From: Candidatus Latescibacterota bacterium | GTDB taxonomy: Bacteria > Latescibacterota > UBA2968 > UBA8231 | DNA length: 64,000 bases | Reading direction: 5' to 3' | Assembly: GCA_965208105.1 (NCBI GenBank) | Contig: OZ242318.1 | Span: forward strand, 3,840,001-3,904,000 | Shown here: positions 1 to 64,000 of the stretch, piece after piece | Position numbering within the stretch: the stretch's first letter is position 1 | Layout of the letters: every line of letters begins with the position of its first letter | Notes under the pieces: generated by a model | What the model was told of the DNA's origin: nothing | The model's input: only the letters and a program-made list of their open reading frames with translations | The model's database searches: none | Position numbers and translations under genes: made by a program

Positions 1-2
1 TC

Positions 3-1712
3 GTGGTTTCGGCCACCAACCGCTACAACGAGTTCGGCCGCGATTTCATCGATGTGCGCCGTCGCTTCGTCGAGGCGGGAAACCGCAATTATCTCCAGGA
101 CATCGATACCTACCGCATGGTCCTGGGATTGGACCACCGGCTCATGGGCTTCGACTCCGACCTCTCTTTCTCCTACGGCCGCAGCGAGGGCACCAACGTC
201 AACGAGGGCAGGTTCATTCTCAATCGCGTAAGAAATGCCCTCGGGCCGGACGAGGATTGCACCGGTGACTGCGTCCCGCTGGATATCCTCCACGGCGCCG
301 GCACCATCACCCAACCGATGGTGGACTACATCCAGTACACCGGCATCGGCCGAGGCTATTCCCGGCAGCATATCCTGCAGTGGAACCTGACCGGGGAGGC
401 AGCGCGACTGCCTGCCGGTCCGCTGGCAGTGGCAGCCGGACTCTCCTCGCGCTGGGAGGCGGGGGCCTACCTCCCCGATCCCATGACCGCATCGGGAAAT
501 ACCACGGGCAGCAAAGCGTTTCCCACCGAGGGCTCGTACGCGGTCAGGGCGCTGTACGCCGAGGCTCGGCTGCCGCTCTACGAAGCAGGAGCCGTCAGCC
601 TCGATGCAACGGCGGCCGGACGCGCCTTCGACTACGACACCTTCGGCGGGGGCTTCACCTATGAGGCCGGAAGCCGTCTCCAGCTTCCCCGGGGCCTGGC
701 TCTCCGGGCGACTTCTTCCAATGCATTTCGCGCCCCCAGCATCGCCGAAATGTTCCTCGGAGTCAGCGATTCCTTTCCCCTGGTCAGCGATCCCTGCAGC
801 AGGGTGGACGAAGCGGGCAATGCCCGGGAATTGACCGAACAGCAGGAGCGGAATTGCGCCGACAAAGGCATCCCGGACGACTTCGAGGACTCGCGGGCAC
901 AGCTATTGGCAAAGCTGGGTGGGTCCACGGATCTCGATCCGGAAAAGGCCGCGATGATCACCGCAGGCGTGGTGTATCAGCCGGATTTCCCGGGGGGATT
1001 GGACCTGACCTTCGATTACTATACCACCAGGATCGAGGATGAGATCGGCGCCCTGCCAGCCGGCCTCATCCTGAGCAACTGCTACTCGCAGGACGCGCCG
1101 TCCGACTGCGATCAAGTCGTGCGCGACCCGGACAACCATCTGATCACCCGGATTCTGGCGACCAATACCAATATCGGGGAGACTGAAACCAGCGGCGTGG
1201 ATTTCGGACTTAACTACATCGCAGAAGCGCCCATTGGTGTTGTCTCGGCGCAGTTCGAGGGCAACATGCTGGTCAAGTACGAGCAAACGCTGCCCTCAGC
1301 CAGCGGTCCTGAGCTGGTCAAGGGCTTGGGTTACTACGATTTGGGCGTGTTTCCCAGGTGGCGGCATAGCGCTTCCGTCAGCTTGGCAAAGGAGCGTTTC
1401 TCCGTTGGGCTGACCTGGCGCTACGTGGGCGGATTCGAGGAGTGCGAAGACGATGACTGCAAGGGCAAGTACCGCGAGGACGTAGAAGAAGTACCTCCGA
1501 GCCGCAAGGTCGATCCCAACAGCCTCTTCAATGTGCGTGGATCCTACGAACAGGGGACGGCCCTTGGGCTCATCACCCTGACCGTCGGTATCAACAATCT
1601 ACTCGATCAGCCGCCGGCAGTGATCTTCAATGGGTTTCTCGGTACTTCTGATTCCAATACCTACGACTTCATGGGCCGCTACCCATACCTGCGCCTGTCC
1701 GTGGCCCGGTAG
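3..1712 (+). CDS. TonB-dependent outer membrane receptor, C-terminal part (5' end outside window)
   Basis: Barrel motifs AFRAPSIAEMF, LDPEKA, N-IG-ETSGVDF, GINNLLDQ-PP and YDFMGR near the C-terminus. Confidence 0.9.
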   Translation: MVSATNRYNEFGRDFIDVRRRFVEAGNRNYLQDIDTYRMVLGLDHRLMGFDSDLSFSYGRSEGTNVNEGRFILNRVRNALGPDEDCTGDCVPLDILHGAGTITQPMVDYIQYTGIGRGYSRQHILQWNLTGEAARLPAGPLAVAAGLSSRWEAGAYLPDPMTASGNTTGSKAFPTEGSYAVRALYAEARLPLYEAGAVSLDATAAGRAFDYDTFGGGFTYEAGSRLQLPRGLALRATSSNAFRAPSIAEMFLGVSDSFPLVSDPCSRVDEAGNARELTEQQERNCADKGIPDDFEDSRAQLLAKLGGSTDLDPEKAAMITAGVVYQPDFPGGLDLTFDYYTTRIEDEIGALPAGLILSNCYSQDAPSDCDQVVRDPDNHLITRILATNTNIGETETSGVDFGLNYIAEAPIGVVSAQFEGNMLVKYEQTLPSASGPELVKGLGYYDLGVFPRWRHSASVSLAKERFSVGLTWRYVGGFEECEDDDCKGKYREDVEEVPPSRKVDPNSLFNVRGSYEQGTALGLITLTVGINNLLDQPPAVIFNGFLGTSDSNTYDFMGRYPYLRLSVAR

Positions 1713-1833
1713 GGCCCCACTATATGCGTTAGATCCCTGGCGATACGGAGCGGTTGCAGGGACGGTCGCCCTCGAGGGCAGGAAGGTGCTGCTGTCGATG
1801 GGATTGGGCAGTAAGGAGAGTTCCGGGGCCGGA

Positions 1834-2652
1834 CTATGCAACCGCCCTCTGCCGCGACCACACCAGCGGGTTCATGGCCTCGTCCTCGAGGACGTCGCCG
1901 ATCTGGAGCTGGGCGGCTTGTTCCGGCGACAGGATGTTCTGGAGGCCGTTGAAGGTGGCGCCTTCGGGCATGTAGGAGCAGGTCATTGCCCGGCGCCAGC
2001 GGGGGGTCATGTTGGGGCCGGCCGCGTGGGAGATCATGCTGTTGTGAAGCGCCGCGCCTCCCGCCTCGAGCTCGATGGGAACGGCTTCCACGTCGTGCAG
2101 TTCCGGATAGATAGCGAAGAGGTCCTGCATGTCCGACCCGGTGGTGGAAGAGTCGAGGTCGTGGCGGGTCTTGCGATGCGACCCCGGCAGGTAGTAGAGG
2201 CAGCCGTTCTGCAGGGTTACGTCGTCGAGGGCAACCCAGATGGTGATCGAGTTGTAGGAGTGGAAAGACCACTTGGGATTGTCCATGTGCCAGGCGGTGG
2301 CATTGGCCCAGGGGCCTTTCTGCAGGGTCTGGTCGTGCCAGACGCGGATGCCGTCGATTCCGGCCAGGCGGCACAGCACCTCGCCCAGTGCGGGGTCGAG
2401 AAAATAGCGTTTGACCGTATCGTTGATCTTCCACAGATTGAGCCGCTGCAGGAAGACCTTGTTGTAGTTGACGTCGTCCACCAGGTCCCGTCTGCCCTCG
2501 CCGGCTACCCGCTGGCTTCCCGTTTGTTCGACCGCCGCGGCGATGGCGTCGAGAAGTTCCTCCACCTCGGCAGGGGAAAGAAAATCCTGCAGAATAGTGA
2601 AGCCGTCTCTCTGGTAGGCCTCGATTTGTTCCGGGGTTATTTCTATGTTCAT
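1834..2652 (-). CDS. Phytanoyl-CoA dioxygenase (PhyH) family Fe(II)/2-oxoglutarate dioxygenase
   Basis: Y-RDGF start, WHMD (HxD), WVALDD-T--NGCL-Y-PGSH, distal H-AGPN and R-A; RBS GAAGGAG. Confidence 0.92.
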   Translation of the reverse strand: MNIEITPEQIEAYQRDGFTILQDFLSPAEVEELLDAIAAAVEQTGSQRVAGEGRRDLVDDVNYNKVFLQRLNLWKINDTVKRYFLDPALGEVLCRLAGIDGIRVWHDQTLQKGPWANATAWHMDNPKWSFHSYNSITIWVALDDVTLQNGCLYYLPGSHRKTRHDLDSSTTGSDMQDLFAIYPELHDVEAVPIELEAGGAALHNSMISHAAGPNMTPRWRRAMTCSYMPEGATFNGLQNILSPEQAAQLQIGDVLEDEAMNPLVWSRQRAVA

Positions 2653-2879
2653 TTCAGCACTCCTTCAGGACCTGCGGGTTGGCGACTTCCGCGTGAATCC
2701 AGAAAATACTACAACCGCTCCTTGCCAGTCAACCTGCCCGCGGCCGATGACCTGAGACCGCCCGCCATCCCCCAGGGGCACGGCGCCACCGGGCACACCC
2801 GACACATTGGCAGCAATCGTCTATGGCAATCGACCGCGATTTACGGTCTTGCCCAACTGGAAAATCACTGGAGACAGCC

Positions 2880-4418
2880 ATGATATCACCCTTGCGGAAC
2901 CTGAATCCTCCCTATGAACTGCCCTCGAACATCATCTACTTTCACGACTGGCGCTACGTGCATCACGGGGCGCACTCCACCGGCTGGCGCAACAAGGAGG
3001 GAGAGTGGCTGCGGATCTGGACCAACGACCCGGTTCCGCCGCTGCGCTACGATCCGAGCTACATGCCCACCGGCATCAGGTTGAGAGCGAAACCGGCGCG
3101 CAAGAGCGATCCCTTCCTGCTGCCCGAGGCCGGCGAAGGCTTCCTCTGGTCCAACGGTCTCATCCATGAAGAGGGGCGCTACCGGCTCTGGTACGAGTCC
3201 TTTCCGGCCGAGCACGTGAACGACAAAGACCACCCGATGGGCGGCTACAACTACGTCTGCTACGCCGAGTCCGACGACGGGGAGACCTGGCGCCTGCCGT
3301 CCCTGGGGCTGATGGAGCGCAAGGGGTCCAGGGACAACAACATCGTCTATGGCCTGCCCCAGATCGAGGAAAGCGGACTCCAGGGGGCCACCGTGTTCAG
3401 GGATCCTTCGGCAGCGGCCGAGGAGCGCTACAAGATGATCTACGTAGGCCATCTGAGCGCGGCCATGAAGGAGCGCTATCTCCGGGACAGACCCGGTGAA
3501 GTGGGCCTCCTGAACCAGAATGCGGAGAAGTGGTCCGGGCTGTTCGGGGCATTTTCGCCGGATGGTCTGAGCTGGACCACCATTGCAGATCCCCTGGTCG
3601 CCCAGGTCAGCGATACCCACAATGTCTGCGAGTACGACCCGGTCCTGGGTCAGTACGTGGTGTATTGCCGCAGCCATTTCTTCAACCGCCGCACCATCGG
3701 CCGCATCGCCAGCGCGGACTTCCGCCGCATGCCCCTTTCCGGAGAGGTGTTCTGGCCCAGCGCGTCGGAGAAGCCCTATGACCTGTGGTACGCCAACGCC
3801 AAGACCACCATGCCCGGAGCCCCGGACTACCACATCATGTTCCCGCTGCGCTGGCGTCTGACCGACGACTCCTTCAGTTTCATGCTGGCTTCCAGTCCGG
3901 ACAACGTGGTGTGGAACTGGGTGCCGGGTGGGCCGGTGTGCGAGCCCGGGGACGCCGCCTGGGTGGACGGGGCCGCAGCTCCGGGGGTCGGCATGGTGGA
4001 TCTGCCCGGGGGGCGCATGGGAATCACCATGGTCGGCTCGCCGGAGCCCCACAAGCACCTGCGCCGGCCTCCCCACGGACACATCGCATGGGCATGGTGG
4101 CCCAGGGGTCGGCTGGTGGCCCTGGAGGCTCCCGTGGAGGGAAACTTCAGGACTTTTACAATCAAGACAGGCCGGCGAAGCATGCATCTCAATTTCAAGA
4201 CCGTCCCCGCCGGCAGTATCCAGGTGCAGGTCACCGACCGGCGCTACCAACCCCTTCCCGGGCGCTCGTTCGAGGACTGCGACTGGCTGGTGGGAGATCA
4301 TCTCGACCAGGTGGTGAGCTGGAGGGGGGAGACCGACCTGGGGCACGAGGGCGAGGAGCCCATCTCGGTGGGTTTCCGCATGCGCTGCGCCGAGCTCTAC
4401 AGCGTCGAGTTCAAGTGA
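2880..4418 (+). CDS. Hypothetical protein, GH32/GH43-like beta-propeller family
   Basis: Asp-box-like YAESDDG-TW and SPDG-SW motifs, VF-DP...RYKM, C-terminal FRMR-AELYS-EF; start moved to ATG 2880 behind GGAG. Confidence 0.7.
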   Translation: MISPLRNLNPPYELPSNIIYFHDWRYVHHGAHSTGWRNKEGEWLRIWTNDPVPPLRYDPSYMPTGIRLRAKPARKSDPFLLPEAGEGFLWSNGLIHEEGRYRLWYESFPAEHVNDKDHPMGGYNYVCYAESDDGETWRLPSLGLMERKGSRDNNIVYGLPQIEESGLQGATVFRDPSAAAEERYKMIYVGHLSAAMKERYLRDRPGEVGLLNQNAEKWSGLFGAFSPDGLSWTTIADPLVAQVSDTHNVCEYDPVLGQYVVYCRSHFFNRRTIGRIASADFRRMPLSGEVFWPSASEKPYDLWYANAKTTMPGAPDYHIMFPLRWRLTDDSFSFMLASSPDNVVWNWVPGGPVCEPGDAAWVDGAAAPGVGMVDLPGGRMGITMVGSPEPHKHLRRPPHGHIAWAWWPRGRLVALEAPVEGNFRTFTIKTGRRSMHLNFKTVPAGSIQVQVTDRRYQPLPGRSFEDCDWLVGDHLDQVVSWRGETDLGHEGEEPISVGFRMRCAELYSVEFK

Positions 4419-4490
4419 TACGGGGGTCGCGGCGCCGCGGCAGGAGGGCCTCCGGAGTTGCGCCCGCCACCGCGGCACGGGACGGGATTT

Positions 4491-5465
4491 TCAGCAGATC
4501 ATGCCGCGCTTGGCCCTGATTCCGTGAGCGGGCGGGTCCGGACCTATCCAGCGCTCGTCCGCTTCCTCCGAGGCCAACTGGTAGCGCGAATCCGACGAGA
4601 TGCGGATGCGGTCGCTGCGATTGTCCGAGCTGGCGTGCATGGTGAACATGCCGAAGACCAGCAGATCGCCGGCGCGGAACTCGGCGGTGATCCAGCGGCC
4701 CCCGAGTTCCTCCCGGGTCGCCACCGCGTCGGCGGAGTAGGACCCGGGTGAGTTCCAGCGTATGCTTTCCATTTCCCCGGCGCTCAGAGGGCGGTTTTCG
4801 CTGCGCGCCCTTTTCACCGTTTCTCCGGCGTTCCCTTCGTTCTCGCAGTAGATGTCGACATCGGTCTGCCCGTAGGTCCCCTTGAGGGTCTCGAGCCGGT
4901 GCGAGTTTTCCAGGAGCATGAGGCCGCCCATCTCGAAGGGCACGTCCCCCAGAGGGGTCCAGGAGGTGTAGAGTCTGCGGGTGCCTCGTCCCATGTAGAC
5001 GATGTCGTAGTGAGGAAGGGTAGGGGAAGCGGGGCCCGGGGTCTTGGCGCGGAACCAGGTATAGTCGAAATGGCGCACCGGCCCGCCCAGGAAAAACTCG
5101 TAGAAGGCCATCATGGGGCCGGCATACAGCACTCGGTCCAGGGCGGGGTTGTCCTGCGCCAGACGGGGCAGGAACCCGGTCAATTCGCATCCGGCCTTGA
5201 AGACCCCGTCCATGGGGGGATGGCGTTCGTCCAGAACTCCCCCGGCCGCCAGGCGCTCCATCACCTCCCTTCTGGCTTCCAGGACCTCCTCCCGGTCGAG
5301 CTGGCCCGGCAGGAAGAGGTAGCCGTCTTCCTCCATCCGGCGCCACAGCTCCGCCCTGTCGCCCGCCGCGTCGGCAGAAGACCGCAGGGCGCCGAAGCAA
5401 TCGGACGAGGTGTCTATTCTGCGGCCTCGGTAAGTCAATTCAGGAAGTTCAAGTTGTTGGACCAT
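4491..5465 (-). CDS. PhyH family dioxygenase
   Basis: EDGYLFL, PHYD (HxD), WTPLGD, F-AGD-LVF, HAS-DN, RIS-D-RYQ. Confidence 0.88.
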   Translation of the reverse strand: MVQQLELPELTYRGRRIDTSSDCFGALRSSADAAGDRAELWRRMEEDGYLFLPGQLDREEVLEARREVMERLAAGGVLDERHPPMDGVFKAGCELTGFLPRLAQDNPALDRVLYAGPMMAFYEFFLGGPVRHFDYTWFRAKTPGPASPTLPHYDIVYMGRGTRRLYTSWTPLGDVPFEMGGLMLLENSHRLETLKGTYGQTDVDIYCENEGNAGETVKRARSENRPLSAGEMESIRWNSPGSYSADAVATREELGGRWITAEFRAGDLLVFGMFTMHASSDNRSDRIRISSDSRYQLASEEADERWIGPDPPAHGIRAKRGMIC

Positions 5466-5546
5466 GGTAGATTCCTCCGGTTCTACATCGCAGTCGGGCC
5501 TTTCCCATCAGTCAAAGGCCCGGGAGAGGCGACCCGCGCAAAGCGA

Positions 5547-5575
5547 TTGACTCAATTGCCGGAACTTATTATTTT
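5547..5575 (+). promoter_or_regulatory. Putative sigma70 promoter of the DD-carboxypeptidase gene
   Basis: TTGACT-17 nt-TATTTT in an AT-rich intergenic region. Confidence 0.55.
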
Positions 5576-5641
5576 ATAAGTTCTTCCTGCGAATCTCCCT
5601 AACGCGACCAGATTCATTTATTCCGAACATAGAGAGAGAAT

Positions 5642-6778
5642 ATGTCATTGCACAAATCTACGCCTTTTTTCCTGTGGACGCTGCTTTTTGCAAGCCCCGG
5701 AGCCGCGGCGGAGTTCAATCCCGGCGCCAATCCGCCCTATGCCGCCGCCATTCTGGTGGAAGCCGAAACCGGCACCATCCTCTTCGAACACAATGCCCAG
5801 CTCCAGCGTTCGCCCGCCAGCACGCTGAAGCTCCTCTTCCAGCTGGTGGTGATGGATTTGCTGGAGGATGGAAGGGTGGACCTGGCCGAGGAGGTGCAGG
5901 TCTCGCGGGAAGCCAGCCGCATAGGGGGATCCCAGGTTTACCTGAAACAGGGCGAGGTCTTCACCCTGGAGAAAATGATGGAGGCCATCGCCATTTCCTC
6001 GGCCAACGACGCCTGCGCCGCGGTGGCCGAACATATCGGCGGTTCGGTTGAGGGGTTCGTCGACATGATGAACGACCACGCCGGCAGGCTCGGTCTCCAC
6101 CAGACCTACTTCGTAAACGTCCACGGCCTCGACGATACTCCCAGATCCAACCGCAACCTGACCACCGCGTACGATCTCGCCCAGATCGCCCGGGCCCTGG
6201 TTCGCTACCCGCTGGCTCTCGAGTGGTCCTCCATCCGCCGCAAGCCCTTCCGCCCCGGGAAGTTCACCCTCTACAACACCAACGGGATGCTGGGAAGGTT
6301 CAGGGGTATGGACGGTCTCAAGACCGGCTATACCTCGCGTGCCGGCTCCTGCCTGGTGGCCACCGCCCAGCGCCGCAACATGCGCCTGATCTCGGTAATC
6401 CTCGGAGCCAGAAGCGAAAGGGTCCGCAAGCGCGAGACCGCCAGGATCCTGAACTGGGGATTCAACACCTACAAGCGGGTGCCCCTGGCGCAGGCCGGGG
6501 AAACCATGGGCCAGGTAGTGCTCGAATGGGGCAAGGAGCCGGGAGTGGAAGCCCAGGCCCGCGACACCGTGATCGCCATCCTCAGCTTCGAACAGGCGAA
6601 GCGGATTCAGCACTGGATCGAGCTTCCCAGCGAGTATCCAGCTCCCGTCGACGCCGGCGACGAGCTCGGAATGCTCAAAGTCTCTTTGGGGGACAGCCTC
6701 CTGGCCACCGTCGAGCTGGTGGCCGCCAGGAGCGTCGACAGCATGGGGATGTGGGAAAGACTGATGAGCTACTTTTAG
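5642..6778 (+). CDS. dacA: D-alanyl-D-alanine carboxypeptidase (peptidase S11, PBP5/6)
   Basis: Signal peptide; SxxK (PASTLK), SxN (SAN), KTG (LKTGYT), HGL; C-terminal PBP5 domain. Confidence 0.93.
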   Translation: MSLHKSTPFFLWTLLFASPGAAAEFNPGANPPYAAAILVEAETGTILFEHNAQLQRSPASTLKLLFQLVVMDLLEDGRVDLAEEVQVSREASRIGGSQVYLKQGEVFTLEKMMEAIAISSANDACAAVAEHIGGSVEGFVDMMNDHAGRLGLHQTYFVNVHGLDDTPRSNRNLTTAYDLAQIARALVRYPLALEWSSIRRKPFRPGKFTLYNTNGMLGRFRGMDGLKTGYTSRAGSCLVATAQRRNMRLISVILGARSERVRKRETARILNWGFNTYKRVPLAQAGETMGQVVLEWGKEPGVEAQARDTVIAILSFEQAKRIQHWIELPSEYPAPVDAGDELGMLKVSLGDSLLATVELVAARSVDSMGMWERLMSYF

Positions 6779-6802
6779 GCCGGCCTTCTCCAGGAGACCT
6801 CC

Positions 6803-7657
6803 ATGAGCGCTCTCACTCCCGCCCAACTCGACTTCTTCCAAACCCAGGGCTACCTGATCCTCGAGGATGTTCTCGAACCGGCGGCCTTCGCACCTCTCAT
6901 CGCCGAAATCGACGCCATCGTCGACCGGGCCGCGCGCGAGGCCCACTCCCGCGGCGAACTAGCCGATCTGCACGCCGGCCTGTCTTTCTCCAGGCGCCTG
7001 GTCCACGTCCAGTCCCAGTTGGCCGATCCCGCTGCGCTGCTGGGGCAACTCAAGGGCAAGCTCAAGACCGAGGGCATGTTCCACATCATGACCCAACCGG
7101 GCCTGCTGGACATTGTCGAATCGATTATCGGCCCCGAAATACTGGTCCACCCCCAGTACAACCTGCGCGCCAAGTTGCCCAACCAGGACGTCACCGTGGT
7201 CCCCTGGCACCAGGACCTGGGCTATTTGAAGCCCGACGCCGAAGGGACCTTCATGGTCAATTTCTGGGTACCCCTGGTCGACGCCACCGTGGAAAACGGC
7301 AGCCTGGAGATCATCGCCGGAAGCCACCGCGCCCCGCTGATCGGCCACCGCCACGGCATGGGGCCCGGCGCCAACTTCAAGGGCATCACCGATGAACACC
7401 TGCCCCCAGGCGAGCGCGTGCCTTGCCTCCTGAAGGCGGGAGGGGTGGTTGTCCTCCAGCACAAGACCATTCACCGCTCCATCCCCAACCACTCCGACCA
7501 CGTCCGCTGGAGTCTGGACCTGCGCTACAGCGATCCGGCCATGCCCAGCGGCCGCGACTACATGCCCGGCTTCATCGCCCGCAGCCGCTCCGCTCCCGAC
7601 ACCGTTGCGCAAAGCGTCGAAGACTGGCTGGCTTTGTACGAGGGCATCGAGCTGTAA
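6803..7657 (+). CDS. PhyH family dioxygenase
   Basis: FFQTQGYL, PWHQD, WVPLVDAT-ENG-L, HRS-PN-S, RWSLDLRY; RBS AGGAG. Confidence 0.92.
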   Translation: MSALTPAQLDFFQTQGYLILEDVLEPAAFAPLIAEIDAIVDRAAREAHSRGELADLHAGLSFSRRLVHVQSQLADPAALLGQLKGKLKTEGMFHIMTQPGLLDIVESIIGPEILVHPQYNLRAKLPNQDVTVVPWHQDLGYLKPDAEGTFMVNFWVPLVDATVENGSLEIIAGSHRAPLIGHRHGMGPGANFKGITDEHLPPGERVPCLLKAGGVVVLQHKTIHRSIPNHSDHVRWSLDLRYSDPAMPSGRDYMPGFIARSRSAPDTVAQSVEDWLALYEGIEL

Positions 7658-7697
7658 GCCGGGCCTCGCGCAACCGTGCTGTCGCGGGGGTGATTCA

Positions 7698-8360
7698 TCA
7701 GCGCCCGGAGAGCGGCATGTTGTAGCGCAGCTCGTCCAGTCCCAGCACCCCGGTGGCACGCACCCGGCGAAACTCCGCGCCCTTCTGGTACATGATGCCG
7801 AAGAATCCGCAGTGGGATAGGGCGTAGTCCAGGCCGGGCCTCCGGTCCGGGTGGGTGCAGGCGTAGTTGAGCCATTGCGAAGCTTCAACCCGCAGGTCGA
7901 TTCGGTTGAACTCCCAGTCTCCAACCCCGATGGATACCTCCTGCAGTTGCCGCCAGGTGGTCAGGTATTTGGTGTCGTCGATGTAGGCGGCGATGAACAC
8001 GTATGGCGCGTAACCCTCCGCCACGGTGATCTCCTCCAGCTCTTTCAGGTAGAAGGTGGCCGTGGTGTCGCGCAGGTCGAAGGTGGTGCTCGGAGTCCAC
8101 CAGACCGGGGTGGACTCCACGTAGAACTGGTCTGAATCCTCGCCGGGAAGAGCCAGGTATCCCCGGCTGCCCTCGGCGCCGCCCCCCTCCTGGACCAGCT
8201 CGAAGGCGTTTTCGGGGCTGGTGGAGAAGAACTCCCCATCGTAGGTGCGATTGGGCACCGGCGATGCCTGCGATCCCAACCTGGCCACCTTCTTGACCGG
8301 ATCGGGACCGTCGAAACTGTAGTGTACCTGGAAAGATCCATCTTTCAGCGAGTAGTGCAC
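7698..8360 (-). CDS. Hypothetical protein
   Basis: Coding-like ORF; GTG at 8360 preceded by strong RBS AAGGAGGAG. Confidence 0.7.
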   Translation of the reverse strand: MHYSLKDGSFQVHYSFDGPDPVKKVARLGSQASPVPNRTYDGEFFSTSPENAFELVQEGGGAEGSRGYLALPGEDSDQFYVESTPVWWTPSTTFDLRDTTATFYLKELEEITVAEGYAPYVFIAAYIDDTKYLTTWRQLQEVSIGVGDWEFNRIDLRVEASQWLNYACTHPDRRPGLDYALSHCGFFGIMYQKGAEFRRVRATGVLGLDELRYNMPLSGR

Positions 8361-8516
8361 GGTCGCTCCTCCTTTTGTTGTCATCCACCGCGAGAACCGC
8401 CGGGGTCCCACCGCACCGCAGATGCGGCACAGTCGGCGGGTGCATCACCTGCGGCCGATGGTCGTTCCGGGCTGCGGGTATGGTGAGGCCGGCAGGGCCC
8501 CGTGTATGGCAGGTTC

Positions 8517-9662
8517 TCAGATATAGTTGGTCGAACCGTCCGGCGCCCTGCTGCTTTTGCGTTCCCAGTGAACGTAGGCGCCGGCCTTGACGGCTTCCTC
8601 ATCCACCTCCACGCCGAGGCCGGGGCGGTCGGGGCGCAGCTCCAGGAACCCGTTCACGGGCAGGTAGGGCTCGTCCAGCCAGTCCAGTGCGTTGTCCTCG
8701 TCGGGGAGCCTGTATTCCAGGATCTTGAAATTGGGAGTGGCGGCGGCGAAGTGAAGGTTGACCGCGGTGGCCAGCGGTCCCATGGGGTTGTGGGGCGCCA
8801 CCGTCACGTAGTGGGCCTGGGCGATGGCGGCGATCTTGCGCATCTCCAGCAAGCCGCCGCAGATGCAGATGTCCGGCTGTATGATATCGGCCCCGTTCCC
8901 CGACATCAGATCGAGGAATTCGAAGCGGGTGTAGAGGGACTCGCCGGTCGCCAGCGGGACCAGCATCTGGGCACGCAGCCGGGACCAGGCGTCCCTGTTT
9001 TCGGGCCTCAGCGGCTCCTCGAAGAACAGGGGATCGTATGGGGCGAGGGCGTTGGCCAGCTGCAGGGCGCGAATGGGCTCGAAAATGCGCGCGTGAGGAT
9101 CGAAGGCGATCTCCCAATCGTCCTCGGTGTGGCGCCGCAGGGCCTCGAAGTAATCGGCGGCGGCGGCGCACACCCGGCCCCAGCGGTTGGCGCTGGGGTC
9201 GAGGCGGAAGGGGCTGGTCTTGAACGCCGTGATGCCGTGGTCTTCGTTGAGCCGGCGGGCGGCGCCCGCGGCTTCCTCGCCGTCCTTTCCGCCGATGCTG
9301 CGGTAGACCTGTATGCGGTCGCGCACCGCGCCGCCCAGGAGCATGTAAACCGGCAGTCCGGCGGCCTTGCCGCTGATGTCCCACAGGGCATGGTCGAGGC
9401 CCGACATGGCCGAGAGACCGACCGCGCCCGGGGGAAACCGCATCTGCTGAAACAGCTTGAGCATGATGAATTCGATCCGCCGCGGATCTTCCCCTTTGAT
9501 CAGCTCAAAGATATAGTCCAGGGTGGGGCCGAGGGCCAGGTCGGGCCCGAAGTTGTAGCACTCCCCCCATCCATGAATGCCCTCATCGGTCTCGACCTTC
9601 ACCAGGGCGCGGGGCCGTTCTCCGGCATTGGTAGTAAAGGTCCTGATTGCGGTGATTTTCAT
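8517..9662 (-). CDS. Mandelate racemase/muconate lactonizing enzyme family protein (galactonate dehydratase-like)
   Basis: VKVETDEGI-GWGE, SG-D-ALWDI-GK, LLGG-VRD, DPH, EEP, TGE, QPD, APHNP-GP. Confidence 0.92.
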   Translation of the reverse strand: MKITAIRTFTTNAGERPRALVKVETDEGIHGWGECYNFGPDLALGPTLDYIFELIKGEDPRRIEFIMLKLFQQMRFPPGAVGLSAMSGLDHALWDISGKAAGLPVYMLLGGAVRDRIQVYRSIGGKDGEEAAGAARRLNEDHGITAFKTSPFRLDPSANRWGRVCAAAADYFEALRRHTEDDWEIAFDPHARIFEPIRALQLANALAPYDPLFFEEPLRPENRDAWSRLRAQMLVPLATGESLYTRFEFLDLMSGNGADIIQPDICICGGLLEMRKIAAIAQAHYVTVAPHNPMGPLATAVNLHFAAATPNFKILEYRLPDEDNALDWLDEPYLPVNGFLELRPDRPGLGVEVDEEAVKAGAYVHWERKSSRAPDGSTNYI

Positions 9663-9849
9663 TGACTTCCTCTTGGAAAACGCGGTAAGATGACCATTGA
9701 AGATTCAGGCTCCAGACTCTCCAAAGGTAAATGAAACGCTCCCAGGAACGCCAATTAATCGAAACTGATCGGAACCGGGGAATCGATCGAGTGACCTGCC
9801 CCCGCGAAATGGTGCGCCGGGTTTCTGTTTGAAATCGGTTCTTCTCCTC

Positions 9850-9914
9850 GAATTGGCAGTAGTAGTCGAGGTGGAACAATAGGCAAGCTTGATTGCGAGC
9901 AATGCGCCTGCGGC
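9850..9914 (+). pseudogene. 3'-end scar of a CARDB-like lipoprotein gene plus its downstream spacer
   Basis: Encodes ELAVVVEVEQ*; closely matches 16884-16948 (ELVLVVEVEQ* and the following spacer). Confidence 0.7.
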
Positions 9915-10058
9915 CTGGGAAGAAATAAATTTGAGAGTAGGCGGAAAATTGATTTTGCGGACACTTTTCTTGGTTTTGGCCCTGCTGGATTATGCCTATT
10001 TTTTTCATGGATTCGAAATTTTGCTTCGTCCTGCACCATTCACCCGGAAGCTTGAATC

Positions 10059-10565
10059 ATGATCAGGTGTCTGTTGTGTGCATGTTTGCCCATCATTCTT
10101 CTCTACTGCGCCCGCAAGGGGGAGAATCCCCTGCCAGTAGAGCCGATCATGCCTTTACCAGACTACGATCTCGAGGCCACATCCTTAGAGTTTCGGACTG
10201 ATCCGAGCAAAGATCCTACCACTACCTTCCGTGTGGGTGAGGACCTGTGGGTGCGTTTTGCCATAAGCAACGTCGGAGTGCAACCTGTACGAAGGAAAGA
10301 CTTTAACTATTCTCTGCACCAAAATGATACAATCATCCAGCGCGCCCTGACGGAGCGGGGGACATGGCCAATCTATGATGGCCCCCCACTGGCGCCTGGG
10401 GACCAATATGAAATTTGGAAGTCGCCCCCCTATTCCCGTGAATGGACCTTTACGCAGAATCCAGGCACCTATGAGCTCAAGCTGGAAGTACTTTTACACC
10501 CTCAGTACGAGGAGCTGTTGAAAGACGACAACGTATTCACCCTGACGGTCGAGGTGAAGGAATAG
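10059..10565 (+). CDS. Putative lipoprotein, CARDB/Ig-like domain (copy L1)
   Basis: Hydrophobic leader ending LLYC; ENP, DYDL, NVG, PLAPG, PGTYEL and EE..KDDN motifs. Confidence 0.8.
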   Translation: MIRCLLCACLPIILLYCARKGENPLPVEPIMPLPDYDLEATSLEFRTDPSKDPTTTFRVGEDLWVRFAISNVGVQPVRRKDFNYSLHQNDTIIQRALTERGTWPIYDGPPLAPGDQYEIWKSPPYSREWTFTQNPGTYELKLEVLLHPQYEELLKDDNVFTLTVEVKE

Positions 10566-10582
10566 GTGAGAGCACAGACCGG

Positions 10583-11986
10583 ATGACCAACCAGATTATT
10601 CATGCCCGTTCCCGCCGCCTGTTGATTTTCGTAGGCGTCGCTCTTTTGGTTCACGGCGTGTTGGTGGTGGCCATTACCTACCGCGAAGTGTTGGAGCGGC
10701 CTGAGCCCGTGCTGTCGGGCAAGTTCGTCAAGCGCCGGCCCTTGCAGCAGCCGTATCTGGAGCGCCGGGTCGAGCGGCCTGCGCCCCTGCCTGTCCTCAA
10801 GCGTTCGGTGACCGCCTCGCGTCCCTATGCGCGCTCGGCGGTTCAGTACACCCTTGCCCCGGTTCATCCCCAACTGCTCGGCGCCCGGCTCGAGGTGCCG
10901 GAGCTGCCGCCGCGCCCACTCTCTTTGGCCAGGGGCCTTCCCTCCAGCGGGCGTTTGCGCTCCCTTCCCACCGAGGTGTCGGTGCAGGCGGCGGATCACC
11001 TGGATCTGGGGCTGGAGTTGCTGGACATCGACCATCTGGATACGGGTCGCTACCGGGCCCTGGTGGTGCAGGATCCGGCTGACCGCCGCAATCTGGAAGG
11101 GTACGTGCACTTTTCGGCGGTGGCCATTCCCTCGGTGCGGCGCATGGAGGGCGAGGACTGGGGCCCGTATCCGGCACAGGCCTTAGCGCGCAGTGTGGAT
11201 CGCCATAGTGCCGTTTTACCCGATTTCCGCCACAGCGCCAACATCCGCGCCCTGGCGTCCCTGGCGGCTGAACTGGAGGAGCAGACGGGGTTGAAGGCGG
11301 TGTTGGACGAGGATCTGGACTTGCAGTCGCCGGCGGTGCTGGAGAGTCCGTTCATCCTGCTGACCAGCGGCCGCCGGTTCGAGCCGAGCGCGGAGGAGGC
11401 GGAGCAACTGGGCAGGTATCTGGTGTCGGGCGGGTTCGCCTACGTGGAGCAGGTAGGCGCGCCGGTGCTGGAGTTTTTGCATGGCACCTTCCGGGATCTG
11501 CACTCCCTGCGGGACTTGATTCGCATGGCCCTGGCAAGCCAGGGTTTGAGTGAGGGTACGGACTGGAGTTTCGAGCCCCTGGATGGCGACCATCCCCTGT
11601 TTCACAGTTACTATGATATCGACACCTTGCCGACCAACTACTGGCGGGCGGTTTACTCCGATGTGTTCGGTTATCACTCTAGGCATCCGCAAGATTGGGG
11701 CTTCCGATCTGATCCGACTTACGAGGGAATCCCGCCCTATTTGGAGGGAATTCACCTGAATGGCCGCCTGGTGCTGGTCTATTCACAGCAGAACTTCCGC
11801 GATTTCTGGCGCCGGCGTCCGGAGCGTCATTTGACCCGGGCGTCGGAGGTATTCATTTGGGATCTCAATGAGTCTCCTCTCCACCGTCCCAGCAGCGATC
11901 CGGCGATCCGGCTGGGGATCAACGTGGTGGTGTTCGCGCTGACCCAGGAAGGGTCGCTGGCGCGGCGCTATGTCAAGGCGAGGTAA
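10583..11986 (+). CDS. Membrane-anchored DUF4159-domain protein (copy D1)
   Basis: N-terminal TM helix, Pro/Arg-rich linker; DUF4159-type motifs L-RYL-SGGF, HPLFHSYYD, LEGI-L-GRL, LGINVVVFALTQEGS. Confidence 0.82.
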   Translation: MTNQIIHARSRRLLIFVGVALLVHGVLVVAITYREVLERPEPVLSGKFVKRRPLQQPYLERRVERPAPLPVLKRSVTASRPYARSAVQYTLAPVHPQLLGARLEVPELPPRPLSLARGLPSSGRLRSLPTEVSVQAADHLDLGLELLDIDHLDTGRYRALVVQDPADRRNLEGYVHFSAVAIPSVRRMEGEDWGPYPAQALARSVDRHSAVLPDFRHSANIRALASLAAELEEQTGLKAVLDEDLDLQSPAVLESPFILLTSGRRFEPSAEEAEQLGRYLVSGGFAYVEQVGAPVLEFLHGTFRDLHSLRDLIRMALASQGLSEGTDWSFEPLDGDHPLFHSYYDIDTLPTNYWRAVYSDVFGYHSRHPQDWGFRSDPTYEGIPPYLEGIHLNGRLVLVYSQQNFRDFWRRRPERHLTRASEVFIWDLNESPLHRPSSDPAIRLGINVVVFALTQEGSLARRYVKAR

Positions 11987-11989
11987 ATC

Positions 11990-13675
11990 ATGATACTGAG
12001 GTGGCTCGCACTGGTCCTCCTCCTGCTGCGCCAGGGGGCGGCGGACCAGTGGGTGACCGTCGGCGCCGAGGACTTCGCCAAAGGGACCCTCAAAGGGGTG
12101 GAGGTCTCGCCTTCGGGAAAGCTGCGCCTGACCTTTTTCGAAGGAGCAAACCTGGCTCTGAAAATGGCGGCCAGGTCAGAGACCGGGGAGATCGTCCGCT
12201 CCTTCAGCGTTACCGACGGCAACCTTGCCACCGAATGGGATTTCGGCGGCAAGGCCCAGGTCATGGGCCGGACCATCGAGATTGATCTGGGCAGCAACCG
12301 CCTCGTCACCGGGGTGCGTATTCTACCCGGCAGTAAGTTGGGAAAACAGTATCCACAGTTCTATGTCAAGGGTTACCGCATCGACGTTGCCGCCGCCGAC
12401 GCCCCCGACCTCTGGATTCCGGTGGCCCAGAATCTCCTCAACCAGAACCGCTCCATCGACACCACCCTCGACCACACCTGGATGGAATTGGAGGAAGGTG
12501 CGCCCAAGCCTGTTGTTGCCCGCTACGTCCGCGTTACCGTAACGCGAGAGGATCCGCCCAACTGGGTGATCGTCGGTGAGGTGGAGGTCTACGGCACCGG
12601 ATTCACGTCCGCAGGTGAGTATACCTCGCTCCCCTACGAATTGGACTCCGAGATCTCCCATGCCAACCTGGGCACCTTGTTCTGGCGCGCAGAAGTGCCG
12701 GCTGGAACCAGGCTGAGCTGGCAGATTATTGCTTTGCGCCAGTTGCGTGCACAGCCCGATTGGAAAAGTGCACCGCTGATCGAATCAGAAGACGGCAGTG
12801 CCGGTATCGATTTGCGGTTGGAAGAGCGCGCCCGCTACGTGTGGTACAGGGTTTTGTTCGAGTCGGTCGATTCCCGCCTCAGCCCGGAACTGGAAGAGGT
12901 GGTGATCTCCTTCGATCAGAGCCTGATCGCCACTACCGCCCGCGGTTCGGTCGAGCCCCGGAGGGTAGCGGCGGGGGAGCCGGTGTCCCTTACCTACAAG
13001 GCCACCATAGGGGTCCGGCCCCATGACCACGGCGTGGATCTGCTGGTTCTCAACCGCTGGGGCGAGCTGGAGGAGCTATTGATCGACGGAACGAGAGTTC
13101 CACCAGGCGGGTATGAGATCATCGGCGACGAGTTCTCGGGTCAGAGGCCGAATCTTGCCCTGCGTCTGCACCCGGACTATCGCATTGGAGGTCGCGCGGA
13201 AATAGAGTTGAGGTTCACCACCGCGTTCCTCAAGGGGGCGGAGTTGGTGACCCTTTCCCTCGGGACTCTCGCGGAGGGAGCGGACCAGACCAACTTTCAG
13301 AAGGTCACCCTGCAGTTTTGGAATAGTACCCTGGTTGCCGTTTCCGGGGCCATGGAAAGCGTCCTGACCCCGTCCAGCGTGCGCTTCGTCCCCCGGATTT
13401 TCCGACCAGGCCCCGGTGGTGGTACCCAGCTTCACTTCGATCTGGCCAGGGTGCGGGTGCCGGTGCCGGTGAGCGTGGCTATCTTCGATCTTTCCGGGAG
13501 GCGCGTCCGTACCCTGATGGACGACACCCTGCTACAGTCGGGCCCCATTCTTGTCCCCTTTGACGGCTATGACGCCCGCGGCAGGGTGTTGCCGCCTGGC
13601 ATTTACCTGTGCCGCATCGAGGTCAGTGCTCAGCGCAAATTTACCGTGCTTCGCACACTCGGCATAGCCTATTGA
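11990..13675 (+). CDS. Secreted protein with discoidin (F5/8C)-like and C-terminal FlgD Ig-like domains (copy F1)
   Basis: Signal peptide; DGN--TEW, IDLG, ARYVRV, EVEVYG; C-terminal IFDLSGRRVRTL...DG-D--GR-LPPGIY-CRI...GIAY. Confidence 0.8.
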   Translation: MILRWLALVLLLLRQGAADQWVTVGAEDFAKGTLKGVEVSPSGKLRLTFFEGANLALKMAARSETGEIVRSFSVTDGNLATEWDFGGKAQVMGRTIEIDLGSNRLVTGVRILPGSKLGKQYPQFYVKGYRIDVAAADAPDLWIPVAQNLLNQNRSIDTTLDHTWMELEEGAPKPVVARYVRVTVTREDPPNWVIVGEVEVYGTGFTSAGEYTSLPYELDSEISHANLGTLFWRAEVPAGTRLSWQIIALRQLRAQPDWKSAPLIESEDGSAGIDLRLEERARYVWYRVLFESVDSRLSPELEEVVISFDQSLIATTARGSVEPRRVAAGEPVSLTYKATIGVRPHDHGVDLLVLNRWGELEELLIDGTRVPPGGYEIIGDEFSGQRPNLALRLHPDYRIGGRAEIELRFTTAFLKGAELVTLSLGTLAEGADQTNFQKVTLQFWNSTLVAVSGAMESVLTPSSVRFVPRIFRPGPGGGTQLHFDLARVRVPVPVSVAIFDLSGRRVRTLMDDTLLQSGPILVPFDGYDARGRVLPPGIYLCRIEVSAQRKFTVLRTLGIAY

Positions 13676-13766
13676 GCAGGAGGGAACCGCTGAAAGGTTT
13701 GCATATCTTCAATCAAGGACTCGAAACTGTGCCTCGTACTGCGCCCGATGCAGGGAGGTAGAAATC

Positions 13767-14273
13767 ATGATCAGGTGTCTGTTATGGACATGTTTGTCGA
13801 TCTTTCTTTTGCACTGCTCTCGTCAGGGCAAGAATCCTCTGCCCCTGACCCCGACCATGGCTATCCCGGACCATGATCTCGAGGCCACATACTTAGAGTT
13901 TCGGACTGATCCGCGCGAAGATCCTACCACTGCCTTTCGTGTGGGGCAGGACGTGTGGGTGCGTTTCGCCATAAGCAACGTCGGAGTGCGCCCTGTACGA
14001 AGGAAAGACTTTAACTATTCTCTGCACCAAAATGATACAATCATCCAGCACGCCCTGACGGAGCGGGGGACCTGGCCAATCTATGATGGCCCCCAACTGG
14101 CGCCTGGGGACCAATATGAAATTTGGAAGTCGCCCCCCTATTCCCGTGAATGGACCTTTACGCAGAATCCAGGCACCTATGAGCTCAAGCTGGAAGTATT
14201 TCTGCACCCTCGGTACGATGAGCAGTTCACAGACGACAACGTTTTCATCCTGACGGTCGAAGTGAAGGAATAG
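13767..14273 (+). CDS. Putative CARDB-like lipoprotein (copy L2)
   Basis: Paralogue of 10059-10565; lipobox-like LLHC; RBS GGGAGG. Confidence 0.8.
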   Translation: MIRCLLWTCLSIFLLHCSRQGKNPLPLTPTMAIPDHDLEATYLEFRTDPREDPTTAFRVGQDVWVRFAISNVGVRPVRRKDFNYSLHQNDTIIQHALTERGTWPIYDGPQLAPGDQYEIWKSPPYSREWTFTQNPGTYELKLEVFLHPRYDEQFTDDNVFILTVEVKE

Positions 14274-14290
14274 ATGAGAGCACAGACCGG

Positions 14291-15697
14291 ATGACCAACC
14301 AGATTATTCATGCCCGTTCCCGCCGCCTGTTGATTTTCGCAGGCGTCGCTCTTTTGGTTCACGGCGTGTTGGTGGTGGCCATTACCTACCGCGAAGTGTT
14401 GGAGCGGCCTGAGCCCGTGCTGTCGGGCAAGTTCGTCAAGCGCCGGCCCTTGCAGCAGCCGTATCTGGAGCGCCGGGTCGAGCGGCCTGCGCCCCTGCCT
14501 GTCCTCAAGCGTTCGGTGACCGCCTCGCGTCCCTATGCGCGCTCGACGGTTCAGTACACCCTTGCCCCGGTTCACCCCCAACTGCTCGGCGCCCGGCTCG
14601 AGGTGCCGGAGCTGCCGGCGCGCCCACTCTCATTGGCCAGGAGCCTTCCCTCCAGCGGGCGTTTGCGCTCCCTTCCCACCGAGGTGTCGGTGCAGGCGGC
14701 GGATCACCTGGATCTGGGGCTGGAGTTGCTGGACATCGACCATCTGGATACGGGTCGCTACCGGGCCCTGGTGGTGCAGGATCCGGCTGACCGCCGCAAT
14801 CTGGAAGGGTACGTGCACTTTTCGGCGGTGGCCATTCCCTCGGTGCGGCGCATGGAGGGCGAGAACTGGGGACCGACTACCCTGCCGGGCTTGGCGCGCG
14901 CTGTGGATCGCGAGATAGCCATTTTTCCAGATTTGCGCCACAGCGCCAACATCCGCGCCCTGGCGTCCCTGGCGGCTGAACTGGAGGAGCAGACGGGATT
15001 GAAGGCAGTGTTGGACGAGGATCTGGACTTGCAGTCGCCGGCGGTGCTGGAGAGTCCGTTCATCCTGCTGACCAGTGGCCGCCCGTTCGAGCCGAGCGCG
15101 GAGGAGGCGGAGCAACTGGGCAGGTATCTGGTGTCGGGCGGGTTCGCCTACGTGGAGCAGGTGGGTGCGGAGTATCCGGAGTGGAAGCATGGCTCCTTCC
15201 GCGATCTGCACTCTCTGCGGGACTTGATTCGCATGGCCCTGGCAAGCCAGGGTTTGGGGGAAGGCGTGGACTGGAGTTTCGAGCCCCTCGATGGCTACCA
15301 TCCCCTGTTTCACAGTTACTACGACATCGGCACCTTGCCGACCAGCTACTGGAGGGCGATTTGGGCAAATGTTTTTGGTGAGGCCAGTGGGGTAGCTCAG
15401 GGGACGCTTGAACCGTCGCCGACCTTTGAGGGCATCCCGCCCTATCTCGAAGGCATCCACCTGGATGGCCGCCTCGTGCTGGTCTATTCGCAGCAGAACT
15501 ACCGTGATTTCTGGTGGCGGCGTCCGGAGCGCCATTTGACCCGAGCGGCGGAGACCCTGATATGGGATTTCAACCAGTCTCCGCTCCACCGTCCGAGCAG
15601 CGATCCGGCGATCCGGCTGGGGATCAACGTGGTGGTGTTCGCGCTGACCCAGGAGGGATCGTTGGCTAGGCGCTACGTCAAGCGCGGTAATTCATGA
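14291..15697 (+). CDS. DUF4159-domain protein (copy D2)
   Basis: Near-identical to D1 outside variable patches. Confidence 0.82.
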   Translation: MTNQIIHARSRRLLIFAGVALLVHGVLVVAITYREVLERPEPVLSGKFVKRRPLQQPYLERRVERPAPLPVLKRSVTASRPYARSTVQYTLAPVHPQLLGARLEVPELPARPLSLARSLPSSGRLRSLPTEVSVQAADHLDLGLELLDIDHLDTGRYRALVVQDPADRRNLEGYVHFSAVAIPSVRRMEGENWGPTTLPGLARAVDREIAIFPDLRHSANIRALASLAAELEEQTGLKAVLDEDLDLQSPAVLESPFILLTSGRPFEPSAEEAEQLGRYLVSGGFAYVEQVGAEYPEWKHGSFRDLHSLRDLIRMALASQGLGEGVDWSFEPLDGYHPLFHSYYDIGTLPTSYWRAIWANVFGEASGVAQGTLEPSPTFEGIPPYLEGIHLDGRLVLVYSQQNYRDFWWRRPERHLTRAAETLIWDFNQSPLHRPSSDPAIRLGINVVVFALTQEGSLARRYVKRGNS

Positions 15698-15736
15698 TAC
15701 TCTGAGTCTCGCACGGTTTCCGTCCTTCTGCGGCAG
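15694..15736 (+). pseudogene. 5'-end scar of a deleted discoidin/FlgD gene
   Basis: atgatactctgagtctcgcacggtttccgtccttctgcggcag aligns with the starts of F1 (11990) and F2 (18451) at the same position after DUF4159. Confidence 0.6.
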
Positions 15737-15872
15737 CATAAGAAAAAAGTGCGAGTAAGAAGACATTCAATTTATGCGGGGATTCCCCTTTTGTCCGGCT
15801 GGGCTGTGCAACCTGTTCTTCAGAGATTCTGTTTCGTGAATTGTATTACACTTTGTGCCGAGAGAATTGCTT

Positions 15873-16381
15873 ATGATCAGGTATATTTTGTTGGCATGTT
15901 TTCATTTTCTTCTTTTTCACTGCGCCCGCGAAGGAGAGAATCCCCTGCCCATAGAGCCCATCCAGATTCTCCCAGACTACGATCTTGAGGCAACGTCCTT
16001 AGAATTCCGGATTGATCCTGAAAAGGCCCTACCACTGCCTTTCGCGTGGGCCAAGACGTGTGGGTGCGTTATGTAATAAAGAACCTTGGATTGCAAACTG
16101 TATCCATGAGAGCCAATTCATATTCCTTGCGCCAAAATGAAAAACTCGTCAGGTCGGCCGTGGATGAGTGGGGGGTTTGGCACGGCCTAAGAGGCTCGCC
16201 ACTGGCGTCTGGAGACTCACTGAGGTTAGGGCTCTCTCCCCCATATTCCTCCCGTGAATGGACCTTCACGGAACAGCCCGGCATCTATGAACTCAAGTTG
16301 AAAGTCTTTCTACATCCTCGGTACGAGGAGGAGAACAAAGACAACAACCAATTTACCGTGACGGTCGAGGTGAGAGAGTAG
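15873..16381 (+). pseudogene. Frameshifted CARDB-like lipoprotein (copy L3)
   Basis: ORFs 15873-16076 and 16046-16381 join into a full L1/L2 paralogue if one base is restored in the A-run at 16021-16024. Confidence 0.8.
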
Positions 16382-16436
16382 TACAGATGAGGATCGGATG
16401 AAAATCCGCGAGATTCGGAAACGCTCTCAGCGCTGG

Positions 16437-16916
16437 ATGGAAAAACCGGCATTGCTGGCATGCCTGTCGGTTTTTTTTCTGTGCTGTTCACGTGCCGGCG
16501 AAAACCCTTTGCCGATCGAACCCCTTCTTCCCCGTTCCGAGTACGACCTGGAAGCGTCGGAATTAAAGATCCAGAATCAACAAGGTGGACCGCATAGACC
16601 GAGGATAAAAATAGGCGCAGATGTCTGGATCTTTACCAGTATATGCAACGTGGGACTACAGCCCATCCCTGGCGCGTACTACGGAGAGTCTCTGGAGGTA
16701 AACGGCAAAATCGTACACCGGCATTCATTAGGTGTATATTCATCTTTTGGACCATTGGCGCCTGGAGGATGCAACAAAGGGGCGGTAAGTTTATCGCGGA
16801 TGCCGGAGGAGCCGGGTCGATACGAGTTCAAGTTCCAAGTGCATCTCTCTTCCAGGCTTGAGGAGGAGAACAAGGACAACAATGAGTTGGTGTTGGTAGT
16901 CGAAGTGGAACAATAG
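16437..16916 (+). CDS. Putative CARDB-like lipoprotein (copy L4); ORF extends upstream to 16398
   Basis: FFLCC lipobox-like, GENPLPIEP, YDLEA, NVG, PLAPG, EEENKDNN. Confidence 0.78.
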   Translation: MEKPALLACLSVFFLCCSRAGENPLPIEPLLPRSEYDLEASELKIQNQQGGPHRPRIKIGADVWIFTSICNVGLQPIPGAYYGESLEVNGKIVHRHSLGVYSSFGPLAPGGCNKGAVSLSRMPEEPGRYEFKFQVHLSSRLEEENKDNNELVLVVEVEQ

Positions 16917-16989
16917 GCACGCTCGATTGCGGGCAGTGCGCTCGCGGACGGAGGCCGGCAAACGCTTCCAAGGGCTCCAGGGGCACGGC

Positions 16990-17028
16990 GGCAACCTATT
17001 CACCCTTACGGTCGAGGTGAAAGACTAG
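16990..17028 (+). pseudogene. 3'-end scar of another CARDB-like lipoprotein gene
   Basis: Encodes GNLFTLTVEVKD*, homologous to the L1 end DNVFTLTVEVKE*. Confidence 0.65.
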
Positions 17029-17044
17029 TGAGGATGAGGATCGA

Positions 17045-18454
17045 ATGAGAAACCGCAAAATGCGGGGTCGCACTCAGCGCTGGTGGTTTTTCATCGGCGT
17101 CGCTCTCCTGGTTCACGGCGTGTTGGTGGTGGCCATTACCTACCGCGAAGTGTTGGAGCGGCCTGAGCCCGTGCTGTCGGGCAAGTTCGTCAAGCGCCGG
17201 CCCTTGCAGCAGCCGTATCTGGAGCGCCGGGTCGAGCGGCCTGCGCCCCTGCCTGTCCTCAAGCGTTCGGTGACCGCCTCGCGTCCCTATGCGCGCTCGA
17301 CGGTTCAGTACACCCTTGCCCCGGTTCATCCCCAACTGCTCGGCGCCCGGCTCGAGGTGCCGGAGCTGCCGGCGCGCCCCCTCTCATTGGCCAGGGGCCT
17401 TCCCTCCAGCGGGCGCTTGCGCTCCCTTCCCACCGAGGTGTCGGTGCAGGCGGCGGATCATCTGGATCTGGGGCTGGAGTTGCTGGACATCGACCATCTG
17501 GATACTGGTCGCTACCGGGCCCTGGTGGTGCAGGACCCTGCTGACCGCCGCAATCTGGAAGGGTACGTGCACTTTTCGGCGGTGGCCATTCCCTCGGTGC
17601 GGCGCATGGAGGGCGAGGACTGGGGCCCGTGGACGTGGGAGTCCATAGCGCGCAGCGTGGATCGGGAGATGTCCACATTTCCCGATTTGCTCCACAGCGC
17701 CAATATCCGCGCCCTGGCGTCCCTGGCGGCTGAACTGGAGGAGCAGACGGGGTTGAAGGCGGTGTTGGACGAGGATCTGGACTTGCAGTCGCCGGCGGTG
17801 CTGGAGAGTCCGTTCATCCTGCTGACCAGCGGCCGCCCGTTCGAGCCGAGCGTGGAGGAGGCGGAGCAACTGGGCCGATACCTGGCGTCGGGCGGGTTCG
17901 CCTACGTGGAGCAGGTGGGCGCGCCGTGGCCGGAGCTTCAGCAAGGCACCTTCCGCGACCTGCACTCCCTGCGCGACCTGATTCGCATGGCCCTGGCAAG
18001 CCAGGGCTTGAGTGAGGGTACGGACTGGAGTTTCGAGCCCCTTGGTCACGACCATGCCCTGTTTCACAGTTACTACGACATCGAAACCCTGCCCACCAAC
18101 TACTGGCGAGCAATCTGGGCAGATGTGAGTGGTCTTAGGGCGGTGGGAGTGGCTAGTGGAGGGCTTACACCGTCGCCGACTTTCGAGGGAATCCCGCCCT
18201 ATTTGGAGGGGATTCACCTGGATGGCCGCCTGGTGCTGGTCTATTCGCAGCAGAACTACCGTGATTTCTGGTGGCGGCGTCCGGAGCGCCATTTGACCCG
18301 AGCGGCCGAGCCCCTGATATGGAACTTCAATGAATCTCCGCTCCACCGTCCGAGCAGCGATCCGGCGATCCGGCTGGGGATCAACGTGGTGGTGTTCGCG
18401 CTGACCCAGGAGGGATCGTTGGCTCGTCGCTACGTCAAGCGGGGCAAATCATGA
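17045..18454 (+). CDS. DUF4159-domain protein (copy D3)
   Basis: Near-identical to D1/D2 except N-terminus and variable patches; ATGA overlap with next gene. Confidence 0.82.
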   Translation: MRNRKMRGRTQRWWFFIGVALLVHGVLVVAITYREVLERPEPVLSGKFVKRRPLQQPYLERRVERPAPLPVLKRSVTASRPYARSTVQYTLAPVHPQLLGARLEVPELPARPLSLARGLPSSGRLRSLPTEVSVQAADHLDLGLELLDIDHLDTGRYRALVVQDPADRRNLEGYVHFSAVAIPSVRRMEGEDWGPWTWESIARSVDREMSTFPDLLHSANIRALASLAAELEEQTGLKAVLDEDLDLQSPAVLESPFILLTSGRPFEPSVEEAEQLGRYLASGGFAYVEQVGAPWPELQQGTFRDLHSLRDLIRMALASQGLSEGTDWSFEPLGHDHALFHSYYDIETLPTNYWRAIWADVSGLRAVGVASGGLTPSPTFEGIPPYLEGIHLDGRLVLVYSQQNYRDFWWRRPERHLTRAAEPLIWNFNESPLHRPSSDPAIRLGINVVVFALTQEGSLARRYVKRGKS

Positions 18455-20136
18455 TACCCTGGGGGCTGGCACTCCTCGCGGTCCTGGTGCGGCAGGGAGC
18501 GGCGGACCAGTGGGTGACCGCCGGCGCCGAGGACTTCGCCCTGGGGACCCTCGAAGGGGTGGAGGTCTCGGCCGCCGGCAGGTTGCGCCTGACCTCTTTC
18601 GAAGGGCTCAACTTGGCTTTGGATAGGGCGGCCAGGTCGGGCAGCCAGGAGCTGACTCGTTCCTTCAGCGTTACCGACGGTAACCTTAAAACCGAATGGA
18701 GATTCGACGGCCAAGCCCGGGTCATGGGCCGGACCATCGAGATCGATCTGGGCGGCAACCGACTCGTCAGCCGGGTGCGCATTCTTCCCGGCGGCAAGCT
18801 GGGGGAACTGAATCCACTGTTTTTTCTAAGGGGCTACCGCATTGACGTTGCCGCCGCCAACGCCCCCGACCTCTGGATTCCAGTGGCCGAGAATCTCCTC
18901 AACCAGAACCGCTTCATCGACACAACTCTCGACAACACCTGGATGGAATTCGAGCAGGGCGAGCCCAGGCCGGTCATGGCCCGTTACGTGCGTATAACAG
19001 TAACTCGGGAGGACCTGCCCAACTGGGTGATCGTCGGTGAGGTGGAGGTCTACGGCACCGGATTCAAGCCCGCCGGTGAATATGCCTCCCCCCCCTACGA
19101 AGTAGGCACCGAGGTCTCCCACGCCAACCTGGGCACCTTGATCTGGCGCGCCGATTTGCCGCCAGGGACCAAACTGAGCTGGCAGATCTATGCTTCGCGC
19201 CAGGAGGACCCACAACCCAAATGGGAGGAGATTCCCATCATTGAAAAAGGGGACGGCACCGCTGGTATCGATTTGCAGATGGAAGAACGCGCACGATACG
19301 TGTGGTACAGGGTTTTGTTCGAAACCGTCGATTCCCGCCTCAGCCCGGAGCTGGAAGAGGTGGTGATCACCTTCGACCGGAGCTTGATCGCCACTACGAC
19401 TTACGGTTCGGTCGAGCCCCGCCTAGTAGCGGCGGGGGAGCCGGTGTCCCTTACCTACAAGGCCACCATCGAGGTGGAACCCCAGGACTACGGGGTGGAT
19501 ATGCTCATTCTCAACCGCTGGGGCGAGCTCGAAGAGCTTTTGATCGACGGTACGAGGGTTCCACCCGGCGGGTATGAAATCATCGGCGACGAGGTCTCGG
19601 TGCAGAGGCCGAATATATCCCTGCGTCTGCACCCGGACTATCGCATTGAAGGCCGCGCCGAAATAGAGTTGAGGTTCACCACCGCGTTCCTCAAGGGACC
19701 CGAGGTGGTGACCCTTTTTCTCGGGACTTTCGCGGATGGAGCGGATCCGACAAACCTGCAGCCGGTTTCTCCGCAGTCAGCGGGAAGGACCCTGGTTGCC
19801 GTTTCCGGGACCACGGGAAGCGTCCTCTCCCAGTCCAGCGTGCGCCTCGACCCGCGGATTTTCCGACCCGGCCCCGGCGGAGGTACCCGGCTTCACTTCG
19901 ATCTGGCCAAGGTGTGGGTGCCGGTGCCGGTGAGCGTGGCCATCTTCGATCTCTCCGGGCGCCGCGTCCGCACTCTGTTGGAGGATGCCCTGCTGCAGTC
20001 GGGCCCCATTGTCGTCCCCTTTGACGGCTATGACGGCGGTGGTCGGGTGTTGCCTCCCGGCATTTACCTTTGCCGCATCAAGGTCAGGGCCCAACGCCCG
20101 GTGACCGTGCTTCGCACCCTCGGCATTGCCTACTGA
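18451..20136 (+). CDS. Discoidin/FlgD-Ig secreted protein (copy F2)
   Basis: 561 aa, colinear paralogue of F1, ends LRTLGIAY. Confidence 0.8.
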   Translation: MIPWGLALLAVLVRQGAADQWVTAGAEDFALGTLEGVEVSAAGRLRLTSFEGLNLALDRAARSGSQELTRSFSVTDGNLKTEWRFDGQARVMGRTIEIDLGGNRLVSRVRILPGGKLGELNPLFFLRGYRIDVAAANAPDLWIPVAENLLNQNRFIDTTLDNTWMEFEQGEPRPVMARYVRITVTREDLPNWVIVGEVEVYGTGFKPAGEYASPPYEVGTEVSHANLGTLIWRADLPPGTKLSWQIYASRQEDPQPKWEEIPIIEKGDGTAGIDLQMEERARYVWYRVLFETVDSRLSPELEEVVITFDRSLIATTTYGSVEPRLVAAGEPVSLTYKATIEVEPQDYGVDMLILNRWGELEELLIDGTRVPPGGYEIIGDEVSVQRPNISLRLHPDYRIEGRAEIELRFTTAFLKGPEVVTLFLGTFADGADPTNLQPVSPQSAGRTLVAVSGTTGSVLSQSSVRLDPRIFRPGPGGGTRLHFDLAKVWVPVPVSVAIFDLSGRRVRTLLEDALLQSGPIVVPFDGYDGGGRVLPPGIYLCRIKVRAQRPVTVLRTLGIAY

Positions 20137-20152
20137 ACAAAAGGGAGTTGCC

Positions 20153-22783
20153 ATGAGGAGAAATTTCGGATGGGTGTTGTTGGTCCCTTGCCTATGGGTC
20201 ATTCCTGGCGCCTCCCAGGAGGAAGACCTCCACGCTGGTTTCCTCAAGCGCTCCCAACTCGATGAGTATCGCAACTACGCCGAGTACGCCTACTATCCCT
20301 ATCGCACCCGGCTGCGGGTGGACCCGCGATACAATTTTTTCGGCGATTTCCTGGCGGAGGGGTTCCGGGCCTTCCGCCTCGACGACCAGCGTCCGGGCAA
20401 GAGTATCGTCGGCAAGGACAACGTCTACCGCGGCATGTTCAGCAACCTGATCCTGGCGCGCACTTCCTACGGTCGCTTCAACGTGGCTCTGAGCGTGGGA
20501 GACGAAATCCGCAACCACATCACCCCGCTCACCATGAAACGGGCCGGATTCAATGGCCTGCGCTGGGATCTGGAATTCACCAACAATCGGGTGACCTTCC
20601 TGGCCTCCCGCGGCTTCGACAGCGAGGAGTATCCCACCTTCGACTCCTTCTCCACCCCCATAGAGCGGGATGCCCTGCGCCCTGCCTTGATCGAGGAGAT
20701 TCAGGTTGTCGAGGACAATCCGGTCTACACCTTCGGCGGACACTGGGCCACCCAGGTGGGCCACGTGCTATCCCTCGGAGGCACCTTCATCAACCAGCAA
20801 CAGATCAACGCCACCGCCCTGCGGGAAGACAGTTTCCTCAGCGGCGGCGTTCCCTATCCCGAAATTCTGCCCCCAAAAGAGTTGCTGTTGCGGGTCACCG
20901 ACGACTCGCCTCTGGACGGAGGAGGCGCCGCCGTTTTCGCGGTGACTCTGGAGCTGAAGGCCAGGGTCGTCGGATACGGCGATACCCTGCTCAGCAGCGA
21001 TCCCGCAAGTCCGCACTTCAGCCGCCCCCTGATGCCCACGGTCGTAGGCGGCAGAAGGAGTGGGGGACACTGGACCGTCCACGGTTCGGACGAGCTCCTT
21101 TTCGTCTTCAGCTTGCCCGAAGACCTCATCCCGGTGAGTGCCCGCTACCGGATCGTTGTGGCCAACGATTACCACATCGCCGGGGCCCAGAGGCACGTCT
21201 TCTTTCACACCTTGCAGAGACGCGAAACGCCGTTCATGACATTAATCCGGTCCAGCGACAACATCCGCGATTATTCCAACCAGAAGGAGGTCGTCCTCGA
21301 TTGGGGGCTCAACAGCGGACAATCCCTCTACGGCATCAACTTTTCGGCGGACCTGGTGGGCTTCAAGCTCGAGGGCGAGCTCTCCATGAATTCCCTCTAC
21401 CGCAAGTTTCCCGTGGTCTCGGGGCAGAGCCTGACCACGCCGACAAAAGCCTGGTACCTCCACGCCCTGAAGAGTTTCCGGAGCTGGTACGACCTCACTC
21501 TCGGAGGCGAATTCTTCTATATGGGACCGCGCTACGGCGGAGGCTACGACAGCCGCCGCGGCGGTCTGGTGCTCTATACAGACACCGGCGGTCCTACCGG
21601 CGTCAGTCCGACCACTGCCGAATACATCCTGATGGACGACAACGACGACAATGACCGCTACGCCGACGACAACGAAAACGACTTTGCGGATGCCCTGGCT
21701 CTGGAAGCCGGGGTCTACCCGGGCCTCGACGAGGACAACGACAACATCCCCGACGACGACCGCAACGCCAACGGCGTCCCCGACTTCGAGGAGCCCTTTC
21801 TGCTCTATTTCTCCGATCCCCAGGAGTTCGTCTATGGCCTTGACATGAACAACAACGGCGTCATCGACGTGCGCGAGAACGACGACAAGCCGGACTATCC
21901 CTACGACCGCGACCGCCGGGGCCAGCATTACACCACCGCGCTTCGGCCCGCGCCAGGCCTTGAAGTCGTCGCCGGACACTACCGCATGCGCGCCATTACC
22001 TCCGGCGCCCGCGCCATCTCCTCCTACCTCAAGGGGAGCTACCGCTACCTTCGGGACAAACGCCTGGAGGTGCGGCTGAACCACGATTCCAAACGCGTCA
22101 AGGACAATATTCCCGACCCCGTCTATGTCTTCGATCCGGCCCGCGTGATCACCCCGGTGGACCCGCCCCAGCCGGATCCCATGCTGCAGCAGGACAGCTG
22201 GGTCCATACCTCCTTCGCCAGCGTCCGCTTCATCCGCTACGCGCCGCTGAATCTGGAGTCCAACTTCAAGGTGATACACAACCGTGCCCGGGACCTGGAG
22301 CACACCGACGTGGTGGAGGCCGACCGGCGCAATACCTTCACCATGGTGAACAAAGCGGACTACCGCTGGCAGCGGGGAAATCTGACCGTATGGCCGATGT
22401 ACAAACGTCTGTGGCAGAAGGTCACGGTGAAGTCCCGGGACCACCCCTTGCTCTCGCAGGTGCAATCGGTGCCCATCCTGCGGGTGGATTACCGAATCAC
22501 CGACGATTTGAAGTTGCAGTTCGGGCAGCAGGGGATTCGCCTGGGTCCTGTGGACAGGCTCCTGACCTTTCGCTCCCGGGACCGGGTACAGACCTTCCGC
22601 AGTTTTTCCTCCACCGACTTCATGTTCATGCTCACGGTGAGGGGCAGCTACCTTGGCAACGTCCTCACCGCAAATTCGGGCATCCAGGTCCAGAACCGCA
22701 AATTCGATGAACTGAGCGCCGGTCAAGAGCTGCAGTTCACTCGTTTCTTCGTGGACGTAGTGGCCGGCTTCGAGCACTACTGA
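20153..22783 (+). CDS. Large exported protein with Asp-rich Ca-binding-like repeats, putative outer-membrane beta-barrel (copy B1)
   Basis: Signal peptide after RBS AAGGGAG; DDNDDNDRY, GLDEDNDNIPDDDRNANG, DMNNNGVID; amphipathic strands; ends FFVDVVAGFEHY. Confidence 0.72.
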   Translation: MRRNFGWVLLVPCLWVIPGASQEEDLHAGFLKRSQLDEYRNYAEYAYYPYRTRLRVDPRYNFFGDFLAEGFRAFRLDDQRPGKSIVGKDNVYRGMFSNLILARTSYGRFNVALSVGDEIRNHITPLTMKRAGFNGLRWDLEFTNNRVTFLASRGFDSEEYPTFDSFSTPIERDALRPALIEEIQVVEDNPVYTFGGHWATQVGHVLSLGGTFINQQQINATALREDSFLSGGVPYPEILPPKELLLRVTDDSPLDGGGAAVFAVTLELKARVVGYGDTLLSSDPASPHFSRPLMPTVVGGRRSGGHWTVHGSDELLFVFSLPEDLIPVSARYRIVVANDYHIAGAQRHVFFHTLQRRETPFMTLIRSSDNIRDYSNQKEVVLDWGLNSGQSLYGINFSADLVGFKLEGELSMNSLYRKFPVVSGQSLTTPTKAWYLHALKSFRSWYDLTLGGEFFYMGPRYGGGYDSRRGGLVLYTDTGGPTGVSPTTAEYILMDDNDDNDRYADDNENDFADALALEAGVYPGLDEDNDNIPDDDRNANGVPDFEEPFLLYFSDPQEFVYGLDMNNNGVIDVRENDDKPDYPYDRDRRGQHYTTALRPAPGLEVVAGHYRMRAITSGARAISSYLKGSYRYLRDKRLEVRLNHDSKRVKDNIPDPVYVFDPARVITPVDPPQPDPMLQQDSWVHTSFASVRFIRYAPLNLESNFKVIHNRARDLEHTDVVEADRRNTFTMVNKADYRWQRGNLTVWPMYKRLWQKVTVKSRDHPLLSQVQSVPILRVDYRITDDLKLQFGQQGIRLGPVDRLLTFRSRDRVQTFRSFSSTDFMFMLTVRGSYLGNVLTANSGIQVQNRKFDELSAGQELQFTRFFVDVVAGFEHY

Positions 22784-22792
22784 ACCGAACCC

Positions 22793-25429
22793 ATGGGTCT
22801 CATCCTGTTCATACTGTTTCTGATTCCGGGCGAAGGCGCCTTCGCCGACGATGGGGAGCCGAACCCCGACCTGCTGCAGCGCTCGTCCTTCGCACCGTAC
22901 CAGAACTACGCCGAGGTGCCCTTCCGCCCCTACCGGGAACGCCTGCGAATCGATCCGCGCTACAACTATTTCGGTGAATTTCTCGCCGAAGGATATCACG
23001 CCTTCCGCCTCGACGAGCAGCGGCCCGGTGGCAGCGTCGTCGGCAAGGACGACGTCTACCGCGGCCTCTTCAATACCCTCCTGGTTGCGCGCAGTTCCCA
23101 CGGCGAATTCAGTGCCGCCCTCACCGTAGGCGACGATATCCGCCACACCCTGTCGGCGCTGACCATGCAGCGGGCAGGCTTCAACGGGATGCGCTGGGAA
23201 CTGGTCTATCCCCGCCAACGCCTCACCCTGCTGGCTTCGCGCGGTTTCGACAGCGGCGATTTCCCCGGATTCAGGAGCTTCTCCACACCGGTGGTGGTCG
23301 ATCCCACCGCCCCGGGCTACGACCTCCTCTCGTCTACCATGGTGGTGGTGGAGGAAGAAAACCCGGTCTACACCCTGGGAGGTCACTGGGAAGGCGAATT
23401 CGGCCCCGCCCTGACCCTCGGGGCGACCCTGGTGAACCAGCAGCAGCTCAACTCGGTGGCCGGTCGCAAGGGAGGGCTGCTGCGCGGCAGCGTGCCCTAT
23501 CCGGAGATGTTGCCGCCGGAAAGGCTGATGCTGCGGGTAACCGAAGATGGGGCCCCGGAGGAGGGGCCAGGCGCTGCGGTGTACGAAGTGGTGCTTGAGA
23601 TCGAGGCTACCGACGGCAGCGTACACAGCCTTCTCAGCAGCGATCCCGAAAGTCCCAACTACCATTCCCGGCTGGAACCCGTGATCAACGGCGGCCGCCG
23701 GGTCGACGGTCACTTGGAAGTGAGCGGCGATGAGAAGTTGTTCTACACTTTCAGACTACCCGCCGAGGTGACGCCGCGGCGGGCGCGATTCCGGGTGGAG
23801 GCCGCCAATGATTTCCGCATTGCCGTCTCCCAGCAACATACCATTCCGCGCCGAGGCCACCCCACGACCCCCTATACCACCTTGTACCGGGCGCATGGTC
23901 GCAGGGGAGATCTTTCCAACCGCAAAGAACTGGTCCTGGACTATGGCCTCGCCACTGGGCAGACCCTGTTCGGATTGGACTTCGCCGCGGCCCTGGTGGG
24001 GCTCAAGCTCAAGGGCGAGATCGCCATGAACAGCCTGTACCGGAAATTCCCGGTTCTCGGCGGCCGCAATCTGGACCGCCGCGCCAGAGCTTGGTACCTG
24101 ACCGCGGTCAAGACCGCCGACCGCTTCCCCCACCTGACTATGGGGGCGGAGCTCTTCTACATGGGGCCGCGCTACGGCGGCGACTACGACAGCCGCCGAG
24201 GCGGCGTAGTGCTCTATACCGACGTAGGAGGACCGGACAGGAGAGCGCGGGGCGCGGCGGAGTACGTCCTGGTAGACGACAACGACGACCGCGACCGCTA
24301 CGCCGACGACAACAGCAAGGATTTCCCCGGGTCTTCCGATCCCCAGGCGGGGGTTTATCCTGGATTGGACGAGGACAACGACAACATCCCCGACGACGAC
24401 CGCAACGCCAACGGCATACCCGATTTCCAGGAGCCCTTCCTGCTTTTCTACTCCGATCCGCAGGAATTCGTCTACGGTCCGGACATGAACAACAACGGGG
24501 TCATCGACTCGCGCGAAAACGACGCCAAACCCGACTATCCCTACGACCGGGACAGGCGCGGCCGCCATTTCCTGGTCTCGCTCCGTCCGTTGCCTGGCCT
24601 GGAGCTGGGCGCCGGAAACTATCGCCTCCAGACCATGGTGGCCGGCGGCCGGGCTATCTCCACCTACCTGCGGGCTTCCTACCGCTCCGCCGATCCCCGG
24701 CGTTACGAGCTGCGTCTCAACCACGACTCCAAGCGGGTGCGGGACGACATCCCCGATCCGGTCTACGTCTTCGATCCGGAGCGCAACCTGACCCCTCGGG
24801 ATCCCCCCGATCCCGATCCCCTGCTGCAGCGCAACAGTTGGGTGCACACCTCTTTCGCCGGGCTGCGCTTCACCCGCCTTGCCCCGTTGAATCTGGAGAG
24901 CAACGTGAAGCGGGTGCACAATCGCATGCACGACCTCACGTCCACCGAAGAGGTCGAGAAAGACCGGCGCAGCGATTTCACCTGGGTGAACCGGGCCGAC
25001 TACCGCTGGCAGTGGCGGAAGCTGACGATACACCCGATGTACAAGAACATCCGGCAGCGGGTGACCCTGGGGTCGCTGGACCGTCCCTTGATCTCCACCG
25101 TGCAGTCCGCCCCCATCCTGCGGATGGACTACGCCTTCAACGACGAGCTCGTGCTCCAGATGGGCCAGCAGGGTTTTCGCCTGCGCGCCCTGGGCATCGA
25201 CCGCGGGCTCGCCTTCCGCTCCATCGACAAGCTGGACGAGACCCGGAGTTTTTCTTCCACCGATTTCATGATCATGTTCACCATCAGAGGGAATTATCTG
25301 AGCAACATAGTAACCGCGAATACGGGCATTCACCGCCAGCGGATGGAATTCGACGAAGGGGAGCCGAGGGAGAAACGCAAGCTCACCCGTCTGTTCGTGG
25401 AGGTGGTAACCGGCTTCGAGCGTTACTGA
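22793..25429 (+). CDS. Asp-rich putative outer-membrane protein (copy B2)
   Basis: Colinear paralogue of B1; ends LFVEVVTGFERY. Confidence 0.72.
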   Translation: MGLILFILFLIPGEGAFADDGEPNPDLLQRSSFAPYQNYAEVPFRPYRERLRIDPRYNYFGEFLAEGYHAFRLDEQRPGGSVVGKDDVYRGLFNTLLVARSSHGEFSAALTVGDDIRHTLSALTMQRAGFNGMRWELVYPRQRLTLLASRGFDSGDFPGFRSFSTPVVVDPTAPGYDLLSSTMVVVEEENPVYTLGGHWEGEFGPALTLGATLVNQQQLNSVAGRKGGLLRGSVPYPEMLPPERLMLRVTEDGAPEEGPGAAVYEVVLEIEATDGSVHSLLSSDPESPNYHSRLEPVINGGRRVDGHLEVSGDEKLFYTFRLPAEVTPRRARFRVEAANDFRIAVSQQHTIPRRGHPTTPYTTLYRAHGRRGDLSNRKELVLDYGLATGQTLFGLDFAAALVGLKLKGEIAMNSLYRKFPVLGGRNLDRRARAWYLTAVKTADRFPHLTMGAELFYMGPRYGGDYDSRRGGVVLYTDVGGPDRRARGAAEYVLVDDNDDRDRYADDNSKDFPGSSDPQAGVYPGLDEDNDNIPDDDRNANGIPDFQEPFLLFYSDPQEFVYGPDMNNNGVIDSRENDAKPDYPYDRDRRGRHFLVSLRPLPGLELGAGNYRLQTMVAGGRAISTYLRASYRSADPRRYELRLNHDSKRVRDDIPDPVYVFDPERNLTPRDPPDPDPLLQRNSWVHTSFAGLRFTRLAPLNLESNVKRVHNRMHDLTSTEEVEKDRRSDFTWVNRADYRWQWRKLTIHPMYKNIRQRVTLGSLDRPLISTVQSAPILRMDYAFNDELVLQMGQQGFRLRALGIDRGLAFRSIDKLDETRSFSSTDFMIMFTIRGNYLSNIVTANTGIHRQRMEFDEGEPREKRKLTRLFVEVVTGFERY

Positions 25430-25456
25430 TTCCAAGCCAGGGACCTATAAAACGAT

Positions 25457-28400
25457 ATGGTTCAACTGACCCTTGCCGCTATTTTCCTGGGAGCCGTTAG
25501 CGCCAGCATGTTCCACGATTCCCCCGGGGAGTTGGGCAAGGAATTCGACGCGGCGCAGAAGCTCATGGTGATGGGGGATTTTGACGGTGCCGTCGACGCC
25601 TACGAGGACCTCATAAATACCCCGTCTTCCTTGTTCCTGTTGCCTTCGCAGGTGAGAGTCGAGGTCCGAGGGGAAGGCCTGCTCCTCAGAGTGGCGGCGG
25701 CCTACCAGGTGGCCGGCAGCTACCGGCGCCGAGGTGAGGAGGAGCGCCAGAAGGACGACGACGGCGCCGCCGTCCGGGGACGTGAGTCCCTGCGCAAGGC
25801 GGCGCGATATTACAACCTGGTGAGCCGGGATTCGCTGGCTCCCGAAGATTTGCGCCAGCGCGCAGCCTACCAGGAGGGAAAATCCTATTTCATCGGCGAG
25901 GATTACGAGCAGGGCGCCGCCGCCTTCGAGAGTTTCCGCGATCGTTTCCCGCACGGAGAATACGCCCTCGACGCCCGCTATCACCTTGCCTGGTCCACCT
26001 ACAGGCTGGGATCGTGGGAGCGGGCTGCGGCGGAATTCCGCGCCGTGGCCGCGGCCGAGCCCGGCAGCGACAGGGCCCTCAGAGCCCTCTTTCAATTGGG
26101 CGAGTGTCTCGAGCGTCTGCAGCGCCGGGAAGAAGCCCTTGCTGCTTTCAGGCAACTTGCCCAACATTTCGATTCCAAGGTCTACGACGAGCGGCGCCGG
26201 GTTGAAGACCTCATGCTGGTGTTGCGCAAGGACTTTCTGGAAACCGAGCGGGAACTGATCGGCAAGGCGCACATCCGGGTGGGGGACGGCTATCGCCACC
26301 TCGATTCCCTGGAAACGGCCATGGAATGGTACCGCCGCGCGGCGCAGCGCTTTCCCACCGAGGGAGCCCTGGTGAAGACCGCCTATCTGCGTCTGGCCGA
26401 AATCCACGCCGATGAGAGACGCATCGACCCGGCCTTGACGGCCTACCGCACCGCCCTGGAGGAGGTGGTGGATCCACTCTTCCGGGCCCAGGTCCAGGCC
26501 GAGCTCATGATCCTGGCCCATGAAGCCGGGCGCTTCGAAGAATCGGCCGCCGCCCACCGGTTCTACATTCAGGCCTTCGGTGAACAGGCCGAAGAGACGG
26601 GGATTTCGGTGCAGCAGGCGCAGTTGCGGGTGGGCGAAGCGCTGCGCCAGGAAGCGCTGCGCCGGCACCGGGAAACGGAAGGGGATTCCCTCTACGGCGA
26701 AGCCCTGACGGCGTACCGGGAGTTGCTACGGATGAATCCCCCCGACAGCCTGGCGGCCGAGGCCCTGCTGGGCAGCGGGTTCTGCCTGCAGAGTCTGGGT
26801 GAGGGAGCTGCCGCCCGGGAGCAGTATGAAGCGGTTCGAGACAACTATGGCGCCACCCGGTCCGCCGCCTGGGCTCAACTGCAACTGGCGCGCATCCACT
26901 CCGAGGGCGGAGACTGGCCGGCGACCATGGCCTCGTACCAGTCACTGTTGCAGATCGGCGACGCCGAGCTGCGCGACATCGCCCGCGTCGAGCTGGCTCT
27001 GCTCCACCAGCGCCGCCGGGAAACGGGCGAAGCCCTGGCTCTGCTCCGCCCGATCGAGCCCGATTCTCCCGAGTTCAGCCGGGCCCAACTAGCTCTGGTG
27101 CGCCTGCATACGGCGAGCGGGGACTGGGAAGAGGCGCGGCAGGTCCTGATCCGCGCCAGGCAAGGGAAGGTCAGCCCCCCGGTGCGCGCCGAGCTCGATT
27201 ACACCGAAGCGGAGATCGCCTTCCAAGCCCGCGATTATGCCGCCACCCTCGAGCTCCTCGCCCGGGTGGATACCACCCTCTTGGAGGACCCTTTCGCCTA
27301 CGAACACCTCTATGTTCGCGGCGTATCCAGCTACCAGGTGGGCGACCATGCCGCCGCCCTCGAGCAGTTGGTTGCCTACTGCGGCCGATCACCTTTGCGC
27401 CGGGCGCGGCAGCAGGCCATCCGGCTGATCGGTCTGTGCCTGGCAGAAACCGTCGACCGGGATACCGCGGTGCGGCGCTTCCGCCGGTGGGCCGATGCCG
27501 GCGCCACCGACAGCGAGCGCCTGGAGTGGGAGCTGGGGCTGGCCCGCTTTCAGATCGACACTGGCCGCCATGCCGAAGCCCTGGAGTTGTTGGACCGGCT
27601 GGAAATGGTGTCGCCGGGTCAGCAGCAGGTGCTGCTGCTGCGGGGAATCGTGCGGATGGCGGCCAACGAGTGGGCTCCGGCGAGGGAGGTCCTCCTCGGC
27701 ATGGAGACCGACGGCCTCTCCGGCCCCGATGCTCATCGGCGGCTCTTCCTGCTTGGCGTGGCAGCGATGAATCTTGCCGACTATGGCGGGGCGGTAGAGC
27801 ATCTTCAGGAGTTGCTGGCTTTGAAGCCCCCTGAGGACATTTCCCGCCCCGCCCGGCTCTACCTGGGAAAAAGCTTCTTCGCTCTGAGACAGCACCGGGA
27901 GGCCGCTAAAACCTTGCTGCAATTGGCCGAGGACTTTGGGGGCCACGCGGAAGCCGGGGAAGCGGCCTATCTCGCCGGCGACAACCTCTACCTGATAGAA
28001 GACTATCGCGGGGCGGCAACGGCCTATGCCCGCGTCGAGCACGGAAAGTTCATGCCCGCCGCGGGGTTGGCCCGGGCCTGGTGCCTTCTGGAGCTGGAGG
28101 AAGAAGGACCCTTCCTGGAAGCGCTCGAGAACGTCCAAATCGACCATCCCCACAGCCCCGAGGCCCGCACCGCGGCCATGATGGCAGGCGATTACAATTA
28201 CAGCGGCAAAAAGTATGAGGCGGCGCGCCATGCGTACCGGACGCTCATGGAACAGTACCCCGACAGCGGCGAGGCCGCGCGGGCGCGGTCACGCCTGGTG
28301 GACCTCGAGGACCTGGAAGCCGATCGCCTCTACCAGGCGGCCATGGCCGCCTTCGACGGCGGCGACTACGAGGGCGCGCGGCGGCAGCTGGAGGCGGTGG

Positions 28401-28600
28401 CGCAGCGTTTTCCCGGCACCCTGTCGGAGATGGCGGCGCGCTGCAACATCGGGGTATGCTACGAGAAGACGGGACAGTGGCGCCGGGCCGCCGCCGTCTA
28501 CGACAGCCTGCTGCAGAGGGGGGAGGCCGATCCGCAGTACGGCGCCATGCTGCGCTTTGCGCGGGAGCACCGCGACTGGATTCGCGACTACCGACTCTAA
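25457..28600 (+). CDS. Exported tetratricopeptide-repeat protein (BamD/CpoB-like repeats)
   Basis: Signal peptide; many helical TPR-type repeats (A-Y-LAW, ALFQLG, ARLYLG, YPDS-EA). Confidence 0.85.
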   Translation: MVQLTLAAIFLGAVSASMFHDSPGELGKEFDAAQKLMVMGDFDGAVDAYEDLINTPSSLFLLPSQVRVEVRGEGLLLRVAAAYQVAGSYRRRGEEERQKDDDGAAVRGRESLRKAARYYNLVSRDSLAPEDLRQRAAYQEGKSYFIGEDYEQGAAAFESFRDRFPHGEYALDARYHLAWSTYRLGSWERAAAEFRAVAAAEPGSDRALRALFQLGECLERLQRREEALAAFRQLAQHFDSKVYDERRRVEDLMLVLRKDFLETERELIGKAHIRVGDGYRHLDSLETAMEWYRRAAQRFPTEGALVKTAYLRLAEIHADERRIDPALTAYRTALEEVVDPLFRAQVQAELMILAHEAGRFEESAAAHRFYIQAFGEQAEETGISVQQAQLRVGEALRQEALRRHRETEGDSLYGEALTAYRELLRMNPPDSLAAEALLGSGFCLQSLGEGAAAREQYEAVRDNYGATRSAAWAQLQLARIHSEGGDWPATMASYQSLLQIGDAELRDIARVELALLHQRRRETGEALALLRPIEPDSPEFSRAQLALVRLHTASGDWEEARQVLIRARQGKVSPPVRAELDYTEAEIAFQARDYAATLELLARVDTTLLEDPFAYEHLYVRGVSSYQVGDHAAALEQLVAYCGRSPLRRARQQAIRLIGLCLAETVDRDTAVRRFRRWADAGATDSERLEWELGLARFQIDTGRHAEALELLDRLEMVSPGQQQVLLLRGIVRMAANEWAPAREVLLGMETDGLSGPDAHRRLFLLGVAAMNLADYGGAVEHLQELLALKPPEDISRPARLYLGKSFFALRQHREAAKTLLQLAEDFGGHAEAGEAAYLAGDNLYLIEDYRGAATAYARVEHGKFMPAAGLARAWCLLELEEEGPFLEALENVQIDHPHSPEARTAAMMAGDYNYSGKKYEAARHAYRTLMEQYPDSGEAARARSRLVDLEDLEADRLYQAAMAAFDGGDYEGARRQLEAVAQRFPGTLSEMAARCNIGVCYEKTGQWRRAAAVYDSLLQRGEADPQYGAMLRFAREHRDWIRDYRL

Positions 28601-28627
28601 CCCGCCGATCAGGCGAGGAGATACTTC

Positions 28628-29284
28628 ATGGGCATAGATTCCTTCCTTCTCGATCAGTTTGACAAGGGCGGTCCGCTGATGTGGCCCCTGGCGCTGTGCT
28701 CGCTGACGGCGCTCACCGTCGGTCTGGAGCGCCTGTGGGTGCTGCTGCGGGTCCCGGGGGACGAGGGCGCCCGCGCCGAAATGGAGGCGGTTCTGGCGCG
28801 GAAGGAGGAGCTGGACGGGGCGGATCTTCTGGCCCACCTGCTGGAACGCAAGGGGGTGCTGGCGGCGGTCTACGCCGCGGTGCAGCGCAAGTATCTGGCG
28901 CTTTTGGAGGAAGGCCAGGGAGCGGCGGAGCAGCGCGCCGAGCTGGGTAGGGAGGCCAACGCGGCCTGCCGCGAGTATCTGGGCCAGTTTCTTCCGGTTC
29001 TGAGCACGATTGGCAGCATCGCGCCGCTGTTGGGTCTTCTGGGCACGATCACGGGGATGATCAAGGCCTTTGCGGCCATCGCCACGGCGGGGGTGGGGGA
29101 TCCGAGCCAGGTGGCCGACGGCATCTCGGAGGCGCTGATCACCACGGCGACGGGTCTGATCATCGCGATCCCGGTGATCGTGCTGCACCGCTACCTGGCG
29201 CTGCGCGCCGGCCGCGTCATGCGGCGCCTGGAGCTCTACACCCATGCCCTGGGCCACGCCCTGGTGGAGGAGGAGCGCCGGTGA
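28628..29284 (+). CDS. exbB: MotA/TolQ/ExbB proton channel family protein
   Basis: GGPLMWPL, APLLGLLGTITGMI-AF, GISEALITTA-GL-IAIP. Confidence 0.93.
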   Translation: MGIDSFLLDQFDKGGPLMWPLALCSLTALTVGLERLWVLLRVPGDEGARAEMEAVLARKEELDGADLLAHLLERKGVLAAVYAAVQRKYLALLEEGQGAAEQRAELGREANAACREYLGQFLPVLSTIGSIAPLLGLLGTITGMIKAFAAIATAGVGDPSQVADGISEALITTATGLIIAIPVIVLHRYLALRAGRVMRRLELYTHALGHALVEEERR

Positions 29285-29517
29285 ACATCTACGACGACGC
29301 CGGGGCCCCCGGCTCCACCGTGGAGCCTGGGCAGTTGGCCGAGGTCTTCAAGGAGGCGTCGGGTGAGGGCCGCGAAATCAGGCTGACCATTCTGGCCGAC
29401 CGCCGCACCCCCCACGGCCACACTCTGGAGGCCATGGAGGCGGCGCAGCGCGCCGGGATCCACCGGGTCTACCTGGCCACCAGGACCCGGCCTCCGGGAG
29501 AAGGGAGCGTACCGTGA
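29281..29517 (+). CDS. exbD: ExbD/TolR periplasmic domain only (no TM helix); possibly a pseudogene
   Basis: ILADRRTPHG...AM-AAQRAG...V-LAT motif directly after exbB with GTGA overlap; no TP-IDV TM segment. Confidence 0.65.
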   Translation: MNIYDDAGAPGSTVEPGQLAEVFKEASGEGREIRLTILADRRTPHGHTLEAMEAAQRAGIHRVYLATRTRPPGEGSVP

Positions 29518-30248
29518 CCAGGATGATCCCGGCCGTGATGGCGACGTGGCTGGGGGCTGCCGGCTGCGGTCTCTTGCCGGTGCCCAAATCCCACCTGGTG
29601 CGCCTTGCCTTCGTGCCCGGCGAGAGGGCGGCCTACTCCGTCGATGCGGCCGACAGCGCCGCGGTCTATCGCACCGAGGGCCTGGTCGTCAAGGTGAGCT
29701 ACCGCTCGAAGCAGGCCCTCAACCTGGAGTATCCCGACGCCCGCGAGGGCCGGGTCAATCTCAACCCCTTCACCTACGGCCCCCGCATGGACAACGATCT
29801 GGGCTACGCCCCGGACCGCTTCACCGTCTTCGAGGTGGACTTCAACAACATCGGCCGGCCCCGGGTTCAGTTTACCGCGCAGGACGCCGAGCTGGTCACC
29901 GACCGCGGCGACCGGCTGCGGCCCTGGGGCACGCAGAAGGGGGAGGCGGAGGACACCTTCGAGGAGTATTACCGCGCCCGGCGCGGCCCGGGGGGCAACG
30001 ACCAGCAGTGGTATCGGCAGCGTCTGGCCATCGTGGAGAAATCGCTCTACCGCGGTGACGGGCCCTTGTTCAAGGGTCAACGCCAGCGCGGCAAGCTGGT
30101 GTTCGGCCTTTTGCACCCGGAGGTGGCCTCGGTGCGCCTGCACCTGCGCGAGGTGGTCCTGGCCTTCGACGAGCACGGGCTGCCCACCGAGCGCATCGAT
30201 CTGGAGTTTCCCTTCGAGATCAGCGTCGAGGTCGAGGAGCTGGAGTGA
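29514..30248 (+). CDS. Hypothetical lipoprotein
   Basis: Lipobox AAGC; translationally coupled to exbD; host-like codon usage. Confidence 0.78.
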   Translation: MTRMIPAVMATWLGAAGCGLLPVPKSHLVRLAFVPGERAAYSVDAADSAAVYRTEGLVVKVSYRSKQALNLEYPDAREGRVNLNPFTYGPRMDNDLGYAPDRFTVFEVDFNNIGRPRVQFTAQDAELVTDRGDRLRPWGTQKGEAEDTFEEYYRARRGPGGNDQQWYRQRLAIVEKSLYRGDGPLFKGQRQRGKLVFGLLHPEVASVRLHLREVVLAFDEHGLPTERIDLEFPFEISVEVEELE

Positions 30249-30301
30249 GTTGGGCAGCAATGGCAACTGAAGCAAGCATCGGGAGAGTGTGGCGCTGGGC
30301 A

Positions 30302-30865
30302 ATGTGGAAAGATGAGAGATCGTTCTGGACCGGATCGTGCTTGCTATTCTGCTATGTAGTGGCACTAGGTCTGGCGGCCTGTACGCAAGAAGGCGAGAAT
30401 CCATCGCCTTTCGACATACAAAAGGGTAGTGTTCAGGAGCCATTTGACATTGCAGTCACCTATTTTACCTGGGACTCCAGAAAAATAACTTTGACCGACG
30501 ACAACAGCTATGCCGTAGAGGTCGTAAACGCAGGCACCGATACCCTGAACTTTTACAAGATCGAAATCTATTTTGACGATAACCTAAGGAATCGCTACGA
30601 GAACCGACCTGAGTTGCTGCACCCCGGTCCGCTGGTTCCGGGTGATACAGAGTGTTTAATATGGGCAAGTGGGTCGGGAAGCCCTCCCAGACCACCAAAG
30701 GAGCCTGGACGCCACAGCTACCGGGTAGTGGCCAGTCTGCCGAGCGGCTACGCTGAAATGAATCTCTCCAACAACGAACTTGTGGGCTTTTTCGAAATAA
30801 GTGCCAGTGCCAAACGGACGAATCTTTTTTCATCGAAGCCGCTGGTCGGATGTCGACGGTATTAG
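30302..30865 (+). CDS. Putative CARDB-like lipoprotein (copy L5)
   Basis: Lipobox LAAC, GENP, FDIAV, NAG, PLVPG, PGR-SY, E-NLSNN; start uncertain. Confidence 0.72.
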   Translation: MWKDERSFWTGSCLLFCYVVALGLAACTQEGENPSPFDIQKGSVQEPFDIAVTYFTWDSRKITLTDDNSYAVEVVNAGTDTLNFYKIEIYFDDNLRNRYENRPELLHPGPLVPGDTECLIWASGSGSPPRPPKEPGRHSYRVVASLPSGYAEMNLSNNELVGFFEISASAKRTNLFSSKPLVGCRRY

Positions 30866-30933
30866 GCCATTTGGGTGAGGAAGGGCTTTCTAGATTCGCC
30901 CAGTGACGTTTAAGAAGGAGAGATGTGGAGATC

Positions 30934-31479
30934 ATGTCCTGGACCGGATCGCGCTTGCTATTCTGCTATGTCCTGGCACTAGGTCTGGCTGGCTGTACGC
31001 GAGAAGGCGAGAATCCATCGCCTTTCGACATCCAAAAGGGTATTGTTCAGGAGCCGTTTGATATCGCCGTTACCTATTTTACCTGGGATTCCAGAAAGGT
31101 ACAGGGGGCCGACCTTGACGGCTATGGGGCAGAGGTCGAAAATGCCGGAACCGATACCCTTGACTTCTACAAGATCGAACTTTTTTTTGACGATAAGCTT
31201 GTTCATCGCCTTGAAAACCGGCCTGATTGGCATCCCGGTCCGCTGGCCCCGGGTGAAGAACACTGTAGAGGGTGGGGCAATGCGTGGGGAAACCCTCCCA
31301 ACAATGCACCGAAAGAACCAGGACGCTACAGCTACCGGGTAGTGGCCAGTTTACCGAGCCGCTACGCTGAAAAAAATCTCTCCAACAACGAACTTACCGG
31401 CTTTTTCGAGATAGGGGGCAGCTCCAAACCGGCGATTCTCTTTTCATCGAAGGCTCTGGTCGGATGCCGACGGTATTAG
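30934..31479 (+). CDS. Putative CARDB-like lipoprotein (copy L6), tandem duplicate of L5
   Basis: Lipobox LAGC; shares N- and C-terminal DNA with L5, both end LVGCRRY*. Confidence 0.75.
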   Translation: MSWTGSRLLFCYVLALGLAGCTREGENPSPFDIQKGIVQEPFDIAVTYFTWDSRKVQGADLDGYGAEVENAGTDTLDFYKIELFFDDKLVHRLENRPDWHPGPLAPGEEHCRGWGNAWGNPPNNAPKEPGRYSYRVVASLPSRYAEKNLSNNELTGFFEIGGSSKPAILFSSKALVGCRRY

Positions 31480-31612
31480 GCCATAGGGTAGGAAGGCCGG
31501 TGCTCGATTCGGCCGGTGGTGTTCAGAAAGACAGAAACCTGTCGTCGTTTGCAGCGCAGAGATTGGCCGACGGTTTTGAGGACCTCCATCAGCAACCATA
31601 CTTTGGGTTACC

Positions 31613-33004
31613 ATGAAAGGTGCTTGTCGATGGTTTTCCCTCGCGCCGCGCAACAGCCATCGGCGGTTGTGGTACTTCGTGATCCTTGCCCTGTTGGTAC
31701 ACGGAGTGCTGGTGGCAGTGATCACTGTTCGCACGCTGGAGCAGAACAGGGAGCGGGAGCTTTCGAGTCGTTTCGTCAAACGCCGACCACTGAAACAGCC
31801 CGTATTGAGGCGCCAGGTGGAACGGCCATTCCCGCTGCGCCCCATGCAGCGATCGATTCAGCCTTTCCTTCCTTTTACCCGCGCCATCGCGCAGCACACA
31901 CCCGATCCGAGACCTCCTGAACTCCTCGCTCACCGCGAGGCTGTCTCCTTGCCGCCGCGGCCGATGGGATTCCCCAGTGGTTTTCCCGCCTCGAGGAGCT
32001 TGCGCTCTGAGCCGTCCAAAGTGTCGGTGCAAGCGGAGAACTACCTGGACCTGGGATTGGAGTTGCTGGATGTGGAGGCGCTGGACACGGGACGCCATCG
32101 TGCGCTTGTAGTGGAAGATCCAATCGACCGCCGCAAGCTCAAAGGATTCGTCCATTTTTCAGCAGTACTGATAGAATCCGTATTCGAGAGCGCCGCCAAT
32201 CTGGGTCATTTCGCTCGAACCTCTGCTTATTCTGTGGACAGGCAAATTACCTATGTCCCCGATTGGCGTCATTCGGCCAACGTGAAAGCCCTTCAGGGCC
32301 TGGCGAGCGAGATAGAGGAAAAAACCGGGCTCAAGGCAGTGGTGGACGAGGACATAAGTCTGGATGCTTCCGAACTGCTGTCCAGCCCCTTCATCCTGCT
32401 CACCAGCACTCACGAGTTCGAACCGACCGAGGGGGAAATCAACAACCTGGGCCGCTACCTTACTTCCGGAGGGTTCGCCTACGTCGAGCAAGTGGGTACG
32501 AATAGAGAAGGATGGACATCCGGTAGTTTCCCCGAGCTGATTTCCCTTCGCCACCTGGTGGGTCGCGCTCTAGCCAGTCGGGGTCTTCGCGAAGGAAAGG
32601 ACTGGAGTTTTGAACCGTTGACCGGCGAGCATCCGCTATTTGCAGCGTATTATAGTCTGCACAGGGTGCCGACAAGCTACTGGGAATCCATTTACAGACC
32701 TCCTGACCATGTGGGCCATAGTCGCCATACGCCAAGGACCGCAGATATACCGCCCTACGTTGAAGGAGTACATTTGAACGGTCGTCTGGTCGCGATATAC
32801 TCCAGGCAGAACTACAGGGATTTCTGGTACCGGCGTCCCGAGCAGAATCTGACCAACGCATCGGACTACGTGCTGTCGAACTTTGTAGATGTTGCCACTC
32901 ACAAACCCAGCAGCGATCCCGCCATTCGATTCGGGATCAATGTGGTCGTGTTTGCTCTGACACAGGAAGGTTCCCTTGCCCGACGATATGTCAGAGCGCG
33001 GTAA
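31613..33004 (+). CDS. DUF4159-domain protein (divergent copy D4)
   Basis: Same architecture: ALLVHG TM, FVKRRPL, LDTGR, FGINVVVFALTQEGS. Confidence 0.82.
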   Translation: MKGACRWFSLAPRNSHRRLWYFVILALLVHGVLVAVITVRTLEQNRERELSSRFVKRRPLKQPVLRRQVERPFPLRPMQRSIQPFLPFTRAIAQHTPDPRPPELLAHREAVSLPPRPMGFPSGFPASRSLRSEPSKVSVQAENYLDLGLELLDVEALDTGRHRALVVEDPIDRRKLKGFVHFSAVLIESVFESAANLGHFARTSAYSVDRQITYVPDWRHSANVKALQGLASEIEEKTGLKAVVDEDISLDASELLSSPFILLTSTHEFEPTEGEINNLGRYLTSGGFAYVEQVGTNREGWTSGSFPELISLRHLVGRALASRGLREGKDWSFEPLTGEHPLFAAYYSLHRVPTSYWESIYRPPDHVGHSRHTPRTADIPPYVEGVHLNGRLVAIYSRQNYRDFWYRRPEQNLTNASDYVLSNFVDVATHKPSSDPAIRFGINVVVFALTQEGSLARRYVRAR

Positions 33005-33016
33005 GGCCGCAGCACA

Positions 33017-34705
33017 ATGATACGCCTCGGGATATTGATCAGGGTCCTTCCCATTTTCGGATTTGTGGGTTACAGCTCTGCACAAGAGTGGTTCATTGCG
33101 GGGAAAGAGGAATTTCTTCAGGGCAACCTCAATGGTCTGGAAGTGACGGAAGCGGGGATGCTCCGGCTCACTTCCTTCGAGGGCGTCGACTTCGCCCTGG
33201 GGACCCAAGCCTTTTCCGATGGCACCATTCTGCCGAGAGGCAGCGAGATTACGGACGGAAACCTCGCCACCGAGTGGGATTTCGACGAGGATCCCAAAGT
33301 GGTCGGAAAGACCATCGACCTCGATCTGGGAGGCAACCGGCTCGTCAACCAGGTGCGAGTCCTGCCCGGCTCCGGTGTCGGTGCCGATAACCCGGAGTAT
33401 TTCGTCAAGGGATACCGCGTCGAGGTTGCCCCTGAAGAAGCGCCTGATGCGTTCACCGTGGTGGCGGAGGAATTTGTCAATCAAAATCCACTGATAGATA
33501 CGACCGCCGATGGTACCTGGCTGCGCTACGCCGATGGCGCACCGGTTGCCGCCCTGGGCCGCTACCTGCGCGTCACCATTACCCGGCAGGATCTGCCCAA
33601 CTGGGCCGTCATCGGGGACGTAGAGGTGTTCGGCACCGGGTTTCAAGCCCGGGGTGAGTATCTGTCACCGGTTCATAAATTCACAGATCTGGTAAATGTC
33701 GGGGTTGGGTTTTTCGAGGCCAAAGCCCTTCCCGGAACTCGCTTGCGAATGCAGTTCCGGGGGGCCATAGTAGAAGGTGGTTATCCATCATGGGACGAGT
33801 TGCCTTATTTTGAGCCGGAAAAAGGGGAGGAAGGGGTTTATTTTCCCGTCCAGGATCCGATCCAATTCATTCAGTATCGCTGCCAGCTGGAAACGAGCGA
33901 TCCCCATATCACCCCGAATCTCCAAAATGTACGGGTAGGTTTCGATCCGCGTCTCCTGGCCTCATTGACCAGGGGCAGCATTTCCCCCCAAGTGGTTCCT
34001 ATGGGGGAGTCCGCTCGTTTTACCTATTCTGCCATGCTTTTTCGGCCAGAGGGAGCCTACCCGACGGATCTTCTGGTCCTGGATCGTCCCGGTCGGCTGG
34101 AAGAACTTCTATTGGATGAGAGGGCGGTTCCAACCGAGCAGTACCAGGTCTTGACGGAGGTGGGTTCACTGGAGGCGTCCAACTTGGCTATTCGGCTTGA
34201 TCCTGCATTAAGTAGCTCGAATTTCAGAGAGGTTCAGATCGGCTTTTCCACGTCGTTCTTCTCCGGGACCGAGGGGGTCGATCTGTTCGTGGGATCGATT
34301 CAAGAGGGTGCAGATCCAAAGAACTTGCAGAAAATAGCTCCAATACGAGAGGGCAGCACTCTAGTGAGGGTTGTCGGCGTAGTGAATGAGTTGGTGCCCT
34401 CTGCCAGCGTGGCGATCCGGCCGCGCGTGTTCAGGCCGGACCGCGGCGGCGCTGCGCGCATCGAGTTCGATCTGACCAAGGTACTGGTGTCCGTGCCCGT
34501 GACCGTCACCATCCACGACCTCTCCGGCCGCAGGGTTTGCACCGTGGTCGATCGGGAGCTGGTGTCGGCGAATGAGGTCTCGATCCCCTGGGACGGCTAC
34601 GATGATCACGGCGGCGTCCTTGCCCCCGGGATCTACATGTGCAGGATCCGCGTCCACGCCCAGGAATCGGTGACCCTCGTCCGTTTCCTGGGCATCGCCT
34701 ATTGA
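33017..34705 (+). CDS. Discoidin/FlgD-Ig secreted protein (divergent copy F3)
   Basis: TDGNLATEW, DLGGNRLV, IHDLSGRRV, WDG-D--G-LAPGIY, ends GIAY. Confidence 0.8.
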   Translation: MIRLGILIRVLPIFGFVGYSSAQEWFIAGKEEFLQGNLNGLEVTEAGMLRLTSFEGVDFALGTQAFSDGTILPRGSEITDGNLATEWDFDEDPKVVGKTIDLDLGGNRLVNQVRVLPGSGVGADNPEYFVKGYRVEVAPEEAPDAFTVVAEEFVNQNPLIDTTADGTWLRYADGAPVAALGRYLRVTITRQDLPNWAVIGDVEVFGTGFQARGEYLSPVHKFTDLVNVGVGFFEAKALPGTRLRMQFRGAIVEGGYPSWDELPYFEPEKGEEGVYFPVQDPIQFIQYRCQLETSDPHITPNLQNVRVGFDPRLLASLTRGSISPQVVPMGESARFTYSAMLFRPEGAYPTDLLVLDRPGRLEELLLDERAVPTEQYQVLTEVGSLEASNLAIRLDPALSSSNFREVQIGFSTSFFSGTEGVDLFVGSIQEGADPKNLQKIAPIREGSTLVRVVGVVNELVPSASVAIRPRVFRPDRGGAARIEFDLTKVLVSVPVTVTIHDLSGRRVCTVVDRELVSANEVSIPWDGYDDHGGVLAPGIYMCRIRVHAQESVTLVRFLGIAY

Positions 34706-34707
34706 GG

Positions 34708-37356
34708 ATGTCCAGGTATGTCGTGACTCGGCAATTCCCAATCACGCTGTTGGTCCTCTCTCTTGCTTCAGGAGTCCTCGGCCTGGAGGCGGACTTCAGG
34801 GGTTTTCTCCAACGCCCCGGGATGGAAGCCTACCGCAACTACGCGGAGTACTCCTACCATAACTACCGCTCCCTTTTCCGGGTCGACCCGCGCTACAACT
34901 TCTTCGGAGATTTTCTTGCGGTAGGCTTTCGCGCCTTCAGATTGAATGACCAGAACCCCGGAAAGAGCCTCATTTCCAAGGACGGGGTCTACCGCGCCAT
35001 GTTCAGCAATTTGCTCATGGCGCGCAACTCCTACGGGCGCCTCAACCTGGCCCTGACCGTCGGTGACAAGGTGCGCACCCACCTGACTCCCCTGACCATG
35101 CAGCGGGCCAGCTTCAACGGTCTGCGCTGGGAGATCGAGTTCGCCAACAACCGGGTGACTCTGCTCAGCTCGCGCGGCTTCGACAATTCGGAGTTCCCGG
35201 CTTTCCCCAGCTTTTCTACTCCCATCGACGACGATTTCACCGACTTCCAGGGCGATTTGAACCGGGAATTCGTTATCGAAGAGGACAACCCGGTCTACAC
35301 CTTCGGCGGCCACTGGGAAACCCAGGCGGGGGACGTGCTCACCCTGGGAATGACCTTTCTCAACCAGCGGCAGGTCAATTTCGGAGCCTTTCGCCAAGAC
35401 AGCTTCTTCGCCGGCAGCGTGCCTTATCCCGAAATGTTGTCCCCTGAGAAGCTGATGCTGCGCATCACCGACGACTCCCCTCGCAGTACGGAACATGGCG
35501 CCACCATATTTTCCGTCTTTCTGGAAATGGAGGGGACTATGGGTGGAGTGAACGCCACAATCAGCAGCGATCCACTCAGCCCCCATTTCGACGAGTCGCT
35601 GCAGCCTCTGGTGAGGGGCGTGGCGAAGAAGGATGAAAGGTGGGACATTCGCGGCGACGAGGAACTGATCATAACTTTCGAGCTGCCGATAGGAACTCCT
35701 TCAAAACGCGCCCGCTTCGTCGTGGCGGCGGCCAACGACTATCGCATCGCCGCGGCGCAGGAACACCTGTTCTACCAGACCGGAAATTCGCGCACGACCC
35801 CGTACATGACCCTGCGCCGCGCCGCCGGAGAGGTGAGCGACGGCTCCAACTTCCGGGAGCTGGTGATCGACTACGGTCTCAACAGCGGCCAGACCTTCTA
35901 CGGCATGGACTTCGCCGCCGACCTGGCGGGATTCAAGCTGCGCGGCGAGGTGTCGAAAAACACCCTCTACCGCAAGTACCCGATCATTTCCGGCCGCAGC
36001 CTGCGCCGCGATACCGGGGCCTGGTACCTGCAGGCGGTAAGGACCTTTCCGCGCCTGCGCCGGCTTTCCTTCGGCGCCGAGTTCTTCCACCTCGGCCCGC
36101 GCTACGGCGGCGGCTACGACAGCCGCCGCGGCGGCGTGGTGCTCTACACCGACACGGGGGGAGACGGCATCAGTCAGGTGGTGGCCGAGTTCCCCCTGGT
36201 GGACGACAACGACGACAACGACCGCTACTCCGACGACAACAAAAACGACTTCCCCGGCTCCTTCGACCTGGAATCGGGGGTCTACCCGGGGCTCGACGAA
36301 GACAACGACAACATCCCCGACGACGACCGCAACGCCAACGGCATCCCCGATTTCGAGGAGCCCTTCCTGCTCTACCATTCCGACCCCCAGGAGTTCGTCT
36401 ATGGCCTGGACCTGAACAACAACGGGGTCATCGACGTGCGCGAGAACGACAACAAGCCCGACTATCCCTACGACCGCGACCGCCGCGGCCGCCACTACAC
36501 CGTGGCCCTGCAGCCTTTGCCGCAGCTGGAGGTGGGGGCGGGTCACTACCGCATCCGCGCGTTGGCCGACCCCGGGCGCACCGTCTCCACCTACCTGCGC
36601 GCCGCCTACTCTTACGCCCACCCCGAGAGGCTGGAGATCGAGCTCAACCACGACTCCAAGCGGGTCAGGGACACTATTCCCGATTCGGTCTACGTCTTCG
36701 ATCCGGCCCGCATCGTGACGCCCCTGGAACCGCCGGACCCCGATCCCCTGCTGCAACAGAACAGTTGGGTGCACACCTCCTTTGCCGGGGTGCGCTGGAG
36801 CCGCTGGGCGCCGCTCTACCTGGAGGCCAATTTCAGACAGGTCCTCAACCGCCTGTTCGACCTGGGCCACACGCGGGTGTCGGAGCGCGACCGCCGGGTG
36901 ACCCGGACCATGGTCAACAAGGTGGACTATCGGATGGAGTGGGGCCGCTTCACGGTGATGCCCATGTACAAGCGCCTGTGGCGGCGGGTGGATCTGGACT
37001 CCCGGGAGGGTGCGGCGGTGCATGAGGTGCAGTCGGCGCCGATGCTGCGGGTGGACTACCGGGTGAGCGGAGACATGAAGGTGCAGATGGGCCAGCAGGG
37101 ACTGCGGCTTCCCTTCCTGGGCATGGACCGTGTGCTGGCGTTTCACCTGGACGACCAGGTGCGGCGCTACCGCAGCTACACCTCCACCGACTTCATGTTC
37201 ATGCTCACGTTGAAGGGCAGCTACCTGGGCAACGTGCTGACGACCAACTCGGGGATTCAACTGCACAGCCGCCGGTTCGACCAGATCGGGGCGGGGTCGG
37301 ATCTCAAGTTCACCCGCTTCTTCGTGGAAGTGGTGGCCGGATTCGAGCATTTCTGA
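34708..37356 (+). CDS. Asp-rich putative outer-membrane protein (copy B3)
   Basis: Paralogue of B1/B2; ATG 34708 gives a signal peptide; ends FFVEVVAGFEHF. Confidence 0.72.
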   Translation: MSRYVVTRQFPITLLVLSLASGVLGLEADFRGFLQRPGMEAYRNYAEYSYHNYRSLFRVDPRYNFFGDFLAVGFRAFRLNDQNPGKSLISKDGVYRAMFSNLLMARNSYGRLNLALTVGDKVRTHLTPLTMQRASFNGLRWEIEFANNRVTLLSSRGFDNSEFPAFPSFSTPIDDDFTDFQGDLNREFVIEEDNPVYTFGGHWETQAGDVLTLGMTFLNQRQVNFGAFRQDSFFAGSVPYPEMLSPEKLMLRITDDSPRSTEHGATIFSVFLEMEGTMGGVNATISSDPLSPHFDESLQPLVRGVAKKDERWDIRGDEELIITFELPIGTPSKRARFVVAAANDYRIAAAQEHLFYQTGNSRTTPYMTLRRAAGEVSDGSNFRELVIDYGLNSGQTFYGMDFAADLAGFKLRGEVSKNTLYRKYPIISGRSLRRDTGAWYLQAVRTFPRLRRLSFGAEFFHLGPRYGGGYDSRRGGVVLYTDTGGDGISQVVAEFPLVDDNDDNDRYSDDNKNDFPGSFDLESGVYPGLDEDNDNIPDDDRNANGIPDFEEPFLLYHSDPQEFVYGLDLNNNGVIDVRENDNKPDYPYDRDRRGRHYTVALQPLPQLEVGAGHYRIRALADPGRTVSTYLRAAYSYAHPERLEIELNHDSKRVRDTIPDSVYVFDPARIVTPLEPPDPDPLLQQNSWVHTSFAGVRWSRWAPLYLEANFRQVLNRLFDLGHTRVSERDRRVTRTMVNKVDYRMEWGRFTVMPMYKRLWRRVDLDSREGAAVHEVQSAPMLRVDYRVSGDMKVQMGQQGLRLPFLGMDRVLAFHLDDQVRRYRSYTSTDFMFMLTLKGSYLGNVLTTNSGIQLHSRRFDQIGAGSDLKFTRFFVEVVAGFEHF

Positions 37357-37414
37357 GCGGAGCCTTCGCCCATGACTCTCATAACCATGTTGTTCGACTT
37401 TCCTGATAACCGAT

Positions 37415-37555
37415 CTGCCGGCCGCGGGTCCAGTTTGCCGCGCAGGACGCCGAGCTGGTCACCGGCCGCGGCGACCGGCTGCGGCCCTGGGGCACGCAGA
37501 AGGGGGAGGCGGTGCACACCTTCGAGGAGAGTACTACCGCGCCCGGCGCGGCCCT
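37415..37555 (+). pseudogene. Internal fragment of the 29514-30248 lipoprotein gene
   Basis: cgcaggacgccgagctggtcacc...ccctggggcacgcagaagggggaggcgg nearly identical to ~29855-29990, with indels. Confidence 0.8.
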
Positions 37556-37684
37556 GTTGGCGCCGGCTACGCGGCTGCATCCAACTGACTCAGGAGGCGG
37601 GATCGACTCGGGCCGGAGAGGGGCGCCGGCAATGGATGCGAGGGTGACGGACGAACCGCGTGACTTGGGGCAGGTGTTGGAGCT

Positions 37685-37915
37685 TCAGGTCCACAATCTG
37701 AGCACAATATTGAGCAGGGTCAGGCCGGCCCCTATGACCAGCATCAACAGACGCAGGCTTCCCTTGAATTCGGCGAGTCCAGTTTTAAGGCCCCCAATAT
37801 CCGTTTTGATTTCGGCCTTGAGCTCGGCGATGTCTGCCTTGGTGGCCAAATGTTCGTAGGCCGCTTCGAGCCGGCTGAGACGTTCTTCCGTCGTGGGTGG
37901 GGTAGGGTTGTTCAT
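37685..37915 (-). CDS. Small coiled-coil protein with C-terminal TM helix (DUF1640/CCDC90-like)
   Basis: HLATKADI motif, heptad pattern, hydrophobic tail; RBS GAGG. Confidence 0.7.
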   Translation of the reverse strand: MNNPTPPTTEERLSRLEAAYEHLATKADIAELKAEIKTDIGGLKTGLAEFKGSLRLLMLVIGAGLTLLNIVLRLWT

Positions 37916-38086
37916 GCCTCGCGATCCTTTCCGGGGGAAAGGTAATCCACTTTCCGCCCTTTGTCACCTTTTGTTTGCAACTTCAGTCTATATTGCCCAA
38001 TTGTTACGCTATTCAATTTATTCAAGCAATTTCCCGGCCTGAGTCGGCCGATTGAGCATAATTTTCCCTACTGTTCCCTGGCCGTG

Positions 38087-38115
38087 TTGTTCGGTTTTCT
38101 CTTTTGTCCTATATT
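38087..38115 (+). promoter_or_regulatory. Putative sigma70 promoter of tRNA-Val
   Basis: TTGTTC-17 nt-TATATT upstream of the tRNA. Confidence 0.4.
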
Positions 38116-38162
38116 CTGGATCCGCTTGAATAAATGGATGCCGTGGAGAACCGGTTTGGAGA

Positions 38163-38239
38163 GGGCGATTAGCTCAGGTGGTTAGAGTGCCTGCTTGACA
38201 TGCAGGAGGTCGCTGGTTCAAGTCCAGCATCGCCCACCA
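38163..38239 (+). tRNA. tRNA-Val (GAC)
   Basis: Acceptor GGGCGAT/ATCGCCC, D-arm AGCTCAGGTGGTTAGAG, anticodon arm CCTGC-TTGACAT-GCAGG, T-loop GGTTCAAGTCC, encoded CCA. Confidence 0.97.
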
Positions 38240-38251
38240 CTTTCTTTCCCA

Positions 38252-38287
38252 AGACTTGCGCGACTCGGGCGCAAGTCTCTTTTTTTG
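38252..38287 (+). terminator. Rho-independent terminator after tRNA-Val
   Basis: AGACTTGCGC/GCGCAAGTCT stem followed by a T-run. Confidence 0.85.
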
Positions 38288-38360
38288 GCGTTTCCCACCC
38301 ACGAGCCGTCGGCCTTCAGGGGCCGCTGGCTGAAGATTCCCGGCGAGGAGCCTGTTCCCG

Positions 38361-39866
38361 ATGAAACATCTTTTCATCGACGACCACGAGGTCGAGTCGA
38401 TCCACAACCTGGCGCGCAAGCTGCACCAGCCCGAAAAGTTCCACGCCAACGCCGTTGTCCGGCCCGAGTACCGCTGGGAAAACCAGATGATCCGCATGGG
38501 GGGATCGGTGGCCTGGGACCCGGAGGACCGGTTGTTCAAGCTCATCTACCTGGGCACGGCCGCCGCCCCCGTTTCCACCGTGGGAAGCGCTGCCGCCCTG
38601 AAGCTGCACCCGGCAGGCGACGCCGGGGCGGCGAAGAGTTTCTCCTGTTACGCCACCTCGACCGACGGGGTCAACTGGGAGAAGCCATTTCTGGGCCTGC
38701 ACGACTACGAAGAGCTGACCTGGGACGGCAAGCGCATCGGCACCGCGAACAATATCCTGCCTTCGATCAACGGCACCCTGCGCGGCCCCATCTACGATGC
38801 TGCCGAGCCCGACCCGGGACGGCGCTTCAAGGGCCTCTCCTATCGCAGCGGCGGATTGTACACCCTGGTCTCGGCCGATGGCATGCACTGGCGGGAGCTG
38901 GACCTTCCGCCCCAGCCCAGCGCCGATGTCTCGGAGTTGTACCTGGACGAAACCCGCAACCTGTTCATCTCCACCGTCAAGCATCGCGGGCCTTACGGCC
39001 GCTCCTTCTACCTGTCCACCAGCGAGGACTTCCAAAGCTGGAGCGAGCAGGAGCTGATCTTTCACGCCGACCAGACCGACCAGGAGAACGGCTTTGCGCG
39101 CCTGCGCAAATTCTTCGACGATCCCGCCTATCTCACCCCGGTCTACAACCGCCCCGAGGAGTGGCGCACCGACATCTACCACTTTCCGGTGTTCCGCTAC
39201 GAAGATCTCTACCTGGCCATGCCGGTCATGCACCACTGGGCCGGCAAGCGCCCCCCGCTCTACGAGAACGTGGACAGCCGCAAATCGGTGGAGCTGGCTT
39301 CGAGCCGCGATCTGCGCCACTGGGAGCGGGTGGCCGGGCGCGCTCCCTTTCTGGAGCTTTCACCCGTGGGGGACCGAAGCCGCTATGATACGGGACAGAT
39401 CGGCATCACCAACGGGGTGGTGCGGCGCAACGGCCAGCTCTGGTTCTACTACGCCGGCCTGCGCCACCGCGCCCTTTCCATCGCCGACCAGCTCTGTCAG
39501 GGATACCTGGACAGCTCGGCGGTGTGCATGGCGAGGCTGCGGATGGACGGCTTCGTTTCCCTCAAGGGGGGTTCCGAGTGGGGCTCGGTGCTGACCAGGC
39601 CGGTGGCCATAGACGGCAGGGAGCTGCACCTCAACGTGGATTCATGGCGCGGCCAGGTGAAGGTGGAGGTGCTGGACTCCGAGGAGCACAGGCCTCTGGA
39701 GGGCTACGGCGCCGAAGAGAGCATCCCCGCGACCGTCGACAGCATCGACGCCGTGGCGCGCTGGAAGGGGAAGCCGGATCTGGCGGAACTGGAGGGGCGC
39801 ACGGTTTGCCTGCGCTTCAGTATTCTGCGCGGCGAACTCTACGCGTTCTGGTTCGGCGACGGGTAG
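38361..39866 (+). CDS. Hypothetical protein, GH32-like beta-propeller family
   Basis: HLFIDD start, YATSTDGVNWEKP-LG, SADG-HW, ASSRD--HW, ARLR-DGFVSL, LRF...LYAFWF. Confidence 0.75.
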   Translation: MKHLFIDDHEVESIHNLARKLHQPEKFHANAVVRPEYRWENQMIRMGGSVAWDPEDRLFKLIYLGTAAAPVSTVGSAAALKLHPAGDAGAAKSFSCYATSTDGVNWEKPFLGLHDYEELTWDGKRIGTANNILPSINGTLRGPIYDAAEPDPGRRFKGLSYRSGGLYTLVSADGMHWRELDLPPQPSADVSELYLDETRNLFISTVKHRGPYGRSFYLSTSEDFQSWSEQELIFHADQTDQENGFARLRKFFDDPAYLTPVYNRPEEWRTDIYHFPVFRYEDLYLAMPVMHHWAGKRPPLYENVDSRKSVELASSRDLRHWERVAGRAPFLELSPVGDRSRYDTGQIGITNGVVRRNGQLWFYYAGLRHRALSIADQLCQGYLDSSAVCMARLRMDGFVSLKGGSEWGSVLTRPVAIDGRELHLNVDSWRGQVKVEVLDSEEHRPLEGYGAEESIPATVDSIDAVARWKGKPDLAELEGRTVCLRFSILRGELYAFWFGDG

Positions 39867-39915
39867 CGGCGGGCGAGAAGGGACGGCGCAGCAGCAGCTC
39901 GAGCGAGAGCACCCC

Positions 39916-41892
39916 TTGGCGAAAGAGAAAGCGTCCTCAAGCGCCGGTAGCCGCCGGCCGCGACCACACCCGGACCCGGCCATCACCTGGCGCGCCCTGC
40001 TCCTCGGAGCCGCCACCATCGCGGCGACCACATTCTACGTGGTGGAGATCGCCCGCAAGCAGGGATCGGGAAGCTACATCCACTCCCAGTATCCCATGGC
40101 GGCCTTCCTGCCCTTCGTGGTGTGGATCCTCCTCAACGTGTTCCTCAAGGTGGTCTGGCCGCGCCTTGCCCTGCGCCGCGGCGAGCTTCTGACCCTGTTT
40201 TCCATGACCTGGATCGCCGCCGTGATTCCCGACTGGATCTGGCGCTGGTCCGGCACCATGACCACCCCCATTCACTACGCCAGCGCGGAGAATCGCTGGG
40301 CCGAGACCTTCTTCGACTTCCTTCCCTGGCAGATATTCCCCGAAACCAGCCACCGGGTCGTCGACACCTACTTCTACGGTCTTCCCCAGGGCATGTCCAT
40401 CCCCTGGGACGCGTGGCTGCCGCAGATCTTCAACTGGCTCGGCATCTCCTCCGCGGTGCTGATGTTCTGCTTCTGCCTGGTGGTCCTGCTGCAGAAGCAG
40501 TGGCAACAGGCGGAGAAGCTCGCCTTTCCCCTGGCCCAGCTCCCGATGGATCTGACCCGGGGAGGGGAGGGGCGCCTCCCCGCCCTGTTCTCGTCCAGGC
40601 TGTTCTGGCTCGGTTGCGCCGTTCCCTTCCTGCCCCAGCTCTACAACATCATCACCTACTTCACTCCCGGGCTGCCGGTCTTCGACCTGGTCCGCACCTG
40701 GACCTACTACTGGTTCGCAGACGGCCTCGTGCTGGTGTCGGTGCGGGTCATGCCGCTGATGCTCATGGTGGTCTACCTGTGCCCGGTGGACATCCTCGGC
40801 AGCATGCTGTTCTTCCACCTCGCCGCCACGGTGAAGACCTACCTGATGGGACGCTTCGGCACGCCGAGCTTCGGCCTGGTGGGCTACAGCGGGGAGCATC
40901 GCTTCAGCGAGGCCCAGATGGTGCTCAACACCGAAAGCCACGGCGCCATGGTGTTCCTCGCCCTGTGGTCGCTGTGGATCGCCCGGGGCTACCTGCGCCG
41001 GGTCTGGCGGCAGGTGCGCGACGGCGGCGGCGATCCCGGCGAGACGCGGCTCTATCGCTTCGCCGTCGCCGGCCTGCTGGTCTCCGGGATCTATGCGGTC
41101 TCCTGGGCCATGAGCATCGGGGTGAGCCTGCCCCTGGCCCTGGCGACCCTGGCGCTGACCACCATCTCCTACCTGATCACCGTCAAGCTGGTGGCCGCCA
41201 GCGGCTGCGCCTACATCTTTCCCAACCGCCCCTTTCTCAAGGGAGAGACCTTCGTGCTGGAGCTGGTGGGCTCGGTCTACGTGGCGCCGCGGCGCCTGGT
41301 GCCCTACAAGATGTTCACCAGCTACGGCCTGCTGGGCCGCTTCATCATCCCCCTGCTGCCGGCCATTCCGCACCATCTGCGCATCTTTTCCATCAGGCGG
41401 CAGCAGGGCCGGGTGCTGGCGGCGGTCCTGGCGGCCTTCCTGGTGGGTTTCGCCGTGGCCGTATGGACCACCCTGAACCTGGCCTACAGCGAAGGCCGCG
41501 ACGTGGGCGACCGCTGGAGTTTCTTCAACGGGATCGCCTACCTGGTGAACAACCCCATCGAGCCCAACGTGGGCAAATGGGTCCTGTGGTGGACCGGCTT
41601 TGCCGAGGGGGCCGCCATCACATTCCTGCGGGCGCGCTTCCAGTGGTTTCCCATCCATCCCATCGGCCTCGTGTTCCAGTTCACCCACGCGACCTTCCAC
41701 TACTGGCTCAACTTCTTCATCGTCTTCGTGGTCAAGCTGACCTTGCTGCGCTTCGGAGGGATCAAGGCCTACAGAGCCGGCAAGCCCTTCTTCTACGGCC
41801 TCGGAATCGGCTATACGATTGGAGTATTGCTCTCCACGGCGGTGGACGCCGTCTGGTTCCCCATGGCCGGCCACCACGTGCACGGCTGGTAG
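39916..41892 (+). CDS. Multi-pass membrane protein (DUF6785/DUF6784-like, putative transporter)
   Basis: Many TM helices; ITWRALLLG, W---EKL-FPLAQLP, WFPIHPIG, K--LLRFGG--AY...PFFYGL. Confidence 0.72.
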   Translation: MAKEKASSSAGSRRPRPHPDPAITWRALLLGAATIAATTFYVVEIARKQGSGSYIHSQYPMAAFLPFVVWILLNVFLKVVWPRLALRRGELLTLFSMTWIAAVIPDWIWRWSGTMTTPIHYASAENRWAETFFDFLPWQIFPETSHRVVDTYFYGLPQGMSIPWDAWLPQIFNWLGISSAVLMFCFCLVVLLQKQWQQAEKLAFPLAQLPMDLTRGGEGRLPALFSSRLFWLGCAVPFLPQLYNIITYFTPGLPVFDLVRTWTYYWFADGLVLVSVRVMPLMLMVVYLCPVDILGSMLFFHLAATVKTYLMGRFGTPSFGLVGYSGEHRFSEAQMVLNTESHGAMVFLALWSLWIARGYLRRVWRQVRDGGGDPGETRLYRFAVAGLLVSGIYAVSWAMSIGVSLPLALATLALTTISYLITVKLVAASGCAYIFPNRPFLKGETFVLELVGSVYVAPRRLVPYKMFTSYGLLGRFIIPLLPAIPHHLRIFSIRRQQGRVLAAVLAAFLVGFAVAVWTTLNLAYSEGRDVGDRWSFFNGIAYLVNNPIEPNVGKWVLWWTGFAEGAAITFLRARFQWFPIHPIGLVFQFTHATFHYWLNFFIVFVVKLTLLRFGGIKAYRAGKPFFYGLGIGYTIGVLLSTAVDAVWFPMAGHHVHGW

Positions 41893-41903
41893 GAGGGGGA
41901 AGG

Positions 41904-42791
41904 TCAGATCTTCTGGCGCGGGTCGAGGGCGTCGCGCAGCGCGTCCCCGATGAAGTTGATGCACAGCACCGCAAGGGTGATGGCCAACCCCGGCGGCACC
42001 CAGGTCCACCAGTGGTTGCGCAGCGCCGCCAGGTTCTGCGCCGCCGCCAGCATGTTGCCCCACGACGGGGTGGGGACCTGGACCCCGACTCCCAGGAAGC
42101 TCAGGCCGGCCTCGGTGAGAATCATGCCGGCGATGCCGAGGGTGGCGCCGACGATGACCGGCGCCATCGCATTGGGCAGCAGGTGCCGGAAGGCCAGGGT
42201 GGCCCAGCCCGCCCCCAGGGAGCGGGCGGCGACGACGAACTCCTGCTCGCGCAGGGAGAGCAGCTGGTTGCGCACGATGCGGAAGATCCCGGTCCACTGG
42301 ATGAAGCCGAGCACCGCCATCACCGTGATCAGGTTGGGCCCCAGGATGCTCACCAGGGTCAAAATGATGATGAAACCGGGAAAGCTCATCACGATCTCCG
42401 AGAACTTGAGCAGGGAGGAGTCCACTTTGCCGCCGAGAAAACCGGAGATGGTGCCCAGGATGACCCCGATGGCGACGGCTATGGAGATGCCCACCACCCC
42501 CACCGCGAGCGACACCCGGCCTCCGTAGAGGACGCGGGCGAAGACGTCCCTGCCCAGGTGGTCGGTGCCCAACCAGTGGGTGCTGCTCGGCGGCGCGTTG
42601 CGGTACTGCAGGCGGATGGCGTTGGGATCGTGCTGCGAGATCAGTGGTGCGGCGATCACGCTGAGCACCAGGCAGGTGAAGACCAGGACGGCTGCGGTGC
42701 CCAGCCGGTGCCGCAGCAGGCGGTTCACGAAGCGGCTGCGCTTCGGCTCGGCTGCCGGATCCATTTCGGGAGCCAGTGTCGGGGCGCTCAT
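41904..42791 (-). CDS. Peptide/nickel ABC transporter permease (DppC/OppC-like)
   Basis: HWLGTD-LGRD, EFV-AARSLGA, HLLPN, EAGLSFLG, GDALRDALDP. Confidence 0.93.
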   Translation of the reverse strand: MSAPTLAPEMDPAAEPKRSRFVNRLLRHRLGTAAVLVFTCLVLSVIAAPLISQHDPNAIRLQYRNAPPSSTHWLGTDHLGRDVFARVLYGGRVSLAVGVVGISIAVAIGVILGTISGFLGGKVDSSLLKFSEIVMSFPGFIIILTLVSILGPNLITVMAVLGFIQWTGIFRIVRNQLLSLREQEFVVAARSLGAGWATLAFRHLLPNAMAPVIVGATLGIAGMILTEAGLSFLGVGVQVPTPSWGNMLAAAQNLAALRNHWWTWVPPGLAITLAVLCINFIGDALRDALDPRQKI

Positions 42792-43777
42792 CGGGCCACC
42801 TCCCCTCGATCGTGCAGCCGCACCCTGGGGTCGGCCGCGGCGGTCAGGATGTCCACCAGAATGCTGGCCGCCAGCACCGCCGCCGCGGAGAACAGGGTGA
42901 CCGCCATGATGATGGGGTAGTCCCTGCCGCGCACCGCGCCGATGTAGAAGGCCCCCATGCCGGGCCAGTTGAAAACGGTCTCGATGACGACGGAACCGCC
43001 GATGAGGATGGGCAGGCGCAGGCCGAGGATCACGATGATGGGAATGAGGGCGTTGCGGAAGGCGTGCACGAAGACCACCCTCCAGCCCGGCAGGCCCTTG
43101 CTGCGGGCCGTGGTCATGTAGTCGCTGCGCAGCACCTCGAGAAGGCTCGAGCGGGTGTAGCGCATGAGGGCGGCTGTGAGGTCGAGCCCCAGGATCAGGG
43201 CTGGAAGAACGAGATGGTGCAGCCGGGAGGCGAAGTCCGTGGCCCCCGGGGAGACCCGTCCGCCCAGGGGGAACAGGCCCAGGTGCACGCTCAGCACGAA
43301 GAGCGCCAGGAGCCCCACGTAGAAGGTCGGCGTGGAGATTCCCAGCATGCCCGCCACCGTGAGCACGTGGTCTACCGCGCTGTAGCGCCGCAGCGCCGAG
43401 ACCACCCCCAGGCCTATTCCCAGCACCGTGGAGAGCAGGAAGGCCACGGTCATCAGCTCGAGGGTGGGGCCCAGGCGTAGGGCGAAGAGGTTGCCCACCG
43501 GGCGGCCGGTGGACAGGCTCACTCCCAGGTCGCCGCGCAGCAGATTGCCGAGCCAGTGGAGGTAGCGCAGGGGGGCGGGGCGGTCCAGCCCCAGCTCGCG
43601 CCGGAGCTTGTCCAGCTCTTCCTGGGAGTAGGCCACCTCGGCCTCCTGGACCCGTCCGGCGAGGATGGCCGTGGCCGCGTCCCCGGGGGCCAGCTCGATG
43701 AAGATGAAGACGATGATGGTGATCCCGAGCAGGGTCGGGACCATGGACAGCGTCCGGCGTGCAAGGAACTCGGTCAT
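42788..43777 (-). CDS. Peptide/nickel ABC transporter permease (DppB/OppB-like)
   Basis: LGLDRP, GDLG-S, DY-TTARSKGL, HAFRNALIP, ETVFNWPG-G, RDYP; start at ATG 43777. Confidence 0.93.
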   Translation of the reverse strand: MTEFLARRTLSMVPTLLGITIIVFIFIELAPGDAATAILAGRVQEAEVAYSQEELDKLRRELGLDRPAPLRYLHWLGNLLRGDLGVSLSTGRPVGNLFALRLGPTLELMTVAFLLSTVLGIGLGVVSALRRYSAVDHVLTVAGMLGISTPTFYVGLLALFVLSVHLGLFPLGGRVSPGATDFASRLHHLVLPALILGLDLTAALMRYTRSSLLEVLRSDYMTTARSKGLPGWRVVFVHAFRNALIPIIVILGLRLPILIGGSVVIETVFNWPGMGAFYIGAVRGRDYPIIMAVTLFSAAAVLAASILVDILTAAADPRVRLHDRGEVAR

Positions 43778-43793
43778 GGCCAGGTGTGACCTT

Positions 43794-45455
43794 TCATCTC
43801 GAAGTCGCCTCCGGCGGCCCTTGTTCCACCACATCCCAGAGGTGCCACCAGGTGCCGATGGGAAAGTGGAGGTTGGCAACCCTGGGCACGATCTTCAGCC
43901 GCTTGCTCTTGGCCCTCAGAACCATGGTGTTGAGTATGGGAAAAAATGCCGCGTCCTCCCAGACCTGCTTCTGCATCTCGTCGTAGAGGAGGCGCAGTTG
44001 GGCGCGGTCGAACGTGGTGTCGATCCGCGCCGCGATGGCGTCCACCTCGGGGTTGGAGTAGCCGAACGCCGCCGGAGTCGGGCTGTCGCTGCGGAAGCGC
44101 AGCATGGACACGGGAACGACGCCGGCCCAGCCGCCCATGTAGAAGTCGAACTCGCCCTTGAGCAGGATATCGGTGGTGACCGCCGCCTCCACCGGCACTA
44201 CCTTGGCTTCGACCCCCACTTCCTTCCAGTAGCCCTGGACGATGGTGGCAATATCGAGGCGGATTCCGGCCATGTCGATATCGCGCATGAATATCTCCAG
44301 CTCGGTGCCCGGGTCCCATCCCGCCGCGCCCAGAAGCTGCCGCGCCTTTTGCGGGTCGTAGGGGACAGGTGCCAGGTCGTTGCGGCGCCAGGTCACCGCG
44401 GGCATGACCGCGTCGGGCACCTCCACCTCGCCGTAGGCTCCGAACATGGTCTCGGCGATGGTGAGGCGGTCGATGGCGTGCAGAAGGGCGCGGCGCACGC
44501 GGACATCGCGCAGGGCCGGCGCCGAGACATTCACCGTCAGGGAGGTGATATGGCTGGTGGGGAGGGCGTGAATCTCCATGTGCGGCATGCGGGCGATCTC
44601 CGCGGCGGCGCTGGGAGTGGCGGCGCCCAGGTCCAGCTCGCCGTTGCTGGCGGCAAGGGCCGTCTCCTTGGCGTGGATGATCACCTCGCCGATTTTGGGC
44701 GCTCCCATGTGGTAGTCCTCGTAGGGGGTCAGGCGGACGAACTGGAAGGGGACGGTCTCGGCGAGTCTGAACGGCCCCGTGCCCAGGGCGCCGGGATCGC
44801 GCCAGAGGGCGTGTCCCTCGACCTTGCTGCTCTCGCCCACCACCTCGAGCTGGTGGCGGGGAAGAATGGAGGTGAGGGCGATGTTATAGAGAAAGAAAGG
44901 CACCGGCCGCGCCAGGCTGAAGCGGATGGTGTGGTCGTCGATGACCTGGATGCCGGCGATGTCCTCCGCCCTCCCGGCGCGGTACTCCTCCAGTCCCTCG
45001 AGGGTCATGAGCTGGCTGGTGAAAGCCGGACTGTTGAGGTAGGGGTCGAGAATGAAGAGGAAGGTGGTCTCCACGTCCCGCGCCGTGAATGGAAGGCCAT
45101 CGTGCCAGCGCACGTCGTCGCGCAGATGGAAGGTGTAGCTCAGCTCGTCGGGGGACACCTCCCAGCTCCGGGCAAGGTTGGGATGCTCCGCCTCGTATTG
45201 CTGGTTGTTTTCGACCAGGCGGTCGTAGATGAACCACCACTGGGGCCAATGCCCGTCGTTGCGATGGGACCAGGGCGGCGGCGTCCACACCTCGTTGAGC
45301 AGGGCCGCCTGCACGTGGATGGTCTTCCGCGCCTGTCCGGAGGTGGCGGCCGGCCCTCCATCTTCACCGGAGCAGGCGGCCAGCGCGGCGCAGAGGAGCA
45401 ATCCCGGCGCCCATGCCATCACCCTTGATTTACCCTTTCCCTTATCCTTTTTCAC
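43794..45455 (-). CDS. ABC transporter substrate-binding lipoprotein, family 5
   Basis: Lipobox LAAC; PNLA-SWE, F-LR-DVRWHDG-PFTA-DV, GTGPF, D-RVRRAL. Confidence 0.9.
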   Translation of the reverse strand: MKKDKGKGKSRVMAWAPGLLLCAALAACSGEDGGPAATSGQARKTIHVQAALLNEVWTPPPWSHRNDGHWPQWWFIYDRLVENNQQYEAEHPNLARSWEVSPDELSYTFHLRDDVRWHDGLPFTARDVETTFLFILDPYLNSPAFTSQLMTLEGLEEYRAGRAEDIAGIQVIDDHTIRFSLARPVPFFLYNIALTSILPRHQLEVVGESSKVEGHALWRDPGALGTGPFRLAETVPFQFVRLTPYEDYHMGAPKIGEVIIHAKETALAASNGELDLGAATPSAAAEIARMPHMEIHALPTSHITSLTVNVSAPALRDVRVRRALLHAIDRLTIAETMFGAYGEVEVPDAVMPAVTWRRNDLAPVPYDPQKARQLLGAAGWDPGTELEIFMRDIDMAGIRLDIATIVQGYWKEVGVEAKVVPVEAAVTTDILLKGEFDFYMGGWAGVVPVSMLRFRSDSPTPAAFGYSNPEVDAIAARIDTTFDRAQLRLLYDEMQKQVWEDAAFFPILNTMVLRAKSKRLKIVPRVANLHFPIGTWWHLWDVVEQGPPEATSR

Positions 45456-45528
45456 TGCAAATGTTTCCTCTCCGCCGCCGATTCGGTCCTGTCTCCGGAT
45501 GGCCGGGTTCCCCTGCTGCCGCAGCGAA

Positions 45529-47190
45529 CTATTCGACGATTTCCCACTGATGCCACCAGGTGCCGATGGGAAGGTTGTTGTTGATGGTCAGCGGCCCGAT
45601 GCGCAGCCTCCTGCTCTTGGCCACCAGCACCGTGGGGTTGACGATGGGCATGGTGGCCACGTCTTCCCAGATATATTCCTGCAGCTGATGGTAGAGCGGG
45701 CGCAATTGCCCGTGATCGAAGGTGTCGCCGATTTTGTTCACGATCTCGTCCACCCCGGGGTTGGAGTATCCGAAGGCCGCCGGCGAGGGGCTGCCGCTGC
45801 GAAAGCGCAAAAGATCGAAGGGCAGGAGGGCGGCGGCTCCACCCACGTAGAAGTCGTATTCTCCCTTGACCATGCGCTCGACGATGATGGCCGCTTCCAC
45901 CGGTTCGATCTCGGTTTCCACCCCAAGCTCCTTCCAGTAGCCCTGCACGATGGTCGCCACGTCGAGGCGGATGCCGGCCATGTCGATGTCCCGGATGAGG
46001 AGCTTCAACGAGGTCCGGGGGTCCCATCCCGCCGCGCGCAGGAGGGTCCGCGCCTTCTCGGGGTCGTAGTCTACCGGTGGGAGGCCCGGGTGCTGCCAGC
46101 CGTAGTCGGGCATGACCCCGTTGGGCACCTTCACCTCGCCGTAGGCGCCGAACAGGGACTCGGCGATGGTCTTGCGGTCGATGGCGTGCAGCAGGGCGCG
46201 GCGCACGCGCACGTCGCGCAGCGCGGGGGCGGCCACGTTCACCGTCAGCGAGGTGCGGTTGATGCCGGGCCGGGCGAGTATCTCCATGTGCGCCATGCGG
46301 GCGATCTCCTCGGCGGCGCTGGGGGTGGCGTCGCCCAGGTCCAGTTCGCCGTTGCCGGCGGCCAGGGCGGATTCCTTGGCGTGGATGATCACCGCGTCGA
46401 TCCTGGGTTTTCCCAGGTGATAGTCATCGTAGGCCTCCAGGCGCACGAACTGGAAAGGGACGGTCTCGACGAGCCTGAAGGGTCCGGTGCCGATGGCTCC
46501 GGGGTCGCGCCAGACGCGGTGGCCTTCGACTTTGCTGCTCTCGCCGACCATCTCCAACTGGTGCCGCGGCAGCATGGAGACCCGGCCCATGTTGCTCAAA
46601 AAGAAGGCCACCGGCTTCTTCAGATCGAAGCGGATGGTGTGGTCGTCGACGACCTGGATTCCGGCGATGTGTTTCGCCTCCCCGGCGCGATACTCCTCGA
46701 GGCCTTCGAGGGTCAGGAACTGGCTGAATTGGGGGGAATCGGTGAGATAGCCGTCCAGGATGAAGAGGAAGGTGGCCTCCACGTCCCGCGCCGTGAAGGG
46801 ACTGCCGTCGTGCCAGCGCACGTCGTCGCGCAGGTAGAACGTGTAGCGCCGCCCGTCCGCCGACGCTTCCCAGCTGCGGGCGAGGTTGGGAAACTCGGCC
46901 TCGTGCCTCTCGTTGTTCTCGATCAGGCGGTCGTAGATGAACCACCACTGGGGCCAGTGTCCGTCGTTGCGGTGAGACCAGGGCGGCGGGGTCCACACCT
47001 CGTTGAGCAGGGAAGCGCGCACGTGAATCGTCTTCTGCTCGCCAATCGGAGCGGAAGCCATCTCGTTCTTGTTCTCAGCGCAAGCCCCGAGGACGAGGCA
47101 GAGCAACGCGAGCCCGGCCGCGCAGGCCCAGCTCGACCACGGTCCGGCACCAAGGCTTCCTTGATTTCGCTCGATCAGCATATTCTCCAT
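45529..47190 (-). CDS. ABC transporter substrate-binding lipoprotein, family 5 (paralogue)
   Basis: Lipobox LGAC; same motifs; start uncertain (47190 or 47181). Confidence 0.9.
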   Translation of the reverse strand: MENMLIERNQGSLGAGPWSSWACAAGLALLCLVLGACAENKNEMASAPIGEQKTIHVRASLLNEVWTPPPWSHRNDGHWPQWWFIYDRLIENNERHEAEFPNLARSWEASADGRRYTFYLRDDVRWHDGSPFTARDVEATFLFILDGYLTDSPQFSQFLTLEGLEEYRAGEAKHIAGIQVVDDHTIRFDLKKPVAFFLSNMGRVSMLPRHQLEMVGESSKVEGHRVWRDPGAIGTGPFRLVETVPFQFVRLEAYDDYHLGKPRIDAVIIHAKESALAAGNGELDLGDATPSAAEEIARMAHMEILARPGINRTSLTVNVAAPALRDVRVRRALLHAIDRKTIAESLFGAYGEVKVPNGVMPDYGWQHPGLPPVDYDPEKARTLLRAAGWDPRTSLKLLIRDIDMAGIRLDVATIVQGYWKELGVETEIEPVEAAIIVERMVKGEYDFYVGGAAALLPFDLLRFRSGSPSPAAFGYSNPGVDEIVNKIGDTFDHGQLRPLYHQLQEYIWEDVATMPIVNPTVLVAKSRRLRIGPLTINNNLPIGTWWHQWEIVE

Positions 47191-47333
47191 CTGCAAGGCC
47201 AGGGCTCCTCCTTGCCGGTGCACCATTGCTTCGCGGAGATCCATTCGACCGCGTCGAACCCGTCTGGTCCCTCCCAGGCATTCACCGGTCTCCCTGTATA
47301 TGCCCCGGAGGGGCTGAGATGCCGCGGACCGGA

Positions 47334-49043
47334 TCATCGCGGTATCACCGGAAGGATCAGGCAGGATGGGCGCATGGCATCGTGGTAGACGGTCTGGTGG
47401 GCGACCCGGATCTCACTGTCGGTGGCGATGGGGTTGCCGCTGTTCAGGTTGCGGTTGTAGCGCGGAAAGTTGGAGCTGGATATCTCCAGGCGGAGGCGGT
47501 GGCCGGCGCCGAAGAGGTTGGAGGTATCCCACATGTCGATGCGGAAGGGGCAGACCTCGCCCGGACTCATCATCTGCGGGGTCGCGGTGCCGTTCCTGAA
47601 GCGGGCGCGCGCGATGCCCTCGCACAGGATGATCGCGGCGCCGTCGGGATTCACGTCCACCAGGGCGGCGGTGAAGTCGGTGTCGACCGCCGAGGAGGAG
47701 GCGAAGATCAGGGCTGAGACAGGGCCGGTCACCTCGAGGCCGCTGGGCAGCGGCTCGGTGGTGAAGGTCAGAACGTCGGGCCTCCGCTCGATCTCGCGGC
47801 GGTCGCGGGGGCCGCACAGATCGCAGCTCTGGTACTGGGCGCCCCATGACGGCACCGGATCGTTGGGGTCGTAGAGAAACCGGTGCGGCGGCTGGTCCCC
47901 GGACGGGGCCTCGACGGAGAGGCGGCCGTCATTTCCTCCCTCTCCACCCTCGTCGTGCAGGTAGAACCTGGTCCACTCGGTGCGCTTCAGGGGCCATTCG
48001 TTCTCGAAGCGCCACTGGTTCTCCCCCATGACGAAGAGCTCGATGGGGGGGTCGCCGTCTATCCCCGTGTCGATGCCCCTGAGCCGCTGGTCGTACCAGC
48101 GCGTGTGCAGGTCGACGATGTCGCGGACCGCGGAGATTCCGAAGGTGCGCTCCTGGTACTCGCCGTTGGCCCCGAGGGGAATCCGGCCCCAGGGAGCGAC
48201 CTGGTGGCTCCAGGGGCCGACCATCAGCTTGGTGCGCTTGCGGGCGGCTTCCGTCCGCGCGTTCCTGCTCCAGCCGTTGAACAGCTTGAAGTTTTCGTGC
48301 AGCAGCGAGTCGTACCAGCCGGTGATGAAGAGGGCGGGGACTTCCACCTCGCCGTAGCGATGGCGCAGGCTGTAGCGGCTCCACCACTCGTCGTAGTCCT
48401 CGTGGTCGAGCACGCCCTTGTAGTAAGGATGGGTCGAGGTCACCACCTCGAAGGCGTCGGCGATGGGCAGGTGCTTGAACAGTTCGTGCTGGTCGAACTG
48501 CTGCATGGAGGGGAACTGCATCGAGCGGCCGACCATGTTGATGAAGGTCAGGCTGACCGCTAGATGGATTACCCCGTCGATGCGGTGGTGGCCGTAGTTG
48601 TCCTGCTGCGAGGCGATGGGAGCCACGGCTTTGAGATAGGGCGAGCGCAGGGTCGCGGGGAGGGACTGGGTGAAGCCCGGGTAGGACAGCCCGAAGGTCC
48701 CCACGTTGCCGTCGCACCAGGGCTGGCGCCCGACCCATTCGTGGGTGTCGTAGCCGTCGTGGAGCTCGCAGATGTAGGGGTCCCAGGCGCCGTCGGAGTC
48801 GCCGCGCCCGCGGCAGTCCTGCATGACGGCGGCGTAGCCGGAGTCGTTGAATCCCCTGGCCCAGGCGATGTAGCGCCCTTCCTGGTTGTCGTAGATCGTG
48901 CGCAGCAGCAGGGCCGGCCAGGGTCCCTCTCCCGCGGGAGGCAGCCAGATGTCGGCCGAGAGCTCGACGCCGTCCCGCATGGGCACTTTCCGGTCGAGCA
49001 GCAGTCTGCCCGGGGCCACCAGGGGGCGATCGCGGTCGCTCAC
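47334..49043 (-). CDS. CocE/NonD family serine hydrolase
   Basis: VPMRDG--L-AD, QDCRGRGDS-G, GLSYPG, GWYD, GPWSH, ISSSNFPRY-RN-N. Confidence 0.93.
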   Translation of the reverse strand: MSDRDRPLVAPGRLLLDRKVPMRDGVELSADIWLPPAGEGPWPALLLRTIYDNQEGRYIAWARGFNDSGYAAVMQDCRGRGDSDGAWDPYICELHDGYDTHEWVGRQPWCDGNVGTFGLSYPGFTQSLPATLRSPYLKAVAPIASQQDNYGHHRIDGVIHLAVSLTFINMVGRSMQFPSMQQFDQHELFKHLPIADAFEVVTSTHPYYKGVLDHEDYDEWWSRYSLRHRYGEVEVPALFITGWYDSLLHENFKLFNGWSRNARTEAARKRTKLMVGPWSHQVAPWGRIPLGANGEYQERTFGISAVRDIVDLHTRWYDQRLRGIDTGIDGDPPIELFVMGENQWRFENEWPLKRTEWTRFYLHDEGGEGGNDGRLSVEAPSGDQPPHRFLYDPNDPVPSWGAQYQSCDLCGPRDRREIERRPDVLTFTTEPLPSGLEVTGPVSALIFASSSAVDTDFTAALVDVNPDGAAIILCEGIARARFRNGTATPQMMSPGEVCPFRIDMWDTSNLFGAGHRLRLEISSSNFPRYNRNLNSGNPIATDSEIRVAHQTVYHDAMRPSCLILPVIPR

Positions 49044-49460
49044 AGGCTCGGTCCGGTCATTCGCCGCCTCCGCGGCCTGGGTCCGGCTCCTGGAGGAAGA
49101 AAGGCTCCGGTGCCGCGCACTCCGGATTGGTAGGGGGGTTATTGGAAAGGATTCTGTTTATCGTCAATGGTTTGGGTATGGTTGGCGAAAGTATCAGGTA
49201 TTTCCAGGCAGGGACAAAGATAACCGATGGCCCGGGTTCGTGCCATCATGGCAGGGGGAGGGAAGGTGGATGTTGCTATCGCGGTCTGAGGACCGACAGA
49301 CGATTTTCAGGAAGTTCGACCCGGCGGCTGGGTGCGTTCCGGACTTCGACTGTTAAAAGTTCCATAAATAAATTAAATTCAATCAGTTAAATATTGTATT
49401 ATATGATTCCGGCAAGATTGTCAAGACTATCTCCTTATCTTTAAAGATTGGAGTTAAAAA

Positions 49461-50624
49461 ATGAAAATATTTCTCTTTTTTTGCCTTATTCTACTGATTT
49501 CTTGCCAGAATTCTGAGAAGACAATTGGTCCTCCTGAACCTCAAACTGATCCTCAAATCTTCTGCGATCTCCCTTTTCTATCTTATGATGCGCCTCCTCA
49601 TTCAGGAGGAGTTTCCTATTCATATGATGGCTCATTGCTAGCCATAAGAAGTAGAAGAGGGGTATGGGTGTTTGATGCACTCAGTGGAGAAGGCAATATG
49701 GTCATCCCACATCCAGATATTCACACAATTGCTTTTTCGCCCTCTGATTTTCATCTGGCCGTGGGAGACGGGCAAGGAAATGTATCTGTTGTTAATGCGA
49801 AAAGCGGGGAAAATATATTTTCTTCTTCCGGGCACGCGGGGGCCATATCCTCATTATCCTTCAGTCCTTTTGACAACATATATCTTGCCAGTGGAGGCAT
49901 GGATGGTACAATCAGGTTTTGGAACAAATCAGGTAATTCCAGTGGGGTGATTGAGGCCTATACCTGGAGCGTAAGAGACATATTCTTCCAGTATGGATAT
50001 TTGGGAATATCCTATAGCCCTAATCCAGGAAGATTTGGGACAGAGTTCATGCTCACACTCGGAACCAATATTTATAGAAATCAAGATGACACGTATGATT
50101 ATTACAATTCAGTGGGCGTGTGGGATTTGAAGCTGGAAGAAAGAATTGAAGGTGGGGGATGTTGTGGGCATGAGATCACTGCATTAGCCCATGGAGGAGG
50201 ATATGATTTGGTAATAGGATATTCAGATGGCGAAATTTTGATTGAGCCTTGGAATAGGAATTCAGATCACTGGTCTCACCTAAGAAGCCGGGCAAGTGGA
50301 ATAAATGCACTGGCCATCTCTCCCATCTATGAACATGACTACTACTCTCAATTAATGGCTGGAGGGGGTTTCCGGGGAGGGGTGGAGCTATGGAATTATC
50401 GGGGCGGAAACTCTATAGATTTTTGGAATGAATTTTCTTTTTATGGGATTCCAATCACTGATCTTGAGTTTTCCCCCATCAGCCCCGTCCTGGCCATTAG
50501 AGAATATGGAGTTGACGGCCGGGTAATGCTGTGGGATGTCGAGAAGGAAAAGGTTATTTTTCATTTTACTACGGCTATTCTTCGGTCGGAGACAGATAAG
50601 GTGAAGGGAAGAGAGGGGAGGTAA
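49461..50624 (+). CDS. WD40-repeat lipoprotein (low GC)
   Basis: Lipobox LISC; GH-GAISSLSFSP...LASGGMDGTIRFWN, VELWN, VMLWD; visibly AT-rich. Confidence 0.85.
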   Translation: MKIFLFFCLILLISCQNSEKTIGPPEPQTDPQIFCDLPFLSYDAPPHSGGVSYSYDGSLLAIRSRRGVWVFDALSGEGNMVIPHPDIHTIAFSPSDFHLAVGDGQGNVSVVNAKSGENIFSSSGHAGAISSLSFSPFDNIYLASGGMDGTIRFWNKSGNSSGVIEAYTWSVRDIFFQYGYLGISYSPNPGRFGTEFMLTLGTNIYRNQDDTYDYYNSVGVWDLKLEERIEGGGCCGHEITALAHGGGYDLVIGYSDGEILIEPWNRNSDHWSHLRSRASGINALAISPIYEHDYYSQLMAGGGFRGGVELWNYRGGNSIDFWNEFSFYGIPITDLEFSPISPVLAIREYGVDGRVMLWDVEKEKVIFHFTTAILRSETDKVKGREGR

Positions 50625-50713
50625 GCCGGCTCCTTTTGTGAGGGGTCTGGCGACGCCCTCCCACGCCCGCTTTTCCAAGATGCTGGAATCAGATTGGGCG
50701 AGGAGAAATAACA

Positions 50714-51472
50714 ATGCCGTTCTATACCAAGGGCGACGTCACCATCCATTATGAGGAGGTTGGCTCCGGATTCCCCCTGCTGGTGACACCCGGTGGGGGG
50801 TTGAACTCCATAATGAGCGGATGGCCCAGGCAGGTATTCAACGCCATGGAGGTGTTCAAGGACGACTTCCGCTGCCTCACCATGGATCAGCGCAACGCCA
50901 TCGGCGGCCAGTCAACCGGACCGATCCAGGTCGAAGACCCATGGGGAGCCTTCGCCGACGACCAGCTCGGTTTGATGGACCACCTCGGGATCCGGGAGTT
51001 CTTTTTCATGGGCTACTGCATCGGCGGCCCCTTTGCGATGAAGCTCGTTGAACGCGCCCCCGAGCGCATTTTTGCCGCCGTGCTCTGCCAGCCCGTCGGG
51101 CACAGCAGCGCCACACCGGACTCTATGTACAACTCCGGACACGACAGCTGGGGCCCCGAGTTGTGTTCCCAGCGGCCCGACGTTACCATGGATATCGTCG
51201 AGCAGTACCTCCACAACCTGTACCGGGTGCAGCCCGACTTCATGTACTGCGTTTCCCGGGACTTCGCCCGTTCCTGCCAGACGCCGTTGCTGGTCATGCC
51301 CGACGACACCCCCTCCCACTCGCTGGAGGCCGCTGTGGACCTGGTGGAGTTGGCCCCAAGGGCCGAGGTAACGCCATATCCCTGGAAAGAGGCCGAGGAC
51401 ATAAAGGCCGCAACCATTAACCAGGTGCGCGACTTCCTCAAGTCCCACCAACCCGTCCAGGCCGCCGGCTGA
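50714..51472 (+). CDS. Alpha/beta hydrolase with Cys at the nucleophile elbow
   Basis: IHYEE-GSG-PLL--PGGG, MDQRNA-G-S, GYCIGG; RBS GAGGAG. Confidence 0.85.
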   Translation: MPFYTKGDVTIHYEEVGSGFPLLVTPGGGLNSIMSGWPRQVFNAMEVFKDDFRCLTMDQRNAIGGQSTGPIQVEDPWGAFADDQLGLMDHLGIREFFFMGYCIGGPFAMKLVERAPERIFAAVLCQPVGHSSATPDSMYNSGHDSWGPELCSQRPDVTMDIVEQYLHNLYRVQPDFMYCVSRDFARSCQTPLLVMPDDTPSHSLEAAVDLVELAPRAEVTPYPWKEAEDIKAATINQVRDFLKSHQPVQAAG

Positions 51473-51595
51473 ACCGCAACCCCGCCTGCGAGGGTAACGC
51501 CACAACATGGAACGTCATTTCCCGCCACATCTCCAGACGGCAACCCCTGACCGGGCGCCGTCCGACCACTATCCCGAAAGGTTGACGAAGCCGGC

Positions 51596-53149
51596 ATGAA
51601 CGCTCCACCCAATCACGTCGCGGTGATCGACCTGGGGTCCAACACCGCCCGCCTGGTTCTGATCGCCGCCATTCCCGGGTATTCCTACCGCCTGCAGGAC
51701 GAGATCCGCGAGGTCGTGCGGCTGGGCCAGGGCATGACCAAGAAGGGGCTCGACGAGGCAGCGGCGGCCCGGGCGATCTCCACCCTGAGGCTGTTCAAGC
51801 GCTTCTGCGAGAGCACCGGGGCCGAGGTCGTGCTGTCGACGGCGACCAGCGCCGTGCGCGAGGCCGCCAACGGGCGCGCCTTCGTGCGCCGGGTGCGCGA
51901 CGAGGTCGGTCTCGATCTACGGGTCCTCGACGGAGAGCGCGAAGCCTACTACAGCACCGTCGGCGCCCTCAACGACGTCACCCTGCGCGACGGCCTGGTC
52001 CTCGACATAGGGGGCGGCAGCGCACAGGTCAGCGAGGTGCGGGACGGGCGCTACGTTCGCGGGGAAGCTCGCACCCTCGGGGCCCTCGCTCTGACCGAGC
52101 GCTTCGTGCGCTCCGACCCGATGGCGCCGAAAGAGCGTCGGGCCCTCCAGGCGGAGATCGAGTCGCAGCTGGATTCTATAGCGTGGCTCGGCAAGCCAGA
52201 GGCCCTGGTGGGACTGGGCGGGACCATCCGCAACCTCGCCAAGATCGAAGCGGCGAGGCAGCGCTATCCTCTGAACACCCTGCACGGCTTTCGCCTCACC
52301 CGGGACTCGGTCGAGAAGTCCATCGACCTCTTCTGCCGCTGCGACCTCAAGGAGCGGCAGGCCCTGACCGACATCAGCCCGGACCGGGCCGACATCATCC
52401 ACGCCGGGGCCCTGGTGCTGGCCGCGTTTCTCGACCGCCTGGGCCTCGACGTCCTGACGATCTCGGCATGCGGCCTACGGGAGGGGCTCTTCTTCGAGCA
52501 CTTCTGGCAGCACCTGAGCTTCCCCGTCATCCCCGACGTCCGCCGCTTCAGCGTCCTCAACATCGCCCGCAACTACGACTACCAGAAGCAGCACGCCAAC
52601 CACGTCCGCTACCTCGCCGGACGCCTTTTCGACCAACTGGCCCCGCTGCACGGGTACGGCGCCGGGGAGCGGGAGATGCTCGACGCGGCGGCCCTGCTGC
52701 ACGACCTCGGCACCGTCATCGCCTACCAGGGCCACCACAAGCACACGCAGACGCTGATCCACTACAACGGGCTGGCCGGCTTTTCACCGCGGGAGATCGC
52801 CCTGATCGGACTGCTGGCGCGCTATCACCGCAAGGGCGCCCCCGACATCTCTAGCTACGAGGCCCTGCTCGGTGCCGACGATCTCGCCATCCTCACCCGG
52901 CTCGCCGCCATTCTCCGGCTGGCGGAAAACCTCGAGCGCGGGCGCAACGGCGTCGTCGACGACGTCATCGTCAACTGGGGGGAGGACTACCTGAGGCTGA
53001 CCTTGATCGCCGACGAGTATCCGGCGGTGGAGCTGTGGGAGACCGAGCGCAACGCCCTGCCGCTGGTGGAGAAGGCCTTCGAGCGCAGGGCCCTGGTGGA
53101 CAGCATCGCGGCTCCGGGGGAGTGGCCGCAGCACGGCTCCCCGCGGTGA
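51596..53149 (+). CDS. ppx: Ppx/GppA exopolyphosphatase with HD domain
   Basis: AVIDLGSN, ATSAVREAANG, DIGGGS, GLGGT, RADII, GLREG, LHDLG. Confidence 0.92.
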   Translation: MNAPPNHVAVIDLGSNTARLVLIAAIPGYSYRLQDEIREVVRLGQGMTKKGLDEAAAARAISTLRLFKRFCESTGAEVVLSTATSAVREAANGRAFVRRVRDEVGLDLRVLDGEREAYYSTVGALNDVTLRDGLVLDIGGGSAQVSEVRDGRYVRGEARTLGALALTERFVRSDPMAPKERRALQAEIESQLDSIAWLGKPEALVGLGGTIRNLAKIEAARQRYPLNTLHGFRLTRDSVEKSIDLFCRCDLKERQALTDISPDRADIIHAGALVLAAFLDRLGLDVLTISACGLREGLFFEHFWQHLSFPVIPDVRRFSVLNIARNYDYQKQHANHVRYLAGRLFDQLAPLHGYGAGEREMLDAAALLHDLGTVIAYQGHHKHTQTLIHYNGLAGFSPREIALIGLLARYHRKGAPDISSYEALLGADDLAILTRLAAILRLAENLERGRNGVVDDVIVNWGEDYLRLTLIADEYPAVELWETERNALPLVEKAFERRALVDSIAAPGEWPQHGSPR

Positions 53150-53203
53150 GGTTTTCCCAAATCAACGCGCAGTTGCAGTCTTCGATCACGACGAGGAGAC
53201 GCA

Positions 53204-54043
53204 ATGAACCCGGAACTCATTGAACGTTGGCAGACAGAATTTGAGACAGCGGATGCAGAGACTGTTCGACTGATGCTCGCTGAAGCGCCGGAACTCGTAG
53301 AGGTAAGAGTGAATCACACCTTGTCGAAGGGGAAAATCCGGCAGTGGGGACCGCTTTACTGTGCCAGTGTCCACCACAAAAGTCTGGACAAAGTCAAGGC
53401 CCTTGTAGAGGCAGGTGCGGACCTGAACAACGGGGACCTCGGCACGCATTGGCCTAGCGACGATTATGAAATCAACCGATATCTCCTGAGTAAAGGAACG
53501 GACATCAATCAACCATCCTACCTTGGGTTTCATGGCGCTGGCGTCACCGGTTTCGATTCTTTTCTACTCATGGCGGAAAACGGACTGGATCCTGATTTCG
53601 CATGGCCCTACAACGGCGAAACCTTACTCCATGTTCAGTCCCGCCACGATGACGACACCCATCTGGCGCAAGCCTACATCCTGATCAAGGCGGGAGCAAA
53701 TGTCAACGCACAGGCACTGAGCGGACTTGATGACGAACCCATCATGGACAACGAGCATTTCGTGGAGTACGGCAGGGAGACACCGCTGCATTTCGCCGCC
53801 AGGCTGGGCAACCAGCGGATGGTGCGGATGTTGCTCGACCACGGTGCCAACCCGTCGCTGAAAACGGTCAGCCGAAGGAGTGAGCCGGAGCAGTTCACCG
53901 AATGGACGTCTGAAGTTACATCACTAGTCTGGCCACTGGGCAAATTCAAGAGGGTGCTGTTTCAGTCCTATGAAGGGGAGACGCCTCTCGACATGGCTTT
54001 GCGTGAAGGCAATGCGGAAATCGCCGATATACTCAAGGGGTAA
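53204..54043 (+). CDS. Ankyrin-repeat protein
   Basis: GETLLH, AGANVN, ETPLHFAARLG, LLDHGANP, GETPLD-A. Confidence 0.88.
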   Translation: MNPELIERWQTEFETADAETVRLMLAEAPELVEVRVNHTLSKGKIRQWGPLYCASVHHKSLDKVKALVEAGADLNNGDLGTHWPSDDYEINRYLLSKGTDINQPSYLGFHGAGVTGFDSFLLMAENGLDPDFAWPYNGETLLHVQSRHDDDTHLAQAYILIKAGANVNAQALSGLDDEPIMDNEHFVEYGRETPLHFAARLGNQRMVRMLLDHGANPSLKTVSRRSEPEQFTEWTSEVTSLVWPLGKFKRVLFQSYEGETPLDMALREGNAEIADILKG

Positions 54044-54069
54044 TTGGAAAAAGTCCGTAGTTCTGCACC

Positions 54070-54093
54070 TTGAACCTGGAGGATTACCACTGA
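54070..54093 (+). pseudogene. C-terminal scar of a HigB-family toxin
   Basis: LNLEDYH* with its TGA overlapping the higA ATG; in-frame TAG four codons upstream. Confidence 0.65.
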
Positions 54094-54404
54094 TGGATAC
54101 CGATGGTATCAACGTCAACATGACCCCTTCGCATCCGGGCGACTTCATCCGTGCGGAGGTCATCGACGAGTTGGGACTGAACGTAACGAGGGCGGCCCGG
54201 ATTCTCGGAGTCCGCCGGGCGACACTCTCGGCCCTGCTGAACGGCAACGCGGCCCTGTCGGCAGAGATGGCTTTACGCATCGAGAAGGCCTTCGAGGTGA
54301 GCATGGACCTGCTGCTGAGGATGCAGGCTTGGTACGACGCCTCGCAGATGCGTGCTCGGGCAGACGAGATTGACGTCCAGCGCTACGAGCCCCAGTCGGT
54401 GTGA
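54093..54404 (+). CDS. higA: HigA family antitoxin (HTH)
   Basis: PSHPG-FIR, A--LGV-R-TLS-LLNG, S-EMALRIEKAF, LRMQA-YD. Confidence 0.92.
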   Translation: MDTDGINVNMTPSHPGDFIRAEVIDELGLNVTRAARILGVRRATLSALLNGNAALSAEMALRIEKAFEVSMDLLLRMQAWYDASQMRARADEIDVQRYEPQSV

Positions 54405-54528
54405 AGGGGCGCGCTCTCAGCAGCATGGAGGCGATTCGTATGTGTCGCCGAGAAGCCGCGCGTTCTTCATTTGCCGTTGGCTGGAAAAATACAGGACTCA
54501 TCGATGATGAGCTAGAAATTCCATCGAT

Positions 54529-55332
54529 TCAGTAATAGCATGGAAGGTTCCGGCCCTGAATCGGGTCGACGTATTTTGCCAGGTCGCGCAGGGGAATGAC
54601 AGTGCAGCCTTTGCCGTACAGATAGTCCATGCAGGTTTCAAATGTTTCTGGTTCCGTGTTGACCCAGGGGTGGTCGAGTGCAGGTACCCCGTGGAAGGTC
54701 AAGACGGCTATCTTTCCATCCCTCGCCTGTTCAATCGCCCACAGCAGGTCATCAATTTCCCAGTGTGGTCCCGCGGCACCTGTTGTCGGGATGAGCAGCG
54801 GATGGTGTCTCGCCGGATCGTACGCGGGTCCTCGTCCTCCCTCTGAGTCATAAGGAAACTCCGGCGCGACGCCGCGCCGCGCAAAGAGCAACCCTTTCCC
54901 GGTTAGAACTTTCACAGCTTCAGCTCCGTTGGAGTAACCTGGATAACAGAATGTCTGGGGTTCAGGGATGCCGTGCTCCTTGCAACGCAAATCGATGTGC
55001 TGCAGGTCGGCGAGAATTTCTTCGCTCGTTTGGTTGTTCACATTCTTGTGATGGCGTGTATGGTTGCCGATTTCGAAACCGGCATCGTGCAGCTCCCTGA
55101 CCTCTTCCCATGTCAGGTAGTGCGCCTTGTTTTTGAGAAAGTTGAGACCCTCGGTGATGAAAAAGGTTGCGCCGAAACCGTAACGCTTGAGCAACGGTGC
55201 AACATAGGTGATATCTGACTTGTTGCCGTCATCGAAGGTCAGGACGACCAATCGGTCGGGGATGGGTTGCAGGTCCTGAACTTGGGAGGCGGAGGCAGGT
55301 TTGCAGCTATCGTAGTCACGCGATTCGTTCAT
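54529..55332 (-). CDS. Polysaccharide deacetylase (NodB/CE4) family protein
   Basis: LTFDDG, ATFFI, EIGNHTRHH, FCYPG, LTFHG. Confidence 0.88.
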   Translation of the reverse strand: MNESRDYDSCKPASASQVQDLQPIPDRLVVLTFDDGNKSDITYVAPLLKRYGFGATFFITEGLNFLKNKAHYLTWEEVRELHDAGFEIGNHTRHHKNVNNQTSEEILADLQHIDLRCKEHGIPEPQTFCYPGYSNGAEAVKVLTGKGLLFARRGVAPEFPYDSEGGRGPAYDPARHHPLLIPTTGAAGPHWEIDDLLWAIEQARDGKIAVLTFHGVPALDHPWVNTEPETFETCMDYLYGKGCTVIPLRDLAKYVDPIQGRNLPCYY

Positions 55333-57088
55333 CTGCTTCACATCCTGGCGGGCGAGGGTGGCGGCAGCCCTTCGCTCCTTTCAACACCAGGAAGTTCCTG
55401 GCCTCGTCCACGGCAGCCTTCCCGGCGGAGTCTGCCTTCATGGGGCCGCCGCGCCCGCCGTTGGCATCCTTGTCCCAGATTCTGTCGTCATACCCATCGG
55501 GAACATACTGGCAGATGTAGGCTTTGCTCACACAATCGGTGTTGTTGGCCCCAGCCATGTGCGGGGTCAGGCTCCAGAAGATGGCCACCGAGCCCGCCTT
55601 GACCGGCACACAGACGGCGTCCTCGCATCGAAGGCCGCCGATCGTCCAGCCACCCTTGCTCTCATCGAACTCGTGGCGCAGCGGCCCTCGCCGGAAGAGC
55701 CCCGGCACGAACCAGGGGCAGCCGTTTTTCCCGGTGGCATCGTTGAGCGCGACCCAGCAGGTCAGGTACTGCAGGGGTTCGATGAAGGTGAGGCCGATGT
55801 CCTGATGGTAGGGGAAGACCCGGCCGGGGCAGGGCTTCTTGTAGATCGCATGCTCGCGGTAGAGCCGCGCATCGTCGCAGTTGAGCACGTCGTGGCAAAC
55901 CTTCTGGAAGAACGGACCGGCGCAGAACGAGCGCGCAAGCCCCGACTGCCGGGCAAGCCCGCTCGTGAAGGTGATCCGGTTGGCACTCGCAAGCGCGCCC
56001 GACCACTGCTGCTCCCTGGCTTCGAGGCTCCGTAAACTCTTGCGCTCTAGACGATCGAACTCGTCCCGCAGCGGCCCTATCTCGGCAGCGCTGAAGGCAT
56101 CCTCGACCACGGTGAACCCCCGCAGGTCCATATCCTCCGCCTGTTCCCTGCTGAGAATCTGCAGAGGAGCATCCCTGCGCGTCGGCAGGAGCGACGGGTG
56201 CTTGCTCGAGCTGCTGAACTCCATGGCCGGATGCCGCGGCAGCCGCGCGTTGTGGCGGGCAGCCGGCGTCGGCTCGTCGCCGGTGGACCAGCGCGCGGTC
56301 CCGTCGAAGCTCAGGCGTTCCCACAACACGTGCGGCCATTCCCTGAAGCCGCTGGAGATGTAGTGGCATGCGTAGACCTGGCGAAAGACGGCCGGGTCGC
56401 GCCCCATCAACCCCCGGTGCCACAAATGGCCGTCGAAGATCACGGCTGTCCCCCTCTTTGCCACGATGCGCACCTCCTCCGCCCCTGCCGCTTCGTTCTC
56501 CTCGAAGACCTCCTTCCTCAGCCTGGCATCCAGCTCCGGGTCGCCCGAGTGGGTGCGATAGCCGGCCCACTTTCCCGGCCGGAGGTCGTCGTGGTGCAGC
56601 TTGCGGCGGAGGTGGCCGCCTGTCTGCAGCGCGAGCGTGCCGATCTCTTCGTCCACGTCCACGAGCGGAATCCACACTCCGATGCAGCCCGGAAGTCGGG
56701 TCCCGTCGCTATGCCAGCTCTGCGACCACTGGCTGCCCTTCCACCAGTAGTGGCTCTTGATGCCCTCGGGCTCTTCCCCGCTCAGGACATCCTTGAGCGG
56801 TGCGCGCAGCTTCGGGTGCAGCAGGAAAGCGCGGCAGACAGGGTCATGGATGTGGCACTGGTCCGTGTCGATGAGGTGGCCGGCGCCTGCCGCCGGAGGT
56901 ACGATTCCCTCGACCGTGATTTCGCCCGCGTGCACGGCGTCCATGTGCCGGATGAGCCCGTCGCACTCGTCGGCGGTGAAGAGTGAAGGCACCACGACCC
57001 AGCCGTCGCGGGCATACTTCCCCCTCTGCTCGGCGGTGAGCCTCGCCACCTCCGCGTGGCCGGGCTGGGTGTGTTCGGAGCCGGACAT
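55316..57088 (-). CDS. Tandem two-domain PhyH family dioxygenase
   Basis: Two HxD...H sets (WHSD...LWHRG; YHQD...TPH-AGAN); probable start ATG 57088. Confidence 0.82.
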   Translation of the reverse strand: MSGSEHTQPGHAEVARLTAEQRGKYARDGWVVVPSLFTADECDGLIRHMDAVHAGEITVEGIVPPAAGAGHLIDTDQCHIHDPVCRAFLLHPKLRAPLKDVLSGEEPEGIKSHYWWKGSQWSQSWHSDGTRLPGCIGVWIPLVDVDEEIGTLALQTGGHLRRKLHHDDLRPGKWAGYRTHSGDPELDARLRKEVFEENEAAGAEEVRIVAKRGTAVIFDGHLWHRGLMGRDPAVFRQVYACHYISSGFREWPHVLWERLSFDGTARWSTGDEPTPAARHNARLPRHPAMEFSSSSKHPSLLPTRRDAPLQILSREQAEDMDLRGFTVVEDAFSAAEIGPLRDEFDRLERKSLRSLEAREQQWSGALASANRITFTSGLARQSGLARSFCAGPFFQKVCHDVLNCDDARLYREHAIYKKPCPGRVFPYHQDIGLTFIEPLQYLTCWVALNDATGKNGCPWFVPGLFRRGPLRHEFDESKGGWTIGGLRCEDAVCVPVKAGSVAIFWSLTPHMAGANNTDCVSKAYICQYVPDGYDDRIWDKDANGGRGGPMKADSAGKAAVDEARNFLVLKGAKGCRHPRPPGCEADERIA

Positions 57089-57509
57089 TTCAGTGGGAAT
57101 CAGCCAATCCTGGTCAATTGCAAAAACGATTCGTGGCGGTTGTAAACTGCATTTTCGCGGGCGTCCCGATGTATAAAATACCAAGGCATCGATAACGATA
57201 CCATGCAGTTCGATGACAGCGAAGGCAAGGGACCAGCAGGGTCTCTGATGAATCGTTTGTCCACGCACCGAAAAGTCGTCAGGTGATTGGCGCTAGCCGA
57301 AGCGCTCGAGCCCGGCCCCGGTCAGGGCCTTGCCCAACTCGCTGACATTTCAGATGATACCTGAGAGGTAAAAGAAGAAAGAGGCAGACCTGTGCCAGGA
57401 ATCGAACCCGCATCCCGACCGACCCGGCTGAACTGTGCCAGGGTCTGACTTTGGACCCGGGGAAACGCACCGCATGGGCCGACCTCAAGGCGGTAGGGGA
57501 GCGGCTGCC

Positions 57510-58523
57510 ATGCAAGTAAATTCAGTAACCATGCGCCTACTCATGCTGATTCTCGCCACGGCCCAGATAGCTGCGGCCGACGCACCCGACTGGCGGCGAC
57601 CCGTGGCTACCTATTCCATCGTCGCCCGCGACTCCATCAGCGGACAGCTCGGGGTTGCGGTCCAGTCTCACTGGTTTTCGGTGGGTCCCATCGTTCCGTG
57701 GGCCCGCCCCGGCGTCGGCGCCGTAGCTACCCAGTCCCTCGTCGACCCGGCCTATGGTCCCCTCGGCCTGGAATTGATGGCCATGGGCAAGACGGCTGAG
57801 GAGACGCTCACCGCCCTGCTCGCGGGGGATGCCGACGCCGCGGTGCGGCAGGTTGCCATGGTCGACGCCGAGGGAAACGTGGCTGTCCACACGGGCAAGC
57901 GCGCCATTGCCGCCGCCGGCCACCAGGCCGGTGCCCAGTACAGCGTTCAGGCGAACCTGATGGACCGGGACAGCGTTTGGCCGGCCATGGCGAACGCCTA
58001 CGAAAATACCGAGGGGGACCTGGCCGAGCGGCTGCTCGCGGCCCTGGAAGCCGCCGAGGCCGAGGGAGGCGACCTGCGCGGCCGGCAGTCGGCGGCTATC
58101 CTCGTGGTCTCCGCCGAGGATACGGGCCGGCCGTGGGTGGACCGCGTGTTCGACCTGCGCGTGGAAGACCATCCCGAGCCAGTGGCAGAGCTGCGCCGCC
58201 TGGTGCGTCTGGCGCGCGCCTACCACAAGCTCAACGAGGGCGACGAACTGGTGACCGCGGGGGACATGGAGGCGGCCATGGATGCCTACCGCGCCGCGAC
58301 CGAACTGGTGCCCGACGAGGCAACGGGCGGCGAGGCTCCGTTCTGGGTGGGTGTGACCCTGATTTCCGAGGGACGCGAGGAGGAGGCTGTGCCCTACCTG
58401 CAACGGGCGCAGGCGCAGAACGACCGCTGGGTGGACCTGCTGCGGCGTTTGCCGGCCTCGGGTCTGCTGCCGGCCGACGACGAGCTCCTGGACCGCCTTG
58501 CTGCTGCGATGGTGGGGGAGTGA
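57510..58523 (+). CDS. DUF1028 (Ntn-hydrolase-like) exported protein with C-terminal TPR-like helices
   Basis: TYSIVARD, GVAVQSHWFSVG, GAVATQS, GGD-RG-QSAA, DLRVEDH-EP--EL-RL. Confidence 0.88.
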   Translation: MQVNSVTMRLLMLILATAQIAAADAPDWRRPVATYSIVARDSISGQLGVAVQSHWFSVGPIVPWARPGVGAVATQSLVDPAYGPLGLELMAMGKTAEETLTALLAGDADAAVRQVAMVDAEGNVAVHTGKRAIAAAGHQAGAQYSVQANLMDRDSVWPAMANAYENTEGDLAERLLAALEAAEAEGGDLRGRQSAAILVVSAEDTGRPWVDRVFDLRVEDHPEPVAELRRLVRLARAYHKLNEGDELVTAGDMEAAMDAYRAATELVPDEATGGEAPFWVGVTLISEGREEEAVPYLQRAQAQNDRWVDLLRRLPASGLLPADDELLDRLAAAMVGE

Positions 58524-58559
58524 CGATTCTGGATAGCAAAATGGCGGATGCAGAGCAGT

Positions 58560-59337
58560 ACGAAAACTGGTAGTCGTGTCGGAGGCTGGACGCCGCCTAA
58601 CGAGGAAATCAGTGTGCAGTACGTCTACGACTACTTCGCCGGAGGCCATACGGTGAGTCTGCCCCGGGAGGGGTACGAGGAGATCCTGGTCATCCCCAAA
58701 TGCGAGCCTGCTCACGTGGAGCCCGCCATCTCGCAGGCCGTCGAGCAGGGACTCGTGTGGCTGATGAGCGGTCCCGCCTCGATTCTCGACGAGCCGGTGC
58801 CGGCGGGAATCCTCACGGCCGCGGCCTGAGCCGATCGAGGTTGCCGAGTTGATGGCCGAGTCGGTCCCCGACGCCTGGAGGGACGGCAAGGCCAATGCTC
58901 TCGCCCTTGCAACTGCCCTCTCCACCAAACTGGGCGCCAATCTGCCCTGGACCACGGTGCGGTCAGCAATCGCGTCGGCCATCGGGGCGCGCTGGATCGA
59001 GCTGACCACGGACAGCGCGAATGGCCGTGCGACTTGGCCGGCGCCCAGCACGTGATTCTCCAGGTCCCTGTCGACGGGGCTCGCGAAAGGGAGAGACCCC
59101 TCTACGGATCGGGAGGCGGGTCCCGGACTTCGCCACGTGCCGAGGCGGTTTCTGGAGGCCGACCAGATCCAGGACCTTGCTGGTCAGATGCCGGAGCTGC
59201 TAAAGGCCGCCGTTGGAAATGAGCTCAGGTTTACGGTCGGCATCGAGGTGGGAGGAGCGACCGCCCCAAGCCCGAAGGCGCTGGAGAAGATCAAGGATTT
59301 GCTTGCCGAGGTCTCGGAGGACTTGCGGCTTCAGTAA
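58560..59337 (+). pseudogene. Fragmented C-terminal part of a DUF499-like ATPase gene
   Basis: Consecutive fragments in different frames; end QIQDLA-QMPELLKAAVG...LLAEVSEDLRLQ* resembles DUF499 protein termini as I recall them. Confidence 0.55.
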
Positions 59338-59501
59338 GGAGTTAGCCGAACCTGCGCCATTTTTCGACCCGGAATCCCTTGTCCAGAAACGGGAGAACCC
59401 CGTAATTGTTCCCAATAAAGCACCTCCGCAAGCTGAGGCGAGCCTATTTGTCGCTTTGCCGAAGACTACGGAAAAAAATTTCGGTATTAGTAATTTTAGG
59501 C

Positions 59502-59530
59502 TTGATCTATCTCCAATGTTTTGCTATATT
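59502..59530 (+). promoter_or_regulatory. Putative transposase promoter overlapping the left IR
   Basis: TTGATC-17 nt-TATATT, then RBS AAAGGAG. Confidence 0.6.
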
Positions 59531-59554
59531 TATAAAAGCAAAGGAGAATAAGCC

Positions 59555-60424
59555 ATGAACCTCATAACCGTCTTCCAACAGTTCCCCGACCAAATATCCT
59601 GTATTACCTACCTTGAAACCATACGCTGGCCGAAGCAAGCGAGCTGCCCTTTCTGCCAGAGCGAAAGAGTGGCAAGAAAGGCAGAGAACGAGCTGGTAGG
59701 GCGCTGGAACTGCCATGAATGCACCAGCAGCTTCAATGTACTTTCAGGGACCATCTTTCAAGGCACACACATCGAGCTGCAAAAGTGGTTCCTAGCCATC
59801 GCGTTGATGGCCGATGCGAAGAAGTCTTTGTCGTCTTGTCAGCTCGCCAGGGATCTCGAACTGAACCAGAAGACGGCCTGGCGGATGCAGCAATGTATCC
59901 GATCTGCCATGTCTACGGAAGAGGGCGAGTTGCTGAAGGGCATTATCGAGATGGACGAAACCTATGTTGGTGGGAAGCCCAGATATAAAGGCAAGAACAA
60001 CAAGGCAGGCCGCGGGACCCGCAAAGCGTCAGTGATAGGAGCCGTGGAGCGCAAGGGAAGAGTGAGGGCGAAAGTAACCGGCGACACCAAGGGCCGAACT
60101 TTACTCAACTTCATCCAGGAGAAAGTGGAGATCGCCAAGAGCGCCTTAGTTACTGACGAGTATCCTGCCTATAGGATGGCTGGAAGGATGATGCCGCATA
60201 CGACCATAGATCATCGCCAGGAATACGTGGACGAGCTGGACAGGAGAATCCACACCAACACCATCGAAGGCTTTTGGAGCCTCATCAAGCGGGCCTGGTA
60301 TGGCACTCATCACCATTACTCAAAGCAATACATGCCTCTGTTTATCGGAGAAGCCTGCTGGAAATACAACCACCGAAATATCGACAACAGCTTTCAGGCT
60401 TTCCTGCATAACTGCTTCAAATAA
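59555..60424 (+). CDS. IS1595 family transposase
   Basis: Zn ribbon CPFC...CHEC, GTIF, EMDETYVGG, VTDEY, HTNTIEGFWS-IKR. Confidence 0.95.
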   Translation: MNLITVFQQFPDQISCITYLETIRWPKQASCPFCQSERVARKAENELVGRWNCHECTSSFNVLSGTIFQGTHIELQKWFLAIALMADAKKSLSSCQLARDLELNQKTAWRMQQCIRSAMSTEEGELLKGIIEMDETYVGGKPRYKGKNNKAGRGTRKASVIGAVERKGRVRAKVTGDTKGRTLLNFIQEKVEIAKSALVTDEYPAYRMAGRMMPHTTIDHRQEYVDELDRRIHTNTIEGFWSLIKRAWYGTHHHYSKQYMPLFIGEACWKYNHRNIDNSFQAFLHNCFK

Positions 60425-60453
60425 AATCGCCCAGGACCGAAGCCCTGGGCGAA
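60419..60453 (-). terminator. Hairpin terminator between convergent genes
   Basis: TCGCCCAGG/CCTGGGCGA stem, T-rich tail on the minus strand. Confidence 0.6.
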
Positions 60454-60474
60454 TGTGTTGGGTTATCCTAACCC

Positions 60475-60711
60475 CTAGTGAAAACCAAATACGCTCATAT
60501 CAATTCCTAGGTGGGAGCAAACTGACCTGATTTGTCCTGGCCCCATTACTTCATCATCTTCCATGACCACAGGATAGGTCAAGCTGTAACCCCCATCATA
60601 TCTACTTAAATAGGGGATATGAGAATCAAGATGGTAAATACATCCTTGGTTGACAGTCAATTCAGAGCAAAATTCTTTGAAGGTTGGCAGAGGAACAAAA
60701 GGACAGGCCAT
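60475..60711 (-). CDS. Small protein, possible divergent HicA-like toxin
   Basis: 78 aa; DSH resembles GSH; C-terminal PGQIRSVCSHLGI resembles HicA PGTLRSILKQAGI. Confidence 0.45.
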   Translation of the reverse strand: MACPFVPLPTFKEFCSELTVNQGCIYHLDSHIPYLSRYDGGYSLTYPVVMEDDEVMGPGQIRSVCSHLGIDMSVFGFH

Positions 60712-60724
60712 TTTTTCCCTTTAG

Positions 60725-61090
60725 TTAAGCATAAACTCGCATATTTTTTGCCGTTGCTTGAAAAGGGAAAGGAATTTTGTCAGAAGTGGGGAAAGTATAA
60801 TCTGCATGCATATGCTGAGCTACATTAAACTTATCCCGAAAAATATCGGGAGCAGGTTTAAAGTCCGAAAGCGGAACCTTGTTTTTCTGAATATCTAACA
60901 TTGCTTGGCAAGTAAGGACGGAAGCGAATCTATTAATTGCCTCTATTTGGGTCCGTCCTTGTGCGGCTATGTCGTGCTCAAGACCTTGCACGATCCAGCC
61001 GTCATATCCATGTGACAGGCTTATTTCTCTAAAAACAAGGACATTAAGCCCAATCTCATGATGTTGTTGCACCATGCCACGCTCCTCCAT
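60725..61090 (-). CDS. HicB-like fold protein, possible antitoxin
   Basis: WIVQGLEHDIAAQGRT--EA---F motif; 13 bp upstream of the HicA-like gene. Confidence 0.55.
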   Translation of the reverse strand: MEERGMVQQHHEIGLNVLVFREISLSHGYDGWIVQGLEHDIAAQGRTQIEAINRFASVLTCQAMLDIQKNKVPLSDFKPAPDIFRDKFNVAQHMHADYTFPTSDKIPFPFQATAKNMRVYA

Positions 61091-61244
61091 GTGATGGGTT
61101 GTTTTTACATAGTTTGCCTACTGCTCCTCCTTTCTTTGGCTTCCCGCAAATTTTCTCTTAGGAAATGAACTTAATAATTGGGCCTGCCAATAGCAAACCT
61201 TTAGCGCCAGAACGATCAACAAATTTACATTTTCGTTCCACAGA

Positions 61245-61754
61245 TCATTCATTGACTAGTATGTCCTCCCCCCTGCAATGGGCATCTTCGTCTGCTGTAG
61301 TTCCTCCTTCTTCAAGAAGCACCATGCAATCCTCGAACATGATGTAGCTTTGCTCAAAGACGCGACAGCAGGACCATTCTACGGCCCATTCTTTGACGCC
61401 TATATCACGGCCTTTGTATTCGTGAATGACAATGCGGACAGAGTTTTTTGTCTGTCTCTCCCAGGTTCCTTTTGAAAGAGAGAGTAGAAAAAGGCTGGCA
61501 TCCTCCCTTCTGTAAATGCGTTTATAGGTCCATGTCTCAGGTCCTATAATTCGCACTCCCATGTAACCCGTATTGCCTTCCGTGGAATCGTAGACCCAAG
61601 TTCCTACAAGCTCATCCGGTTCTTCAGCTGGACCTGGATCGATTGAGACTTGGGGCTGCTCAGGTTCTACGGTTGGACATACCAGCGTGTCGCCGGAACA
61701 TCCAACCCCAAGAAAACACATCAGGGTAAATATGTGGGGGATTGGCTTGCGCAT
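61245..61754 (-). CDS. Hypothetical lipoprotein
   Basis: RBS AGGAGGAGG, lipobox GVGC, ELVGTW (lipocalin-like start). Confidence 0.72.
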   Translation of the reverse strand: MRKPIPHIFTLMCFLGVGCSGDTLVCPTVEPEQPQVSIDPGPAEEPDELVGTWVYDSTEGNTGYMGVRIIGPETWTYKRIYRREDASLFLLSLSKGTWERQTKNSVRIVIHEYKGRDIGVKEWAVEWSCCRVFEQSYIMFEDCMVLLEEGGTTADEDAHCRGEDILVNE

Positions 61755-62422
61755 AGCCTCCTCCTGGCAAAGGATGAGAGTAATAGAGCGCAGGCGGCAA
61801 AACCTGCGCTCCTGCTACTATGCACAATGCAGAACTTTAACCTCTAAACAGCTCGCCGCAAGGGCTGCAACGAACAAGAGAAAGCTGTTGGCAAGTGTCC
61901 TGAGAGAAACACAAAATAAGCCGGGCACTTGCCAACACTCTCGCAATTGATACGGGACTGTTCCAGTGTATTTACCCTGCCCTCAGGAGCGACCTGAAGA
62001 CGTAATAGGCTATTCTATTTCACCGGATACCCGACAGATACCAGGGGTTGCAGAGAGCATTGGCGAAGAGAAGATACGGAGAGCTAAAAAGAGAGGCAAG
62101 AACTTGATTTTTAGACCAGAACTCTCGTTCTTCTACCAATATAAAGGCCAGGGCTTGGAGGAACCCTGGCCTCAGTGACTCCTTCACGAGAAAGGAGGTG
62201 GTGCGAAATGGGCCGAAACCGTGCCGTCAGTGATAGCATAGCTTCGGTTATGTAGAGAAGCCCCGCTGGAAAAGGAATTTTTTCTGGCGGGGCTTCCAAT
62301 ATAAGCAAACCATCCCACCTAGAACAAATCCCACCGACCAAAAAATAAAGCCTATTTCTACTAATTGTGAAAAATTTCACCATCTAAGATGCTACCTATC
62401 TGAGGAATTTGTACTCTCCATT

Positions 62423-62809
62423 ATGCTGGACTTAAATTGCCTTGGCAATGGCCGTCCGGCTATCACACCAAACTTCGGCATGGCACTGGCAGAGGCCGGA
62501 GGCGTATGCTTGGAATCATAGAACCACGCACCGGGTGTCCAACTTCGCGTCCGAGGATACAGTAACAGATGCTATTTTTTGGACTGGCCTCCAGTTACTG
62601 AGCAGACCCTCAGATGCTGGAATGACCATGAGGTTGCCACTGAACATGGCGCGATGGGTATCGCGGTTTTGCTAGCACAGAAGGAGACCGGTTACACAGT
62701 GATTGAGCGTTCACGGAAAGGTACTGGCTTTGACTACTGGATGGGAGACGTATCAGCTTGGCTTGGATTAATACTTCATGATTTGCCGACCCAAAAAAAA
62801 ATCAAATAG
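62423..62809 (+). pseudogene. Disrupted conserved hypothetical gene (possibly PD-(D/E)xK-like)
   Basis: One frame from ATG 62423 with premature TAG at 62519-62521, continuing to ATEHGA..IERSRKGTGFDYWMG, then degenerating. Confidence 0.55.
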
Positions 62810-62978
62810 CCTGAATTAAAGGAACTATAGGCCAACGGCCTCACTAAACTATGACCCAAATCGACCCGACGGGCCTCATGGGTCCGGCCTCTGCGAAAGG
62901 TTGGTTTCGCGCTTGTGACATCCGATCCAGCAGGAAAGTAGCGGCTCTGGTGATAGAACGACCTTCGTTTTCACTCTC

Positions 62979-64000
62979 GTGAACCTTTCCGACGACAATT
63001 CCCGCGAGTCCCTGACGAGCCAACAGCGCAATCTGCTGCTGGCCGAGCCGGTGGCGCGACTTTCCCTCGAGCGGCGGGTGATTTTCAAGGACGATCCGAC
63101 GATCGCCGACCAACTGGATGTCCAGTATCTGGCGCTGAGCGCGATCGACTTCGTCATGGAACGCTCTGCTGTAGAATCCGGTGCTTCGCCTGATGAAATC
63201 GTCGAGCACGTTGCCGCCGAAGCGACGCGGGTGAAGCCGGGCTTGACCGACGGGCAGAGCCGCAAGGTCGGTCAGGTGGTTCTCGACTATCTCGCCAACG
63301 AACGGGACGGGCACAAGGCGTTCCGCGTCGAGTACTACGATGCCGGTCGAGGCCGCTATTCGTTTCACGACTTCCGGCTGTTGGCCCTGTCCGTCGCCGC
63401 CGACGGATCACCCAGGTACAAGCTGGCCCCCGGGGCACAGATCCTGACGCTCGCGATGCTCGATGTGGCGCCCGAGTTCGCGCAGGAGGCCGAGGCGATC
63501 ATGATCCGAAAGGCGGTCGAACGCGGCCGATTCAAGGATGCGCGAACTCTCGCCCAACGCGCACGCATGCGCTCGATCCACTATCAACAGTTCATTGAAG
63601 ACCGGCTGTTTCAGGTCCGGCGCGCCGCAGACCGCATTGTCTGGAGCGAGGAGGTGCTGCCCGAGCTTGACGAGGCCCGCACGCATCTGAGCGAACGTCG
63701 CAAGCATGAAACCGCAATCATCGAATCAATCCGGGAGCATGTAGCGAATGCACGCGGCGACACGCGGGATCACCTCGTCGATCTCAAGAACACGATCGAC
63801 GAATGCCGCCAGCGTCATGCATCCCTTTTCGAACGCGTCATGACCGCGTCGGAAGAGTTCCGCCGGATTCAGACGAACGCGTTCCGGGCGCGCCGTACGC
63901 AAAACGTGCCCGATCTGGAGGAGCGAATTCTCCTTCCTCTGCTTGGCTCGCCGATGAGAGCGGTCTCCGGCATGAGCGACGAGATCGGAATCGTCTTTGC
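62979..64000 (+). CDS. Wadjet JetA/MksF-like protein (type III-like), runs off the window
   Basis: Open frame absent from the ORF track; FRLL...YKL...MLDV...AQEAEA-MIRKAVERGRFKDA--LAQRARMRSI-Y...W-EEVLP-LDEA--H. Confidence 0.6.
   Translation, partial: MNLSDDNSRESLTSQQRNLLLAEPVARLSLERRVIFKDDPTIADQLDVQYLALSAIDFVMERSAVESGASPDEIVEHVAAEATRVKPGLTDGQSRKVGQVVLDYLANERDGHKAFRVEYYDAGRGRYSFHDFRLLALSVAADGSPRYKLAPGAQILTLAMLDVAPEFAQEAEAIMIRKAVERGRFKDARTLAQRARMRSIHYQQFIEDRLFQVRRAADRIVWSEEVLPELDEARTHLSERRKHETAIIESIREHVANARGDTRDHLVDLKNTIDECRQRHASLFERVMTASEEFRRIQTNAFRARRTQNVPDLEERILLPLLGSPMRAVSGMSDEIGIVF

Follow-up and report, generated by a model that had tools for sequence, protein, structure and literature searches.

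The window, a stretch of 64,000 nucleotides from a Candidatus Latescibacterota genome, carries a locus that we tentatively interpret as an amplified and partly eroded paralogue of a conserved, uncharacterised machine resembling both the Ton system and the Glt core; in this reading, which we hold as plausible but far from assured, the machine would span the envelope, be driven by a motor and possibly serve in glycan capture or import. The ORF listing and a crude whole-genome gene call revealed an unbroken run of 20 ORFs on the + strand (10059-37356), with intergenic distances of -67 to +133 nt and a single exception of 348 nt behind B2, in agreement with the tight, same-strand spacing noted in a preliminary description. 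Modules of layout A-B-C(-D) are arranged around a single giant TPR protein (T), ExbB and the lipoprotein Lp1; A is a small lipoprotein, B a transmembrane (TM) protein with a DUF4159 domain, C a discoidin protein with a type IX secretion (T9SS)-type tail and D a protein of ~880 aa. The features are as follows.

10059..10565, +: A1 (unit 1), probable small lipoprotein, 168 aa; N-terminal hydrophobic segment with Cys; no Pfam or NCBIfam match
10583..11986, +: B1 (unit 1), 467 aa; Pfam DUF4159 65.6 bits; TM 10-37
11990..13675, +: C1 (unit 1), 561 aa; signal peptide, F5/8 type C discoidin domain and C-terminal FlgD_ig/T9SS-CTD-like domain (Pfam)
13767..14273, +: A2 (unit 2); 82% identity with A1
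14291..15697, +: B2 (unit 2), DUF4159 protein (Pfam 59.1 bits); no C or D behind it
16046..16381, +: A-type fragment, 111 aa, a relic without the N-terminal signal part; 54% identity to A1 residues 59-168
16398..16916, +: A3 (unit 3); 37% identity with A1
17045..18454, +: B3 (unit 3); Pfam DUF4159 60.9 bits
18451..20136, +: C3 (unit 3; Pfam); 77% identity with C1
20153..22783, +: D3 (unit 3), predicted giant outer-membrane beta-barrel; the ORF opens at 20126 and the database form P0001 has 876 aa
22793..25429, +: D3b (unit 3), second predicted D barrel; 58% identity with D3
25457..28600, +: T, TPR protein, 1047 aa; Pfam TPR families, N-terminal hydrophobic segment
28628..29284, +: ExbB/TolQ-family proton-channel subunit, 218 aa; MotA_ExbB 101 bits
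29281..29517, +: ExbD remnant, 78 aa; ExbD1/ExbD2 chimera with no TM helix
29514..30248, +: Lp1, lipoprotein, 244 aa, short L-family form; lipobox AAGC
30245..30865, +: Lp2, A-like lipoprotein; lipobox LAAC; 72% identity with Lp3
30925..31479, +: Lp3, A-like lipoprotein, tandem duplicate of Lp2; lipobox LAGC
31613..33004, +: B4 (unit 4); Pfam DUF4159 65.3 bits
33017..34705, +: C4 (unit 4); FlgD_ig 27 bits, F5_F8_type_C 26 bits
34708..37356, +: D4, predicted barrel (unit 4); the ORF opens at 34639, the likely start being the Met after the C4 stop
37413..37554, +: internal fragment of an Lp1 gene, 142 nt, recombination scar; 93% to 29850-29989 and 95% to the Lp1 of locus 2
38252..38278, +: terminator-like hairpin (10-bp stem and T run), possible transcription-unit end, weak because such sites in the region are not above shuffled expectation
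38361..41892, +: F0 and F1, two genes typical of D-gene surroundings (F0 of 501 aa, without family or signal peptide; F1 of 658 aa, with DUF6785+DUF6784 and 8 or more hydrophobic segments)

The DUF4159 domain was detected in all four B proteins (59-66 bits; Pfam cut-off 25.9), and both F5_F8_type_C and FlgD_ig in all three C proteins, several of these scores being close to or under the Pfam cut-offs. In the B-family alignment, B1 has a short cytoplasmic N-terminus, a single TM helix, a basic/Pro-rich linker and the DUF4159 head; C1 also weakly matches the CTD portion of the PorU profile. The four A-B-C-D units initially proposed do recur, but the Asp-rich D is confined to units 3 (two copies) and 4, with D missing from unit 1 and both C and D from unit 2. 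Similarly, single TPR and exbB genes occupy the centre as described, whereas the 'exbD' gene (29281-29517) is only a 78-aa remnant without membrane helix, and the central lipoprotein gene, Lp1, is followed by two further A-like ones (Lp2 and Lp3). The truncated A copy at 16046-16381 and the Lp1 fragment at 37413-37554 had been overlooked.

The gene-neighbourhood check suggested in the preliminary description revealed a conserved gene set. It occurs in two further loci of the same genome (locus 2 and locus 3), in four other genomes of the phylum inspected by hand (G003, G006, G019 and G060) and in most of the best 80 B-family loci out of 193 encoding a relative, many of these 80 being cut by contig ends. 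One or more partner genes were found in 67 of these best 80 loci, mostly from Latescibacterota: T in 48, L in 42 (immediately behind B in 39), D in 44, ExbB in 31, ExbD in 30 and C in 30. The order T-ExbB-ExbD-B-L is also found in a Bacteroidetes-labelled MAG (L117) and an Ignavibacteriaceae-labelled one (L118); the MAGs that carry the machine are labelled Latescibacterota, apart from a few others that bear FCB-group labels. Among 151 phylum genomes, a single sample in which relatives are not independent, L was present in 92, B in 96 and D in 94, and all 63 genomes of the family to which the window belongs had the three together. Neither L nor D was found in the 51 genomes of families f2, f3 and f4; B had two matches in f2 (~E 1e-21). 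Related genomes contain up to 18 copies of L.

The genome encodes only five MotA_ExbB-family genes, none inside a recognisable tol-pal operon, and the ExbB of the window scored 79.6 bits against the TolQ model and 70.8 bits against the ExbB model, both under their cut-offs. The canonical operon of the genome has the order TPR-ExbB-ExbD-ExbD-TonB and the system the order T-(x-x)-ExbB-ExbD-ExbD-B-L: B occupies TonB's operon slot. The system resembles Ton in its operon layout and in motor genes of the same families, although B has no TonB_C domain. An ordinary TonB system is also encoded in the genome, with 24 Plug-domain matches, so that a second import system is not required. The DUF4159 head of B has a relative in PDB 4i66 (E 1.3e-17), and T is composed of repeated YbgF/CpoB-like and BamD-like units, with weak matches to PorW/SprE and GltE. 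Of 75 full-length B proteins, only 35 possess the TM histidine by which TonB and TolA dock on the motor. A motif of the type hhRKPRMTKPFEFxK, kept as far as L117 and L118, lies 10-25 residues behind the single TM helix of B, and the 'motor box' of TonB and TolA sits at the same place, just after the helix (PMC12204202). This arrangement recalls the vWA-headed force transducers described in Proteobacteria, Planctomycetes, Verrucomicrobia, Bacteroidetes and Rhodothermaeota (Williams-Jones et al. 2025, PMC12204202): in both, TPR, tolQ-like and two unlike tolR-like genes come first, and the next protein has a TM helix, a conserved element right behind it at the 'motor box' place, a disordered linker and a globular, non-TonB-like head. 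Unlike in that family, the head is here DUF4159 instead of vWA and the TM histidine is inconstant; 'DUF4159' is not mentioned in the main text or in one supplement file of that paper.

The likeness to the Agl-Glt machinery proposed in the preliminary description gained a real homology link from the full-length L proteins. The L of locus 3 matched NF033768 (AgmX/PglI C-terminal domain) with 60.8 bits (cut-off 40), as did all 13 long L proteins examined out of a total of 31 long forms; 9 of the 13 also matched GltG and 2 GltJ. Among the loci of this genome, the domain was found in locus 3 only; Lp1 of the window consists of the beta-sandwich part alone, with no TonB-like C-terminal domain. The six best PDB matches of the L-family profile were all TonB entries (E 9e-4 to 0.02), and the L model aligned with TonB C-terminal domains with Z 7.2-7.9 and rmsd 2.3-3.0 over 78-90 residues, Z values below 8 possibly reflecting a common arrangement; Foldseek found no match for the L model at E <= 0.001. 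The Agl-Glt core complex of Myxococcus xanthus (aglR, aglQ, aglS, gltD, gltE, gltG and gltC) has copies in non-gliding bacteria (Luciano et al. 2011, PMC3169522) and a structural model (Attia et al. 2025, PMC11761067). Both this complex and our system have a motor encoded by a single TolQ/ExbB-like gene and two TolR/ExbD-like genes (here in loci 2 and 3), a large TPR protein (~1050-1100 aa here, 1191 aa for GltD; PMC3169522), the AgmX/PglI (GltG/GltJ) C-terminal domain, above the NCBIfam cut-off in L, and several cluster copies per genome. By contrast, the GltG-type domain of L is carried by a lipoprotein instead of a membrane-anchored protein composed of an FHA domain, a TM helix and a linker, the motor-side TM protein carries DUF4159, CglB was not found, GltE is unconvincing, and our system additionally has giant D barrels, A lipoproteins and a discoidin protein with a T9SS tail. 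In keeping with the initial impression that the gene combination is no recognised named system, no description of the gene set and no matching characterised operon were found in the papers searched.

The AlphaFold2 model of D3 was all-beta (pLDDT 70.1), and its best structural matches included the large barrels MtrB (Foldseek E 7.5e-11), SlpA (Deinococcus) and LptD (E 7.5e-11 to 6e-7 for these three, with TM-scores of only 0.14-0.34 and 7-10% sequence identity), as well as TonB-dependent transporters. D ends with an aromatic residue, and two D relatives weakly matched SlpA_C (Pfam; E 2.3e-5 and 0.03). We therefore predict D to be a giant beta-barrel of the outer membrane that carries a conserved Asp-rich insert. 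D has no Pfam family match and, unlike Ton receptors, neither a Plug nor a TonB-dependent-receptor signature, and MtrB, SlpA and LptD are themselves not TonB-dependent; it differs from these large barrels in its own conserved N-terminal stretch and the Asp-rich insert. Both regions are modelled with low confidence which, together with the missing signatures, makes gating of D by force conjectural. The genome contains 42 D-labelled ORFs, 33 of them outside the three system loci. F0, F1 (a DUF6785/6784 polytopic membrane protein) or F2 (a T9SS-tail protein) genes lie within four genes of 17 of these 33 (12.4% for all genes), and F2 genes within four genes of 10 of the 33 (background 2.5%). Sulfatase, GHL6/fucosidase-like, GFO/IDH/MocA and MFS genes occur near D in the four neighbourhoods scanned; many D paralogues are located in glycan-utilisation-like clusters. 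This combination of few motors with many scattered barrels, paired with surface proteins in sugar-utilisation-like clusters, is reminiscent of Ton and SusC/SusD-type loci, although the surface partners are here T9SS-tailed and not SusD-type lipoproteins. C proteins and the F2 proteins adjoining scattered D genes end in FlgD_ig/Por_Secre_tail-type domains; the C tail weakly matches T9SS C-terminal-domain profiles, and SprA and PorU are encoded elsewhere in the genome. Given this tail, C is probably displayed on the cell surface. The signals of all these parts fit a machine spanning the inner membrane, periplasm, outer membrane and surface, in line with the trans-envelope complex first suggested.

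Instead of importing substrates, the motor might move D and C along the envelope as a Glt/Nfs-like surface conveyor used for gliding, for attachment to particles or host surfaces, or for handling a surface polymer. We consider this unlikely. In its favour, Glt is the only characterised machine with family-level homology (AgmX/PglI 13/13, GltG 9/13, GltJ 2/13). In addition, the TolQ-like protein, two TolR-like proteins and ~1100-aa TPR protein mirror AglR/AglQ/AglS and the 1191-aa GltD (PMC3169522), and TonB-like domains dock in the Glt model on the TPR protein GltD, not on a barrel (PMC11761067). The adhesin-like discoidin domain and T9SS tail of C, the PorV/PorQ-family barrels adjoining C in G003 and L117, and the amplification of surface modules, which fits adhesin diversification, point in the same direction. 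However, CglB had no match and GltE reached only 16.5 bits against T (cut-off 225), the GltG-type domain is on a lipoprotein and not on a TM protein, and the Glt outer-membrane proteins are small (GltA 256, GltB 275, GltH 209 and GltK 170 aa; PMC3169522), unlike D. Moreover, the 42 D ORFs, scattered by transporter-like and sugar-metabolism genes, resemble import receptors more than conveyor parts, and Luciano et al. consider it unlikely that motility could be driven by the core complex on its own (PMC3169522).

The genes of the window modules are, as previously proposed, paralogous far beyond chance (BLASTP). At the protein level, B1, B2 and B3 are mutually 86-89% identical (B2 89% to both B1 and B3) and B4 55-57%; the values are 77% for C1/C3 and 44% for C4, 57-61% for D3/D3b/D4, 82% for A1/A2 and 37% for A3, and 72% for Lp2/Lp3, which are distantly A-like. 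Module duplicates are 86-91% identical at the nucleotide level (units 1 and 2, 90% over 1990 nt), and Lp2/Lp3 80% over 609 nt; a related contig joins 30457 to 31072 and hence has a single Lp2/Lp3 copy. The putatively interchangeable modules of the preliminary description are recent tandem duplicates absent from the same-genus genome G151, which contains one simple locus with a full-length ExbB-Lp1 interval, no tandem modules and a B3 orthologue 85% identical. This interval measures 660 nt in G151 against 50 nt of the window query, a loss of ~610 nt from the ExbD genes: in the remnant, residues 1-11 and a central segment of ExbD1 are fused in frame to the C-terminal portion of ExbD2, with neither membrane helix nor conserved Asp. 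The idea of one shared motor therefore fails in the window copy. Identity to locus 2 is 95-98% across the segment from ExbB to Lp1 (ExbB 98.6%, Lp1 94.5%; Lp1 is 36% identical to the L of locus 3) but drops to 52%, at the protein level, for the flanking TPR genes, which points to a recent exchange between the two loci; C4 and D4 are 67% and 89% identical to the C and D of locus 2. Tandem duplication and exchange with locus 2, both recent, appear to have given rise to the window copy.

These events could have left a functionless, decaying by-product of duplication and recombination, with only loci 2 and 3 functional. The ExbD remnant, truncated A copy, Lp1 fragment, exchange signal and simple G151 locus agree with this view, which seems nonetheless improbable: each of the 17 full-length genes between A1 and D4 has kept an open frame, the young duplicates show dN/dS values below 1, and locus 2 could provide ExbD in trans. 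Intact ORFs together with dN/dS of 0.35-0.46 (A, B and C pairs) and 0.10 (ExbB) indicate that the duplicated genes are not neutral wrecks. Having lost ExbD and the C-terminal domain of L, of which only a short form is left, the locus may not work as a unit and must borrow from locus 2 or 3 or work only partly.

We regard as slightly more improbable still that the machine assists type IX secretion or surface attachment, placing, anchoring or turning over T9SS cargo such as C at the outer membrane, with D as docking or translocation barrel. T9SS-type tails on C and on F2 by scattered D genes, the above-background vicinity of F2 and D, the weak PorW/SprE matches of T (74 bits for the window copy and 117 for that of locus 3; cut-off 250) and a PorV/PorQ-family barrel inside the L117 cluster (93.5 bits; cut-off 90) would all fit. 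However, the genome's own SprA and PorU make a second translocon unnecessary, many D neighbourhoods have no T9SS-tail gene and, to our knowledge, no known T9SS part uses ExbB/ExbD. Finally, Tol-Pal-like envelope maintenance, by tethering the outer membrane or supporting its constriction, is very unlikely: the slightly better TolQ score of ExbB, the YbgF/CpoB-like units of T, the small MotA_ExbB set without tol-pal operon and a best TolB-propeller match of 159 bits (cut-off 343) are compatible with it, but a housekeeping Tol-Pal would not be expected to have three loci, as in this genome, many L copies in relatives, recently amplified modules and a barrel family of 42 ORFs, no OmpA/Pal or TolB gene occurs among the locus genes scanned, and the supplement of PMC12204202 lists a tolR-tolA-tolB-pal-cpoB locus in one Latescibacteria MAG.

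Returning to the glycan capture or import machine, domain content, fold class, gene-order conservation, family co-occurrence and duplication history were observed, and all contacts, the transport direction and the substrate are inferred. The complete machine, as found in locus 3 and in other genomes, would comprise a proton-driven motor made of an ExbB/TolQ-type channel and two ExbD/TolR-type subunits; B, a single-pass inner-membrane protein with a DUF4159 head; the periplasmic TPR protein T (1050-1100 aa); the lipoprotein L, with a beta-sandwich and a GltG/GltJ-type TonB-like C-terminal domain; the small lipoprotein A; one to three giant outer-membrane D barrels; and the discoidin protein C with its type IX secretion tail. 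Proton flow via ExbB/ExbD might pull or turn B, and the force would travel through L and T to the D barrels which, together with the lectin-like surface protein C, would capture large substrates, glycans most likely, and let them in. Against this reading stand the inconstant TM histidine of B, the position of the TonB-like domain on a lipoprotein, when such domains bind the TPR protein in the Glt model (PMC11761067), the missing Plug signature of D and the limitation of marker neighbours to 17 of the 33 scattered D genes. The window copy would borrow the functions of ExbD and the L C-terminal domain from locus 2 or 3, or work partly, and the ~30 scattered D paralogues would share motors, as many TonB-dependent transporters share one TonB.

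The interval 10059-37356 is filled by + strand ORFs without a break, as seen both in the ORF listing and in a crude whole-genome gene call. Pfam and NCBIfam searches distinguished the following components:

Genes of the locus at 10059-37356 (all + strand)
A1, A2, A3, Lp2 and Lp3: small proteins (A and A-like lipoproteins), no Pfam or NCBIfam match
B1, B2, B3 and B4: four DUF4159 proteins of 463-469 aa (Pfam)
C1, C3 and C4: 561-562 aa, discoidin (F5/8 type C) domain and C-terminal FlgD_ig-like domain (Pfam/NCBIfam)
D3, D3b and D4: ~880 aa each, no Pfam or NCBIfam match
T: single TPR protein of 1047 aa (Pfam/NCBIfam)
ExbB: single MotA_ExbB protein, PF01618 at 101 bits (Pfam)
29281-29517: ExbD remnant
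Lp1: lipoprotein of 244 aa, no Pfam or NCBIfam match

These genes are arranged as A1-B1-C1; A2-B2-truncated A; A3-B3-C3-D3-D3b; T-ExbB-(ExbD remnant)-Lp1; and Lp2-Lp3-B4-C4-D4. By BLASTP, B1, B2 and B3 are 86-89% identical to one another and B4 is 55-57% identical to them; C1 and C3 share 77% identity and C4 44% with either; the D proteins share 57-61%, A1 and A2 82%, and Lp2 and Lp3 72%. The preliminary description had proposed four recurring lipoprotein-DUF4159-discoidin/FlgD-Asp-rich units of varying completeness around single TPR, exbB, exbD and lipoprotein genes. The BLASTP comparisons bore out the repeated units, but D occurs in only two of the four and the supposed exbD is a relic. Promoter and terminator scans yielded site counts no higher than the shuffled expectation; a promoter-like site (9853-9880) and a hairpin (38252-38278) were noted. 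Just before this strong hairpin, ~77 nt at 38163-38239 match three other places in the genome with 77-86% identity and may be a small repeated intergenic element.

Upstream of the locus lie two PhyH-family dioxygenase genes (4491-5465, - strand, and 6803-7657, + strand), members of a family (F7) that also recurs close to scattered D genes, and a gene at 8517-9662 (- strand) that we rejected as a locus member, its product being a mandelate racemase-like enzyme of the enolase superfamily. Next after D4 come members of two families that recur beside D genes, F0 (38361-39866) and F1 (39916-41892), and then, on the - strand at 41904-49043, an oligopeptide-type ABC transporter cluster (two permeases and two family-5 binding proteins), after which comes an S15 X-Pro dipeptidyl-peptidase. 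At 60001-62000 the G+C content is 0.47, compared with ~0.62 elsewhere in the window, and this stretch may be of foreign or mobile origin.

The genome contains two further loci of the system. Locus 3 (1.772-1.793 Mb) carries on one strand, in this order, genes for a lipoprotein (171 aa), C, C, D, D, T (1101 aa), B (403 aa), L (427 aa; the lipoprotein family of which Lp1 is the short form) and D, and on the divergent strand ExbB, ExbD and ExbD. Locus 2 (4.580-4.599 Mb) consists of two A, B, four A, B, C, D, T, ExbB, ExbD1, ExbD2, Lp1 and a D split by a frameshift or sequencing error into ORFs of 438 and 474 aa that jointly match a whole D (L010, genome 4596478-4599145). A PD40 beta-propeller protein, an ECF sigma factor and two small ORFs divergently adjoin locus 2 upstream (L009:130-2628, genome 4577130-4579628, - strand), possibly as its regulator.

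Comparison of the window with locus 2 revealed protein identities of 98.6% for ExbB and 94.5% for Lp1 but only 52% for T. At the DNA level, identity was 97.7% up to position 29314 and 95.5% from 29357; between these points the window has 42 nt where locus 2 has ~650 nt with two complete exbD genes. Hence ORF 29281-29517 is an in-frame chimera joining the start and a middle piece of ExbD1 to the C-terminal part of ExbD2. Its 78-aa product lacks the membrane helix and the conserved Asp, whereas loci 2 and 3 each have two intact ExbD genes, with a helix of the type ...LIDC/G.... Among the pieces listed for the near-identical sequencing run X1, none spans 29244-30221, so the deletion junction is supported by the assembly alone. 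In contigs of relatives (runs X4 and X10), the match stops at 29314 and resumes at 29361, and one X10 contig carries 279 further letters, which is consistent with other sequence at the ExbD site in relatives and is no proof for the source genome.

Unit 1 shares 86% DNA identity with unit 3 across 3184 nt and 90% with unit 2 across 1990 nt. Since the same-genus genome G151 has a single and simple window-type locus, B-C-D-D-T-ExbB-[660-nt interval with ExbD]-Lp1-D, we conclude that window units 1 and 2 are recent tandem duplications. Unit 4 is akin to locus 2, whose D and C proteins share 89% identity with D4 and 67% with C4, and a 142-nt Lp1 fragment at 37413-37554, 3' of D4, marks a recombination scar. 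An inert window copy seems quite unlikely to us: the frames of the young duplicates remain open, with dN/dS of 0.35-0.46, and ExbB compared with its locus 2 twin gives 0.10. Without ExbD and the C-terminal domain of L, the window copy would nevertheless at best be dependent on locus 2 or 3.

Hand inspection revealed the same gene set in four other genomes of the phylum sample, for example as C-x-D-D-T-x-x-ExbB-ExbD-ExbD-B-L in G006. An alignment of the B family searched against species-representative genomes detected 193 loci with a relative, the best 80 of which were used. Their titles were mostly 'Candidatus Latescibacterota', with some 'Gemmatimonadetes/-ota' or 'uncultured bacterium'. ORF and BLAST labelling identified at least one partner gene in 67 of these best 80 loci, many of which were ended by contig ends: T in 48, D in 44, L in 42 (directly after B in 39), ExbB in 31, ExbD in 30 and C in 30. 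The commonest orders were ExbD-ExbD-ExbB followed divergently by T-B-L-A-C-D-D, and D-D-T-x-x-B-L-x-ExbB-ExbD-ExbD. More distant versions were C-PorV/PorQ-like-D-T-ExbB-ExbD-B-L in a Bacteroidetes-labelled MAG (L117) and T-ExbB-ExbD-B-L in an Ignavibacteriaceae-labelled one (L118); the L of each carries a second DUF4159 domain at its end, and genes for a DUF5683 protein and a T9SS-tailed protein come next. The DUF5683 protein and an adjoining small ORF recur in the cluster in G006 and in these two MAGs (L087:7224-7820, L117:12771-13376 and L118:7386-8138) and have no window counterpart. In one related locus, a CBM9 carbohydrate-binding protein and a 590-aa TPR protein come after the ExbD genes (L049:4119-4865, - strand).

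Of 151 sampled genomes of the phylum, 92 have L, 96 have B (E <= 1e-20) and 94 have D. The three were found together in all 63 genomes of the window's family, and L and D in none of the 51 genomes of the families f2, f3 and f4, where B had only two matches at about E 1e-21; as the sampled genomes are kin, this co-occurrence is a pattern and not a statistical test. Part of the segment 28900-29900 was present in 23 public runs from 13 studies, most of them labelled 'sponge metagenome', and contigs of two other studies span much of the locus with 90-99% identity. An RNA library (X22) contained at least eight short contigs (184-351 nt, ~90-97% identical) on D3, D3b, T, ExbB, Lp1 and C4; such libraries can contain DNA and contigs cannot show transcription, so that these are at most a hint for relatives. 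The recurrence in loci 2 and 3, in the four inspected genomes and in the 67 loci with a partner confirmed that the envelope gene set suspected from the window is real. We conclude that it represents a conserved, uncharacterised motor-linked envelope system, of which the window holds a recently amplified, partly degraded copy.

The window ExbB scored under the cut-offs of both the TolQ and the ExbB equivalog models, and the paired ExbD proteins in loci 2 and 3 are TolR/ExbD-like, with a helix bearing the conserved Asp. A fifth, divergent MotA_ExbB gene (genome 2856963-2857262, L038:6888-7451) adjoins genes for DUF2149, CobN, a periplasmic binding protein, a FecCD permease and a TonB-dependent receptor, an arrangement suggestive of a distinct motor-linked cluster for metal or corrinoid. 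T has a hydrophobic N-terminal segment and many YbgF/CpoB- and BamD-like TPR units. B starts with a short cytoplasmic N-terminus and a single helix, followed after 10-25 residues by a conserved basic motif of the type hhRKPRMTKPFEFxK, kept even in L117 and L118, and then by a variable linker and the DUF4159 head, whose relative in the PDB is an uncharacterised Haliangium protein (4i66, E 1.3e-17). Complex prediction with the locus 3 B head (residues 140-403) and mature L (33-427), run without controls, gave a score of 0.00 and weighs neither way.

The 42 L proteins in the best 80 loci comprised 31 long forms (at least 379 aa), 10 of 242-276 aa like Lp1, and one 183-aa ORF. In an alignment of 13 long forms (12 of these 31 plus the locus 3 protein), the lipobox Cys (Cys31) is invariant. 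In the model of locus 3 L (pLDDT 76), a beta-sandwich is similar to the Bacillus lipoproteins YcdA and YjhA (Z 7.3-7.7), and the C-terminal domain can be aligned with that of TonB (Z 7.2-7.9, rmsd 2.3-3.0; best Foldseek E 4.6e-3). The top six PDB matches of the L profile were all TonB, and Pfam TonB_C was found in 6 of the 13 long proteins at E <= 1. The most decisive line for the identity of this domain came from NF033768, the AgmX/PglI C-terminal domain, present in all 13 and scoring 60.8 bits in locus 3 L against a cut-off of 40. The GltG model matched nine of the 13 and the GltJ model two, with equivalog scores far under the cut-offs. In the whole genome, the NF033768 domain has a single occurrence, in locus 3 (1775448-1775669); it is absent from Lp1.

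D is encoded by 42 ORFs in the genome according to BLAST labels, 33 of them outside the three loci. Its AlphaFold2 model, built from 29 sequences (pLDDT 70.1, pTM 0.71), is all-beta; its DSSP list contains some 30 long strands or more. The best PDB matches were the MtrB sheath barrel (E 7.5e-11), SlpA, LptD and TonB-dependent transporters, with low TM-scores of 0.14-0.34. D3 had no Pfam match even at E <= 10, D likewise had no NCBIfam match, and assignment to a known family was rejected, as the Atlas returned only unnamed clusters, the nearest named family, DUF6029, staying under the trust line at 0.89. Among 1.84 billion proteins, the D family comprises 904 representative clusters at E <= 0.001; stricter limits of 1e-10 and 1e-30 leave 612 and 280. 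The most conserved part is an Asp-rich stretch (504-595) containing 29 of the 56 invariant columns and modelled with low confidence; the first 60 mature residues are conserved too, and poorly modelled. We take the Asp-rich insert to resemble EF-hand, thrombospondin type 3 or dockerin loops; its assignment as a Ca-binding repeat was rejected for want of profile support. For 17 of the 33 scattered D genes, a gene of one of three recurring families lies within four genes, compared with 12.4% of all genes. These families are F0 (~500 aa, without assigned family or signal peptide), F1 (~660 aa, DUF6785 and DUF6784, at least eight hydrophobic segments) and F2 (~650 aa, signal peptide and a FlgD_ig/Por_Secre_tail end). 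Other recurring neighbours, in four neighbourhoods scanned, encode FG-GAP/ASPIC proteins, a sulfatase, a GHL6/fucosidase-like protein, GFO/IDH/MocA oxidoreductases and an MFS transporter.

Proton-driven 5:2 motors (ExbBD, TolQR, AglRQS) power import, envelope maintenance and gliding through TonB- or TolA-like couplers. We rate the system described here as a putative motor-driven periplasmic force transducer of this Ton/Tol/Glt type. With the Ton system it shares the ExbB (MotA_ExbB) channel subunit, present in the window, and ExbD with its Asp-bearing helix, missing from the window copy but present in loci 2 and 3. B likewise has a transmembrane helix and a linker, but bears a DUF4159 head in place of TonB_C, for which PF03544 has one genome match over its cut-off, at 2164054. 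D lacks any Plug or TonB-dependent-receptor signature, whereas 24 Plug matches occur elsewhere in the genome, which also has an ordinary TPR-ExbB-ExbD-ExbD-TonB operon. The window itself begins with the C-terminal barrel part (PF00593; 3-1712, + strand) of an ordinary TonB-dependent receptor whose Plug lies just upstream (genome position 3839067), so classical transporters and the new barrels stand side by side. The vWA-headed force transducers have a synteny (TPR, tolQ-like, two tolR-like, transducer) that is shared by the phylum genomes G006 and G019, the B-family loci L076, L083 and L087, and others, but the B head is DUF4159 only by Pfam, with no vWA. Their SHLS/His helix motif may be compared with a histidine that 35 of 75 full-length B proteins have in the predicted helix; B1-B4 possess it and locus 3 B lacks it. 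For want of conservation, this histidine was rejected as a TonB-like docking residue.

A further counterpart is the Agl-Glt machinery of Myxococcus, with which the L proteins of the system share the GltG/GltJ-type (AgmX/PglI) C-terminal domain, absent from the window copy. Loci 2 and 3, but not the window, contain one TolQ-like and two TolR-like genes, which may correspond to AglR, AglQ and AglS, and T is a TPR protein close in size to GltD. However, GltG is built of an FHA domain, a transmembrane helix, a linker and the C-terminal domain, whereas here this domain sits on a lipoprotein with a beta-sandwich. GltE scored 16.5 bits in the window locus against a cut-off of 225. CglB had no match in two genomes of the genus, a weak result as the control also matched nowhere, and the absence of GldM_1st from the genome says little, control genomes being under the cut-off as well. 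In Luciano et al. 2011 (PMC3169522), the Glt 'core complex' comprises aglR, aglQ, aglS, gltD, gltE, gltG and gltC, with an unknown role in non-gliding bacteria; the model of Attia et al. 2025 (PMC11761067) has the TonB-like domains of GltG and GltJ docking on the giant TPR protein GltD. The layout of the new system is common to the Glt core and the vWA transducers, and one domain family is common with Glt, but defining features of each are missing. A Glt/Nfs-like surface conveyor or adhesion device seems to us a rather unlikely identity for it.

A helper of T9SS display would fit C, in which a discoidin domain lies between a signal peptide and a tail weakly matching T9SS sorting-domain profiles. 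FlgD_ig reached 27.0 bits in C4, at its cut-off of 27, 18.5 in C1 and 17.6 in C3, and the C-terminal-domain part of the PorU profile matched the C1 and C4 C-termini at E 5e-4 to 7e-4; the C proteins were not among the 45 matches of TIGR04183. SprA and PorU are present in the genome, SprA as a separate 2082-aa ORF (1887162-1892303), but D, lacking any NCBIfam match, was recognised neither as the SprA translocon nor as PorV, and we hold this role to be improbable. A Tol-Pal-like maintenance system is very improbable; no TolB propeller or Pal lipoprotein was found among the locus genes scanned, and the best genomic TolB match reached 159 bits vs a cut-off of 343. This match, the PD40 protein upstream of locus 2, was rejected as TolB given its ECF sigma neighbour and the lack of Pal. 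As for earlier accounts, 'DUF4159' is absent from the available text and supplement file of Williams-Jones et al. (PMC12204202), and only ordinary TonB import is mentioned in the accessible part of Youssef et al. 2015 (PMC4454575). Literature searches on DUF4159, on DUF5683/DUF6785/DUF6784, on Latescibacteria ExbB and on Latescibacterota TonB and polysaccharide utilisation yielded no description of the system.

The conserved set spans inner-membrane, periplasmic, lipoprotein, outer-membrane and surface parts, with B in the slot of TonB and L carrying a TonB/GltG-type domain, and the giant barrels co-occur in many copies with B and L. In the working that we tentatively propose, the proton motor would act on B, force would cross the periplasm via B, L and T, and the D barrels would be the output. 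Glycan capture or import is favoured because there are few motors and many barrels, because transporters and sugar enzymes are neighbours, and because C has a domain of carbohydrate-binding type. Taken as a whole, this chain is plausible while falling somewhat short of probable, and our confidence is lower for the substrate. More speculatively, and with considerable doubt, D might be a new class of energised importers, plug-less giant barrels with a conserved Asp-rich, possibly Ca-binding insert, of which each genome has tens. Instead of TonB, a separate Glt-core-like chain of ExbB/ExbD, the DUF4159 transducer B, L with its GltG-type domain, and T would power them. This would constitute a second, independently evolved 'Ton-like' nutrient uptake beside TonB in Latescibacterota and some relatives, and an ancestral device for import or force transduction would have the gliding machinery of Myxococcus as a derived cousin.

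To the known motor-driven couplers, the system adds one with an unstudied head, DUF4159, a GltG/GltJ-type domain on a lipoprotein outside myxobacteria, and a large unannotated family of giant barrels without Pfam or NCBIfam match or description in the literature searched. In the window, this system is seen in evolutionary motion: modules have been gained in tandem, sequence has been exchanged between loci, and parts of the motor have been lost. Motor-dependent import by the barrels, if true, would account for polymer uptake by an abundant uncultured lineage, and the system would then offer a candidate ancestral function for the 'core complex' of the gliding machinery.

Follow-up and report, generated by a model that had tools for sequence, protein, structure and literature searches.

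Interlocus gene conversion that leaves islands of divergence in tandem paralogues is described, in its main lines, for MHC class I (PMC1397804), and a similar example is outlined for tandem HMA4 paralogues (bioRxiv 10.1101/2025.10.29.685298); in these concerted-evolution paralogues a homogenized framework is combined with short divergent segments and with conflict between the trees of the partitions. Other described systems resemble parts of this pattern. In the targets of DGR, variable stretches with sharp boundaries interrupt a conserved scaffold, antibody CDRs are several short variable segments within a constant fold, and the TonB/TolA transducers of ExbB/ExbD or TolQ/TolR are anchored by one N-terminal TM helix, which contains a conserved His, and span the periplasm with a Pro-rich linker. 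For the DUF4159 domain itself, the only solved structure is PDB 4i66 (Hoch_4089 from Haliangium ochraceum), and a full-text literature search met the name DUF4159 only in the Pfam 2016 database paper. The DUF4159 genes described here (D genes) follow a known evolutionary pattern and are a new example of it, in a system not studied before. Unlike MHC class I and HMA4, their product is a bacterial envelope protein whose family is unstudied, and they form two separate arrays in one genome. The contrasts at synonymous sites, the conflict between trees and the replicate within the genome make them a clean case of mosaic concerted evolution in a bacterium.

The window analyzed was a stretch of 64,000 nucleotides of a Latescibacterota genome (contig OZ242318.1, positions 3,840,001 to 3,904,000). 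It holds a tandem array of old cassettes, each with an S lipoprotein gene and a D gene, and with a lectin-like F gene in two of three cassettes (Table 1). Gene remnants within the array are traces of past recombination. The only fold-search matches of the X1 and X2 proteins were outer-membrane barrels. Scans for promoters, terminators and inverted repeats gave nothing above chance. Seven related loci were found in genome contigs, the locus of a sister species (G001) being the only close relative, and seven more in metagenome contigs, none of them close.

Table 1. Features of the D-gene array and of the variable patches (VR) of D1; coordinates are positions in the window.
Feature	Position	Strand	Description
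S1	10059-10565	+	Small lipoprotein, 168 aa, lipobox, weakly CARDB-like; 3' end 17 nt before D1 start
D1	10583-11986	+	DUF4159 protein, 467 aa
VR1	11165-11230	+	D1 residues 195-216; predicted helix 198-206; N-terminal to the 4i66-aligned part
VR2	11459-11488	+	D1 residues 293-302; right after strand 285-290; predicted helix 295-300
VR2b	11546-11599	+	D1 residues 322-339; minor patch; variable DGD/DGY/GHD directly precedes nearly invariant His337
VR3	11648-11722	+	D1 residues 356-380; length-variable, low pLDDT; 17-residue insertion vs 4i66
VR4	11840-11872	+	D1 residues 420-430; predicted helix 422-427
F1	11990-13675	+	Secreted F5/8 type C (discoidin) protein; C-terminus FlgD-Ig/T9SS-tail-like
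S2	13767-14273	+	Lipoprotein; 82% identity with S1
D2	14291-15697	+	DUF4159 paralogue, 468 aa; no F gene downstream
F remnant behind D2	15698-15736	+	About 40 nt of F 5' end
Pseudo-S	15873-16381	+	S-type gene interrupted by stops; intact orthologue is P0142 of another genome
S3	16398-16916	+	Lipoprotein; 36-38% identity with S1
D-gene 5'-end remnant	16398-16436	+	First 13 codons of S3
S-gene 3'-end remnant	16989-17027	+	Just upstream of D3; cassette-1 homology begins here
D3	17045-18454	+	DUF4159 paralogue, 469 aa; positional orthologue of the single G001 gene
F3	18451-20136	+	F5/8 type C protein; 77% identity with F1, dS 0.39
X1 protein	20126-22783	+	About 880 aa, no Pfam family, predicted all-beta
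X2 protein	22793-25429	+	About 880 aa, no Pfam family, predicted all-beta
TPR protein	25457-28600	+	YbgF/BamD-like repeats
ExbB	28628-29284	+	ExbB gene of the locus
Truncated ExbD-like ORF	29281-29517	+	Only model positions 71-126 matched
S4a	30245-30865	+	Fourth cassette
S4b	30925-31479	+	Fourth cassette
D4	31613-33004	+	Fourth cassette, DUF4159 protein
F4	33017-34705	+	Fourth cassette
X gene	34639-37356	+	Fourth cassette

The D genes were assigned to DUF4159 (PF13709) with Pfam scores of 65.6 (D1), 59.1 (D2), 60.9 (D3) and 65.3 bits (D4), at a cut-off of 25.9. In D1, a TM helix at about residues 14–33, which includes His24, precedes a Pro/Arg-rich disordered linker (residues 40–139; the D linker is 16% Pro) and a periplasmic DUF4159 domain (about residues 150–460). 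The helix anchors the protein in the inner membrane, the linker crosses the periplasm, and the flavodoxin/GATase1-like DUF4159 domain is terminal. His24 of the TM helix is kept in at least 90% of 106 homologues. The AF2 model of D1 (pLDDT 80.5) matched 4i66 in Foldseek with E = 1.3e-10 and a target TM-score of 0.74, and the profile comparison gave E = 2.6e-17; the predicted fold of the D domain is like that of 4i66. To the core of about 200 residues in 4i66, D proteins add the N-terminal TM helix and the 100-residue linker, VR1 before the aligned core, 5 residues at VR2 and 17 at VR3.

The D1, D2 and D3 proteins have a mutual identity of 86–88%, and their differences are concentrated, with 54 of the 66 variable residue columns (residues 18–464) inside five patches with a combined length of 87 of the 448 columns (as clustered in 0 of 10,000 permutations). 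At the codon level, 329 of the 469 real columns are identical, 59 have a synonymous difference only and 81 differ by amino acid or indel. The longest base-identical tracts measure 221 and 205 nt in D1/D2, 191 nt in D1/D3 and 220 nt in D2/D3. Framework dS is 0.12–0.14 overall, at 0.02–0.07 in the N-half (TM helix and linker) and 0.20–0.24 in the C-half (DUF4159 domain), and the patches have a dS of 0.52–0.65 and a dN of 0.32–0.42 in all pairs, including those with G001. Patches are 16–25 times more divergent than the framework in D1–D3, versus about 3 times in other tandem sets of the family. The observation of a near-identical backbone with divergent short patches, made in the initial annotation, is confirmed in its main points: the three D ORFs that it listed are DUF4159 genes (59–66 bits), its VR1–VR4 peptides match the alignment exactly, and D4 too is most divergent at the patches, with 34–39% identity there versus 61% in the framework. 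Its near base-identity of the framework holds for the 5' half and not for the domain, and to its four patches have to be added a fifth, small one (VR2b) and the first 17 residues of D3, which differ from D1 and D2.

That the framework is homogenized by interlocus gene conversion, as the same annotation had supposed, is well supported, and four independent lines of evidence agree: dS contrasts, tree conflict, silent differences near the patches and a second tandem pair. Framework dS from D1–D3 to the G001 orthologue is 0.25–0.43, and the patches are as divergent between the paralogues as they are from the sister species. The co-duplicated F1 and F3 genes have a dS of 0.39, different from that of the D1–D3 N-half (Fisher test, p = 9e-11) and whole framework (p = 6e-8), and F1 falls outside F3 and the F gene of G001 (0.43 vs 0.33). 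Cassette duplication roughly coincided with the separation from the sister species or preceded it. Between S1 and S2, a dS of 0.67 at the 5' end declines along the gene and reaches 0.03 at the 3' end, which marks a conversion tract boundary.

The patch and framework trees conflict over P0122, a foreign orthologue which like P0001–P0007 is a protein from short-read metagenome contigs. Patch identity of D1 is 81% to P0122 and 49–51% to D2 and D3, whereas its framework identity is 95% to P0122 and 97–98% to D2 and D3. The patch tree united D1 and P0122 at 99/100 and rejected the own-genome clade (p-AU 0.017), while the framework tree placed D1 with its paralogues in that clade at 93/95; the reverse test, of the patch topology on framework data alone, was not significant (p-AU 0.09). 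Silent differences were found in 24 of 95 framework codons within 10 codons of a patch versus 8 of 137 beyond 40 codons (1 of 10,000 permutations), a clustering that was marginal in the domain half alone (519 of 10,000). Finally, D5/D6, a tandem pair at another locus of the same genome, repeat the conversion pattern at the same patches, with a dS of 0.10 in the N-half, 0.42 in the C-half and 0.61 in the patches (dN 0.31), and with 30 of 60 differing residues in the patches predefined on D1–D3 (86 of 447 columns; p = 4e-9). Candidate recombinant copies in natural populations are P0001, which switches type D3/D1/D3/D1, P0123, which switches D3/D1, and a contig of run X7, which passes from S2-type to cassette-1-type with the paralogous base at 18 of 20 listed variants; all come from short-read assemblies and are possibly chimeric across identical stretches.

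The explanation that we consider fairly probable is one of old cassettes in which the D framework was converted while five patches with a putative specificity role were spared, the D proteins forming an envelope system with ExbB/ExbD. After the duplication, the D genes overwrote one another repeatedly by interlocus conversion, most completely over the 5' 600 bp (TM helix and linker) and only in part inside the domain, and VR1, VR2, VR2b, VR3 and VR4 are islands spared this homogenization, with ancient copy-specific sequence. The copies may stay distinct because selection removes converted patches, or because tracts of conversion end where the sequence has diverged.

A recent triplication, with a young framework and fast, positively selected divergence of the patches in place, would dispense with gene conversion. 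Under it, patch dN over framework dS would far exceed 1, and the single gene of the D1–D3 clade in G001 would be accounted for. Yet synonymous divergence is raised too in the patches (0.58–0.63) and in adjacent framework codons, the D framework is far younger than the flanking F genes and the 5' end of S, P0122 has D1-type patches with ancestral framework states, and D2/D3-type patches resemble those of P0004 and P0005; this scenario is disfavoured and appears improbable. Identical blocks might also result from the collapse of, or polishing across, paralogues, since near-identical repeats are error-prone in metagenome assemblies. The relatives P0001 and P0123, both of mosaic type, are known from short-read contigs. 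However, the genome is one 4.85-Mb contig, the contig of the shared framework in run X1 has a k-mer depth of 24.8 versus 9–13 in the unique flanks, as expected for about three true copies, depth is present in 30 of 30 bins for run X4, drawn from a different sample and a different study, and a contig of run X8 (17512–18025) spans VR1 and VR2 of D3 with 2 differences. Given the k-mer depth, the independent runs and the D5/D6 replicate, an assembly artefact was rejected and would be very surprising. No Logan contig from the matched sequencing runs spans the array, and no RNA run is listed among the runs carrying the sequence. In run X1, one contig reaches both 12403 and 17787, the two being separated in it by 34 letters of other sequence. 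Programmed hypervariation, driven by a DGR or, as in antigenic variation, by recombination that draws on silent cassettes, is suggested superficially by the sharply bounded patches in a conserved frame, which recall DGR variable regions or pilin minicassettes. But the genome contains no other copy of the patch DNA that could serve as a template repeat, the sole reverse transcriptase lies 3.3 Mb off, at 509,620, the differences are spread across all four bases (A at 15–19 of 78–87 differing positions) and include indels, with no adenine-specific pattern, and every copy is full-length with an S gene of its own upstream; both forms are refuted, and we give the idea practically no credence.

Under the favoured account of conversion with spared patches, the patches probably give each D copy its own putative binding specificity. 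Across the family, the same islands are fast-evolving, indel-prone insertions on the DUF4159 core, with insertions or gaps relative to both distant homologues and 4i66, and they may be specificity-determining elements of the surface. The neutral alternative, in which the framework was converted and the patches are unconstrained loops without copy-specific function, is rather unlikely, though it deserves serious weight. It is consistent with a pooled patch dN/dS of 0.5–0.75, not above 1 (Nei–Gojobori dS being imprecise in multi-hit patch codons), with a patch dN close to the between-species framework dS, with the indel-prone nature of the patches and with the low pLDDT of VR3. Nevertheless, VR1, VR2 and VR4 are all predicted helices with block pLDDT of 79–98, and patch types are kept between orthologues at 81–100% (D1/P0122 81%, D2/P0002 and D2/P0125 99–100%, P0007 group 93–99%). 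Neutral loops would moreover give conversion no reason to spare the patches in two independent arrays, although tract termination at diverged sequence could. The patch dN/dS below 1 means that selection for diversity is not demonstrated and that relaxed constraint could contribute; with no DGR mutator found, the active, antibody-CDR-like diversification put forward in the initial annotation was not borne out, and the patches have the appearance of old sequence that was kept, not of recent variation. Unlike antibody CDRs, which are generated somatically, D patches are germline, ancient and fixed per gene, and the single binding face that the initial annotation proposed for them is hypothetical. 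Their aromatic enrichment is weak (0.14–0.21 vs 0.13). Patch similarity (51% for D1/D2, 61% for D2/D3) is not tied to that of the neighboring S proteins (82% for S1/S2, 36–38% for S3), so that S is no obvious co-evolving partner, and the predicted complex of the D1 domain (residues 140–467) with mature S1 (residues 18–168) scored 0.00 against a mark of 0.32, which weighs neither way on binding. The patches pinpoint the residues likeliest to set specificity in a domain family without known function.

The gene linkage suggests that the D proteins work with the ExbB/ExbD motor of their own locus, beside large outer-membrane barrels and secreted lectin-like proteins; the homogenized TM helix and linker would serve the common motor and the patches different partners or ligands. 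The truncation of the ExbD in this array speaks against such a role. All eight DUF4159 genes of this genome have an ExbB gene within 20 kb, as do 23 of the 35 listed for six genomes of one or two contigs (1.3 expected). In TonB, the N-terminal TM helix carries its His in an SHLS-type motif. Comparable traits recur in the D proteins, whose TM anchor contains a conserved His and whose linker is rich in Pro; again like TonB/TolA, they end in a globular domain, and their genes are linked with, and adjoin, exbB/exbD. Unlike TonB, the D proteins have no TonB_C domain or detectable sequence homology, and their C-terminal domain is flavodoxin/GATase1-like: TonB_C (PF03544) had no match in D1–D4, no TonB homology of the D N-terminus appeared in Pfam with E values of up to 10 allowed, and a phmmer search of 1.84 billion representatives with residues 1–80 of D1 gave eight matches, of which the placeable ones were of the D family, with no TonB homology seen (three were known D1 homologues; P0194, of 1205 aa, was not placed). 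Three ExbB/ExbD loci contain no TonB_C gene, the one above cut-off in the genome being at 2164054. By analogy, D proteins may work like TonB without belonging to its family. It is conceivable, if doubtful, that the DUF4159 membrane proteins constitute a new class of TonB/TolA-like periplasmic transducers, powered by ExbB/ExbD, in which the C-terminal domain bears interchangeable specificity patches surrounding a conserved His/Asp site, each copy addressing a different outer-membrane barrel, lectin or ligand. A motor common to the tandem copies would explain the concerted evolution of TM helix and linker and, if true, this Latescibacterota family would gain a modular, diversifiable envelope system for uptake or secretion. 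Multiple DUF4159 genes with ExbB/ExbD in loci devoid of TonB provide a testable idea for the role of DUF4159, and the linkage suggests how this poorly known family builds its envelope machinery. The main text of a paper on sponge Latescibacterota (PMC12993501) contains no mention of TonB, ExbB, discoidin, gene conversion, tandem or paralog. The genome analyzed here belongs to a sponge-associated bacterium that occurs in sponge and marine samples, and the S family that accompanies its D genes is tiny, with six proteins among 5.8 billion.

The DUF4159 paralogues D1, D2 and D3 were 86–88% identical at the protein level. Among their 469 real codon columns, 329 were identical, 59 differed only synonymously and 81 differed in residue or length, with longest base-identical tracts of 191–221 nt. 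The four patches in a near-identical framework reported in the initial annotation, VR1 (D1 residues 195–216), VR2 (293–302), VR3 (356–380) and VR4 (420–430), were confirmed, and the peptides quoted there matched exactly; a fifth small patch, VR2b (322–339), was added. Between residues 18 and 464, the five patches took up 87 of the 448 columns and held 54 of the 66 variable ones; none of 10,000 random placements was as clustered. The first 17 residues of D3 also differed and were specific to that copy. D4, as claimed earlier, was likewise most divergent at the patches (61% identity in the framework versus 34–39% in the patches). Relative to distant homologues the patches were gap-rich positions (gap fractions 0.3–0.8), and against the core of 4i66, the solved DUF4159 structure of Hoch_4089 from Haliangium ochraceum, VR3 had 17 inserted residues and VR2 had 5, and VR1 preceded the aligned core. 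VR2b adjoins His337, which is nearly invariant, and conservation was also seen at His341 and Asp345; thus, at least one patch flanks a conserved site. VR1, VR2 and VR4 were predicted to be helices (block pLDDT 79–98), with VR3 alone scoring low.

The genome is a single contig of 4.85 Mb, placed in Candidatus Latescibacterota from the source names on homologues, and the window corresponds to its positions 3,840,001–3,904,000. The stretch was present in 15 sequencing runs belonging to 7 studies; their records give sponge or marine metagenomes as the source, or one of two coded organism names. The D genes lie in cassettes with genes for a small lipoprotein (S) and an F5/8 type C protein (F), and in places with an ~880-aa protein (X). 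The broken S gene and the D and S remnants are relics of lost cassettes, and the array carries recombination scars in the D remnant on S3 and the S remnant before D3.

Features of the DUF4159 array (window coordinates)
Feature	Position	Description
S1	10059–10565	Small lipoprotein, cassette 1
D1	10583–11986	DUF4159 protein, cassette 1
F1	11990–13675	F5/8 type C protein, cassette 1
S2	13767–14273	Small lipoprotein, cassette 2
D2	14291–15697	DUF4159 protein, cassette 2; followed by ~40 nt of an F 5' end
Broken S gene	15873–16381	With stops; intact orthologue is P0142, from another genome
D 5' remnant	within 15873–16436	13 codons, fused to S3
S3	16398–16916	Small lipoprotein, cassette 3
S 3' end remnant	16989–17027	Upstream of D3
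D3	17045–18454	DUF4159 protein, cassette 3
F3	18451–20136	F5/8 type C protein, cassette 3
X1, X2	20126–25429	Followed by TPR protein, ExbB and truncated ExbD-like ORF
ExbD-like ORF	29281–29517	After ExbB; matches model positions 71–126 of 128 only, without the N-terminal TM part
S4a	30245–30865	Fourth cassette
S4b	30925–31479	Fourth cassette
D4	31613–33004	Fourth cassette
F4		Fourth cassette, between D4 and X
X	34639–37356	Fourth cassette

The S family was tiny, with 6 matches in 5.8 billion proteins. S genes were also tandemly multiplied: two precede D4 and, in a second tandem DUF4159 pair elsewhere in the genome (D5/D6; genome 4580080–4585225), D5 is preceded by two and D6 by four. The F proteins combined an F5/8 type C domain with a T9SS-tail-like end. 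Between F1 and F3, dN/dS was also raised in places: it was 0.64 at alignment columns 57–112, which lie within or close to the F5/8 type C domain, and 0.83 at columns 449–504, where dS was low (0.15). The G+C content dipped to 0.56 (30001–34000), 0.57 (48001–52000) and 0.47 (60001–62000) against a background of 0.60–0.69.

The framework of the D genes has been homogenised, by several lines of evidence. The proposal that gene conversion was responsible was supported by contrasts in dS, older flanks, conflict between partitions, clustering of silent differences, the D5/D6 replicate, the comparison with other tandem sets of the family and the recombination scars in the array.

Nei–Gojobori estimates among D1–D3 and between D1–D3 and the orthologue in G001, a sister-species genome
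Partition	Among D1–D3	D1–D3 to G001 orthologue
Framework dS, N-half (TM plus linker)	0.02–0.07	0.25–0.31
Framework dS, domain half	0.20–0.24	0.37–0.43
Patch dS	0.58–0.63	0.52–0.65
Patch dN	0.34–0.42	0.32–0.41

In the patches, paralogue pairs and paralogue–G001 pairs were indistinguishable (Fisher p = 0.3–0.7). G001 has one gene of the D1–D3 clade, in the order D-F-X1-X2-TPR, and is therefore syntenic with cassette 3; dS between the species was 0.24–0.35 for TPR, X2, X1 and F3. F1 and F3 lie on the duplicated segment that also carries D1 and D3. Their dS was 0.39, and F1 fell outside the pair formed by F3 and the F gene of G001 (dS 0.43 versus 0.33); the duplication therefore dates to about the time when the species separated. 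Despite this age, dS in the N-half of D1/D3 was 0.06 (p = 9e-11 versus F1/F3). The edge of a tract is marked in S1/S2, where dS was 0.67 at the 5' end but 0.03 at the 3' end. Silent differences affected 24 of 95 framework codons within 10 codons of a patch versus 8 of 137 beyond 40, a clustering matched by 1 of 10,000 permutations overall and by 519 of 10,000 in the domain half alone; such density beside the patches is what conversion tracts ending near them would produce.

The partitions also disagreed on relationships. P0122, a foreign protein encoded on a 316-kb contig, has D1-type patches (81% identity to D1, where D2 and D3 reach only 49–51%), whereas its framework is 95% identical to that of D1, compared to 97–98% for D2 and D3. 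The patch tree joined D1 and P0122 (99/100) and rejected an own-genome clade (p-AU 0.017), while the framework tree recovered that clade (93/95), although the patch topology was not significantly worse on the framework data (p-AU 0.09). D5 and D6, a tandem pair 0.73 Mb away and 86% identical, replicate the D1–D3 pattern: dS was 0.10 in the N-half and 0.42 in the domain half, patch dS/dN were 0.61/0.31, and 30 of 60 differing residues lay in the patches pre-defined on D1–D3 (p = 4e-9). In other tandem sets of the family the patches diverged ~3 times faster than the framework (e.g., 90–93% versus 73–79%), compared with 16–25 times in D1–D3. Interlocus conversion leaving divergent islands is a known evolutionary pattern.

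Collapse of the paralogues, or polishing across them, could create such identical blocks, but an assembly artefact was rejected: in sequencing run X1 the shared framework contig had a depth of 24.8 versus 9–13 at the unique flanks, 30 of 30 bins were covered in run X4, which belongs to a different sample and study, and a contig of run X8 (17512–18025, 2 differences) linked VR1 and VR2 of D3. A dedicated mutator (DGR or silent cassette) was also rejected, as patch DNA had no second copy anywhere in the genome, the sole reverse transcriptase lay 3.3 Mb away, and patch differences involved all four bases as well as indels. Conversion also predicts recombinant copies. The cluster mate P0001 was D3-type at residues 2–17 and 196–216, but residue 110 and everything from 265 on were D1-type; another, P0123, was D3-type at 2–17 and D1-type after. 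One 875-nt contig of run X7 switched at 14198 from S2-type to cassette-1-type, and among the S/D-region variants listed, 18 of 20 equalled a paralogue's base. These are suggestive only, because all come from short-read or k-mer assemblies, which could switch paths across identical stretches of 100–220 nt. One Logan contig of run X1 (depth 25.7) touched both F1 (12403) and D3 (17787), separated by 34 unrelated letters, and may derive from another organism or a repeat.

The CDR-like diversification proposed for the patches ("DIVERSIFYING") was not demonstrated, pooled patch dN/dS being 0.53–0.75. Patch dN roughly matched the framework dS between the species, consistent with near-neutral change or a mixture of constraint and selection. 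Pure neutrality is disfavoured, since patch types were conserved among orthologues (81–100%) and VR1, VR2 and VR4 are predicted helices.

In the literature library searched, DUF4159 occurred in a single paper, a Pfam database article, and the family is unstudied; its association with ExbB/ExbD is new here and merits further work. D proteins begin with basic residues and a single TM helix, whose His is shared by at least 90% of 106 homologues. A disordered linker follows, in which 16 of 100 residues are Pro, and then the DUF4159 domain, for which the positive-inside rule predicts a periplasmic location. Of five ExbB genes in the genome, one adjoins two ExbD genes and the sole TonB_C gene over the cut-off, and three others lie in DUF4159-F-X loci with ExbD and without TonB_C. 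In six genomes of 1–2 contigs, mutually related and chosen for comparable coordinates, 23 of 35 listed DUF4159 genes had an ExbB gene no more than 20 kb away versus 1.3 expected, and 17 of 31 ExbB genes had a DUF4159 neighbour; 59 matches of the underlying search fell outside the listing. Based on this architecture and linkage in loci without TonB_C, a role analogous to TonB or TolA is plausible. D proteins are not members of the TonB family, as they have no TonB_C domain and no detectable homology to TonB. In a TonB/TolA-like role, the homogenised TM helix and linker would serve one shared motor, and the patches might direct each copy to its own target.

The X proteins gave no family in a Pfam search and were predicted to be all-beta. 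A fold search gave 47 matches at E ≤0.001, with low TM-scores (0.1–0.4); among those listed, all were outer-membrane barrels except one of low probability. Large outer-membrane beta-barrels are the predicted form of the X proteins, and DUF6029, TonB-dependent-receptor-like, was their nearest named Atlas cluster (score 0.89). They are ~880 aa long, with an Asp-rich calcium-site-like stretch and an aromatic C-terminus, and tblastn indicated roughly 40 paralogues in the genome.

Unlike the array, the paralogous loci at 4.59 Mb and 1.79 Mb carry full ExbD genes, two at each. A similar but more distant locus (genome 1772263–1793478) contains a DUF4159 gene (1776611), two F-like and three X-like genes, ExbB and two ExbD genes. 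At 12.6 kb from its ExbB is the canonical DUF4159 gene with the best score (1804898). Across genomes G000–G040, DUF4159 copies numbered 4–16 per genome in the family of this bacterium (f1) and 1–2 in other families of the class, and the expansion is therefore lineage-specific.
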